IMG/VR virus record: IMGVR_UViG_2061766007_003009
Origin: an uncultured virus (IMG/VR IMGVR_UViG_2061766007_003009)
Taxonomy: Duplodnaviria > Heunggongvirae > Uroviricota > Caudoviricetes
Strand: one strand, 5' to 3'
DNA: 36,144 bases
Shown piece after piece: positions 1 to 36,144 of the stretch (the stretch's first letter is position 1; each line of letters begins with the position of its first letter). Under the pieces are notes generated by a model, which did not search any database, had not been told where the DNA came from, and saw only the letters and a list, made by a program, of their open reading frames with translations. The position numbers were made by a program, and so were the translations under genes.

Positions 1-101
1 AACCCCCGACGGTACCCTTCTTGATTGTCAGTTCGGGATACCCCGGGTACATGATGTCGCGAACCGCACGGATTCGGTGAAGGGTGTGACCGGATACGGT
101 C
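1..101 (-). CDS. Fragment of hexapeptide-repeat phage-type protein, near-identical to 8783-8883
   Basis: 101 bp match to the gene at 8487-8924 with one visible mismatch (TVSGHTLHRIRAVRD.YPGYPELTIKKGTVGG); bounded by window edge and gap. Confidence 0.6.
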
Positions 102-149
102 NNNNNNNNNNGACCTAGTGTAAATCAAAGGTTACAATCATGAGCAACC

Positions 150-431
150 TCCCGGAGACCTCCCGGTAGCCCCCTGCATGCCCCCGTATGCCCCAATGGG
201 CCGTAGGCGACCCCGGAGCGACCACGGAGCAACCTACGGGGCGACCGTGGAGCCACCGGGAGATACCTGGGAGTAACCTGGGAGCCACCGGGAGATACCC
301 CGGCAGGTACCTGGATAGCACCGGGAGGTTGACGCGGCATCCCCCATCCATACCCGGTGGGTAACGGTGGCGACCCGTGGTGGATTCCGGGAGGTACCGG
401 GAGGTACCTGGGGTGCTACCGGGAGATACCG
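150..431. repeat. Degenerate ~11-bp tandem repeats (ACC-GGGAG-like) flanking motif copy 1
   Basis: ACC recurs at 210, 221, 232, 244, 255, 265, 276, 287, 297, 309, 320 and 396, 406, 418, 428. Confidence 0.7.
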
Positions 432-785
432 NNNNNNNNNNNNNNNNNNNNNNNNNNNNNNNNNNNNNNNNNNNNNNNNNNNNNNNNNNNNNNNNNNNNN
501 NNNNNNNNNNNNNNNNNNNNNNNNNNNNNNNNNNNNNNNNNNNNNNNNNNNNNNNNNNNNNNNNNNNNNNNNNNNNNNNNNNNNNNNNNNNNNNNNNNNN
601 NNNNNNNNNNNNNNNNNNNNNNNNNNNNNNNNNNNNNNNNNNNNNNNNNNNNNNNNNNNNNNNNNNNNNNNNNNNNNNNNNNNNNNNNNNNNNNNNNNNN
701 NNNNNNNNNNNNNNNNNNNNNNNNNNNNNNNNNNNNNNNNNNNNNNNNNNNNNNNNNNNNNNNNNNNNNNNNNNNNNNNNNNNNN

Positions 786-1254
786 TTGCCTGCTCGATGG
801 TGTCCTCGGGTGCGAGGTCGTAGACCTTGACGAGTTTGCCGTTCTCGTCCACGGTATTGACGGTGGCGACGAAGGCATCCGGGGTGGGNNNNNNNNNNNN
901 NNNNNNNNNNNNNNNNNNTTCGGATAGGCGTTCCTTGATGTCGTCGGCGGTCTCCTGGAACTCGTCCTTGAGGGAGTCGGTTTCCTCGGAGAGGCTGTCG
1001 ATTTTCCCGGAGAGTTCGTCCCAGGCGTCCTGTTCCTGTTTCTTCCTGCTACCCCATTTCGGGAGGTGGAAGGCCCAGGGGGAGCCGACTGCCTTGACGA
1101 AGGCGGCCACCGCGAGGATGACGATTACCGCGTAGACGGCGACGGTTTCCACGATGGTGGTCGGGGAGGCCTGGCCGGATACGATGAGGTAGGTGTTGAA
1201 CCCTGCGACAGCGAGGACTGCGAGGGCGACTGTGTAGATGAGGGTCTTAATCAT
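786..1254 (-). CDS. Membrane protein, two N-terminal TM helices plus acidic coiled coil; 3' end in gap
   Basis: MIKTLIYTVALAVLAV..., AAGGAG RBS, motif copy at 1321. Confidence 0.75.
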
Positions 1255-1344
1255 GGTTGACTCCTTTTGTTAAAAAAAAATTTTCGCTGGATGGTATATG
1301 CCAGGGGGTTGTGTCCCGGTCATCCCCCATCCGTACCCGGTGGG

Positions 1345-1854
1345 TTACTTGAGCATCCTGTCGNNNNNNNNNNTAGCCTCTTGAGGAACCTGGGGTCCTT
1401 CCGGGAGGGGAAGGGGAGTTGCTCGATGGGGATTCGGGAGAGTTCGGCCTCCTTCTTGAGGCGGATTTCCTCGGCCTTTGCCTGGGCGGCCATCTCCTGG
1501 AGTTGGAGGAAGTGCTGGTGCGCGTCGTCGGCGGAGGTGTAGTTGGCCTTGGAGAGCGTACCGGTGGAGCAGTTCCCGCAGGATACCGGGAAGCCCTTGA
1601 AGGTACGGGAGTAGTGGAGGTCCTTCCCGCAGGAACAGCGGTAGGGGTGCGGGAGGCCGAAGAGCATCGCGAAGCACTCGTCCACGCGGGCGCCGTGGTC
1701 ATGGAACACGTGGTCCTCGAAGGAGCGCTTCGGGAAGGGGGCGCGGCAGAGGGGGCAGTGGATGGTGGTNNNNNNNNNNNNNNNNNNNNNNNNNNNNNNN
1801 NNNNNNNTGGGTGACGTACTGCGGCTTCGGGGTGGTTATGTACTTGAGTTGCAT
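1345..1854 (-). CDS. Zinc-finger protein (C2H2-like plus C4-like), spans two gaps
   Basis: ATG 1854 (MQLKYIT) after AAGGAG; CPLC..HVFHDH, CSCG, CGNC; ends DRMLK-TAA abutting motif copy 1321. Frames joined across N gaps. Confidence 0.7.
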
Positions 1855-1974
1855 GGTTGGCTCCTTGTGTAAATTTCGATTTACAAAATTAAAAAATATT
1901 TCTTGGGTTATTGCCGGTATGCCCCCGGGAGGCTCCCGGGGCATCCCCCATCCGTACCCGGTGGGTTACCGGGT

Positions 1975-2292
1975 CTATGCCGGGAAGCATGCGGTGGCTG
2001 CCTCGGTTTCCGACAGGACGAAAACCTGGTCGCTCTCGGGGTTGCGGAGGTAGACTGTACCGTCCTGGCAGACGTGTTCCACCTCGCAAGTCTCTCCGTC
2101 GCAGCATACCGGCCCGTCGAAGTCGTCTGCATACAGGTCGAACCAGTCGCTGCCGGAGTCGTCCTCCGTATGCACCAGTAGGTCGCCGCATCTTGTACGG
2201 CGTCCGTTGACGCTTTCCTTGAGGGTGTCCCACAGGGTAGCGAGGGATACTCCAACGCGTTCGCCTTCGGTAAACAAAACTTTACTTGCCAT
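1975..2292 (-). CDS. Hypothetical acidic protein
   Basis: 105 aa ORF with AAAGGAGAC RBS; second gene of a two-gene unit. Confidence 0.8.
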   Translation of the reverse strand: MASKVLFTEGERVGVSLATLWDTLKESVNGRRTRCGDLLVHTEDDSGSDWFDLYADDFDGPVCCDGETCEVEHVCQDGTVYLRNPESDQVFVLSETEAATACFPA

Positions 2293-2328
2293 GCTGCTGT
2301 CTCCTTTGTTGAATTGTTATGCCCATAG

Positions 2329-2730
2329 TTACAGGGCGAGGTGGAAATGTGCCGCGACTTCTTCCCTAGCCTTCAATGCACAGGAAATGTCCACGCTGTC
2401 CCCTTTCGGCCACTCCGTCACGGACATGGACACCTCGTCAGTATAGGTTCCGCACTTCCCCGCCATGCGGAAATAGTCGTAGAAGTCCCTGCTCGTAGTC
2501 CACCAGAAGTCACGGCCCATGAGTGTAAAGCGCACCGATATGCACACATGCTTCTCGTCATCGCACCCAGCCTCCGACTCGGTTATCTCCGCTTCCGGCA
2601 GGCAGGCAAGTACCAGTGCTTCCGCGTTCTCGATGACCGAATGCGGAATGGCTATGCTCATGCACAACTTCTTCTCCAATGCAGAAATGCCTGCATTGTC
2701 CTTGACTGTATTCCTTTTTGACTTCTTCAT
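2329..2730 (-). CDS. Hypothetical protein (MKKSKRNT...)
   Basis: AAAGGAGAC RBS; true start lies downstream of the track's motif-derived start. Confidence 0.8.
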   Translation of the reverse strand: MKKSKRNTVKDNAGISALEKKLCMSIAIPHSVIENAEALVLACLPEAEITESEAGCDDEKHVCISVRFTLMGRDFWWTTSRDFYDYFRMAGKCGTYTDEVSMSVTEWPKGDSVDISCALKAREEVAAHFHLAL

Positions 2731-2806
2731 GTTCTTGTCTCCTTTGTTGATACGGGTATCCTCCCGGGGTGTACCGGGAGCATCCCCCATCCGTACCCGG
2801 TGGGTT
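2731..2806 (-). promoter_or_regulatory. Representative copy of the putative bipartite promoter/leader: CCACCGG-N4-GGATGGGGGATG-N20-GATA...AAAGGAGAC-ATG
   Basis: Core 2781-2792, 20-nt hairpin spacer 2761-2780, NATA at 2757-2760, RBS at ~2737-2746, ATG at 2730. The same geometry holds in about 46 copies. Promoter function is inferred. Confidence 0.65.
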
Positions 2807-2807
2807 A

Positions 2808-3331
2808 CTACGAGGCCCTCTCGAGCATGTCGAGGACAACCGAGTGGTTGTGGGACTGGTGGGTGAGGTCGTCGATGGCGTCGGAGTCCACCGAGTCGTA
2901 GTACTCGGAGTCGAAGTCGTCGTTTCCGAAGTACTCGAAGTCCACGTCCTCGTAGCGGTCAACGTCGAGGATGCCGGAGCCGTGGCATTCGCAGCAGGTC
3001 TCCTCGGTGGTAATGGGATTGCCCTCGTCATCCTCCTCCTCGAAGGTGAGGTAGCCGGACCCGTCGCAGTCCGGGCAGGGCTTCGAGAGGGAGACCCTGG
3101 ATACACCCTCGGAGATGAGGCGGGCTGCTGCCAGTGCCTTCCGGGAGGTATCGGAGGTATTTCCGAGTTGCTGCTTGAGGTCTGCGANNNNNNNNNNNNN
3201 NCGTCGAAGGAGCCGTAGGCTTCGATGAGGTCGTCTACGTATCCGTTCATGCAGGCCTGCGCCAGGCCCCCGTTGCAAATCTGGTAGTGGAGGTGGCCGA
3301 GCCATTCGAGTGCGGTAAATTTCCTGTTCAT
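2808..3331 (-). CDS. DMP19/DUF4375-like N-terminus fused to DnaJ-type Cys-rich Zn finger and acidic tail
   Basis: LHYQICNGGLAQACMNGY resembles the DUF4375 'V.NGG..QYF.N' motif; CPDCDGSG...CCECHGSG; frames joined across gap 3188-3201. Confidence 0.6.
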
Positions 3332-3411
3332 GGGTTGTCTCCTTGATTATATGGAGTATCCTCCCGGTATGTACCGGGAGCATCCCCCATCCGTCCCCGG
3401 TGGTATACGGT

Positions 3412-3807
3412 TTACTCTTTCCTGTGTTCCGGGAGTTTCATGTTGTCGGGCTGTGCCTTCTCGATTTCGTCCAGCATCTCGTCCAGGGAGTATTCGTGCT
3501 GCTCGACGGAGGGAGCGTCTTCTCTCCCGACGATTCTCCAGTCCTCGATGATGTACGTGCCGTTGTCGTCACCGGAGCCGTCGAGCGCGGCGAAGGTGTC
3601 GATGCCGATGGAGAGGCCGTCTCCGCCGAAGAAGTTGGCGATGACCTGGGAGAGCCTGGCCCAGCCGTAGCAGTCGGTCTCGGGGGGACGGAAGTTCATG
3701 CGGCGGCAGTATTCGAGGAAGCCCTCGACCGAGTCGCGGCCACCGTTCCAGTGGAGGTAGATTGCGAGGTCCTTCTTCTTGGTTGCGATTACGCAGCGAT
3801 TTCCCAT
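3412..3807 (-). CDS. Conserved phage/MGE hypothetical protein (MGNR...IYLHWNGG)
   Basis: 131 aa ORF, AAGGAGAC RBS; the MGxR..YxHWxG start is typical of MGE hypotheticals. Confidence 0.8.
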   Translation of the reverse strand: MGNRCVIATKKKDLAIYLHWNGGRDSVEGFLEYCRRMNFRPPETDCYGWARLSQVIANFFGGDGLSIGIDTFAALDGSGDDNGTYIIEDWRIVGREDAPSVEQHEYSLDEMLDEIEKAQPDNMKLPEHRKE

Positions 3808-3943
3808 GGTATGTCTCCTTGTTGGGGTGTTGGATTTCTTGTGTGAGTGCTATACCCCCGGTACTCCCCGGGGACATCCCCCATCCGTACCCGGTGGGTA
3901 ACGGGGGAGGATGCCCGGCCGGTACCGGTGATGCCCCCGGGGG

Positions 3944-3978
3944 AAAAGGGAAGCCCCCGGCAGGTACCGGGGGCTTCC
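3944..3978 (-). terminator. Putative intrinsic terminator
   Basis: 12-bp perfect stem GGAAGCCCCCGG/CCGGGGGCTTCC with a short U-run on the minus strand, just after the stop at ~3989. Confidence 0.6.
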
Positions 3979-3988
3979 GAGGAGACAA

Positions 3989-4843
3989 CTAAAAAANNNN
4001 NNNNNNNNTGGCCTTCTCCAGTTCGCCGACGCGTGCCTCCAGTTTTCCGATGCGGTCAGTCGGCATCGGTAACTCCGGGTTGGCAGCGGGGGGAGTACTG
4101 TCGGTCTCGTCTGGCTGGAACTGTCCATCGGGGTCCATCCTGGAGATGGCATCCTTGATGGTGTCCGGGGTGACCACCGTCACGTCCACGTTGTAGCCGT
4201 CGGACGGGTTGATGGACCAGAGGTTGAGCCAATTCCTGTCTTCCTCTAGGCAGAAGTCAACGTGGAAACGCCTGCCTTCGTAATCGAACCAGGCCTCAAT
4301 CCAGCGGGTCGGGTCCTCGTAGNNNNNNNNNNNNNNNNNNNNNNNNNNNNNNNNNNNNNNNNNNNNNNNNNNNNNNNNNNNCCGCTTGCCTTCGTAATCG
4401 AACCAGGCCTCAATCCAGCGGGTCGGGTCCTCGTAGTAGGTCTCGTGCTCGATGTAGGTTGCACCCGGGATGTTCTCCGCGATGAACCTGGCGGCGAGTT
4501 TGTCTATACGGCGGGACCGTTCGTTGGTTTCCTGTTCCGGCTTCTCGGCGAGGATGTCGTACATGGTGTCCTCGATTCCACCGGCAGGTTCCTGGTGGAC
4601 AGCGGGAGCAGCATCGCGGAGTTCCTGGATGAGGTCAAGGTAGGTTTCCTTGGAGAATACGTTGAGCATGACGTAGGTTCCTACGCGGTATGCCCCGGAC
4701 TCCCCGGCGGACAAGCCAGTGGCGTAAGGCTTGCTGCCGATGATGCGTACGGCCTCCCTGGCGTTATCCCAGTTATCGAACTTGAGGATTGCGCTGTAGT
4801 CGCACTGGCTGTACTTGTAACTGGAAAGAATGTCGAAGTTCAT
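3989..4843 (-). CDS. Hypothetical protein, short paralog of 5908-7836
   Basis: MNFDILSSYKYSQCDYSAILKF vs MEFDIIATQEHSHADFSALLAF; RBS AAAGGAGAC; contains gaps. Confidence 0.8.
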   Translation of the reverse strand: MNFDILSSYKYSQCDYSAILKFDNWDNAREAVRIIGSKPYATGLSAGESGAYRVGTYVMLNVFSKETYLDLIQELRDAAPAVHQEPAGGIEDTMYDILAEKPEQETNERSRRIDKLAARFIAENIPGATYIEHETYYEDPTRWIEAWFDYEGKRXXXXXXXXXXXXXXXXXXXXYEDPTRWIEAWFDYEGRRFHVDFCLEEDRNWLNLWSINPSDGYNVDVTVVTPDTIKDAISRMDPDGQFQPDETDSTPPAANPELPMPTDRIGKLEARVGELEKAXXXXXF

Positions 4844-4964
4844 GGTGTGTCTCCTTTGGTTGATACTGGTATCCTCCCGGTATCTCCCGGGGGCATCCCC
4901 CATCCGTACCCGGTGGGTTACATCTTGATGTTCCCTATAATCACGTGGGCTGGCCAGTTTCGTG

Positions 4965-5747
4965 CTAAAGTCCGGCTTCCGGAAAGACGAGGGTTGTTCC
5001 GCCGACCGCACCTTCATCAGTGGTGTAATAATCAGCGTTTATAACACGCTTTAGTTCCAAGATAGTTACTTCGGTAGTGAAGCCTTTCTTGTCGCAGTGC
5101 TCGACAACGTCATAAAACTTGTTATAGAGGAACTCTCCCACGGCACGCTTGACTGCGGAATAGTCTACTTGCCGTACGATAGGTTTGTTCTTCTTCAATC
5201 GGTCGTATTCTGCGTCGATGATGGCGACCGCTTCACGGAAGCGGGTTGCGGTTAACTTTTCGTTAGGGATGTACGGCAACCGCTCTAAGTCATAGCTGAA
5301 TTTGAATGTGGTCTTGCCCTTGTCGCTATACTTGACCGGCATAAAGAAAGCGGTATCGTAGTTATCTATGGTAGCGATGAGAAATTTTCCCTTGAATACG
5401 TGCATATAGCGACTTGGCCAGGATGTCTGGATGAACACCAGGCCATCTTTACTGGTGATACCAGCCAGATTTACACCATTATAGTTGTCTATGGGCGTAT
5501 TACCTACATAAAATACCCTGTGATAGGTTTTCTTATCCGGACCGACCACTTCCAACGAATAGTATTCGCCATAGTTAGTGTTACCTTTCTTGGGCATGAC
5601 AGCATGACCGTCCGGCGCAGACACAGTTCTGACCGAGTCAAGACCGACTTCACGATGGATGTCGTTGCACGAATAGTTGTATGACTGGATTTGCTTGATG
5701 AACTTAACGCCACTGATGCCGTAGTTGTTTGATTTCTTGGTTGCCAT
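4965..5747 (-). CDS. Hypothetical protein (MATKKSNNYG...), AT-richer than neighbours
   Basis: 260 aa ORF, CAGGAGAC RBS, motif copy 5803. Confidence 0.8.
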   Translation of the reverse strand: MATKKSNNYGISGVKFIKQIQSYNYSCNDIHREVGLDSVRTVSAPDGHAVMPKKGNTNYGEYYSLEVVGPDKKTYHRVFYVGNTPIDNYNGVNLAGITSKDGLVFIQTSWPSRYMHVFKGKFLIATIDNYDTAFFMPVKYSDKGKTTFKFSYDLERLPYIPNEKLTATRFREAVAIIDAEYDRLKKNKPIVRQVDYSAVKRAVGEFLYNKFYDVVEHCDKKGFTTEVTILELKRVINADYYTTDEGAVGGTTLVFPEAGL

Positions 5748-5907
5748 GGTTGTCTCCTGTTGGTTGTTGTATGTACAGTATGCACCCGGTATCTCCCGGG
5801 AGCATCCCCCATCCATACCCGGTGGGTAACGGTGGCGGCATTGCCGGGCATGCGGGATTCAGTTGGATGAAGAAGGGGCCTCCCGGGAGATNNNNNNNNN
5901 NNNNCAA

Positions 5908-7836
5908 CTAAATCTTCTTCTTGATTTCCTTGATTTCCTTCTGGACCTGGTCCATGAGGTTCTCGAGTTTGGTTACCCGGGTCTCGATGGAGGGTTCTTC
6001 CTCAATAGTTTCTTCCTCAAGAGTTTCTTCCTCAATAGGTTCTTCGGCAAGACGCTTGAGGTTTTTAGGGCAGATTTCATAATCGACAACGTAGTCGGAA
6101 CTGAGGTTACCTTCCTTGTCTATGTTACGGAATTCGTACCATACCTCATGGGTGTCGCAGTTGCGGTTTATTTCAAGCCGGAATCCGTTGCCCTTGTACG
6201 TGAAGAAGAGTGCGTACCAACCATATTCATTGGAAGCCCCTTCAGTCTCGGAGGAGTCGTAGGTAGCCTCCGGGAGGTACTGCTTGAGGAATTCGATGCC
6301 TGCTTCCGCGTAGGTGGAATTATCCTTGTCGCTTATGTGCTTGTCGGTCGGGGCGGACTTGAGAATTTCGATAATTTTTTCTTCCGTATTAACGATTTTC
6401 TCTTCCGTCTTGGCGAAGTGGCCTTCCTTGTCCACGGACTTGAGAAATTCCTTGATGCCTTCCGGAGTGGTGACTACCGAATCAATGATTTCGTAGTTCT
6501 TTTTCGCGGAGCAGAGGAACAGTTTCACGGTTCCGTTATCGTACACGACGAAGTCGATGTGGTAGTTCTTCCTCTTGTGGAAGAACCAGAGTTCAACCCA
6601 TTCGCAGTCGTCGCCGTAGCGTTCGCAGTCGCCGGAGCAGTCGTAGACACAATCGTCGAACTTGACTTTCGGGAGGTAGTCATCCAGGTAGGCCATGGCG
6701 GCCTTGTTGAGGGATTTCTTATTCTTCTTGAATATCTTATCAGCGTCCTCGATGGAGTTATTGTCGAGGTCGAGTTTCTTCAGAATTTCAAAAATTTTTA
6801 CGGCATTCCCGTTGAAAATGTGCTCATCGTCAACGGAGTCGATGGCAAACTTGATGTTGTCGGCAGTGACCACGCAGTAGGCACTATCGGAACCATCCTC
6901 GTGCACGGACCAGAGACGGATTTCATTCTTCTTGCTGGTAACGAGGAACTCGAGCCAGAACTCATTCCCGTTGTAGTAGAACCATACGTCAGCCCAATTG
7001 CCCTTGCCGTAGCGCTCAATATACCAATCCTTCAGGTCGGGGTCACAGTCGTAGCGCTCGAAGCCATAGGAACCACATTCGGTATCGCCGATGTTGGTTG
7101 CTCCCGGTATGTGCTTCGTGATGAATGCCTTGGCGGCGGCCAGGAGTGTCGCCTTGCTTGTCTTAATGTCGCTTTCAGTGGCCTGGCTCAGGTTCGGGAT
7201 GCTATTTACCAGGTTGAAGATTGCTTCTTCCGGGTTGCCGGAGAACTGCTGGTCAATGAAATCATCAAAATTTTTCTTGACATCCTCCTCGTTGCCCTCG
7301 TAGATGGAGAAACTCGGTTTACGCCAGTCCGGGATTCCGGATGCGAATACCTTGATTCGGGTATCCTCACCGTCACATAACAACTTGGCCCGGAAAACCT
7401 CCCCGCGGTAGGTGATGATGAACCAACTTTCTTCTTCATCGTGTTCCATGGCCTCCACGGTTGCTCCCGGGAGTACCTTGGTGAAGAACGGGATGGCGAA
7501 GTCGCGAGCCTCACTGTACGGGGCATCGATGTCGACGAGGGAGGTCCACATCTCCTTGTAGAGTTTGGAAATGTCGTCATCGGTTGCGGGAACGGGGAGT
7601 TTCTTCAGCATGTCGATGATTTCCCCGTATGCTGCCTTGGAGTACGTGTTGAACATGACGTGCTTACGCACCTGGAAGGCGCCGGACTGACCCGGCGTGA
7701 GGCTCTGCGTGTTTGCCCACTGGCTGTCGTTGATTGCCTTGGTGGATATCGTGGCTTCTTCAGACGAACTGAATGCGAGCAGGGCCGAGAAGTCCGCGTG
7801 GGAATGTTCCTGTGTAGCAATGATGTCGAATTCCAT
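5908..7836 (-). CDS. Large acidic protein with ~4 internal domain repeats and C-terminal coiled coil
   Basis: 642 aa from the RBS-supported ATG; repeat pattern A..F/Y....LP.a.......W....F.Y.G..F. Confidence 0.85.
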   Translation of the reverse strand: MEFDIIATQEHSHADFSALLAFSSSEEATISTKAINDSQWANTQSLTPGQSGAFQVRKHVMFNTYSKAAYGEIIDMLKKLPVPATDDDISKLYKEMWTSLVDIDAPYSEARDFAIPFFTKVLPGATVEAMEHDEEESWFIITYRGEVFRAKLLCDGEDTRIKVFASGIPDWRKPSFSIYEGNEEDVKKNFDDFIDQQFSGNPEEAIFNLVNSIPNLSQATESDIKTSKATLLAAAKAFITKHIPGATNIGDTECGSYGFERYDCDPDLKDWYIERYGKGNWADVWFYYNGNEFWLEFLVTSKKNEIRLWSVHEDGSDSAYCVVTADNIKFAIDSVDDEHIFNGNAVKIFEILKKLDLDNNSIEDADKIFKKNKKSLNKAAMAYLDDYLPKVKFDDCVYDCSGDCERYGDDCEWVELWFFHKRKNYHIDFVVYDNGTVKLFLCSAKKNYEIIDSVVTTPEGIKEFLKSVDKEGHFAKTEEKIVNTEEKIIEILKSAPTDKHISDKDNSTYAEAGIEFLKQYLPEATYDSSETEGASNEYGWYALFFTYKGNGFRLEINRNCDTHEVWYEFRNIDKEGNLSSDYVVDYEICPKNLKRLAEEPIEEETLEEETIEEEPSIETRVTKLENLMDQVQKEIKEIKKKI

Positions 7837-7917
7837 GGTGTTGTCTCCTTTGGTTGATGCATGGAGTATGCCTCCCGGATATCCCGTGGGCATCCCCCAT
7901 CCGTACCCGGTGGGCTA

Positions 7918-8190
7918 CTAGTAGATTTCGAGTTCCTCGATGTGGAAGATGTCGGACTTGGATTCTCCGTCCTCCTCCCAGGCGATAGTGAACCAGGTAG
8001 CCCCGGAGCATGCCAGGTCGGCAATTTCGGTTACGTTGGCGGGCTCCCCGGTCTCACCCAGGGTGGCACCGGGGTGGAGGCAGATGAGGGTGGCCACCTC
8101 GTCGCAGAGGGCCTGGAGGACATTGCCCTCCATTTCGTCATCTGCGGCCATGATGGAGTTCTCGTGGATAAGAAGAAATTTCTTTATCAT
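7918..8190 (-). CDS. Small acidic hypothetical protein (MIKKFLLIH...)
   Basis: ATGA overlap with the upstream stop; GGAGG RBS. Confidence 0.75.
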   Translation of the reverse strand: MIKKFLLIHENSIMAADDEMEGNVLQALCDEVATLICLHPGATLGETGEPANVTEIADLACSGATWFTIAWEEDGESKSDIFHIEELEIY

Positions 8191-8393
8191 TCGTCGCCCT
8201 CCACGTTGATTGTGAGCACGTCGCTGGTCACTTCGAGGCAGTCGATTGAGCATACCTCGCGATATAGGATGTCTGGGTCGGTGAGTTCGTCGCCCCGGCC
8301 ACGGAAGATTTCCCCGTTCTTGGAGAGGTCATAAATGGCGAATGACTGAAATCCGGGGTCAGTGAATGTTTCGATGAGTTCTTCTACGGTCAT
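8187..8393 (-). CDS. Small acidic hypothetical protein (MTVEELIETF...)
   Basis: AAGGAGAC RBS, motif copy 8445. Confidence 0.75.
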   Translation of the reverse strand: MTVEELIETFTDPGFQSFAIYDLSKNGEIFRGRGDELTDPDILYREVCSIDCLEVTSDVLTINVEGDE

Positions 8394-8486
8394 GTTGTGG
8401 TCTCCTTGTGTTAGTAGTACTATTCTCCCGGTACTCCCCGGGAGCATCCCCCATCCGTTCCCGGTGGGTTACTTGGTGAGGTACGC

Positions 8487-8924
8487 CTAGCCGTTGCCGA
8501 ACTCGAACGTACCCTCGGAAAAGATTGCGTTACCACCGCATCGGCTGAAACCGCCGAGTTTTGCGGAAAACTGCACGGTCACCTCGTCGTACACCTTGGC
8601 GTCCCCGTAGACCTCGGCGCGGTTGCATACGTCCGAATTGCCGAAAACCTCGGCGTTGCCGTGAACCTTGGCGGTGTGGCTGACCTGCGCGTTCCCGTAC
8701 ACCCTGGCATTTTCCCACACCATTGCGTTGTCGTGCACCCATGCCGCCCCCGTCTGGGAGAGGTTCGCCTCGGTCTCGACGTAACCCCCGACGGTACCCT
8801 TCTTGATTGTCAGTTCGGGATACCCCGGGTACGTGATGTCGCGAACCGCACGGATTCGGTGAAGGGTGTGACCGGATACGGTCTTCGTCTTGCCGGTAAG
8901 TTCGTACTTCTTGCTCGTTGCCAT
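8487..8924 (-). CDS. Hexapeptide-repeat (left-handed beta-helix-like) phage protein
   Basis: KYELTG..LHRIRAVRD..GGYVETEANLSQTGAAWV followed by VYGNAQ/VHGNAE/VYGDAK repeats. Confidence 0.8.
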   Translation of the reverse strand: MATSKKYELTGKTKTVSGHTLHRIRAVRDITYPGYPELTIKKGTVGGYVETEANLSQTGAAWVHDNAMVWENARVYGNAQVSHTAKVHGNAEVFGNSDVCNRAEVYGDAKVYDEVTVQFSAKLGGFSRCGGNAIFSEGTFEFGNG

Positions 8925-8946
8925 GTTGTGGTCTCCTTTGAAAAAA

Positions 8947-9666
8947 TTATTTTCTGCCCTTCTGGAACAGGTCGCAGAATATCTGCTCCTGTCCCCGCCA
9001 GATAGTCCAGTCGCATTTCCCGACCTCCGTGATGCCGTGCCTTTCGAGGTACTCGGGTATCTTGTCGAAGATGTCAAGTTGGAACTTCGCGAGCGCGTAG
9101 TCGGAAACGCTCGCGTACTGCTCGCGGGATACCTTCCCCGGGGCGTCAACGGAGTACCCGTCGCATACCCGCTTGGCCGCGACGGGGTGCTCGGTGGCCC
9201 AGTCCTCCACAGCCTCCCTCAACACGCCGAGGAAGGCGTCTACCACCCTGCCCTTTATCGGACGGTCGGTGGTGAACGCATAGTCCACGTCACGGGTTGC
9301 GTGCTCCCCGTCCTGGTACTCCTTCGTGATTGTCACGATGTACGTCTTCCGGCTCCCCTTCCGAGATTTCCCCCTGCTAGACCCGGTAGACGGCTTGGCG
9401 GACACCCGTGCCTTCGCCGGTGCCTTGTCCTTCGCCCCGTCCTTGACGATTTCCACCGAGTATCCACACCCCTCGTTAATGAAGTACTCCATCGAACTGT
9501 CCTTGTCAAGGCCGGAACACCAGTCCTCTACGGCATACTTGTCGATTTCGTCGTTGTCGTAGAGGTCTAGGCAGATTTCGCGCACCTTCTCGTTGCGTGC
9601 CTTGAATGCCTCGTTCAGTGTGCGGTGGGTAGATACGACGTCCCCGTCTACTTTCAACTGATACAT
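8947..9666 (-). CDS. Hypothetical protein (MYQLKVDG...) with basic central linker
   Basis: AAGGAGAC RBS, motif copy 9721. Confidence 0.8.
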   Translation of the reverse strand: MYQLKVDGDVVSTHRTLNEAFKARNEKVREICLDLYDNDEIDKYAVEDWCSGLDKDSSMEYFINEGCGYSVEIVKDGAKDKAPAKARVSAKPSTGSSRGKSRKGSRKTYIVTITKEYQDGEHATRDVDYAFTTDRPIKGRVVDAFLGVLREAVEDWATEHPVAAKRVCDGYSVDAPGKVSREQYASVSDYALAKFQLDIFDKIPEYLERHGITEVGKCDWTIWRGQEQIFCDLFQKGRK

Positions 9667-9823
9667 AATGATGTCTCCTTGTTTGTTTAAACCAGGTATC
9701 CTCCCGGTACTTCCCGGGAGCATCCCCCATCCGGACCCGGTGGGTTGCCGGGAGGCGCAGTGTTGTGGCAGGGGTGTGTTGAGTCCCTATTGCGCCTCCC
9801 GGCCCGGGCCAGGGAGTGCCCGG

Positions 9824-10138
9824 TTATTCCACGTCCTTCTCGTCAATGCCCCATTCGCACCACGTACCCGAACTGTCCACGTTGATACTGGACGCCTTAA
9901 GGGCTTCGGCTAAGGTCATCCCCTCGGCGGGCTCCCCGTCGATTTCGTCGATGGCGTCGGTAATCTTGCCATCCTCGATGCCGTCGCAGGCTTTCAGGTA
10001 GTCCTCGATGTTGGCCGCGCAAGCCTTTTCCGCCTTACTCTTGGTGGAGAAGACTCCGATGATGGACATGCCGTCGTCGCCGTGCCTGTCCTCGAATCGG
10101 TAACTTGCGACCCATACCTTCTGTTTCTTGTTCGCCAT
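9824..10138 (-). CDS. Hypothetical acidic protein (MANKKQKVWV...IIGVFSTKSKA)
   Basis: GGAGG RBS, motif copy 10194. Confidence 0.75.
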   Translation of the reverse strand: MANKKQKVWVASYRFEDRHGDDGMSIIGVFSTKSKAEKACAANIEDYLKACDGIEDGKITDAIDEIDGEPAEGMTLAEALKASSINVDSSGTWCEWGIDEKDVE

Positions 10139-10217
10139 ATTAGCCTCCGTTTGTCTTGGTAGTGGTACTATGCCTCCCGGGAACCCCCGGGAGCATCCCC
10201 CATCCGTTCCCGGTGGG

Positions 10218-10541
10218 TTACTTGTCGAACTCCCCGTCCAGCAGGTTCGTTTCCTTCGCCTTCTCTTCCTGGTACTTTTCCAGGACGGTGTCCTCGATGT
10301 GCTCGCGGAGCCTGCGGGTGATGGGGAAGGACACGCTGCGCAGGTCATCGTCCGGGCTTTCCTGCGAGATGGGGAATCCCACGTACAGCCCGTTGAAACC
10401 GTCCATGATACGGAGGTCGCGAATGACCAACTGGTCGTTCAGCACAATCTTGGCGAGACCAAGACGCTTATTATTGTCCGCGTGGTCGAACGGGTAGACC
10501 TCGCAGTGGGTGACGGTAAGCAATTCGTATTCTTTATCCAT
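10218..10541 (-). CDS. spoVG: SpoVG-family nucleic-acid-binding protein
   Basis: LAKIVLNDQLVIRDLRIMDGFNGLYVGFP...FPITRRLREHIEDTVLEKY matches the SpoVG signature. Confidence 0.85.
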   Translation of the reverse strand: MDKEYELLTVTHCEVYPFDHADNNKRLGLAKIVLNDQLVIRDLRIMDGFNGLYVGFPISQESPDDDLRSVSFPITRRLREHIEDTVLEKYQEEKAKETNLLDGEFDK

Positions 10542-10618
10542 ATTAGCCTCTCTTGTTAGGTAAGCAATATATGCCTCCCGGGAACCCCCGGGAGCATCCC
10601 CCATCCGTCACCGGTGGG

Positions 10619-11769
10619 TTACATGTTGAGTTTCTTCTTGATGTCCTTGATGTCCTTGACAGTCGCCTTCATCTCGTCGGCAAGTTTGCCAACTCGGCCT
10701 TCAAGGACGCTCATGCGGTGCTTGAGGGTGTCCTCGGTTTCGGACTCGGCAGTCTCCTCGGGTTCATCGGTGGGTGTCCCGTGNNNNNNNNNNNNNGACC
10801 TCGGCATCGCCGCAGACCTGGGCATTGCCGTGGACATAGGCATCTTCGTAGACCATGGCCTCGCCGCCGATCTTGGCATCGTCGTAGACCTCGGCATCGT
10901 CGTAGACCTCGGCGCTGTCGTATACCTCGGCCTCTCCGTATACCCTGGCATTGCCGCTGACATAGGCATCGTCGTAGACCTTCGCATCGCTATATACGCA
11001 AGCCTCTTCATCTACCCAGGCGGCACCATCGTGAGAAAGGTTCTTTTCACTCTCAATCCAGCCGCCGAGGTCGCCTTTTTTGACTTCCCAACCTTCCGCG
11101 CTAGGGCGAGGGTCGGTAATCTTGCGTATGGCACGGATGCGGTGCAGTGTATGCCCGTCAACTTCCTTGGTCTCCCCGGTAAATTCATATTTTTTCCCCT
11201 CGGCTCCTTCTTCGCCGGAGGCCTTGCGCTCGAAATTCTCCACCCACTCGCGGATGGACTTGGCGGTGAGGCTAATCTCCACGCTATTGTCGTCAAAGTC
11301 CTCGTCGGGGCCGATGGTGTNNNNNNNNNNCTTGCGCTCGAAATTCTCCACCCACTCGCGGATGGCCTTGACGCTGAGGCTGATTTCTTCCTGGTTATAG
11401 TCAAAGTCATCGTAGGGACCGATGGTGTACACCCCGCTATTCGCCACGGTACGGATGCAGTAGTAGCCCNNNNNNNNNNNNGATGCAGTAGTAGCCAGCG
11501 TCCACCTCGAAAACGTAGGTGTAGCATATTTCGGCATCGTAGTCGGCTACTTTCAGCATGCTTTCTGCGTGGCGGACGTACTCTCTGTTCGGGAACGCTT
11601 CCATAACCATATAGGTCAAGGTTTCCGCAATCTTCTCCACGTCCTTCCAGATGCTGGATTTGGCGAGGGCACCGATGGCGTCCTTCAGGGCCTTCTTCGT
11701 GACCTTCTTCGGGGCCTTCTTGGTGGCCTTCTTGGCAGCCTTCTTGACGGTGCGCTTTTTCGTTTTCAT
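10619..11769 (-). CDS. Mosaic protein: Lys/Ala-rich N-terminus, unknown domain, hexapeptide-repeat domain, coiled-coil tail (joined across gaps)
   Basis: ATG 11769 MKTKKRTVKKAAKKATKKAPKK; KYEFTGETK..LHRIRAIRK..GGWIESEKNLSHDG plus VYDDAE repeats; ends DIKDIKKKLNM-TAA. No RBS or motif inside. Confidence 0.65.
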
Positions 11770-11851
11770 AGCAGTGTCTCCTTGTGTTGCTTGATATGCC
11801 TTATATCTCCCCGGTACCTGCTGGGAGCATCCCCCATCCGTTCCCGGTGGG

Positions 11852-13183
11852 CTACCTGGCCTTCGGGTAGTAGAGTTCGCCGTAGAAGTTCTGGCCGGCA
11901 TCGTCGAGGTCGATTGCAACCAGGTCGCCCTTCTTCGTAAGGGTGGTCTGCCGGGCCATCTCCTTGATGACGGCCCCGTTGGCTTCCGTGCAGCCTTTCG
12001 GGGTATCGTCATCCCAGGTAGTTCCCTTCGGTACGAGGAACAGGTTGTCATCGGCGAGGTCTACGGCGAGTTTAAGCCCGCATGCCTTCACGTGGTCGGT
12101 AAGGGCCTTGGCGAGTTCCTGGGCTTTCCCGATGTTCTCCGGGGTGAGCCCCTTCGGCAACCTGATGTCGTCCGCGATGTCGCCCAGGTCGCTACCTATG
12201 CAATCGCGGATTGCATCCTCGATGGTATCGTACCCGTCGTCGCCCCCGTACTGGACAATGTCGAAGTCATCCTTGTCAACCACGTAGCAAAGCCAGCAGT
12301 TCCCGTCACGGACGAGTTTGCAGGCGTATGACAGCCCTTCCGGCTGGACTACAATGCAGGTTTCCTCCTCTCCCGGGATGTCCCCTTCCTCGCGGTAGAC
12401 AATCTCGGGCACCTTCTTGCCTGCGGAAGAAAAATAATTTTTTACCTGTTTTGCCGTCTTGGCGGACTCGACCAGTTTGTTTTGCTCGGCCACTTCCCTG
12501 CTGACGAACTTCTCGNNNNNNNNNNNNNAACGAACTTCTCGGCGCCTTTAGGTATAAATTTCTTTACAATATCTTCCTTGTCGATTAGCCCGGCCTCGAC
12601 GTGGAAGCCATAGCCGGCGTAATCTGCATAGTTTGACCAACTGTCGTTCCAATAGAAGTCNNNNNNNNNNNNNNNNNNNNNNNNNNNNNNNNNNNNNNNN
12701 NNNNNNNNNNNNNNNNNNNNNNNNNNNNNNNNNNNNNNNNNNNNNNNNNNNNNNNNNNNNNNNNNNNNNNNNNNNNNNNNNNNNNNNNNNNNNNNNGCCT
12801 CGCCATGCCGCATAGAGTTGCCCGTAGTTGAAGTGCTGGCAACCGACCTGGTCCTTCGGGTCGAACCCCTTGGGGAAACCGGGGACCTTGTAGGGCTTGA
12901 ACCCGAGTTCCTTCGCCTGGGCGATAGAGGTAATCGGGGTAAGTTCAACTACTTTGTGGCAATCGTCCTTATCGAACGTGCAATGGAACCAGGTAGCATC
13001 GGTCTCAAGTGCCTTGTTGGCTGCATCAAGCGTCTCCGGTACAACTTCCTTATTACGATACGAAAGTTCCCCCTTTGCCCAGTCGCGAATGTTATCCACC
13101 ATGTTCCTGTGTACCACGCTGTTGCTCAAAATGGCATACGGGCGCATGTAGCGGTCGAGTTTTGTGTTCTGCTTCTTGCTCAT
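11852..13183 (-). CDS. Hypothetical protein (MSKKQNTKL...YYPKAR), joined across gaps
   Basis: EKFV is duplicated either side of gap 12516-12528, linking the 12548-13183 and 11852-12493 ORFs. Confidence 0.65.
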
Positions 13184-13257
13184 GATTGTCTCCTTGTTAC
13201 GATACGGGTATGCCTCCCGGTAACTACCGGGAGCATCCCCCATCCGTTCCCGGTGGG

Positions 13258-13695
13258 TTACCAGCGGACCCCGTTGTAGTGGAATCCGTCATCATCGGTG
13301 TGAATGTCGTGTACGATGGTTGCCTTCCTCATTCGGGCGACCTGGGCATCGAAGATGGCCCTGGTCTCCTCCCGGGAGAGCGCCCTGGCAGCCCTCTGCT
13401 CCTCGGTACCTATGTACTTGGGGTCCCTGTCGGGTGCCGCCGAGTACATGGGTCTTGGGTAGTTGTACTCGGTCTCGTACCTGCCCCACGACATGAGGTC
13501 GTTGTAGCAGTAGAGGCAGTTCACCATGCGCATGGCCTGGAGGGCATAGAGCCGGTGTATCTCCTGCGGTGTCTGGAGGTAGAAGTACGCGAAGTCGGCC
13601 TGCTGGTCGCGTGCCTGCGCACGGGCCTCGATTTCGTCCGTCTCCTTCTCTATCTCGGGGTCGGATAGACCCAGTCTGCCCAGTTCAAGTGCCAT
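13258..13695 (-). CDS. Hypothetical protein (MALELGRLG...)
   Basis: AAAGGAGAC RBS; stop abuts motif copy 13234. Confidence 0.8.
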   Translation of the reverse strand: MALELGRLGLSDPEIEKETDEIEARAQARDQQADFAYFYLQTPQEIHRLYALQAMRMVNCLYCYNDLMSWGRYETEYNYPRPMYSAAPDRDPKYIGTEEQRAARALSREETRAIFDAQVARMRKATIVHDIHTDDDGFHYNGVRW

Positions 13696-13797
13696 ATTGT
13701 CTCCTTTGTTATCTCGGATATGCCTCCCGGTAGCCCCGTGCATCATCCCCCATCCGTACCCGGTGGATACCGGGAGATGACCGGCGGNNNNNNNNNN

Positions 13798-14027
13798 ACT
13801 GGCCGGAACTTCCACGATGTCCTGCAAGTACCAACCTTCAGCAGCGATCTGGAAATCATTGCAGGTTGGACATGCCTTGTGGAACTGGGAAAGTGCCGCC
13901 TTCTCGAGGTCACCGGACGCGGCATGATTCAAATCATGCCAGTGCGGCTCGGTGTCGTCGGTGAACATTCCGTTCTCGTCCACCTGGCGGTCAAGGTCTA
14001 CGAGAAACCATACCAGGCCAATGCTGG
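13798..14027 (-). CDS. Gap-bounded fragment paralogous to the N-terminus of 15126-16467
   Basis: SIGLVWFLVDLDRQVD..MFTDDTEPHW..HAASGDLEKAA occurs in both copies with multiple substitutions. Confidence 0.55.
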
Positions 14028-14148
14028 NNNNNNNNNNNNNNNNNNNNNNNNNNNNNNNNNNNNNNNNNNNNNNNNNNNNNNNNNNNNNNNNNNNNNNNNN
14101 NNNNNNNNNNNNNNNNNNNNNNNNNNNNNAGGCAGGTGTGGGGTTTAA

Positions 14149-14706
14149 CTAGTCGATGAACACGGGTTCGATTTCCTCGTAGCCATCGGTCTTGCCCTTT
14201 CCGTTGGTAATCTCGATGGTGTCGTATGCCCAGGAGCCTACCAGGGGGTCATCGTGGTGGTAGTCGCCGCCGCCTCGGCCATTACCGATTGCGGTCAGGA
14301 CAGCCACCGGGAAGATACACCACCCGTCCTTGTCGGTGGAGGCCTCCTTGTACTTGCGAAGGTCGACGAACTGCTTCTTGTCGTGGTTGACGAGGTAGGC
14401 ATAGTTGTCGAGGGAGAAGTCCTCGGGGGCGGGTTCGAAGGCTTCGTTGTTCGCCATGTCGCCCCAGACAATGTCGTAGGAGAAGCCGAGCGCCGTGCAC
14501 TCCTCTTCCTCCGCGTAGTCGCCCACCCAGGCCACCTTCGTGGGCTTGTCCACGATTTGGTTGGCGAGGGCCTTGCAGATTCGGTTCTCCCACCAGGAAA
14601 ATTCCAGCAGTTTGGCCATGCAGTAGGAATCGTCGCCGAGCGTGGCCCGGTCATTGACGTGGAACTTGCCGTTGGACTTTGTAACAATCTTGTAGTATTG
14701 ACCCAT
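14149..14706 (-). CDS. Conserved phage/MGE hypothetical protein (MGQYY...GNGRGGGDY...VGSWA)
   Basis: 185 aa ORF with RBS; YLVNHDKKQFVD and GNGRGGGDY motifs. Confidence 0.85.
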   Translation of the reverse strand: MGQYYKIVTKSNGKFHVNDRATLGDDSYCMAKLLEFSWWENRICKALANQIVDKPTKVAWVGDYAEEEECTALGFSYDIVWGDMANNEAFEPAPEDFSLDNYAYLVNHDKKQFVDLRKYKEASTDKDGWCIFPVAVLTAIGNGRGGGDYHHDDPLVGSWAYDTIEITNGKGKTDGYEEIEPVFID

Positions 14707-14959
14707 GATGTGTCTCCTTTTGTTGTAATATGGGTATTCTCCCGGTATCTCCCGGGAGCATCCCCCATCCGTTCCCGGTGGGCTACCGGGGGATGCTCAC
14801 CCTTGCCACCCGGAGTTCACCGGAAGGTGCCGGGATAAGCATGGGCGCGGAAAAGAAAATATTTTTTGCCTTCGGCGGGCGGGGTATCGGCGGNNNNNNN
14901 NNNNNNNNNNNNNNNNNNNNNNNNNNNNNNNNNNNNNNNNNNNNNNNNNNNNNNNNNNN

Positions 14960-15113
14960 CGGATAGCCAGTCAGTCACTTCATCGTCATCCCAGTCCTTC
15001 GGTACGAGGACTTCCGTGGAGAGTTCCGGGATGTATTCCCCGTCAGTATCCCATTCGATATTGGTAATCTTCCTGTCGCACTTGAGTTCATGCGTGTTAG
15101 TCCTTTTAGCCAT
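14960..15113 (-). CDS. Small acidic protein (ITNIEWDTDGE), 3' end in gap
   Basis: GGAGG RBS immediately after the upstream stop. Confidence 0.65.
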
Positions 15114-15125
15114 GTTTGCCTCCGG

Positions 15126-16467
15126 TTACTTGCTCTTGGCCTTCGCGATGAAGGTGGTCTTGGGTTCGTAGGTGAGGGTGTAGACGAGAATCACGGTATC
15201 ATAGCCGCCGTTGTTGTGTTGGTTGAGTGCATACGTTGTGGTCTTGAGGTCGTGCAGGGTCTCCACGTTCTTGGAAATCCAGGTATTGACCTGTTCGTCG
15301 ATTGCCTGCTCTGTGGTGAACTCGCTGGTGTATTCTTCGATGTCGTCGTCGTCGNNNNNNNNNNTTCGTGGTAAGTTTCTTGCCCTTGGTGTTTTCCAGC
15401 CAGGCATGGTAGGGTGCGGACTTGTCATCCTTGGTGGGCTCATGGTACACCAGGTAGTAGCCGACGATTGAATCTACAATGTCTTGGTCAAGCACTTCGT
15501 CAGGGGATTCCGGGATATAGTCGTCCCATGCGGAACCGTCTCCGCCATCGTCAATGTCCATCTTGGCCCATTTATCGTGCGCCTTATTGAACACCTTGCG
15601 GTAATACTTCTTGCTCTTGACGGGTTCCTCCCCGGTTGCTTCCGGGGGAACGATGCCGTTTGCGATGTGGTTGGCGAGTTCTTCCTGGGTGAATCCACCC
15701 CCGGCGAGGGCATCGCCCTTGCCGTCAGGTGCGGAAAAAGAAAATTTCCCGTCTTTACACTGGATGGTCACCGGGATGCCCTTGTAGGTTCCTTTCCAGT
15801 TGAAGCCATCATACTGGTCTCCCCAGCGCTTCTCCACGGTGAATCCCGGTACGACCGGGTTAATAAAAAATTTTTCAATCTCGGGCTTGAGTTCGTCAAG
15901 GCTGGGCTGGTCCAGGTAGATAGAGGCGCCCCTTTTCGTATTGACGATTTCGGTAATCAGCACCTGGTGGTTCCATACCTCCATGTCGAACTCCTTGCCC
16001 TTGTAGTAGAAGGTGGTAATGGAGCCGATGTCGTTGTCGATTGCCATGTAGGACTCGGTCTTGGAGATGCTGCCCTTGTCCACACCGAGGTAGTCCTTCA
16101 GAACGGTGGCCATCATCTCGGCAATGGAATCCTCGGTCGGGTGGAGGTCGAACATGTCGGAGGCGGTGACTCGGGTATCCACCGTCTTGTGGCTGACCGG
16201 AACTTCCACGATGTCCTGTAAGCACCAACCTTCAGCAGAGGGCTGGAACTCATTGCAGGATGGGCATGCCTTGTGGAACTGGACACGTGCCGCCTTCTCG
16301 AGGTCACCGGACGCGGCATGGTAAGTCTCATACCAGTGCGGTTCGGTGTCGTCAGTGAACATACAGTCCTTGTCCACCTGGCGGTCAAGGTCTACGAGAA
16401 ACCATACCAGGCCAATGCTGGNNNNNNNNNNGTATGATACCTTGAACTGGAATGTCTTAATCTTCAT
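15126..16467 (-). CDS. Large multidomain acidic hypothetical protein, joined across gaps
   Basis: MKIKTFQFK start with RBS; continues after gap 15355-15364 as DDDDIEEY...KAKSK-TAA. Confidence 0.7.
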
Positions 16468-16543
16468 AATGTTGTCTCCTTTGTTATGATACGGGTATTC
16501 TCCCGGTAGGTACCGGGAGCATCCCCCATCCTGTCCCGGTGGG

Positions 16544-17589
16544 TTACTTGTTGCAGTTGATTGTCCAGGTCCTCACGGTCCCGGCGCCATCGTCGAACTC
16601 CCACAGGAAGGATTCCGGGTANNNNNNNNNNTCTCACGGTCCCGGCGCCATCGTCGAACTCCCACAGGAAGGATTCCGGGTANNNNNNNNNNCGATTCCT
16701 TGACGGCCTCCACGGCCTCCTTGAAGGTATTGCAGTCGTCATAGTCCATCGACGGACAGCCGGNNNNNNNNNNGGTCCAGTCCTCGTTGAGAGGGAAGTG
16801 GCTGTATGTGTCGGCCTCGGCCAGTTCCATGCCCCAGTCCTCGACAGATTCCTTGACGGCCTCCAGGGCCTCCTTGAAGGTATTGCAGTCGTCATAGTCC
16901 ATCGACGGACAGCCGGTTGCTGTTTCGATGATACCGAATGACTTGTATCCCTTCCCCATAATGGCGGGTGAGCCAGCAGAGTCTACCTTCTTTGGCTTGG
17001 CCTTCTTGGCAGTAGCCTTCTTGGCCTTCTTGGCAGTAGCCTTCTTGGCCTTCTTGGCAGGAGCCTTCTTGGCCTTCTTTGCCTTCTTTGCCTTCTTTTC
17101 TTTCTTGTGTTCAAAGTCCCCGAAGAACAGTTTTCTTCCTTCCGGGGTGTCGATGTCCACCGTAATGTACTTATCCTTCCCGGTGATTACCCGGTAGACA
17201 GGCTTCTTCTTGAAGGAAAAGGACTCATCGTAGTACACTTCCGTGTCATAGTCGGGGTCGGAATCTGCCTTCTCCTCATCCCACGGCTCGATGGGGTGCA
17301 GACATACCCATGCATTATGCTCGTCATGCTCCGGATAGTTCTCGAAGCAGGTGAATGCTTCAAACCGGGTATCTTCGTCGGTACCGACATATTCTTTCTC
17401 GGAAGTGTCAATGGGGCCACAACTGTCCGGCTTGTCTGTAACGTCAAGGAACAGGGGGGTATCGTCGAAAGGCTTGCCATCGTAGAACAACTCGAACTGG
17501 ACATAGTCTTCGCCTCTGGTAATGATGACTTCGGTACCCTCGATGATTTTCTTTGCTTTGGATACCCATTTGGGTCGTTTCGTTGCCAT
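16544..17589 (-). CDS. Acidic protein with internal histone-H1-like Lys/Ala tract
   Basis: MATKRPKW start with RBS; KKAKKAKKAKKAPAKKAKKATAKKAKKATAKK; ends TWTINCNK-TAA at motif copy 16520. Confidence 0.7.
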
Positions 17590-17665
17590 AATGCTGTCTC
17601 CTTTGTTATGATACGGGTATGCCTCCCGGTAGGTACCGGGAGCATCCCCCATCCTGACCCGGTGG

Positions 17666-18106
17666 TTAGCCGTAGATAGATGACCTCTGGTCAAGGTCGA
17701 TTTCGCCGAACTTCTTGATGAACTCCTTTGCCTTCTCGGTGAGTTGCTTGGGTACCCACACGTCAGCGTCGCATAGTTCCCAGTACCACTTGCGGGGTTC
17801 GAGGTCGTCGTAGCAGTCCCCGTCCCCTTCGAGGAAGGTATAGTACAGGACAATCCCGGTCTGCTCCGCGAACGTGTTGCGGAGACTGTCGTAGGCTTCT
17901 ACCAGTGCCTTCCAGCCAGCCTCGTCCGGGTCGATGTTGCCCCAGTTGTCACCGCCGAGGGTGTCATACACGTCCGAGTCGCCGAAGTCGGCGATGAAGG
18001 GCTTGATTCTGGAGAGGAACTGGTCCAGCAGGGGCTTGCCTACGACCTTCTTTACAAGTTCCTCGCTAATTACCTGGTGGTAGGATTCGATGTTTCCCAT
18101 TGACAT
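17666..18106 (-). CDS. Hypothetical acidic protein
   Basis: 146 aa ORF, RBS, stop abuts motif copy 17643. Confidence 0.8.
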   Translation of the reverse strand: MSMGNIESYHQVISEELVKKVVGKPLLDQFLSRIKPFIADFGDSDVYDTLGGDNWGNIDPDEAGWKALVEAYDSLRNTFAEQTGIVLYYTFLEGDGDCYDDLEPRKWYWELCDADVWVPKQLTEKAKEFIKKFGEIDLDQRSSIYG

Positions 18107-18195
18107 AGTTGTGTCTCCTTTGTTACGATACGGGTATGCCTCCCGGTATTACCCGGGAGCATCCCCCATCCGTTCCCGGTGGGTTACTACTCGCT

Positions 18196-18669
18196 TCACG
18201 GATTGTAGTCGATTGCGGTAATCTTCGGGGTCTTTGCAAGGAGTTTCTTCTTCTCCTTGTCGTCAGCCTCTCGCCATTCCCTCATGTCTATCGTAGTGAG
18301 GCCAGCAATCTTGCGACAGGTGTAGATGGTCTCGAGCCTGTCACGGATAAGCAGGTGGAAGTATCCCTTTTTCGCCTCGTATTCGTACCTGTACTGCTCC
18401 GGGAGGGACTCGAGTTCCTTCCGGGAGAATACGGCATATATGCGGAACGGCGGGATGGGGCAGTTCTTTCCACCGCATACGGCCTTCGTCTCTTGGCGGT
18501 CAGGGTCGCTGTCGCAGGTATAGTTGAGAGGGCACATGTTGCACCCGAACTGCACCTCACCGCAGGAGGGACATACTGAATTGGCAAACGGCGCATCGAA
18601 CTCGGTGTCACACCCGGAGCACCATTCGGTTCCGATGCCATCTTTGCCAAACATTCTTATTTTTTCCAT
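18196..18669 (-). CDS. Cys-rich (Zn-binding) hypothetical protein (MEKIRMFGK...)
   Basis: CSGC, CPSC, CNMC...C...C...C; start 8 bp after the upstream stop. Confidence 0.75.
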   Translation of the reverse strand: MEKIRMFGKDGIGTEWCSGCDTEFDAPFANSVCPSCGEVQFGCNMCPLNYTCDSDPDRQETKAVCGGKNCPIPPFRIYAVFSRKELESLPEQYRYEYEAKKGYFHLLIRDRLETIYTCRKIAGLTTIDMREWREADDKEKKKLLAKTPKITAIDYNP

Positions 18670-18676
18670 AGTCGGC

Positions 18677-18886
18677 TCACTTCCCGTTCTTGCGGATGTA
18701 CTTGATTGCGGTCTCGTCGTCGCCGAAGTCCAAGATGTTCCTGTACTCGTCGACCACCTTGAACAGGTCGCCTTCGGCAAGGGTCAGCGGTTCCTTGTCC
18801 TCGTCCTTCCAGAACCAGGCACGGAGTAAGAACCCCCCGCACCAGTCCGCGTTGAACTTTACGGTGACGCTATCCTTCTTGCCGTG
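18677..18886 (-). CDS. C-terminal fragment of hypothetical protein; start in gap
   Basis: Open frame HGKKDSVT...RKNGK-TGA. Confidence 0.55.
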   Translation of the reverse strand, partial: HGKKDSVTVKFNADWCGGFLLRAWFWKDEDKEPLTLAEGDLFKVVDEYRNILDFGDDETAIKYIRKNGK

Positions 18887-19738
18887 NNNNNNNNNNNNNN
18901 NNNNNNNNNNNNNNNNNNNNNNNNNNNNNNNNNNNNNNNNNNNNNNNNNNNNNNNNNNNNNNNNNNNNNNNNNNNNNNNNNNNNNNNNNNNNNNNNNNNN
19001 NNNNNNNNNNNNNNNNNNNNNNNNNNNNNNNNNNNNNNNNNNNNNNNNNNNNNNNNNNNNNNNNNNNNNNNNNNNNNNNNNNNNNNNNNNNNNNNNNNNN
19101 NNNNNNNNNNNNNNNNNNNNNNNNNNNNNNNNNNNNNNNNNNNNNNNNNNNNNNNNNNNNNNNNNNNNNNNNNNNNNNNNNNNNNNNNNNNNNNNNNNNN
19201 NNNNNNNNNNNNNNNNNNNNNNNNNNNNNNNNNNNNNNNNNNNNNNNNNNNNNNNNNNNNNNNNNNNNNNNNNNNNNNNNNNNNNNNNNNNNNNNNNNNN
19301 NNNNNNNNNNNNNNNNNNNNNNNNNNNNNNNNNNNNNNNNNNNNNNNNNNNNNNNNNNNNNNNNNNNNNNNNNNNNNNNNNNNNNNNNNNNNNNNNNNNN
19401 NNNNNNNNNNNNNNNNNNNNNNNNNNNNNNNNNNNNNNNNNNNNNNNNNNNNNNNNNNNNNNNNNNNNNNNNNNNNNNNNNNNNNNNNNNNNNNNNNNNN
19501 NNNNNNNNNNNNNNNNNNNNNNNNNNNNNNNNNNNNNNNNNNNNNNNNNNNNNNNNNNNNNNNNNNNNNNNNNNNNNNNNNNNNNNNNNNNNNNNNNNNN
19601 NNNNNNNNNNNNNNNNNNNNNNNNNNNNNNNNNNNNNNNNNNNNNNNNNNNNNNNNNNNNNNNNNNNNNNNNNNNNNNNNNNNNNNNNNNNNNNNNNNNN
19701 NNNNNNNNNNNNNNNNNNNNNNNNNNNNNNNNNNNNNN

Positions 19739-21893
19739 TTGGAGTCCGAGGAGGGTATAGGTTTCCTTCTTGGAGAAGGGATAGAAGTTATTGTTGAAGT
19801 CGTAGGCTTTTCCGTCCGCCTCGCCCTTGATGGAAGTTTGGTTGGACTTGGCATCGAGCAAGGAGAATACGTAGCAATCCTTCTGCCAGTCGGCATACTT
19901 GGGATGTTCCGTGTTAGGCACAAGGTAGCAATCTTCATGGTTCCACACGTTATCCACTACAAGCCGACGGGCGGCGAAGCCGGACACGGCTCGGTCGAAN
20001 NNNNNNNNNNNNNNNNNNNNNNNNNNNNNNNNNNNNNNNNNNNAAGCCAATATAACATATTGCGTATTACGTTTGATGCTATTGGAATCATTAACCATGT
20101 ATCCTAATGAACCATCACATGTAGTGCCGTTTGCATTTCCGCTGGCTTTTGTTCGACATAGTATTCCATCTGTAGTATTTATTGCGGGTTTACATTTAGG
20201 TAATGCACCACGAATCCAACTCGACATAGGAGTTTTACCATCCATATTATAGTACGTGTGTGTACCTATGCATACCAAGTCTTGCCCATCCGGATTTTCC
20301 ATCAAATCAACCGGAAATTCGGTCTGAATGGAAGTAGAAGTTTTCTTTCCGGTCGGTTTCGCCATATTCCAAACCGAGAAGTTAATTGCCCAACCCGGTT
20401 TCACCCCGGCAAATTCTTCTGACGGGAAAGCAAAAGAATTATTGAATGTAAACACATCCTGCCATACCTTGCGGAACGGCTCACAGGCATCGCCCGTAAT
20501 CCAAGAGGGTGACGAGAACAACCCAACAGTTACATCAGTAAGTTTAAATTCTTTTACAATCTCCAGCATCCTATACAAAAATTGTACAGTTAACTCATTA
20601 GCGGCCTTACCCATTCCCTTTTCCATCATGCGGGACTTGACCGCCGTTTTTGAAGATTCTTTCTTGGAATCTCCACCCTTGTTTGCACCTTCACCTGTTC
20701 CGCTATACGGGGGGTTCTGGATGAAAACAATTTTTTTATCCTTGTTGGCTTTGAGGGCTTCTACCAGAGTTTTCGGGAGAGTTGCCGTGTCGCAGTTCAG
20801 GAAGTCCCAGACGAATGTCTCCTTTGCCTCGGTGGAAAGCGACTCGGAACTTTTCAGTTCGTTGGGGTCGATGGTAGAAAGAAAAAGATTTCCGAACTCG
20901 TAGTCGCGGGTGAGACTTTTCGTTCCGCACGAGCCATCCCACACGAGGGAGGTTTCTTCCCAGTCCTGACCGGCAGCACGGGCAATACGGCGGNNNNNNN
21001 NNNNNNNNNNNNNNNNNNNNNNCGCTAACAAGGGTATCATAGAGACGTTCGAGTTCACGGTGGTCATCCGGGGTAATTGCGCCGAAGCGTGCCTTGAACT
21101 GACGGGCCTTGACCTCGTTTACTGCAACCGGGGCATAGCCATCTACACCCATCAACTTGCCTTTGGCAATAACGGCATCGTCCTGCCCCTTGATAAAGGC
21201 ATAGTAGCGACCAACAAGTTCGTTGGAGGACATGTCATTCGTGGACAGGAGGATGGAACTGCAAAAATAATCAAACCCCTTCTTGAGCGTGGCCGGAGTG
21301 ATGGGAACGACCCTAACAATGCCCTTCGCCATATTTTCCATATAGTTAAATATCTTTTCTGGCGCAAAGTCCGGGTCAGCGGTGTGGAACACCATAGAGT
21401 TGTCGTTCACATCTTCGTCGTTGGCAATCGCATCCACGAGCGCCTGGTTCTTATGCTGTTCGGATGGTGGAAGGCTATCATCAATCATCTTCACGAACTT
21501 GTTTATAGTGTTCACATGAACACAGAAGCACTCATTAACGTCAGCAACGAATACCACGTCAGGGGTACGGGCAATGCCCTTACCGTCGATTATGCGCTTA
21601 TAATACTGGGTAGCCTGTGCGAGCACCTTCGCACGTTCACTCGGGTTGGACTGGTCTATGTCGGCCTTGAACTCGATAAGGATGGCGAACCCGTCAGCCT
21701 GCACGTATGCGTCACACTTGACGACACGGGATACCTTGACTTTCTTCCAATGGCCCTTGATAGCGTCAAGCCATACGTTGCCAACCTGGGATTCAATGTC
21801 GGTAAGGTTAGTGCCATTCTGAATGGCAGCAAGGTCGGCCTTGAGGCGATTGGTTGCACCCTTGCGGGTAAGTTCGGCTTTGAGTGTTGTCAT
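19739..21893 (-). CDS. Fused restriction endonuclease-like / amino-methyltransferase (type IIG-like); 3' end in gap
   Basis: N-terminal CDAYV...ILIEFK (PD-(D/E)xK-like); SAM motif I-like VWDGSCGT; catalytic NPPY; frames joined across gap 20994-21022. Confidence 0.7.
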
Positions 21894-22008
21894 AGCAGTC
21901 TCCTTGTTGTAAACTATATATATGTCTCGGTATCTCCCGGGGCATCCCCCNNNNNNNNNNNNNNNNNNNNNNNNNNNNNNNNNNNNNNNCCCGAATCCAG
22001 TTCAGGGG

Positions 22009-22043
22009 AAAAGAGTTGGCCCCCGGACGAACCGGGAGCCAAC
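22009..22043 (-). terminator. Putative intrinsic terminator in a gene-less unit
   Basis: Minus strand GTTGGCTCCCGG-TTCGT-CCGGGGGCCAAC-TCTTTT. Confidence 0.65.
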
Positions 22044-22127
22044 CGTTGGCTGCTATGGAGAAACTTTACGACACGGGTATGCCTCCCGGTAGTCCCCGGG
22101 AGCATCCCCCATCCGCTCCCGGTGGAA

Positions 22128-22433
22128 TCACTGATATTCCTCCAGCAGTTCGAACATACTCTCGTATGACAGGTCGAGGTTCCCCGCGGCATTGGCTATG
22201 TCACGGAGCAGTTGCTCTGCGTCATTTGACTCGTCGAATCCCCAGGTGCCTATCTTTCCGGTCTCTCCGGGGTCGCATACCTGGGACTCGATGGTAAAGC
22301 TGTTCCTATCCGGGTAGACCCGCGCTACTACGTGCTCGTAGCAGGCGGTGTATTCCAGCGAGCCGTCGGCATCCCGTGTGAAAGATATTCCGTCTGCCTC
22401 GAGGGATTTCACCAGTTCTTCGGAAAATACCAT
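22128..22433 (-). CDS. Small acidic hypothetical protein
   Basis: 101 aa, AAGGAGG RBS. Confidence 0.8.
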   Translation of the reverse strand: MVFSEELVKSLEADGISFTRDADGSLEYTACYEHVVARVYPDRNSFTIESQVCDPGETGKIGTWGFDESNDAEQLLRDIANAAGNLDLSYESMFELLEEYQ

Positions 22434-22505
22434 AGTTGCCTCCTTGTTGTATGAAAATTATCCTCCCGGAGTCCCCGGGAGCATCCCCCATCCGTTCCCG
22501 GTGGA

Positions 22506-22889
22506 CTACTTGATAATCTCCGGGAGTTCCTTGTCGATTTCGATTCCGAATAGTTTGGCCTTCTTCTTGAACTCTTCCCAGAACGGCTTGAGGCGTTCGA
22601 TGGGAGTGGACTTGATGGTAGTCCCGTCCGTGGCCACGTCGAACCATGCGTCTATGCACTCGTCCTTGTCGTCGCTGAAGATTTNNNNNNNNNNGGCGGC
22701 CAGCAGTTTCTCGGGATTACATTCGTCCGGTTCAATGGTGATACCGGTGGTGTCGGACACGGAAGCGGCGAAGTCGTCCGGGTTCGTCTCAATCCACTCG
22801 TTGACGGCGTCGCGGACGGCAAAGATGAAGTCCGCCTTTGTCATGGCCGAGGTGGTGAAGAGAAGCACGTAGCGGTTCGGCTCCTCGTA
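22506..22889 (-). CDS. Partial paralog of 23861-24286; start in gap
   Basis: YEEPNRYVLLFTTSAMTKADFIFAVRDAVNEWIETNPDDFAASVSDT is shared; C-terminus differs. Confidence 0.6.
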   Translation of the reverse strand, partial: YEEPNRYVLLFTTSAMTKADFIFAVRDAVNEWIETNPDDFAASVSDTTGITIEPDECNPEKLLAAXXXXIFSDDKDECIDAWFDVATDGTTIKSTPIERLKPFWEEFKKKAKLFGIEIDKELPEIIK

Positions 22890-22899
22890 NNNNNNNNNN

Positions 22900-23154
22900 A
22901 TCTTCCTCTCCTACTCGGATAAGGTAGTAATCTTCTTCGTCGGCATTGTCGAGCACGTCCATGATGGCATCAACATCCCGATAGTTTCCCCGGCAGTATT
23001 CGTCCCACTTCGTATATGCCTCGAAGTAGTAGGTCTGCCCACTGGGGGAAACCTTGAGTTCGTTGAACGGCGAACCAGTGTCCTTGATTGCCTTGAAAAT
23101 TTTCTTTGCCACCTTCTTCTTTGCGAGAAGCCTGACTGTGCTGTAATATCCCAT
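22900..23154 (-). CDS. Hypothetical protein (MGYYSTV...LIRVGEED); 3' end in gap
   Basis: AAAGGAGAC RBS, motif copy 23204. Confidence 0.7.
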
Positions 23155-23178
23155 ATTAGTCTCCTTTCGTTTAAAAAG

Positions 23179-23403
23179 TTATCCTCCCGGTAGTTCCGGG
23201 AGGCATCCCCCATCCGTCCCCGGTGGGTTGGCCTTCTCCTTCCGTTCCAGTCCATCTTCCTCTCGGCCTCGAATCCACTGGAAAAAAGATTTTTTGCAGT
23301 CGCCGCAGATGATTTTCTCGGAACCGCCCACCTTGATTATAAGGAACTGGGCGTATTCTCCCGACGTATCAAACTCCTGACGGCAGTAAGGGCACGTTCT
23401 CAT
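23179..23403 (-). CDS. Small C4 zinc-finger protein
   Basis: CPYC...CGDC; ATGA coupling to the upstream gene; reads through motif copy 23204. Confidence 0.65.
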   Translation of the reverse strand: MRTCPYCRQEFDTSGEYAQFLIIKVGGSEKIICGDCKKSFFQWIRGREEDGLERKEKANPPGTDGGCLPELPGG

Positions 23404-23780
23404 TGCCAGTCCTCCCCGTAGAGCCTGCGGAGTTCCCCGAGGGTCTTCTTCAGGGGTTCCACGGAGGTATCACGCTCGATGTACATGCCGAACGGGAGTT
23501 TCAGGTCGAACAGTTCCTTCAGGCTGATGTCCCCGAGTTCCAGCCCGTAGCCCAGCGTGGAGGCAGAGAACACAATCATGTTCTCCTCGACGTGGTCGGC
23601 ATCCTTGTGTTCCTGGTCGGTGAAGAACATGGAGTCCTCCAGCACGTACCAGGTTCCGCGTCCGCACGGGTTGAAGTAGCGGGCGATAACACGCTTCTCG
23701 TCCTTCGGGGTTCCGTCGGTAGAGGCGTACGGGGTCTTGGCGAGAGCCTTGATGATGTCCTGTGTCAGTCTTTTCTGCAT
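23400..23780 (-). CDS. DUF2958-like protein
   Basis: RYFNPCGRGTWYVLE...GLELGDISLKEL...IERD pattern. Confidence 0.75.
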   Translation of the reverse strand: MQKRLTQDIIKALAKTPYASTDGTPKDEKRVIARYFNPCGRGTWYVLEDSMFFTDQEHKDADHVEENMIVFSASTLGYGLELGDISLKELFDLKLPFGMYIERDTSVEPLKKTLGELRRLYGEDWQ

Positions 23781-23860
23781 AGCAATCTCCTTGTTGTATA
23801 CGGGATATGCCTCCCGGAATATCCGGGAGCATCCCCCATCCGTAACCGGTGGGTAAGTAA

Positions 23861-24286
23861 TTAGTCGTCAGACTCCCAGTACGCCACGCTGTCGCGGATG
23901 TCGTCGTCCTCGTCGCCGTCGCATACGAACGCCGGACTGAATACAGAGAAGCCGTGCTTGTGGGCGATGTGGTCCGGAAGGTCACTGTAGACCATGTCCC
24001 ACGTGTAGGGGGCGTCCTTGCATGCGGCCAGCAGTTCCTCTGGCGTACAGTCCGTGTCAATGGTGAAACCGGTGCCGGTGTCGGACACGGACGCGGCGAA
24101 GTCGTCCGGGTTCGTCTCGATCCACTCGTTGACGGCGTCGCGGACGGCGAAGATGAAGTCCGCCTTGGTCATGGCCGAGGTGGTGAAGAGAAGCACGTAG
24201 CGGTTCGGCTCCTCGTACGGGTCATCCACGTCGCGGTTGAGTTTGATTTCGACGAGGTTGGGGAATACTTTTTCATCTCTCTTCAT
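23861..24286 (-). CDS. Acidic hypothetical protein (MKRDEKVF...)
   Basis: AAGGAGAC RBS, motif copy 24336. Confidence 0.8.
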   Translation of the reverse strand: MKRDEKVFPNLVEIKLNRDVDDPYEEPNRYVLLFTTSAMTKADFIFAVRDAVNEWIETNPDDFAASVSDTGTGFTIDTDCTPEELLAACKDAPYTWDMVYSDLPDHIAHKHGFSVFSPAFVCDGDEDDDIRDSVAYWESDD

Positions 24287-24365
24287 AGGTGTCTCCTTGT
24301 TGCATACGGGATATGCCTCCCGGAATCTCCGGGAGCATCCCCCATCCGTAACCGGTGGGTACCTT

Positions 24366-24785
24366 CTAGTCCAGCAGGAATCCGTCGTCGTGGTAGAACT
24401 CCTCGTCAAGCGACGGTTCCGGTGCCAGACGGAACCCATGCTGCTTCATGATTTTCTCCGGGATGTGCGATACGCAGCGGGCGGGGAACCTGGACAGCAC
24501 ATACGTGTCCTCGGAATCCCAGTCTTCGGATTCGCTTTCAAAGTCATATCCGTACCCGTAGTTGTCAATTTCGTACTTGACTTCCTCGGGGTCTGCCTTG
24601 AACCAGTCCTTGACTGCCGCCTTGATTTTTTCGTCGAAGGCGTTGCGGAGTTCCTTGTTAAAGTCCTTCTTGGACTTCTTTCCCTTTACGCAGTCGAGGT
24701 CTGCTATAAATTCATCGCAGATGTCGTACTCGTTCTTCCCGTCGGGGTCCTTGATTGTAAATCTGATAAGGTATTCCTTTGCCAT
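24366..24785 (-). CDS. Acidic hypothetical protein (MAKEYLIRF...)
   Basis: 139 aa, RBS; C-terminus (HIPEKIMKQHGF) resembles the neighbour's DLPDHIAHKHGF. Confidence 0.8.
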   Translation of the reverse strand: MAKEYLIRFTIKDPDGKNEYDICDEFIADLDCVKGKKSKKDFNKELRNAFDEKIKAAVKDWFKADPEEVKYEIDNYGYGYDFESESEDWDSEDTYVLSRFPARCVSHIPEKIMKQHGFRLAPEPSLDEEFYHDDGFLLD

Positions 24786-24866
24786 TGTGGTCTCCTTGTT
24801 GCATACGGGATATGCTCCCGGAATCCCCGGGAGTCATCCCCCATCCTGCACCGGTGGGATAAAAAT

Positions 24867-25526
24867 TTATTTCCTGAACTCCTCGAAGTCGCAGTCCCAG
24901 AGTTCCAAGTCGCTGTTGTATATGTCGCTCAAGTCCTCGCAGGCAACGAACTCGCACTCGTCAATAATTCTCTCGATGTCGTACTCGTCGGGATTCAGCC
25001 CCTCGTCCTCAAGGGCACGCAGGACTTCCGCACGCTTCTTCTCGGGGGTCAGCAGGACATCGGAGTAGGTTTCCTGGGTCATAGAGTACTCGCCGTCCTC
25101 TCCTTCCATAAAGAGGAGGTAGTCGTTCCCCGGTTCGCAGGCGGTCAGGCTGAACGACAGCGTGGGGTACTTCTTCACGATAGCCCTTATCCAGTCCACC
25201 GGGGCACACCAGGCCGTGCTGAAGTCGTAGGTGGCACAGCCCGGGTCTTCGTCCATACACACGTCCGAGCAGTCCCACTTCGTTCCCCAGTTCGCCACTC
25301 GCCAGTTGTACCAGTCGAACTTGAAATCGCCATTCGGGGTGTGGATAACCGGGCCGTCCACGTCCGCCTTTTCAGCCGGAATCCACCACTTGATGTCGTT
25401 CCTTTCCTCGGGAACGCTCGCATTGAACGACAGGGGGCAGTCCTCCCCCTGATTCTCCTTGACGAAACGGGAGACCTCAAAGTCATTCCCGGTAACCTGT
25501 AACCTGTTAGTGCACCAATTCGGCAT
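24867..25526 (-). CDS. DUF1281/YubB (Api92-like) ferredoxin-fold protein
   Basis: MPNWCTNRL...WYNWRVANWGTKWD...FSTAWCAP...EPG signature. Confidence 0.8.
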   Translation of the reverse strand: MPNWCTNRLQVTGNDFEVSRFVKENQGEDCPLSFNASVPEERNDIKWWIPAEKADVDGPVIHTPNGDFKFDWYNWRVANWGTKWDCSDVCMDEDPGCATYDFSTAWCAPVDWIRAIVKKYPTLSFSLTACEPGNDYLLFMEGEDGEYSMTQETYSDVLLTPEKKRAEVLRALEDEGLNPDEYDIERIIDECEFVACEDLSDIYNSDLELWDCDFEEFRK

Positions 25527-25646
25527 AGCAAACCTCCATTCGTTTAAAAATTATCCTCCCGGTATCTCCCGGGAGCATCCCCCATCCATACCCGGTGGAC
25601 TACGGTAACCCCTGACGCCGGGCCCCTGAAGGTCTTTCGGCAGTAT

Positions 25647-25681
25647 AAAGGGAAAGCCCCCGGGGGTTACCGGGGGCTTCC
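25647..25681 (-). terminator. Putative intrinsic terminator
   Basis: AAGCCCCCGG-N6-CCGGGGGCTT stem just after stop 25699. Confidence 0.55.
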
Positions 25682-25698
25682 TGTTGGCTGCTATGGTA

Positions 25699-26112
25699 TT
25701 AAGTTTCGGTTGCACAGAGTGCGGTAGCGTTCAGTTCGTCGGGTTCAGCCGTGAGGTACTCGCGGTAGGCCCGTTCCTTTGCCTTGCGCTTCGCCTCGGC
25801 GGGGCTCTTGGCAACCACCTGGAGAGTGAACTCCACGTTCACGGACACCTGCACGTCGTAGGTCTTGGGTTCGTCCGGAATCTCCATTCCCCCGTCACAG
25901 CCGTCAAGGACGAGGGTGCAGCCGGCGAGTGCCGGGCAGAGTTCAACGGCGCGGACGATTGCGGCCCTGCCGAGTTCGCTGTCCTTCCGGATAGCGTTGG
26001 GATTCTCCGGGTCAGCCCGGTGATTGAGGGTGACTCCCACCCAGAGGGAAACGTCCGGTGCACCGGTATCAGCCACGGGTGCAACGTGTACGCAGTAGTG
26101 ATATTTTGCCAT
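25699..26112 (-). CDS. Hypothetical protein (MAKYHYCV...), DpnD/PcfM-like C-terminal motif
   Basis: GGAGG RBS; TYDVQVSV..TLQVVAKSPAEAKRKA. Confidence 0.7.
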   Translation of the reverse strand: MAKYHYCVHVAPVADTGAPDVSLWVGVTLNHRADPENPNAIRKDSELGRAAIVRAVELCPALAGCTLVLDGCDGGMEIPDEPKTYDVQVSVNVEFTLQVVAKSPAEAKRKAKERAYREYLTAEPDELNATALCATET

Positions 26113-26186
26113 AGTAAGCCTCCATTTGTTTAAGAAGTTATCCTCCCGGTGTATCCGGGAGGCATCCCCCATCCGTTTCCGGTGGG

Positions 26187-26528
26187 TTACTTACGGTAGT
26201 CCTCAATCCGCCACTTGGTATTGTCGAGCAGCCACTCCTCGATGTCGTAGTGACCCATAGTCCACTCGTCAAGGTCAAGGATGCCCTCGGCCACCTCGCA
26301 TATCACGTTGTCCCAGCCGTAGATAGGCTCGGCCGCACAACCCTCCTCTATCTGGCGGGCTACCAACGCGAGCATATCCTCGTCACTGGCACCCACGTAG
26401 TCAGGCTTCAGCATCTCGTTATCGTACCATTCAAGAATGGCGTCACGCTTGGCGAGAATCCACGCGTCAAGTTTCGGGTCAAGAGTACGGTTGTTCGGGT
26501 TCAGAAACTTTCCCTTTTTCATATCCAT
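26187..26528 (-). CDS. Acidic hypothetical protein
   Basis: 113 aa, GGAGG RBS, stop abuts motif copy 26163. Confidence 0.8.
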   Translation of the reverse strand: MDMKKGKFLNPNNRTLDPKLDAWILAKRDAILEWYDNEMLKPDYVGASDEDMLALVARQIEEGCAAEPIYGWDNVICEVAEGILDLDEWTMGHYDIEEWLLDNTKWRIEDYRK

Positions 26529-26753
26529 AATAGCCTCCGTTTGCTATACATATATCTCCCGGGTTCTCCCGGCAGCATCCCCCATCCGTTCCCGGTGCCT
26601 ACCGGGAGGCTCCCGCTTCAGGTACCCGGGGTTCAATTTCAGGAATAGGAAAAATTTTCCGCCGAGTCAAGTACCTCTATTGTAAAACTTAATTTACACA
26701 GGAAACCTCCCGGCAGGTACCGGGAGGCTCCGTGGAGGTTGCTATTGGAAAAA

Positions 26754-27287
26754 CTAGGTAATCAACCAGTCAATGGGCGAGGTGTACTTTTCAATATCTA
26801 CCGGGGTGCAGTAGTCATCTTCACACTTCGCGAGGTACTTCAGCCCCTGCTTCGTGATTTCCCTCACGTGGTAGAAGTTCGTGCCATCGTGGTGAGGTAC
26901 CTCTACAAACAGCCCGTCCTTGTCATAGCCGACACGCATTTCGTATTCGGAGCAGCGGGGAATGAACATGCCGAAGAACTTGACCGGGTCATCCACCTTT
27001 ACCGGAGTGCAGGTTCCGTGAGGGCCGTCCCAGAGGCCCGCGTGGCCCGTCACCAGGACGTTTGCCGGCAACTTGCGCTCCCACTTGAGCGCGTCAAGGA
27101 AGTCCTCCCAGTCCCAGCCGCGGACGGTACTGACTTCAACCCAGTAGTCCTCGCTGTTCTCTTCGGGGACTTCGCGGTCGTTAGCCTCGCAGTTCTCCCG
27201 GATTTCGTCCATAGGGATTTCACGGTCGCTCTCGTAGAGCATAACCCTTTCCTGCCCGTTCAGTTCAACTTTTTCCCTTTCTGCCAT
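26754..27287 (-). CDS. Hypothetical protein (G..GLWDG...HHDGTN family of MGE proteins)
   Basis: GGAGG RBS, MAEREKV start. Confidence 0.8.
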   Translation of the reverse strand: MAEREKVELNGQERVMLYESDREIPMDEIRENCEANDREVPEENSEDYWVEVSTVRGWDWEDFLDALKWERKLPANVLVTGHAGLWDGPHGTCTPVKVDDPVKFFGMFIPRCSEYEMRVGYDKDGLFVEVPHHDGTNFYHVREITKQGLKYLAKCEDDYCTPVDIEKYTSPIDWLIT

Positions 27288-27401
27288 AGTAAGCCTCCAT
27301 TGCTTGTATATTATATATCCCCCGGTGGCTCCGGGAGGCATCCCCCATCCGTACCCGGTGGATACCATTGGTCTTGCCCGACCGGCCGCTTCAGACTCCA
27401 G

Positions 27402-27439
27402 AAAAAAGAAAAAAATTCCCGGGATTGCTCCCGGGAGTT
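27402..27439 (-). terminator. Putative intrinsic terminator
   Basis: CCCGGGA stem with long minus-strand U tract after stop 27448. Confidence 0.65.
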
Positions 27440-27447
27440 CCTCCTTC

Positions 27448-27813
27448 TTAAATTTTTTCCTTCACTAGCCGGGTGCAGTCCCTCTGACACAGGGTAATTT
27501 CCTTATCCTTCTTGCCGGAATACTTCCCGTTTACCCAGCGCTCGGCAAGTTCGTCCAGAATGTCCCAGCGTAGACCCATCCTGTCCGAGTGATTCTTCTC
27601 GGTGTCCAAGTCCTCATCCAGCCCGCCGAAGTCCAAGTTCTCCTCCAGCATCATGCTCATCGCGGTAATCTTAGTGCCCTCGTCATCCCGTTCAAGGTCG
27701 GGATTGTTGTCCAGCACGTCATCAAGGGTGTCCTCGTAGTCCTGAGCGCAGGCGAGGCACCAGATGTCGCTACGGATACAGGACTTCTGGAGTTCTTCGT
27801 TTGTCAGTTCCAT
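27448..27813 (-). CDS. Acidic hypothetical protein
   Basis: 121 aa, AGGAG RBS. Confidence 0.75.
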   Translation of the reverse strand: MELTNEELQKSCIRSDIWCLACAQDYEDTLDDVLDNNPDLERDDEGTKITAMSMMLEENLDFGGLDEDLDTEKNHSDRMGLRWDILDELAERWVNGKYSGKKDKEITLCQRDCTRLVKEKI

Positions 27814-27822
27814 AATGCTCTC

Positions 27823-27954
27823 CTAGTAGCGGAAAGTACGCTTTCCGGTGTGAGTGAAAATCGGGGTGGACAGCCTCTCCGGCTTGTCCTTTTCCTCTGC
27901 CTTGCGTTCCTTGATACGCTCCGCAAGCAGTTCTGCAAGTTTCTTCTCGTCCAT
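27823..27954 (-). CDS. 43-aa small protein (MDEKKLAELLAE...)
   Basis: AAAGGAGG RBS, motif copy 28005. Confidence 0.65.
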   Translation of the reverse strand: MDEKKLAELLAERIKERKAEEKDKPERLSTPIFTHTGKRTFRY

Positions 27955-28122
27955 GTCAGCCTCCTTTCGGTATATACCATATGCCTCCCGGAACCTTCCG
28001 GGAGCATCCCCCATCCGCTCCCGGTAGATACCGGGAAGAAAAAATTTGGAAAGCCCCATCCCGGGGCCTTCCCGTCATTTACCCGTGGTATCCCCCGGTA
28101 CGCCCTTCGTTGCCACGTGCCA

Positions 28123-28445
28123 TTACTTGACCCCCTTCTTGACGGTCTCTGCGGCACTGTCGGCCTTCTTCTTGATGTTGGACTTGGCGGTCTCCACCTC
28201 GTCCTTGACGGCCTTGACCACCGCATCCTTCGCCTCGGTCGCCTGCTCGGCAATGGCCTCGCCCGTGCCCTTCGCGCCCTCTACGGCTACGTCCACGACC
28301 GCGCTCGCGGCATCCCCGGCANNNNNNNNNNNNNNNNNNNNNCTGCACGGGCGGTCTCCTTCGCGGCTGCACGGCTATCGTCCCCGCAACCCACTAGAAT
28401 ACCGATTGCGAGAACCGGGAGGAATCTGAACAACATTCTTTTCAT
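28123..28445 (-). CDS. Putative lipoprotein with Ala/Lys/Glu-rich helical body
   Basis: MKRMLFRFLPVLAIGILVG-C lipobox; AAAAGGAGAC RBS; ends AETVKKGVK-TAA; not shown intact in the ORF track because of a gap. Confidence 0.7.
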
Positions 28446-28532
28446 ATATGTCTCCTTTTGGAATAAAAAATTTTCACATAGGGACTATGCCCCGGGAATC
28501 CCCCGGGACATCCCCCATCCGCTCCCGGTGGG

Positions 28533-28913
28533 TTACTTGTATTCTTCCTCGTCCTTGCGGGCTTCCTCGCAGAGCCTTTCAAACAGGGCTGGGATTTCGC
28601 TTACCTTCTGGATACCCTCGTCAGGGCCGACCGCGCAGCCATAGCCGTTCTTGACCTCTACGAACAGTTCAAAGTGCTGTTCCTCGCCCCACTCCACGGT
28701 ACGGAAACACCCGGTAAACTCCTTGTTCTCGAAGTCGAGGTCGTAGCGGGTGTCCTCTTCATCCCCGATGTGTGCATCCACGATGTCCACCTTATCCCCG
28801 ATGGTATCAACAAGAATCTTCTCCATTGCGGTCTTGACGAAGTCCTTTGTAAAAGCCGACCATTTGCCGTCAGCGGGAACCGCCTCGTTGATTGCCTTGA
28901 TAATTGCGTCCAT
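28533..28913 (-). CDS. Acidic hypothetical protein (MDAIIKA...)
   Basis: GGAGG RBS; stop abuts motif copy 28509. Confidence 0.8.
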   Translation of the reverse strand: MDAIIKAINEAVPADGKWSAFTKDFVKTAMEKILVDTIGDKVDIVDAHIGDEEDTRYDLDFENKEFTGCFRTVEWGEEQHFELFVEVKNGYGCAVGPDEGIQKVSEIPALFERLCEEARKDEEEYK

Positions 28914-29063
28914 AGTATTGCCTCCGCGCTTAAAATTCTGCATTATGGATATGCACCCCGGTGCTACCGGGAGCATCCCCCATCCGCTCCCGGTGGGTAC
29001 CGGGAGATGACCGGGAAGAAAAATTTTCCTGCCGGGAGGTTCCGGCANNNNNNNNNNNNNNNN

Positions 29064-29472
29064 GCATTTGTTCGCGACCTGGTCCGCAGGGCGTATTCCA
29101 TTCCTCCTGCAGGCTCAGTTTCACGCGCTGTGCCGTGGTCAGCGGGGACTTGCTTATGCAGTGGTCATAGACCCTTGTAGTCCCGTAGTAGCCGTTATGG
29201 TACCACTTGCGGTACACGTAGTATCCCGCGTCCTTTATGTCGGCCACGATGGCATCCCAATGCTCCTCGGTCAGCAGGAAGGACTCGTTGCCCCCCTTGA
29301 ACTCCTTCACCCACCCTGCCCAAATGTGCTCGGGCATAGGAGTCTTGTCATAGGACTGCTTTTCCCACTTCTTGGAAAAAATATATTCCTCCACCTTTTC
29401 CACCTCGTGGCGGAACTGCTTGGCGTTCTGCTCGGCAATCTGTTCTTGAATCGTGTTGTTCTTTGGAATCAT
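29064..29472 (-). CDS. Hypothetical protein (MIPKNNT...); stop probably in gap
   Basis: GAGGT RBS, motif copy 29521. Confidence 0.7.
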
Positions 29473-29657
29473 AGCATACCTCGTTTGTTATATACCATAT
29501 ACCATAGGAACCTCCCGGGCCATCCCCCATCCGCCACCGGTGGCTACCGGTATCGCCAGCGGGGCACGCTGGAGCCCCCTCGGTGGTCTCCGGAGGGGGC
29601 ATACGGCAGAGCCCTCCCGAGGGGTATCGGGAGGGCTCCACGTTCGCTATGGTATCG

Positions 29658-29858
29658 CTACCATACGGGTCTCTTGAGGCACCTGATGACCGAGGCGTAG
29701 AACGCCACGAGCACCACGAGCCAAGAGACTCCGAGTTCAACGGTATCGCCCGAGAATGCCCACGTGCCGTTGGCGATAGCGGCAAGCGTGATGGCGGTCT
29801 CGCCAACGAGGGCGAGGGTAAAGGCGGTAAGCACCGCCACAATCAGGGTCTTGAGCAT
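29658..29858 (-). CDS. Small two-TM membrane protein
   Basis: MLKTLIVAVL...ETA...ELGVSWLVVLVAF; paralog of 35291-35646. Confidence 0.7.
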   Translation of the reverse strand: MLKTLIVAVLTAFTLALVGETAITLAAIANGTWAFSGDTVELGVSWLVVLVAFYASVIRCLKRPVW

Positions 29859-29993
29859 AAGCAACCTACCCGATTTTGCAGGTTTCGTGGGCAACCTGCG
29901 TCAGCCCGTCCTCATTTCCTATCCATATAGGAACCTCCCGGGGCATCCCCCATCCGTACCGGGTGGACTACCGGGAGGATGCCGACCCGGCGG

Positions 29994-30272
29994 CTATTCG
30001 CCATCCCCGAAGATGGCCTCAAGAACCTTACGGCAGAGGTCGTTCAGTTCAGTCAGTTTCCGGTCAAATTCAGCCCTGCGCTCGGCCACGCAACGCTCCG
30101 CACCCTCAATTACGCTCTTGGGGGCACGCATATCCTTGAGCCGGACAACCAGTTCCTCGTAGTGCTTCATCTGCCTGTACACCCGGCAGAGTTCTGCCTT
30201 CTTCTCCTCGTATACGTCCGGGTGCTTGGCCTTGCGTTCGTTGTGGGCGGTTCTGCGTGTCTTGTTTGCCAT
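29994..30272 (-). CDS. Helical hypothetical protein (MANKTRR...)
   Basis: 92 aa, AAAGGAG RBS. Confidence 0.75.
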   Translation of the reverse strand: MANKTRRTAHNERKAKHPDVYEEKKAELCRVYRQMKHYEELVVRLKDMRAPKSVIEGAERCVAERRAEFDRKLTELNDLCRKVLEAIFGDGE

Positions 30273-30542
30273 ATTGTACTCCTTTGTTATGGCGGTTAAA
30301 CATCTCTCTACTTACTTATCGTATCGGTGCAGGCTTTTGTAAAGTATCTCGCTAAAATTTTTTTCTCGGCTCTCCTGCGCCCTCTACTATTATATCGCCA
30401 CGTATAGCCATTTTGACAACCTACTGCAAGAAAAAATATTGTAAATGTTTCTTTACCTGTAGCATCCCCCATCCGCTCCCGGTAGACACCGGAAGCCCCC
30501 CGGGGAGTCCCCGGGAGGTTCCTTGAGAGGTAGGTGTAAGTG

Positions 30543-30827
30543 CTAGAACAGCCCGCAGATGACCTTCGCCATCTCGTCAAACTCGGCAGTGACCTCGTCC
30601 TTGCTCATCTCGTCAGGTGCCGAAAATCCAGGGGTAGGACTGCGGGCGTCAATGAAGATACGGGTGCCGTTAACCTTGTACTGCGCGCTGCGGATACCTA
30701 CGGAACTGCTCGCAATGCTATCCCCGACGGTTACCATGAACTTGCAGGTCTTGTTGGTGTCGGTGTTGCGTACCGCCAAGCAAACCATGCCGGGGCGGAA
30801 GGGGAAAGTCTTTGTCTCGTATGCCAT
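30543..30827 (-). CDS. Hypothetical protein
   Basis: 94 aa, GGAGG RBS, motif copy 30877. Confidence 0.75.
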   Translation of the reverse strand: MAYETKTFPFRPGMVCLAVRNTDTNKTCKFMVTVGDSIASSSVGIRSAQYKVNGTRIFIDARSPTPGFSAPDEMSKDEVTAEFDEMAKVICGLF

Positions 30828-30958
30828 ATAGCCTCCATTCGGTTAAAAATTTTATCCTGCCGGATATCCCCCGGGGCATCCCCCATCCGCTCCCGGTAGA
30901 CACCGGTGGCAGAGGACGGGGAGTCCCCGGGAGGTTCCTTGAGAGGTAGGTGTAAGTG

Positions 30959-31255
30959 CTACTTGACCCGAAGGGTCTCGCCACAGCCCGTGAACCACGG
31001 GGGGTTGTTCACTGCCTCGTCCCAGCCAAATCCGCCCTCATTGATAACCTGCTCAAGTTCGTCAGCGGAAAGGTTGTTGGAGTCGTCGTTGGAGTCGGTA
31101 ATGCCTAGTTCACTGCTGACCACGTAGAATCCGCCCCCGTCATAGTCGTACATGAGCGTCATGCCCTTGTCAGCGAGCGAGGCGTTGAAGTCGTTCCACA
31201 GGGCGACCGCCTGCTTGCGTTGCTCTTCGGTTATGTGAGTGAAAGTCTTTGCCAT
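30959..31255 (-). CDS. Acidic hypothetical protein
   Basis: 98 aa, GAGAGGT RBS. Confidence 0.75.
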   Translation of the reverse strand: MAKTFTHITEEQRKQAVALWNDFNASLADKGMTLMYDYDGGGFYVVSSELGITDSNDDSNNLSADELEQVINEGGFGWDEAVNNPPWFTGCGETLRVK

Positions 31256-31319
31256 AGTAACCTCTCTTGTTGTATTTTAATTATTCTCCCGGTAGTTACC
31301 GGGAGCATCCCCCATCCGT

Positions 31320-31368
31320 ACCGGGTGGCTACCGGGAGCAACCGGGAGCCACCGGGGACCCGGGTGGC
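31320..31368. repeat. ~10-bp tandem repeats ACCGGG(A/T)G...
   Basis: accgggtggct accgggagca accgggagcc accggggacc cgggtggct. Confidence 0.7.
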
Positions 31369-31676
31369 TACGTGCAGGGCTCCACTTCAGCCGAGTAGTC
31401 CCCTAGCGTCAGCAGGACGAAGGACTCGCCCGAGTCCGGCTCGGTCAGTCGCAGGATGTGGTGCCCGCTTGCGAAGTAGTCCACGTACTCGTCGTCTTCC
31501 TCGTCATACCCGTCATCAAGTTTCACGATAATTGAACTTTCTGCCCCGTCTTCCCATAGCACGCTAGGGTAGATACGGAGTTTCTCGTCCGGTTCAATAT
31601 TGTCCAACGCCTGCGTGAGGGCGTCCATATCGTAGGTAATCCTGTACCCACCGAAAATAATTGTCTTGCGTTCCAT
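31368..31676 (-). CDS. Strongly acidic hypothetical protein
   Basis: 102 aa, GAGAGGT RBS. Confidence 0.75.
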   Translation of the reverse strand: MERKTIIFGGYRITYDMDALTQALDNIEPDEKLRIYPSVLWEDGAESSIIVKLDDGYDEEDDEYVDYFASGHHILRLTEPDSGESFVLLTLGDYSAEVEPCT

Positions 31677-31788
31677 AGCATACCTCTCTGTTACATTTTA
31701 ATTATCCTCCCGGTATCCACCGGGAGCATCCCCCATCCGCACCCGGTGGATACCAATCTACTCCGCGGGCCTGAACTCTCTGTCCCAG

Positions 31789-31829
31789 AAAAAAGAAAAA
31801 GAAAAAAGCCCCGCCTTTCGGCAGGGCTT
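31789..31829 (-). terminator. Intrinsic terminator
   Basis: AAGCCCTGCC-GAAA-GGCGGGGCTT followed by a long U tract on the minus strand. Confidence 0.8.
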
Positions 31830-31845
31830 GGCAGGGAAATTCCCA

Positions 31846-32328
31846 TTATTTCACGTTCAGCACCCTCGCTTTCGGGGTCTTGACAAAGTTCGCACCCACA
31901 GCCTCAACGAGTTTCGCCTCGTCAATGCCTGCAATTTTCATCGCCTGCGTGGGGCTCAAGCCCACAGTGAACTCCGCCACGTCCTTGCCGCAGAGTTCGG
32001 CCAAAGCCCTAGCGGCCGCCACGCAGTCGCTGAACTTGGTCTGATAGGTCTGCGCCTCCCAAGACGCACACGCAGGGAGCGACTCGGGGGCGACCTCCAT
32101 ACAAGCCTTGAGACCCGCCTGAATGGACTCCGCCACCACCTTGCACCAACGCATATACGTGGCGAGGTCGCTGATGGACTCAGCAAGGGCTGCACGCTTC
32201 TCCACGAAATCGGGTGCGGTCTTGTCCGCCTCCGTAATGAACTTGTAAGCCTCTTTTGCCCCATCAGTCAAGCCCGAAGGCGTAACGATGTAGTCAAGGG
32301 GTTGAACGAATGTTTCCTTTTTAGCCAT
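31846..32328 (-). CDS. Hypothetical protein (MAKKETFV...)
   Basis: GAGAGGT RBS, motif copy 32379. Confidence 0.8.
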   Translation of the reverse strand: MAKKETFVQPLDYIVTPSGLTDGAKEAYKFITEADKTAPDFVEKRAALAESISDLATYMRWCKVVAESIQAGLKACMEVAPESLPACASWEAQTYQTKFSDCVAAARALAELCGKDVAEFTVGLSPTQAMKIAGIDEAKLVEAVGANFVKTPKARVLNVK

Positions 32329-32460
32329 AAGCACCTCTCTTGTTGTATATATCCTATGCCACAATAAAGTTCTTGGAACATCCCCCATCCACGCCGGGTG
32401 GACTCCCGGTACCTCCCGGGATGCAAGAGGAATCCCCCGGGAAACTCCCGGGAGAATCTT

Positions 32461-32838
32461 CTAGAGGTTCTCAAGTTCGTCCTCTATGAACTCCTTCTGC
32501 AAGCCCTCCCAAAGGGCGGAGAACATCGGCGCCATCATCATGAAGCGGACGGTATCCACCACCTCCTTCGGATTGCCCTGCACCATGCTGGCGAGCAGGT
32601 TCATGCCCGCCACCCTGCCCGTATGCGTGGCGAGGTAGAGCGGGATGCGGTTACCGCACTCCGGATAGAGTTCGTAGAGCCTGCGGAGAATGTACCTGTC
32701 ACGCTCAAGGGCTTTCTCTATGCCCCCCAATGCGATGTTCAACGGCTCCCCGTCATTCTGCTTGCGGATGTCCTCAAAGTCCTCCCGCATATTCTCAACG
32801 ATTTCATCAAGTTCAACCTTGTCCTCTTCGCTCAACAT
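32461..32838 (-). CDS. Hypothetical protein (MLSEEDK...)
   Basis: GGGAGG RBS, motif copy 32908. Confidence 0.75.
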   Translation of the reverse strand: MLSEEDKVELDEIVENMREDFEDIRKQNDGEPLNIALGGIEKALERDRYILRRLYELYPECGNRIPLYLATHTGRVAGMNLLASMVQGNPKEVVDTVRFMMMAPMFSALWEGLQKEFIEDELENL

Positions 32839-33007
32839 ACTAGCCTCCCTGCTATCGGGCGGACACCCGCCCTCATATCCCCTATGCCACCCCGTCCGCT
32901 CCCGGGGCATCCCCCATCCGCACCGGGTGACACCACGTCCTCCCGGCAGGGGACACGGAAGGCCTCCCGGGGGGTACCGGGAGGCTCTCCTTGACGCACC
33001 GCGTGAC

Positions 33008-33208
33008 CTAGCGGAAGTCAGCCCAGCAGGTCGCACCGGAGCACCCGAGCAGGTCGTCGGGAACGTCAATGCCCTTGTCCTTGAAGGCCTGCACCGCCTC
33101 GTCAAAGTCCTCCGGATACTCGCCCTTGATAAGGCGGAGGGTGTTCTCCAACTGCTTGCGGTTCGGGTTGCGGATTCCCTTGACGAAACTTGCGACACTA
33201 GGATTCAT
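33008..33208 (-). CDS. Small hypothetical protein (MNPSVASF...)
   Basis: GAGGT RBS, motif copy 33280. Confidence 0.7.
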   Translation of the reverse strand: MNPSVASFVKGIRNPNRKQLENTLRLIKGEYPEDFDEAVQAFKDKGIDVPDDLLGCSGATCWADFR

Positions 33209-33404
33209 GGTCTTACCTCTATTTTGTTGGGCGGACACCCGCCCGACAATATCAGTATGCCACAATAAAATTATTGGAACATCCCCCATCCATACCGGGT
33301 GGATACCGTGCCGCCTGCCCTGAAGCATCCTGGAAGCAGTCCCGGTACCATACAAGAAACCTCCCGGCAGTTACCGGGAGGCTCGCAGGCAGGTATTAAA
33401 ATTT

Positions 33405-34016
33405 TTACTTGTTCATTGTACTGCGGAACAGGTCGGGGTCCATACGGCACATACTCGTATATCCGCACTTTCCGACCACGATATGGTCAATTACGGAAAT
33501 CTTCATTATTTTTCCCGCGTCACAGATTAAGCGGGTAATTGCCCAATCCTCTTTGCTGGGTTCGGTGGAACCGCTCGGGTGGTTGTGGGCAATCATAATG
33601 CTCACTGCGTTGTCCAAGAGGGCGGTACGGAATACCTCCCGCGGAGCGATAGGGGTCTGGTTCACGAGTCCCACCGTCACGTCGTGCTTGTTGATGACGT
33701 GGTTTGCGGCGTCAAGCGTCAGCACCACGAAGTGCTCCTGCGGCTCGAACTTCAGCCCGCAGAGGTACGGCATCGCATCCTCCGGTGCTATCACGCTCTT
33801 CGCCTCGGTGCCCACCACGTAACGGGCCGACAGTTCACAGCAGGCGATAATCTTCTCCGCGGTGCTCTCCCCGACTCCCCGGAAGTTCATCAGGTTCTCC
33901 TTGCTCGGGATACCCGTGCAACCTGCAAGGTAGTCAGTGACCCTGCGGGCGAGGTCAACGTCGCCCAAGATAGCCCCGAAGAGCCTTTCCGTTTTCTGTG
34001 CGTTCTCTATATCCAT
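33405..34016 (-). CDS. radC: RadC-family JAB-domain protein with HhH motif
   Basis: RGVGESTA (HhH); QEHFVVLTLD; PREVFR; AHNHPSG...PS..D; IDHIVVG. Confidence 0.92.
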   Translation of the reverse strand: MDIENAQKTERLFGAILGDVDLARRVTDYLAGCTGIPSKENLMNFRGVGESTAEKIIACCELSARYVVGTEAKSVIAPEDAMPYLCGLKFEPQEHFVVLTLDAANHVINKHDVTVGLVNQTPIAPREVFRTALLDNAVSIMIAHNHPSGSTEPSKEDWAITRLICDAGKIMKISVIDHIVVGKCGYTSMCRMDPDLFRSTMNK

Positions 34017-34132
34017 AGTCTTACCTCTCTATACCCTATATACAACAAGGACCTCCCCGTGCCATCCCCCATCCACTCCGGGTGGTTACGGGGAATGGCC
34101 CGCGAAGGTCCCATGTTCCTCCAGCCGATGTC

Positions 34133-34216
34133 CTAACCGTGATACCCCCCAATGCGTCCAAATTCGCTTTCTAGGTTGTAGCGGTGACGGATTCCGGTGA
34201 GAATTATTCTATGCAT
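34133..34216 (-). CDS. Possible 27-aa peptide MHRIILTGIRHRYNLESEFGRIGGYHG
   Basis: Strong AAGGAGAC RBS; I see no other RBS-supported ORF between motif copies 34338 and 34063. Confidence 0.4.
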   Translation of the reverse strand: MHRIILTGIRHRYNLESEFGRIGGYHG

Positions 34217-34395
34217 TTTTTGTCTCCTTGTGGATATGGCGTGAAAATGGATTCCTTCAGGGTGCGGCTACACTATGGTCTGCCTCTACACCGGAGTCCA
34301 TACAATCTTCTATATGGCAGAAAAAATTTCCCCCGGGCATCCCCCATCCGTACCGGGTGGATACCGGGGCTGCCGCCGGGGATGCCCCCGGGAGG

Positions 34396-34707
34396 CTACT
34401 TGGTCGCCTCCTCGTACTTGGCGAGCACCTCGCGCTCAATCAGCGCCCGGAGTTCCCCGTCCATCGGCACCACGACGCTCTTGAACTCCTCGCCCTTGTA
34501 GAACGGGTCAAGGGGATAGGACACGAACAGCCCGCTGTTCCCCTCCATAATGCGGAGACCCCTGACCTGAAGGCAGTCGTTCAGCACAATCTGGGCAAGA
34601 CCCCTCATGTGCCCGAGGCTCGGGCCTTCCTTGAACGGGAACACGAGCACCTGCGTGACCCTTATGCCCTTGACACTATCGTTTTCGCTAAAAATATTTT
34701 CACCCAT
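34396..34707 (-). CDS. spoVG: SpoVG-family nucleic-acid-binding protein (second copy)
   Basis: LAQIVLNDCLQVRGLRIMEGNSGLFVSYP...LRALIEREVLAKY. Confidence 0.85.
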   Translation of the reverse strand: MGENIFSENDSVKGIRVTQVLVFPFKEGPSLGHMRGLAQIVLNDCLQVRGLRIMEGNSGLFVSYPLDPFYKGEEFKSVVVPMDGELRALIEREVLAKYEEATK

Positions 34708-34910
34708 AGGAACCTACCTCTTTCTGACGGACACCCGCCAACATATACACTATGCCGAATAAAAAATTTCCAATCATCCCCCATCCTCTCCCGGTAGACN
34801 NNNNNNNNNNNNNNNNNNNNNNNNNNNNNNNNNNNNNNNNNNNNNNNNNNNNNNNNNNNNNNNNNNNNNNNNNNNNNNNNNNNNNNNNNNNNNNNNNNNN
34901 NNNNNNNNNN

Positions 34911-34934
34911 AGCCCCCGCCTTGCGGCAGGGGCT
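34911..34934 (-). terminator. Putative terminator hairpin
   Basis: AGCCCC(C)GCC-TTGC-GGC(A)GGGGCT after stop 34954; any U tract would lie in the gap. Confidence 0.5.
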
Positions 34935-34953
34935 CATCTAGGCAGGTTAGTGT

Positions 34954-35190
34954 CTACGGGAGGTCGTCCGTACTGCGGAACGTCCAGATACGCTCGCTCA
35001 TGCCACATCCGATGGAGTAGAACAGCGTGAACTCAAGCGAGTCATTCTCGCTGAACACGTGCGGGAGCATGGAAACAAGTTTTTTCTTCGCAGAAAGATA
35101 ATCGGTATCGCTGACGTGCAGTTCGGTCACGTTATAGTAGCGGATACCATCGGTATGGACATTGTGTACGTGAAAGCAAAAAGAAATCAT
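34954..35190 (-). CDS. Hypothetical protein (MISFCFHV...)
   Basis: GAGGCAGG RBS, motif copy 35260. Confidence 0.7.
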   Translation of the reverse strand: MISFCFHVHNVHTDGIRYYNVTELHVSDTDYLSAKKKLVSMLPHVFSENDSLEFTLFYSIGCGMSERIWTFRSTDDLP

Positions 35191-35290
35191 AGTCAACCTG
35201 CCTCTTATGGGCGGACACCCGCCCGACACTATGTATATGCACCTAGTACCCTCCCGGGGCATCCCCCATCCGCTACCGGTGGAATCCCGG

Positions 35291-35646
35291 TTACTGGCGG
35301 ATGCCTGGCCGGGGCCTGACCGGAGGGNNNNNNNNNNNNNNNNNNNNNNNNNNNNNNNNNNNNNNNNNNNNNNNNNNNNNNNGTCCTCCTGTTCGTCCTC
35401 GGAGTCCTCCTGTTCGTCCTCCGGTTCGTCCTTGTGGAACACCCACACGCCTACAATCGGGCGGCCAACACCCCAAGCCGCACGCACGACTGCGGCACAG
35501 AACCCCACGAGCACCACCGCCCACGCAACAGCGAGTTCAATGGCGGCAGAGAGCCCCCCGATGTGCCCCGTAACGAACAGGGCAGTTTCAGCCACGAGGG
35601 CAACCACGAAAGCACCCAAGATAGCAACACAAAGCGTCTTACGCAT
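35291..35646 (-). CDS. Two-TM membrane protein with acidic EDEQED repeats; end uncertain (gap)
   Basis: MRKTLCVAILGAFVVALVAETA...ELAVAWAVVLVGF. Confidence 0.65.
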
Positions 35647-35785
35647 ACGCACCTACCTTCTTTGGGCGGACACCCGCCCGACAATATTACTATTCCATAC
35701 GTACCCTCCCGGAACATCCCCCATCCCCACCGGGTGGACTTACGGGAATCTCCGGGAGGATGCGGGAGCGGGCCCGCAAGCCCGT

Positions 35786-36085
35786 TTAAATCCCTTGAGA
35801 CATCAGCAGTTCAAACTTGTTCTGGTGCAAGGCGGTCGTCCTGCTCCACGAGCCGAGACGCTCCACGCGACCCCCGAGCACCACGCTCACGATGGTGCCG
35901 TACGACTGCAGGCACGTGAGCCCGTTCGCCACGTCCTCCACCACCCAGGCATGACCGGCACCCTGGTACGAGCCTTTACACTCAATTTCATGCACTACCC
36001 TGAAGTCCGGATACTTCCTAGTTTCCGGATTTAAAATTTCCATATATTCCGCCCTCTCCGAGGGATATGTCCACTTGTGAGCCAT
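35786..36085 (-). CDS. Phage-type hypothetical protein (SY.T.V...S.TT..H motif)
   Basis: MAHKWTY start, LQSYGTIVS...SWSRTTALHQNKF. Confidence 0.7.
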   Translation of the reverse strand: MAHKWTYPSERAEYMEILNPETRKYPDFRVVHEIECKGSYQGAGHAWVVEDVANGLTCLQSYGTIVSVVLGGRVERLGSWSRTTALHQNKFELLMSQGI

Positions 36086-36144
36086 AGATACCTGCCTGCT
36101 ACCGGACGGACGCCCATCCACATACCATATATTTATTTTTCGCC

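Follow-up and report, generated by a model that had tools for sequence, protein, structure and literature searches.

Co-oriented repeat modules in a rumen jumbo phage gene array probably represent PeSL-type regulatory cassettes

The repeats that separate the genes of the window (the entire 36,144-nucleotide stretch of viral DNA analysed here) are probably PeSL-type composite regulatory cassettes, set in a hyperplastic accessory region of a distantly T4-related jumbo phage of the cattle rumen. If this is correct, such cassettes would allow each gene to be expressed individually and exchanged among related phages.

We found the 12-mer CATCCCCCATCC in 47 exact copies on the plus strand of the window and in none on the minus strand, compared with a mean of 0.01 copies expected by chance in 100 dinucleotide shuffles. 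A scan of the window with one mismatch allowed yielded no additional copies, and two matches with two mismatches were rejected as unrelated to the module. Read as GGATGGGGGATG on the minus strand, which carries the array genes, copy 1 occupies 338–349 and the other exact copies start at 1321, 1942, 2781, 3381, 3875, 4894, 5803, 7891, 8445, 9721, 10194, 10595, 11828, 13234, 13744, 14759, 16520, 17643, 18160, 22103, 22482, 23204, 23830, 24336, 24835, 25576, 26163, 26576, 27339, 28005, 28509, 28974, 29521, 29944, 30463, 30877, 31306, 31727, 32379, 32908, 33280, 34063, 34338, 34775, 35260 and 35715. A 48th module (21943–21989, minus strand) is half masked: CATCCCCC is readable at 21943–21950 and runs into a run of Ns (21951–21989) that hides the remainder of the 12-mer and the CCACC box, and its downstream half, Shine-Dalgarno sequence (SD) and ATG (21893) are intact. 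The 48 one-orientation copies of the preliminary description thus correspond to 47 exact copies and this half-masked one. Together these co-oriented modules span 314–35738 (minus strand), each reaching from about 24 nt before to 23 nt after the start of its 12-mer, and the array continues past both ends of the window. Spacing between 12-mers is 275–3943 nt (median 554) with the 48th copy excluded, and the earlier range of 0.16–3.8 kb agrees once that copy is counted. A CRISPR array was rejected in view of this spacing and of the protein-coding genes in between; when the consensus module was read by eye, neither of the attC cores GTTRRRY and RYYYAAC was present, in line with the earlier statement that the motif is neither a CRISPR repeat nor an attC. 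The window contains 32 masked runs of Ns, which break several reading frames and hide parts of some modules.

The 12-mer forms the core of a module of approximately 50 nt, which occupies the gap between the stop codon of one gene and the ribosome site of the next. Along the gene strand, the module consists of the upstream stop, CCACC(G/C)GG, GGATGGGGGATG, a 7-bp hairpin (H2), G(C/G)ATA, an A/T box about 8 nt further on, and then SD and ATG. CCACC and the 12-mer are invariant across modules, and 17 positions are invariant in 47/47 copies. The C(C/G)GGT previously described as adjoining the motif was recovered in all 47 copies as an ACC(G/C)GG box, in which A, C, C and the final G never vary; at the variable position, 39 copies have G and 8 have C. 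The ATA lies 20–23 nt past the 12-mer in 46 of 47 modules. Forty-three of 47 modules are followed by an SD and an ATG-initiated ORF of at least 40 codons, and the ATG is 45–55 nt past the 12-mer in 31 of these 43. On the other side, 23 of 47 copies have the end of an ORF of at least 40 codons no more than 40 nt from the 12-mer (11–13 nt at 12 of these), and the gene stops earlier said to abut the motif were confirmed (e.g. 10218, 13258, 17666, 22128, 26187, 28533). In a representative module (16496–16543, minus strand), the CCACCGGG box is at 16535–16543, the 12-mer at 16520–16531, H2 (CTCCCGG..CCGGGAG) at about 16500–16519 and ATA at about 16496–16498, followed by SD and ATG (16467). Modules at the transcription-upstream end of the window (32379–35738, minus strand) form a subtype with an often AT-rich or divergent H2 and, between ATA and SD, an additional hairpin, GGGCGG..CCGCCC.

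The hairpins are conserved in structure. Between the 12-mer and ATA, H2 shows two-sided changes at 7/7 pairs among the window modules, and its covariation was matched by none of 500 shuffles. The long hairpin of the G002/G003 modules, in related phages, has 67 double-change cells against 25 expected (0/500 shuffles as high), and one of its pairs is G-U in 33 of 46 sequences. On the sense strand G-U pairs number 48 and A-C pairs 15, and 45 of 46 window modules fold more stably in sense than in antisense; in G002, sense folds are no stabler than antisense (16/33). The preference for G-U pairs means that the hairpins act as RNA, which a purely RNA-level role would explain equally well.

Six of 49 window ORFs gave a Pfam match above cut-off and the other 43 gave none. 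On the minus strand, we identified a RadC-like JAB-domain gene (33405–34016; PF04002, E 2.7e-38) headed by module 34063, two SpoVG-family genes (10218–10541, PF04026, E 3.1e-17; 34396–34707, PF04026, E 2.5e-16), a DUF2958 gene (23400–23780) and a DUF1281_C (Api92-like) gene (24867–25526). The window itself contains no hallmark phage genes. Relatives were sought with an array core gene of no assigned function (13258–13695, minus strand), which is present in 4/4 relatives. These are distant T4-type jumbo phages from rumen and other metagenomes that encode T4 gp15, an S77 (gp21-type) prohead protease, an NAD ligase, a baseplate wedge protein, a gp55-like late sigma and a T4-type terminase 33–35% identical to gp17 of T4-like cyanophages. 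The phage identity of the window depends on its 68–91% nucleotide similarity to relatives L122 and G001, which are 99.97% identical to each other.

In each relative the array occupies only a hyperplastic region whose genes have no assigned function. In G001 (116.7 kb), modules occur solely at 711–18740, plus one stray copy; this array also includes a SpoVG-family gene, and its last gene has a module before it and none after. The module architecture recurs in related phages with a different core, for example CCGGGGGATGC, CCCCGTGGAATAC or the long covarying hairpin. The core is uniform within one genome, even ahead of orthologous genes: in unmasked orthologous pairs, the module had its own genome's core in 8/8.

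Gene content and order differ strongly among the relatives, and for 35 of the 58 window ORFs called, the closest one lacks a homologue. Blocks of homology between the window and L122 have both ends at modules and differ in order, although this placement of breakpoints is partly trivial because modules fill nearly all of the intergenic DNA. A recently exchanged patch with ~98% identity to L122 includes the DUF2958 gene: one of its ends is in the CCCACCG box belonging to the next module and the other about 75 nt inside a gene, as expected for homologous recombination. Foreign-type modules occasionally adjoin transferred genes. L123, in which the DUF1281_C gene is conserved as it is in L122, contains 21 own-type modules and one gene flanked by two window-type modules; in L122 and G001 taken together, one of 39 modules is of the window type. 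Module-to-module joints derivable from the contigs have sides of less than 36 nt.

Putative signals for ending transcription were found within the array. A terminator-like hairpin with a T run separates a gene from the following module in five places, and L122 provides a further example. On the minus strand of the window, an intrinsic-terminator-like hairpin with a T run (31806–31829) lies between gene stop 31846 and module 31727, a terminator-like hairpin with a T run (28048–28072) immediately upstream of module 28005, one with T7 (27417–27436) between gene 27448–27813 and module 27339, and a 12-bp hairpin with a weak T tail (25652–25681) between gene 25699–26112 and module 25576. A gene-less unit (22018–22114, minus strand) consists of a complete module (12-mer 22103) and a terminator-like hairpin with a T run (22033–22018) about 40 nt past it, and then comes the next module. 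As for initiation, the sigma-70 -35/-10 consensus with an N17 spacer was matched on the gene strand by 0/47 modules, and no sigma-70-like or late-type motif was found ahead of the array genes. Outside their arrays, the relatives have clear sigma-70-like promoters (TTGCCA-N17-TGC-TATATT). Because the modules lack a sigma-70 consensus, we infer their promoter role from position alone.

Based on these features, we propose that transcripts reading in from the upstream gene would fold into the hairpins, leading to attenuation or termination and to protected 3' ends, and that RNA polymerase would restart in the downstream half of the module. The 12-mer may be recognised as an upstream box, with the hairpin DNA as a constant-length spacer (21–22 nt) and the ATA and A-T boxes as a -10-like part, with restart giving a short leader that carries a strong SD. 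Since the boxes are unlike the sigma-70 type of this lineage, recognition would probably require a phage-encoded sigma factor or activator. The ~50-nt direct repeats could also provide crossover points for phage homologous recombination, which would homogenise the core within each genome and shift gene-plus-module units among co-infecting relatives. This corresponds to one of two models in the preliminary description, that of promoter-type repeats reshuffled by homologous recombination in the manner of PeSLs, and it is supported by relatives of T4 type and by a region that is both hyperplastic and mosaic.

The most serious alternative, which we regard as possible but distinctly less probable, is that the modules act only in RNA: long polycistronic transcripts from a few promoters outside the window would be processed or stabilised at each module, either at an RNase III-type hairpin comparable to those of the T7 early region or by a phage endoribonuclease. 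Each resulting mRNA would be monocistronic, with a hairpin protecting its 3' end and a defined leader that starts near G(C/G)AUA. The covarying hairpins with favoured sense-strand G-U pairs, the conserved G-U pair of the G002/G003 modules and the missing sigma-70 boxes would all fit, and the invariant GGGAUG, single-stranded between the module's two hairpins, could be a protein-binding handle. The G002/G003 hairpin covers almost the whole module, leaving no obvious space for a separate promoter, and its two tiers with an internal loop resemble RNase III substrates. But the array contains at least five terminator-like hairpins with T runs that precede modules, and no other promoter motif was found in 36 kb, so that downstream genes would have no source of transcription if the modules acted only in RNA. 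The gene-less module-terminator-module unit is likewise hard to explain as a processing site, and the strict 21–22-nt spacing from 12-mer to ATA, kept despite entirely different hairpin sequences, looks like a bipartite site at the DNA level. Also conceivable, though improbable, is an operator array, in which the 12-mer and CCACC boxes bind one phage regulator, as DNA or RNA, that switches the whole accessory array together, much as the one-orientation stoperators of cluster A mycobacteriophages do, and whose specificity would vary between related phages. Such a regulator would account for a core that is uniform per genome and differs between relatives even before orthologous genes, for the single orientation of all copies and for the 17 invariant positions, which exceed usual promoter conservation; the SpoVG-family genes within the arrays of the window (two copies) and G001 are nucleic-acid-binding. 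No regulator was identified, however; foreign-type modules persist in L122 and L123, gene conversion alone could produce uniformity within a genome, and the phages look virulent and T4-type, so they would have no lysogeny that requires silencing. Regulator binding of this kind is compatible with PeSL-type cassettes.

The other model put forward earlier, a site-specific array served by a recombinase beyond the window, fared poorly, and we consider it very unlikely that a dedicated enzyme moves gene-plus-module units at a fixed crossover point as in integrons. The co-oriented units of 0.16–3.9 kb with one module each would suit such a system, as would the exchange boundary exactly after CCCACCG, the L123 gene between two foreign-type modules, the imperfect inverted repeats with conserved ends and variable centre in G002/G003 and the serine recombinase encoded in G001 about 40 kb from its array; yet none of the 49 scanned window ORFs encodes a recombinase, the exchange with its boundary at CCCACCG ends at the other side inside a gene, and the expression signals in the modules keep a constant distance to the start codon. 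None of the 120 bacterial or archaeal genome stretches among the matches listed contained the motif in multiple copies. A dispersed repeat of REP or MITE type, selfish or neutral and without a function in expression, would explain high copy number and palindromic parts, but it is already contradicted by the single orientation and by the intergenic location of all copies at a fixed distance from start codons. Moreover, arrays are limited to one region of the relatives' genomes and the architecture is kept across relatives with different sequences.

The closest known counterpart of the modules is the PeSL. PeSLs comprise a stop codon, -35, a stem-loop (often between -35 and -10, poly-G...poly-C), -10, SD and ATG, cluster in hyperplastic regions of T4-type phages (RB49/phi1, PST/T4 and nt-1/KVP40) and mediate shuffling and mini-circles (Arbiol 2010, PMC2839356; Comeau 2014, PMC4122927). 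The window modules share with PeSLs a T4-related myophage host type (here via the relatives), a G/C-rich stem-loop between two conserved boxes, a hyperplastic, ORFan-rich location and a sequence that varies by phage lineage. As in PeSLs, sites of gene insertion, loss, replacement or displacement between relatives may coincide with the modules, but some coincidence is expected where modules fill nearly all of the intergenic DNA. Unlike PeSLs, the modules, known here from sequence, lack a sigma-70 -35/-10 consensus and an AT-rich upstream region; their boxes are instead G+C-rich and invariant, namely CCACC(G/C)GG and GGATGGGGGATG, followed by a minimal G(C/G)ATA box. Their array is much denser and more uniform, with 48 copies in 36 kb and 17 invariant positions, and their core is genome-specific even for orthologous genes. 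Given that the relatives use sigma-70-like promoter/terminator composites elsewhere, the window modules appear to be a second, separate class. The earlier suggestion that the motif is undescribed therefore holds for its exact sequence and not for the kind of element, which is already known.

The array also resembles integron attC sites in its co-oriented gene-plus-repeat units and, in the G002/G003 type, in an imperfectly inverted repeat with conserved ends. It differs in having no attC cores visible by eye in the consensus module and no IntI tyrosine integrase (no recombinase among the 49 window ORFs, in an array that extends past both window ends), in a setting that is neither bacterial chromosome nor plasmid, in an SD whose distance to the start codon is constant and in an exchange junction inside a gene. 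The stoperators of cluster A mycobacteriophages, which are temperate siphophages, are bare repressor sites of 13 bp that are not known to have hairpins or a fixed start-codon distance. Like them, the window motif is short, asymmetric and intergenic, occurs dozens of times with the same orientation relative to transcription and has a consensus that varies between related phages; unlike them, it has no known repressor. The early region of T7 contains RNase III hairpins at about ten sites that are not known to have invariant flanking boxes. As in T7, intergenic hairpins with an internal loop lie between phage genes on the same strand, whereas the window has one module per gene, invariant boxes and internal terminators.

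The 12-mer CATCCCCCATCC is present in 47 exact copies within the 36,144 bases of the window, all on the plus strand (47/47), compared with a mean of 0.01 copies in the shuffled window. An ACC(G/C)GG box lies beside each of these 47 copies, and near-copies were not found on either strand of the window, except for two unrelated matches with two mismatches each. A 48th copy is visible in part, as CATCCCCC at 21943-21950, with a run of masked bases (N) directly after it. There are 32 such N runs in the window, of 10-852 bases each (e.g. 432-785 and 18887-19738), which break several genes and partly hide at least two of the repeat units (21951-21989 and 34800-34910). The preliminary description had counted 48 copies at a spacing of 0.16-3.8 kb, which fits once the half-masked copy at 21943-21950 is included, and its observation of the repeat as a whole is thereby confirmed (47 exact copies and one half-masked, all on the plus strand).

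On the minus strand, which carries the genes, the 12-mer is part of a conserved block of ~50 nt, here called the module. The module opens with (G)TA(A/G) or a stop codon, followed by CCACC(G/C)GG and 3 nt; next come the 12-mer, GGATGGGGGATG on the gene strand, and a 7-bp hairpin (H2), typically CTCCCGG-N4-6-CCGGGAG; it is completed by G(C/G)ATA, an A/T box ~8 nt on, AAGGAGA and the ATG. CCACC and the 12-mer are invariant in the window modules, and the ATA lies 20-23 nt past the 12-mer in 46 of 47 copies. An ATG preceded by a Shine-Dalgarno sequence and opening at least 40 codons follows 43 of the 47 modules (31 of the 43 ATGs are 45-55 nt past the 12-mer), and an open frame ends within 40 nt before 23 of the 47, at 11-13 nt in 12 of those. 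From this spacing of stops and start sites, we conclude that the module occupies the intergenic gap and belongs to its downstream gene. At 22018-22100 in the window, and at ~9881-10010 (reverse strand) in the metagenome contig L122, a module without an open reading frame (ORF) is followed by a short conserved CCATAGCAGCCA(A/C)C and then by a strong terminator; the conserved stretch may encode a small RNA or be what is left of a gene since deleted. Separately, a protein segment is duplicated in two units (23861-24286 and 22506-22868), with 88% identity over 59 residues.

Pairing in H2 is kept despite sequence change, including an AT-rich stem in some copies. Two-sided changes occur at all seven pairs, and the observed covariation was reached by none of 500 shuffles. 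In a second hairpin (H1), CCCACCG pairs with CGG-A-TGGG of the 12-mer; 94% of cells are paired, with 22 G-U and no A-C pairs. H1 and H2 together contain 48 G-U versus 15 A-C pairs on the sense strand, and in 45 of 46 window modules RNA of the sense strand folds more stably than that of the antisense strand; these modules are not independent, since they have the invariant G-rich core in common. In two related IMG/VR contigs, G002 and G003, the module is instead one long three-tier hairpin running from CCCACCGTGT to ACA(T/C)CGTGGG. Its covariation is strong (67 double-change cells versus 25 expected, reached by 0/500 shuffles), with the structure tested having come from single-sequence folds and thus being biased in its favour relative to slid controls; at one of its pairs, 33 of 46 sequences have G-U. 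RNAalifold did not find a consensus structure for the G002/G003 modules.

Relatives of the window were recovered in two ways. A motif scan of metagenome contigs yielded L122, part of a 284-kb contig, and L123, and a protein profile of one array gene retrieved three contigs from IMG/VR: G001 (116.7 kb, CheckV completeness 41%), G002 (42 kb, 10%) and G003 (203 kb, 52%). L122 and G001 overlap at 99.97% identity, and we therefore treat them as one phage, R. This phage carries 39 modules with (C)CGGGGGATGC in 30.8 kb on a single strand, and L123 carries 21 with CCCCGTGGAATAC. All module types begin with CCCACCG straight after the upstream stop and end with GG-N-AT(A/G), followed ~12 nt on by AAGGAGA and the ATG. 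In G001, the array is confined to 711-18740, plus one stray copy. Scans of IMG/VR by core returned 1 stretch of the window type, 48 of the R type and 101 of the L123 type, and G001 was the sole multi-copy record among the matches listed (80 of 101 for the L123 type). A motif scan of genome contigs gave no array among the matches listed (at least 120), which were single chance matches and two of low complexity. In G003, an AT-rich insertion interrupts the array at 201130-202000 (reverse strand), in which a zinc-finger-like ORF and a tRNA-like sequence beside a sigma-70-like promoter were seen by eye; it looks like a mobile element of the homing-endonuclease type.

R encodes T4 gp15, an S77 prohead protease, a baseplate wedge protein and a gp55-like late sigma factor. 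The terminase of G003 is T4-type (33-35% identity to gp17 of T4-like cyanophages), and this contig also encodes NrdD, NAD-salvage genes, IF3 and two sigma-70-family genes. A search of G001, G002 and the window, each an incomplete sequence, gave no homologue of the G003 sigma-70-family gene. Multiple TnpB/IS605 OrfB (Cas12f1-like TNB) genes were observed in G001 and G003 (e.g. L139:10419-11729 and L141:13618-14778 in stretches of G001, and L127:1-1207 in G003). The window matches R at 68-91% nucleotide identity across many genes, and near-identical sequence occurs in bovine-gut metagenome runs (20 rows from 14 studies among the matches listed, with half or more of the sampled window words present in only 2 of the 20). 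Similarity to R and occurrence in the bovine gut together identify the window, as judged from sequence, as part of an uncultured rumen jumbo phage distantly related to T4. Megablast of window positions 22000-34000 against 50,697 phage records gave no DNA-level match, and neither Rfam families nor ARAGORN tRNAs were detected in the window. As to the host, TTGNTANNTTTG was enriched in one Bacteroidales MAG (55 versus 9 in the control; five genomes tried) and not in a Fibrobacteraceae MAG; no host was assigned because TTGNTANNTTTG proved to be an extended -10 promoter of sigma-70-like type.

Two other upstream motifs are in use outside the arrays of G001 and G003. One is sigma-70-like, TTGCCA-N17-(TGC)TATATT(TG), with 21 copies in G001 and 41 in G003; its near-invariant TTTTGCTATATTTG is a sigma-70-like extended -10 found in G001 (stretches L139-L143; e.g. 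at 59987, 44418 and 32524, reverse strand) and G003 (L127-L136), with TTGCCA 17 nt upstream in some copies. This motif often stands directly behind a terminator hairpin, and the combination is a second, classical composite in the same phages that resembles PeSLs, the promoter-early stem-loop cassettes of T4-type phages. Another, TATAAAC(T/A), is T4-late-like. The sigma-70-like motif is absent from the window, L122 and L123, and the late-like motif, likewise missing from L122 and L123, has a single window copy that is not at a gene head. No module matches the sigma-70 consensus. Given these other motifs outside the arrays, we place the module in a separate, third class of upstream element that is restricted to the arrays. 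Upstream of some genes in two relatives (G001 at ~341 and ~97294; L125 at ~19745) we also observed a conserved palindromic box, CAACACTTTGG(C/G)..ATAGCCAAA, which looks like an operator.

The module may itself be a putative promoter. In favour of this, terminator-like hairpins with T runs separate a gene from the following module at five places in the window, and L122 has a very clear one as well; a module-terminator-module unit exists without a gene; no other promoter motif was found within the 36 kb; the distance from 12-mer to ATA is fixed at 21-22 nt across unrelated hairpin sequences; and in G001 the final gene of the array is preceded by a module but not followed by one. Against this, the hairpins clearly act as RNA, given their G-U preference, sense folds and covariation, and the G002/G003 hairpin leaves little space for a separate promoter. 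Kinship of the 12-mer with the MotA box of T4 (TGCT) was dropped because the spacing did not fit.

We next consider how the arrays exchange genes. Among 58 called window ORFs, 23 have homologues in R, 13 in L123, 5 in G003 and 3 in G002, with identities of 27%-94% and several genes out of order relative to the relatives. Blocks of DNA homology between the window and L122 start and stop at modules. A patch of ~98% identity between the two, whose encoded products are 94% and 89-90% identical, ends on the right exactly in the CCCACCG box and on the left ~75 nt inside a gene, a pattern typical of homologous rather than site-specific exchange. Foreign modules are rare: L123 has one gene between two window-type modules amid 21 of its own type, R has 1 window-type module among 39, and the window has none of foreign type. 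In unmasked orthologous pairs, the core of the own genome heads the gene in 8/8 cases, with the ATA-to-ATG part similar between orthologues, indicating homogenisation of the core inside every genome, which could stem either from gene conversion among the modules or from selection exerted by a reader specific to that genome. Contigs from four other rumen DNA runs break at modules when compared with the window, as repeats do in assemblies, and the joints from module to module reach only 21-35 nt to a side, which is too little; neither feature is usable as evidence. Run X5 lacks cover at 24529-25433, which is not readable as a deletion.

Six of 49 window ORFs reached the Pfam cut-off (RadC-like JAB, SpoVG twice, DUF2958, DUF1281_C and DUF7336), none of the 49 being a recombinase, polymerase or sigma factor by Pfam; PHROGs added little. 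An integron-like cassette array, one of two models in the preliminary description, is thus unsupported, with no recombinase in the 49 ORFs and an exchange end inside a gene. For the array core protein (13258-13695), sequence comparison with the PDB gave no match and the Atlas nothing usable. The RadC-like, SpoVG, DUF2958, DUF1281 and pentapeptide families hint at putative anti-defence or takeover roles. Pentapeptide-repeat proteins are encoded within or close to the arrays (G001 9007-9828, with DUF5758; G003, stretch L136, 4844-5911) and are possible DNA mimics, in keeping with a putative anti-defence role of array genes. SpoVG-family genes were observed within arrays (window 10218-10541 and 34396-34707; G001, stretch L138, 1125-1862), without a matching PHROGs family. 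Bacterial SpoVG proteins bind DNA and RNA; if some factor acts on the modules, these SpoVG-family proteins are candidates for it.

It is conceivable, if rather doubtful, that the module is a private expression code, in which a phage specificity factor reads the invariant core, cores are switched between relatives, and each array is an insulated regulon. The candidate factor is a phage-encoded sigma factor, activator or RNA-binding protein, and the switched cores are GGATGGGGGATG, CCGGGGGATGC, CCCCGTGGAATAC or the long hairpin. Under such a code, the array would be insulated from the host-type promoters in use in other parts of the genome and from arrays in co-infecting relatives, and imported cassettes would at first carry a foreign code, later converted to that of the resident genome. 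If a phage factor does read the core, the arrays would offer a tractable case of co-evolving cis and trans codes over a hypervariable gene region, and a ready signature to locate accessory arrays in metagenomic phage genomes; even if none does, they clearly illustrate how regulatory repeats evolve in concert and how phages exchange genes as modules. The interesting point is the identity of the reader of this G+C-rich, genome-specific core.

Judged by their titles, the papers in the searched literature that contain the exact motif strings are all on unrelated, non-phage topics, and a paper on gastrointestinal jumbo phages leaves promoters, hairpins and intergenic elements unmentioned. PeSLs, which eight papers mention, are the closest known elements to the module (PMC2839356; PMC4122927). 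Their descriptions so far come from a small number of cultured T4-like phages, and host sigma-70 promoters form their basis; the stem-loop lies mostly between -35 and -10, upstream transcripts are terminated there, and promoter and RNA/terminator roles are combined (PMC2839356). Modules and PeSLs have in common a T4-type phage, a stop-to-ATG span, a G/C-rich stem-loop between two boxes, and a location in hyperplastic ORFan regions with lineage-specific sequence and mosaicism. The other model of the preliminary description, a PeSL-like promoter-repeat array, is accordingly supported by phage type, anatomy, location and mosaicism. Modules, however, lack the sigma-70 promoter that defines PeSLs, and we therefore regard them as a PeSL variant and not a member. 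The one-cassette-per-gene design of PeSLs thus extends to distant, uncultured rumen jumbo phages, in which the signals are G+C-rich and of non-host type, uniform per genome and different between relatives, and their density (48 copies in 36 kb) and invariance exceed those of the published PeSL cases.

Follow-up and report, generated by a model that had tools for sequence, protein, structure and literature searches.

A control unit of about 75 bases upstream of almost every small gene in an uncultured giant phage of the cattle gut

What is the purpose of placing the same control unit, approximately 75 bases in length, upstream of almost every small gene of a phage? The question is raised by the window analysed here, a stretch of 36,144 nt from an uncultured giant phage of the cattle gut, in which small and mostly unknown (ORFan) genes form a long one-directional block. 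The units span positions 338–35726 on the minus strand, with one unit per intergenic gap in the direction of the genes, and comprise 47 exact matches to the 12-mer GGATGGGGGATG, all on the minus strand, and a 48th unit at 21943–21950, the 5′ half of which is masked by an N-run. In a shuffle control allowing up to two mismatches, the mean number of matches was 5.9 and the maximum 14. Two matches with two mismatches, at 21462 (plus strand) and 34999 (minus strand), were rejected as units, the latter being coding-like sequence without an ATA.

Spacing and anatomy of the unit

An ATA follows 45 of the 47 exact copies after a spacer of 19–21 nt (20 nt in 30 copies, 21 nt in 10 and 19 nt in 5), compared with a background of 3.3% when the same test is applied to all positions of the window. 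This recount agrees with a previous sequence-only reading, which placed an NATA at this distance in about 46 of 48 copies, and the two exceptions named there, copy 30463 (22 nt) and copy 338 (no NATA), were recovered exactly. The first base of the NATA is C in 23 copies, G in 14, A in 5 and T in 3. The same reading stated that the length of 20 nt also holds for AT-rich spacers, and this is true for all three that it named (32359–32378, 33260–33279 and 34755–34774, minus strand, all without a dyad, belonging to units 32379, 33280 and 34775), with the proviso that units 32379 and 33280 are alike and hence not fully independent cases. Part of the regularity within the window is due to identity by descent, since the copies are paralogues of a single ~75 nt unit, and a constrained length is better evidenced by the related phages, in which spacers of other sequence still separate box and ATA by 37–39 nt.

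The order of elements is a C(C/T)ACC(G/C)GG box, seven nucleotides, GGGGGATG, the 20 nt spacer, which is usually the palindrome CTCCCGG-N6-CCGGGAG, then NATA, a pyrimidine-purine step, a ribosome site and ATG. In a representative unit on the minus strand, preceding the gene at 2329–2730, the upstream box CCACCGGG is located at 2796–2803, separated by 3 nt from the 12-mer and by 7 nt from GGGGGATG, followed by the 12-mer (2781–2792; putative −40 to −33 for its last eight bases), the dyad (2761–2780), the NATA box, here GATA (2757–2760, putative −12 to −9), and, 11–12 nt past the N of NATA, the pyrimidine-purine step (2748–2749), of which the purine at 2748 is the putative start. The resulting leader of ~18 nt would contain the GGAG ribosome site (2739–2742) and end at the ATG (2728–2730), these signals together covering 2728–2742. 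The upstream box is often directly adjacent to the stop codon of the gene before it, and among the 47 units it occurs as CCACCGGG (34 units) or as the variants CCACCCGG and CTACCGGG. The 12-mer proposed as core by the sequence-only reading is thus real in the window, but only its last eight bases, GGGGGATG, are shared with two related phages (G001 and L123) and form the core of the family. Similarly, the description of the motif as bipartite was correct as to the fixed spacing, but understated the unit, which also has the upstream box, the spacer dyad and the downstream pyrimidine-purine step.

A gene start, defined as a ribosome site and a start codon that opens an ORF of 40 aa or more, is located 46–71 nt past the core in 41/47 copies (mode 49–50 nt). 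When 95 units were anchored on NATA (47 from the window, 23 from G001 and 25 from L123), position +11 was a pyrimidine in 91% and position +12 a purine in 97%, with the neighbouring positions being uninformative, and a G preceded the N in 85%. The position of this step places the ATA at −11 to −9 of the putative start, with no conserved base at position −7 of the putative −10 element.

Related arrays, a linked sigma gene and three promoter-like classes

The window phage is a member of a clade of ~220–285 kb T4-like jumbo phages from the cattle gut, with the relatives having T4-like replication and structural genes. Five related arrays of 23–31 units each were found, every one in a single direction and restricted to a block of ORFan genes. 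In G001 (41% complete) 24 units lie within the first 18.7 kb, and the remaining 97 kb has only one chance 8-mer; in G002 (78% complete) 29/29 units are forward, at 100–124 kb of 222 kb; and in G003 (91% complete) 23/23 units are on one strand, at 223–259 kb of 260 kb. Genes of the window are homologous to array genes of L123 and of G001 (up to 88% aa identity). The cores vary by lineage (window, GGATGGGGGATG; G001 and L123, CCGGGGGATG; G002, GGATGGGATG; G003, ATGGGGnGCCACGGG), and the spacers differ, with a most frequent distance from box end to ATA of 37 nt in the window and G003, 37–38 nt in G001 and L123, and 39 nt in L130.

All three relatives with a visible array end (G001, G002 and G003) have a 256 aa sigma-70-family gene directly after the array, always preceded by FtsK-like and RadC-like genes, and located behind a putative AT-rich host-type promoter. 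Its profile matches regions 2 and 4 of RpoS and SigA in the PDB (E-values down to 6e-9), homologues occur on contigs of up to 466 kb, and the usual tryptophan pair is missing from the aligned region 2.3. The sequence of the array motif changes as this sigma diverges. The gene was not seen in the window itself, and the link to sigma runs through the relatives; there, the search for sigma, RNA polymerase or activator genes suggested by the sequence-only reading yielded the sigma, with no match above threshold for MotA, AsiA, RNA_pol (PF00940) or Rpb2_6 in G001–G003, the PF00940 result having limited weight as its control was detected nowhere. The incompleteness of G001 and G002, and several giant G003 proteins without recognisable family, including a late-class protein of 2703 aa, leave room for an unrecognised polymerase or activator.

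The replication genes of G003 are preceded by tttGCTATATTTG, which is of the TAnnTTTG type described as the −7 box of Bacteroidetes promoters (PMC7366714). Structural genes of the same phage are preceded by the T4-late-like nATAAACT (37 hits), and G001 and G003 both encode a gp55-like factor. As replication genes thus have TAnnTTTG and structural genes ATAAACT, the array motif represents a third class, and three promoter-like classes can be set against three sigmas in the relatives. A scan of both window halves for the sigma-70 consensus (TTGACA-like and TATAAT-like, 16–18 bp apart) matched none of the units, and a canonical housekeeping sigma-70 promoter was rejected, as the units consist of GGGGGATG, 20 nt and NATA with an unconserved −7. 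They do have the geometry of a sigma-70-family promoter in the wide sense, with two blocks at a constrained distance and the second block ending ~7 nt before the likely purine start.

A candidate promoter cassette and the alternatives

The explanation that we favour, with a probability of about 55%, is that the unit is a phage-specific promoter cassette read by a phage sigma-70-family factor. The promoter class proposed by the sequence-only reading gains support from the gene-directed position, the pyrimidine-purine step, boxes unlike those of sigma-70, and the sigma gene of the relatives. The cassette would comprise C(C/T)ACC(G/C)GG at approximately −55 to −48, GGGGGATG at approximately −40 to −33, a spacer of 20 ± 1 nt, NATA at −12 to −9, a start at the purine 12 nt past the N, and a leader of ~18 nt with GGAG before the ATG. 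The phage factor would direct the host RNA polymerase core to the units, its region 2 reading NATA and its region 4 the G-rich box, while the location of its gene behind a host-type promoter suggests a cascade from host sigma to phage sigma to array, and the gp55-like factor would serve the late genes.

Several features fit the sigma reading less well. No RNA run was listed as containing the sequence, and the start position is a prediction from sequence. The 20 nt gap places the G-rich box farther upstream than a normal −35, and this gap, the unconserved −7 and the missing tryptophan pair make the fit to sigma-70 rules a loose one. Only three arrays show their downstream end, and the window has no visible sigma gene. 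The units of G002 have ATTCCCA in place of NATA, and the pyrimidine-purine step of L130 is shifted by one base. Finally, the need for a newly made sigma is awkward if the array contains the earliest genes.

The cassette resembles the promoter-early stem-loop (PeSL) cassettes of T4-type phages, which were reportedly described by Arbiol in 2010. Comeau 2014 (PMC4122927) describes the PeSL as a repeated composite intergenic unit of promoter, stem-loop, Shine-Dalgarno and start codon before ORFans in hyperplastic regions of T4-like myoviruses, linked to cassette indels and swaps, with a sigma-70-like −35/−10 promoter for the host sigma and the stem-loop upstream of the −35. The arrays share with it the repeated unit before ORFans of a T4-like phage and the rearranged or missing cassettes, but differ from that account in having boxes that match neither the sigma-70 nor the TAnnTTTG consensus, a dyad between the boxes, a third, upstream box, a phage sigma gene linked to the arrays in relatives, and a higher density (48 units in 36 kb).

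Bacillus phage SPO1 provides a precedent for the sigma, as its gp28 and gp33/34 redirect the host core to promoters with non-host −35 and −10 boxes. The array phages likewise combine a sigma-70-family protein, here with a putative role, and a promoter class with non-host boxes, but they have a host lineage of the TAnnTTTG type, a T4-like backbone, a G-rich upstream element, a 20 nt gap, an additional box at approximately −52 and a spacer palindrome. In T4, middle promoters depend on a MotA box and sigma appropriation by AsiA, and late promoters have TATAAATA with gp55; the array phages probably have similar temporal promoter classes, and a gp55-like factor and ATAAACT box in relatives, but differ in the lack of a detected MotA or AsiA there and in having a sigma-70-family candidate for the array class.

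An arrangement as in T4 middle transcription, in which the units are promoters for the host sigma with a phage activator and the sigma-like gene has another role, is in our judgement unlikely. In such an arrangement NATA would be a weak half of a host −7 box, with polymerase being recruited by a phage protein on the G-rich box, the CCACCGGG box or both. It would account for the G003 units ending in GCTATA, the opening letters of GCTATATTTG, the host-type box that precedes replication genes, and for two conserved upstream boxes, more than region 4 of a sigma requires, and the many unknown proteins of the array could include an activator. Against this, the TTTG part of the host box does not occur in the units, G001–G003 yielded no homologue of MotA or AsiA, and the sigma gene is conserved beside the array in all three visible cases.

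The spacer dyad and the remaining explanations

The GC hairpin noted by the sequence-only reading is indeed present as a palindrome, but a role as a hairpin is less likely than that of a sequence-conserved dyad and candidate protein-binding site. Were the unit to work as RNA, with the hairpin processing, stabilising or terminating read-through transcripts and the spacing being inherited repeat structure, the ability to form at least five of seven pairs in 78/94 units, with some pairs altered on both sides, would be expected. A few units also have a T-run behind the stem and score as terminator-like, and there are no further terminators in the lower half of the window; none was found on the minus strand in window 1–18000, where transcripts could thus read through and the units would not strictly be needed for expression. 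We nevertheless consider an RNA role quite unlikely: the stem (CTCCCGG/CCGGGAG) is conserved in sequence in most copies, its mismatches are not biased towards G-U on the sense strand (8 GT versus 12 AC and 26 other), and spacing and ATA are kept in the 16/94 units without a stem and in the G003 units, which lack a common dyad. Moreover, Rfam covariance models at gathering thresholds gave no match in the whole window, the ATA and pyrimidine-purine step would be left unexplained, and the half-site also occurs in phased tracts typical of protein-binding DNA. One such tract, at 207–431, consists of copies of the half-site (CCGGGAG on the plus strand) phased at 10–11 nt, surrounds the atypical unit 338–349 without NATA, continues into the N-masked stretch 432–785, and has equivalents in G001 and G002.

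In promoters of the MerR type the −35 and −10 are 19–20 bp apart and a dyad operator occupies this spacer; they share with the array units the over-long spacer of ~20 bp bearing an inverted repeat. Since units without the dyad retain the 20 nt spacing, the long gap is intrinsic and not, as in MerR-type promoters, compensated by a protein bound to it. No gene of the MerR family was identified.

The phased tracts, as a possible high-affinity site or sink, the palindrome, and the large number of copies facing one way in the short gaps between genes would also suit operators through which a phage repressor blocks transcription through the array or sets its timing, without the units being promoters. 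The stoperators of cluster A mycobacteriophages are 13 bp repressor sites without a fixed distance to the start codon, and have in common with the array that dozens of short, asymmetric motifs occur in one direction in short intergenic gaps, whereas the array unit is ~75 nt in length with promoter-like geometry. Operators alone are improbable, given the fixed start-codon distance, the ATA and pyrimidine-purine signature and a conserved sequence far exceeding the needs of an operator. Furthermore, units located behind strong terminators still require a promoter. Three strong canonical hairpins with T-runs lie between gene end and next unit on the minus strand of the window (31806–31829, 28048–28072 and 27417–27436), and L130 has a family of eight.

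The dyad could serve as an operator without conflict with the promoter cassette, and a further phage protein, which would gate all units together, probably binds the spacer palindrome. In its fullest form, which we put forward as a tentative possibility, the entire accessory block of these rumen jumbo phages, at least 48 genes in the window, would be under one non-canonical design, with three boxes at approximately −52, −37 and −11 and a 20 nt gap, a divergent sigma without the usual melting tryptophans, a palindromic operator in nearly every promoter, and, coupled to it, a tract of ~300 bp with ~20 phased half-sites acting as sink or timer. If true, the combination of operators and tract would form an on/off switch acting across the genome, for which no phage example is known.

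It is very improbable that the units are promoters of a phage RNA polymerase that escaped recognition, perhaps entering the cell with the DNA and using a hairpin promoter as does the single-subunit N4 virion polymerase. Early genes could then be transcribed before any new protein is made, a GC stem does lie near the likely start, and the giant G003 proteins without family match could be considered, but the 91%-complete G003 yielded no polymerase domain (with the limited weight noted for PF00940), and the hairpin is not obligatory, being absent from the same 16/94 units and from those of G003. The loop is 6 nt, compared with 3 nt in the N4 hairpin promoter, and the replication module is like that of T4-like phages, which use the host RNA polymerase.

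Between the window, L123 and G001, cassettes have been gained, lost and moved, the breakpoints falling at units, and two window-type units occur inside the differently typed L130 array, as would suit recombination joints of a selfish or integron-like gene-cassette system without a regulatory role. Such joints are nevertheless very improbable as the main function: homologous swapping is expected anyway at repeated promoters, as noted for PeSLs (PMC4122927), and the unit lies 5′ of a gene at fixed ribosome-site spacing, whereas attC, an imperfect palindrome, lies at the 3′ end of promoterless cassettes. An integron attC cassette array was rejected specifically, as the unit is linked to the start codon that follows it and no integron integrase was found among the scanned array or flanking genes. 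Promoter and joint roles are not mutually exclusive, and because the cassettes are near-identical they may serve as crossover points for gene cassette swaps.

If confirmed, the promoter cassette would provide a defined, very strongly over-represented consensus and a candidate cognate sigma for an uncultured clade of giant cattle-gut phages, the hosts of which appear to have Bacteroidetes-type promoters; to our knowledge, how phages control transcription in such hosts has hardly been studied. Temporal gene classes could then be assigned from sequence by the array box, TAnnTTTG and ATAAACT, with the array box marking an accessory or anti-defence gene block, and the PeSL concept of promoter cassettes as gene-shuffling joints would extend beyond host-type promoters. 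An orthogonal pair of sigma and promoter from such a phage could also be an expression tool for Bacteroidota.

A second small hairpin, GGGCGG-GTGT-CCGCCC, is present in five copies within 32857–35679 on the minus strand (35664–35679, 35209–35224, 34725–34740, 33229–33244 and 32857–32872), each just past the likely start of an early unit, and these copies look like 5′-terminal leader hairpins. Few array genes match a protein family, one of them being a RadC-like JAB-domain gene (33405–34016, minus strand). In the region 18172–21942 of the same strand the GC content falls to 31% and there is no internal unit; this region contains the long ORFs 20736–21893 and 18677–21067 (partly masked) and is conserved in L123.

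Anatomy of the repeated unit and its inferred start site

The 12-mer GGATGGGGGATG was present in the whole window in 47 exact copies, all on the minus strand and approximately 270–2100 nt apart with a single gap of 3.9 kb, and a 48th unit (21943–21950) has its 5′ half covered by an N-run. Shuffled sequence contained a mean of 5.9 matches even with two mismatches permitted, and two inexact matches in the window were not units. All credible window genes are on the minus strand, with the motif occupying the gaps between them. Read in gene direction, the preceding stop codon often directly abuts the unit, which consists of an upstream box (CCACCGGG in 34/47 copies, the rest mainly CCACCCGG or CTACCGGG), 3 nt, the 12-mer, a 20 nt spacer that is usually CTCCCGG-N6-CCGGGAG, the sequence NATA, about 15 variable bases, and a GGAG-type ribosome site with an ATG. 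In 41/47 units a ribosome site and a start codon opening an ORF of 40 aa or more are found 46–71 nt after the core (mode 49–50), leaving six units without such a gene start (34338, 30463, 29944, 22103, 1942 and 338). Seeming overlaps between ORFs and units fall on N-runs, and are probably masking artefacts.

The sequence-only reading had described a bipartite motif with NATA 19–21 nt downstream of the core, and this regularity was borne out along with both of its exceptions: ATA follows a 19–21 nt spacer in 45/47 exact copies (20 nt in 30, 21 nt in 10 and 19 nt in 5), against a background of 3.3% of all window positions passing the same test, the exceptions being 30463 (22 nt) and 338 (no ATA). 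For a start-site alignment, 95 units were anchored on NATA, comprising 47/48 window matches to GGGGGATG (the last 8 bases of the 12-mer), 23/25 from the related viral contig G001 and 25/25 from the related metagenome stretch L123; matches lacking ATA at a spacer of 18–22 nt were left out. The base preceding the N of NATA was G in 85% of these units, positions +4 to +8 from the N were uninformative, +11 was a pyrimidine in 91%, and purines made up 97% of +12, with A alone accounting for 76%. This pyrimidine-purine step, 7 nt past a hexamer starting with N-A-T-A, matches the -10/start geometry of the sigma-70 family. On this geometry ATA would lie at -11 to -9, GGGGGATG would span roughly -40 to -33 and the upstream box roughly -55 to -48, with a leader of approximately 17–20 nt. 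At the window's upstream end, five units contain a second small hairpin, GGGCGG-GTGT-CCGCCC, a few bases past the inferred start, a position that would suit a 5′-terminal stabilising hairpin.

Arrays in related jumbo phages

The window proteins are nearly all ORFans, with matches to a RadC-like protein, a DUF1281-like domain and a few PHROGs of unknown function, and the public runs containing window sequence are cattle-gut metagenomes, none of them on record as RNA. A 7.9 kb portion of the window matched nothing in the phage collection, a 661 aa window protein matched nothing in plasmids or viral contigs, and a strict 23 nt motif pattern was absent from viral contigs; a 17-base pattern gave only single, chance-like matches among the matches listed for genome contigs, and was uninformative. 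A pattern scan of metagenome contigs identified two relatives, L123 (part of a 284 kb contig) and L130, while a scan of viral contigs identified G001 (116.7 kb, CheckV completeness 41%). The latter has T4-like genes for a tail-sheath stabiliser, prohead protease and baseplate wedge, and also encodes a NAD-dependent ligase, TnpB-type elements and a gp55-like late sigma factor. Window genes are homologous to the array genes of L123 and G001 at up to 88% amino-acid identity, in a largely collinear order with cassettes missing, added or moved, and on this homology and collinearity the window is assigned, as a predicted part, to a ~285 kb T4-like jumbo myovirus.

The G001 array has 24 units, all forward and within the first 18.7 kb, with none in the other 97 kb, and is of the form CCACCGGG-N7-GGGGGATG-CTCCCGG-N6-CCGGGAGG-NATA, the same type as the approximately 25 units within 20 kb of L123. 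Approximately 31 units within 20 kb of L130 combine CCCACCGGG, a CCGGGGG run, a different dyad (GGGGG-N3-CCCCC) and GTGG(A/C)ATAC, and eight canonical terminators of one family sit ahead of units there. Two further viral contigs carry arrays: G002 (222 kb, 78% complete), with 29/29 units forward at 100–124 kb (CTATCGGG-N4-GGATGGGATG-CCCGGGA..CCGGGG-ATTCCCA), and G003 (260 kb, 91% complete), with 23/23 units on one strand at 223–259 kb (CACCCGG-N6-ATGGGGnGCCACGGG-N~14-nATA) and no common dyad. Measured from where the upstream box ends, ATA lies at a modal distance of 37 nt in the window and G003, 37–38 nt in G001 and L123, and 39 nt in L130; the length is thus conserved across these arrays, unlike the intervening sequence. 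This supports the earlier claim of a constrained spacer length more strongly than the three AT-rich window spacers on which it had drawn. The proposed core held for the window, where the 12-mer is repeated, but the family-wide core is GGGGGATG or merely a G-run.

Two window-type units, with the exact 12-mer and CTCCCGG dyad, lie amid the ~29 units of the other type in L130 (10012–10023 and 10615–10626), accompanied by a 253 nt repeat (9717–9969 and 10674–10926, 96% identical), which suggests that cassettes recently moved from one phage lineage to another along with their promoters. Within the window array, GC content falls to ~31% at 18172–21942 (counterpart L123 13801–16299); this stretch encodes a protein of ~800 aa that is conserved in L123 (up to 84% amino-acid identity) and has no Pfam family, with an 852 nt part masked in the window, and could be a foreign insertion.

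The spacer dyad and phased half-site tracts

Of the 47 window units, 34 have an inverted repeat that is perfect over 5 bp or more, in nearly every case CTCCCGG/CCGGGAG. Among the 94 units of the window, G001 and L123, at least 5 of the 7 pairs form in 78 and there is no stem in 16; 500 of 546 stem cells are Watson-Crick, and the mismatches are 8 G-T against 12 A-C and 26 other, so that wobble pairs are not favoured on the sense strand. Some stem positions vary on both sides, for example from T-A to C-G, as would be expected equally of a hairpin and of a palindrome bound by a dimer. In a few window units (25556–25575, 23183–23203 and 22463–22481) the dyad is followed by GATAATTTTT, and in units of this kind the spacer and -10 region also score as an intrinsic terminator for upstream transcripts.

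Each of three lineages has one tract of ~200–350 bp in which half-sites recur with a 10–11 nt period, in one orientation and then the other, at G001 (L139) 12302–12568, G002 (L146) 6467–6795 and window 207–431, the last continuing into the N-run at 432–785. Each tract holds ~20 half-site copies (CTCCCGG, then CCGGGAG) and adjoins atypical units without NATA; a tract may fall within a long ORF and so be coding, and TRF also detects 21 and 30 nt periods. The tract looks like a phased protein-binding array, whether a sink, a centromere-like site or an iteron. Because helical phasing of half-sites typifies DNA bound by proteins, we read the dyad as a putative operator for a phage protein; it is not the essential promoter element, since the geometry persists in units and lineages that lack it.

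A linked sigma factor and the promoter reading

The sequence-only reading had attributed the units to a sigma factor, RNA polymerase or activator encoded by the element. No sigma gene was seen in the window, but the three arrays with a visible end (G001–G003) carry one, the array being followed by an FtsK-like gene, a RadC-like gene, an AT-rich gap with TATATTT, and a 256 aa sigma-70-family gene. Pfam models for MotA, AsiA and Rpb2 domain 6 gave nothing above threshold in these three contigs, nor did PF00940 for single-subunit RNA polymerase, a weak negative as the control matched no control genome. A profile of 13 sigma homologues, located on contigs up to 466 kb, matched regions 2 and 4 of RpoS and SigA in PDB (E down to 6e-9); with the single sigma as query the viral contigs gave only itself, and with the alignment two more. 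The G002 and G003 versions share 49% and 46% identity with the G001 protein, and the boxes of their arrays differ too.

Two other upstream motifs are over-represented outside the array in G003, which has a T4-like replication module. The first, nATAAACT, resembles the T4 late promoter TATAAATA and has 37 sites ahead of structural genes, 25–43 nt before them (e.g. 25643–29554, tail sheath, and 65225–73336, 2703 aa). The second, tttGCTATATTTG, lies ahead of replication genes in stretches L148–L158 of this contig (e.g. upstream of 31614–32930, 35177–38110 and 46606–47796), often just 14–16 nt ahead of the start codon, with no ribosome site; it contains TAnnTTTG, given in an excerpt of PMC7366714 as the -7 box of the Bacteroidetes primary sigma factor. 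The start context AACCTATG is recurrent in G003, and array and late genes have GGAG or GAGGT sites, unlike the replication genes. These differing upstream and start signals distinguish three gene classes in one phage. A gp55-like factor is encoded at G003 135798–136529 and G001 106326–107081, and setting three promoter-like classes against three sigma factors (host, gp55-like and sigma-70-like), we infer by elimination and linkage that the sigma-70-like factor serves the array class. Such control would resemble phage sigma cascades, like that of SPO1.

The promoter class proposed earlier is the best reading of the unit, supported by the inferred start geometry, the cross-lineage spacing and the array-linked sigma gene of the relatives. 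For the full statement, a promoter read through the phage sigma factor, we estimate a probability of about 0.55, and a promoter of some kind is more probable than that. Against the main reading, the -10-like element has no conserved -7 base, the G-rich box is farther upstream than a usual -35, the sigma factor lacks the tryptophan pair at aligned region 2.3, G002 has ATTCCCA where others have NATA, and the pyrimidine-purine step of L130 is one base off. No minus-strand terminators were found in the lower half of the window, so read-through could express genes there without units.

A polymerase or activator may be hidden among the giant proteins of G003, several of which are without a family match; they gave no match in PDB (by sequence), Pfam or the protein atlas. 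The unit does not qualify as a canonical sigma-70 promoter in consensus scans, and a plain intrinsic terminator was rejected as most stems have no T-run after them. A conjugative leading-region single-strand promoter was dismissed because the relatives are myoviruses, and a CRISPR-like array because its 'spacers' are genes. A tRNA or other known RNA was likewise rejected, the window having no Rfam match; nor does the unit qualify as an integron.

The closest described system to this putative promoter unit is the PeSL cassette of T4-type phages, reportedly also treated by Arbiol in 2010. In an excerpt of PMC4122927, this cassette is a repeated intergenic stem-loop with promoter, Shine-Dalgarno sequence and start codon before ORFan genes, and a site of modular shuffling. 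The unit is like PeSL, as portrayed in that excerpt, in its architecture, genomic setting and link to cassette exchange, and differs in that its boxes are not host-type, its dyad lies between the boxes whereas the PeSL stem-loop is upstream of them, a third, upstream box is present, and the array is accompanied by a phage sigma gene. A limited literature search found no prior description of the motif, which is not proof of absence. The unit is best read as a phage-specific promoter cassette, a variant of an already known promoter-cassette type.

The TnpB genes of G001 (Cas12f-like TNB domain; 30419–31729, 52478–54214 and 73618–74778) include some that form IS607-like pairs with resolvase-type genes, and serine-recombinase genes are located at 29829–30413 and 58978–59622. 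The same contig encodes a phage protein that carries the Fibrobacter succinogenes major domain (60070–61737, L142:70–1737; Fib_succ_major, E 8e-15); taken with the TAnnTTTG boxes, it may point to the host group.
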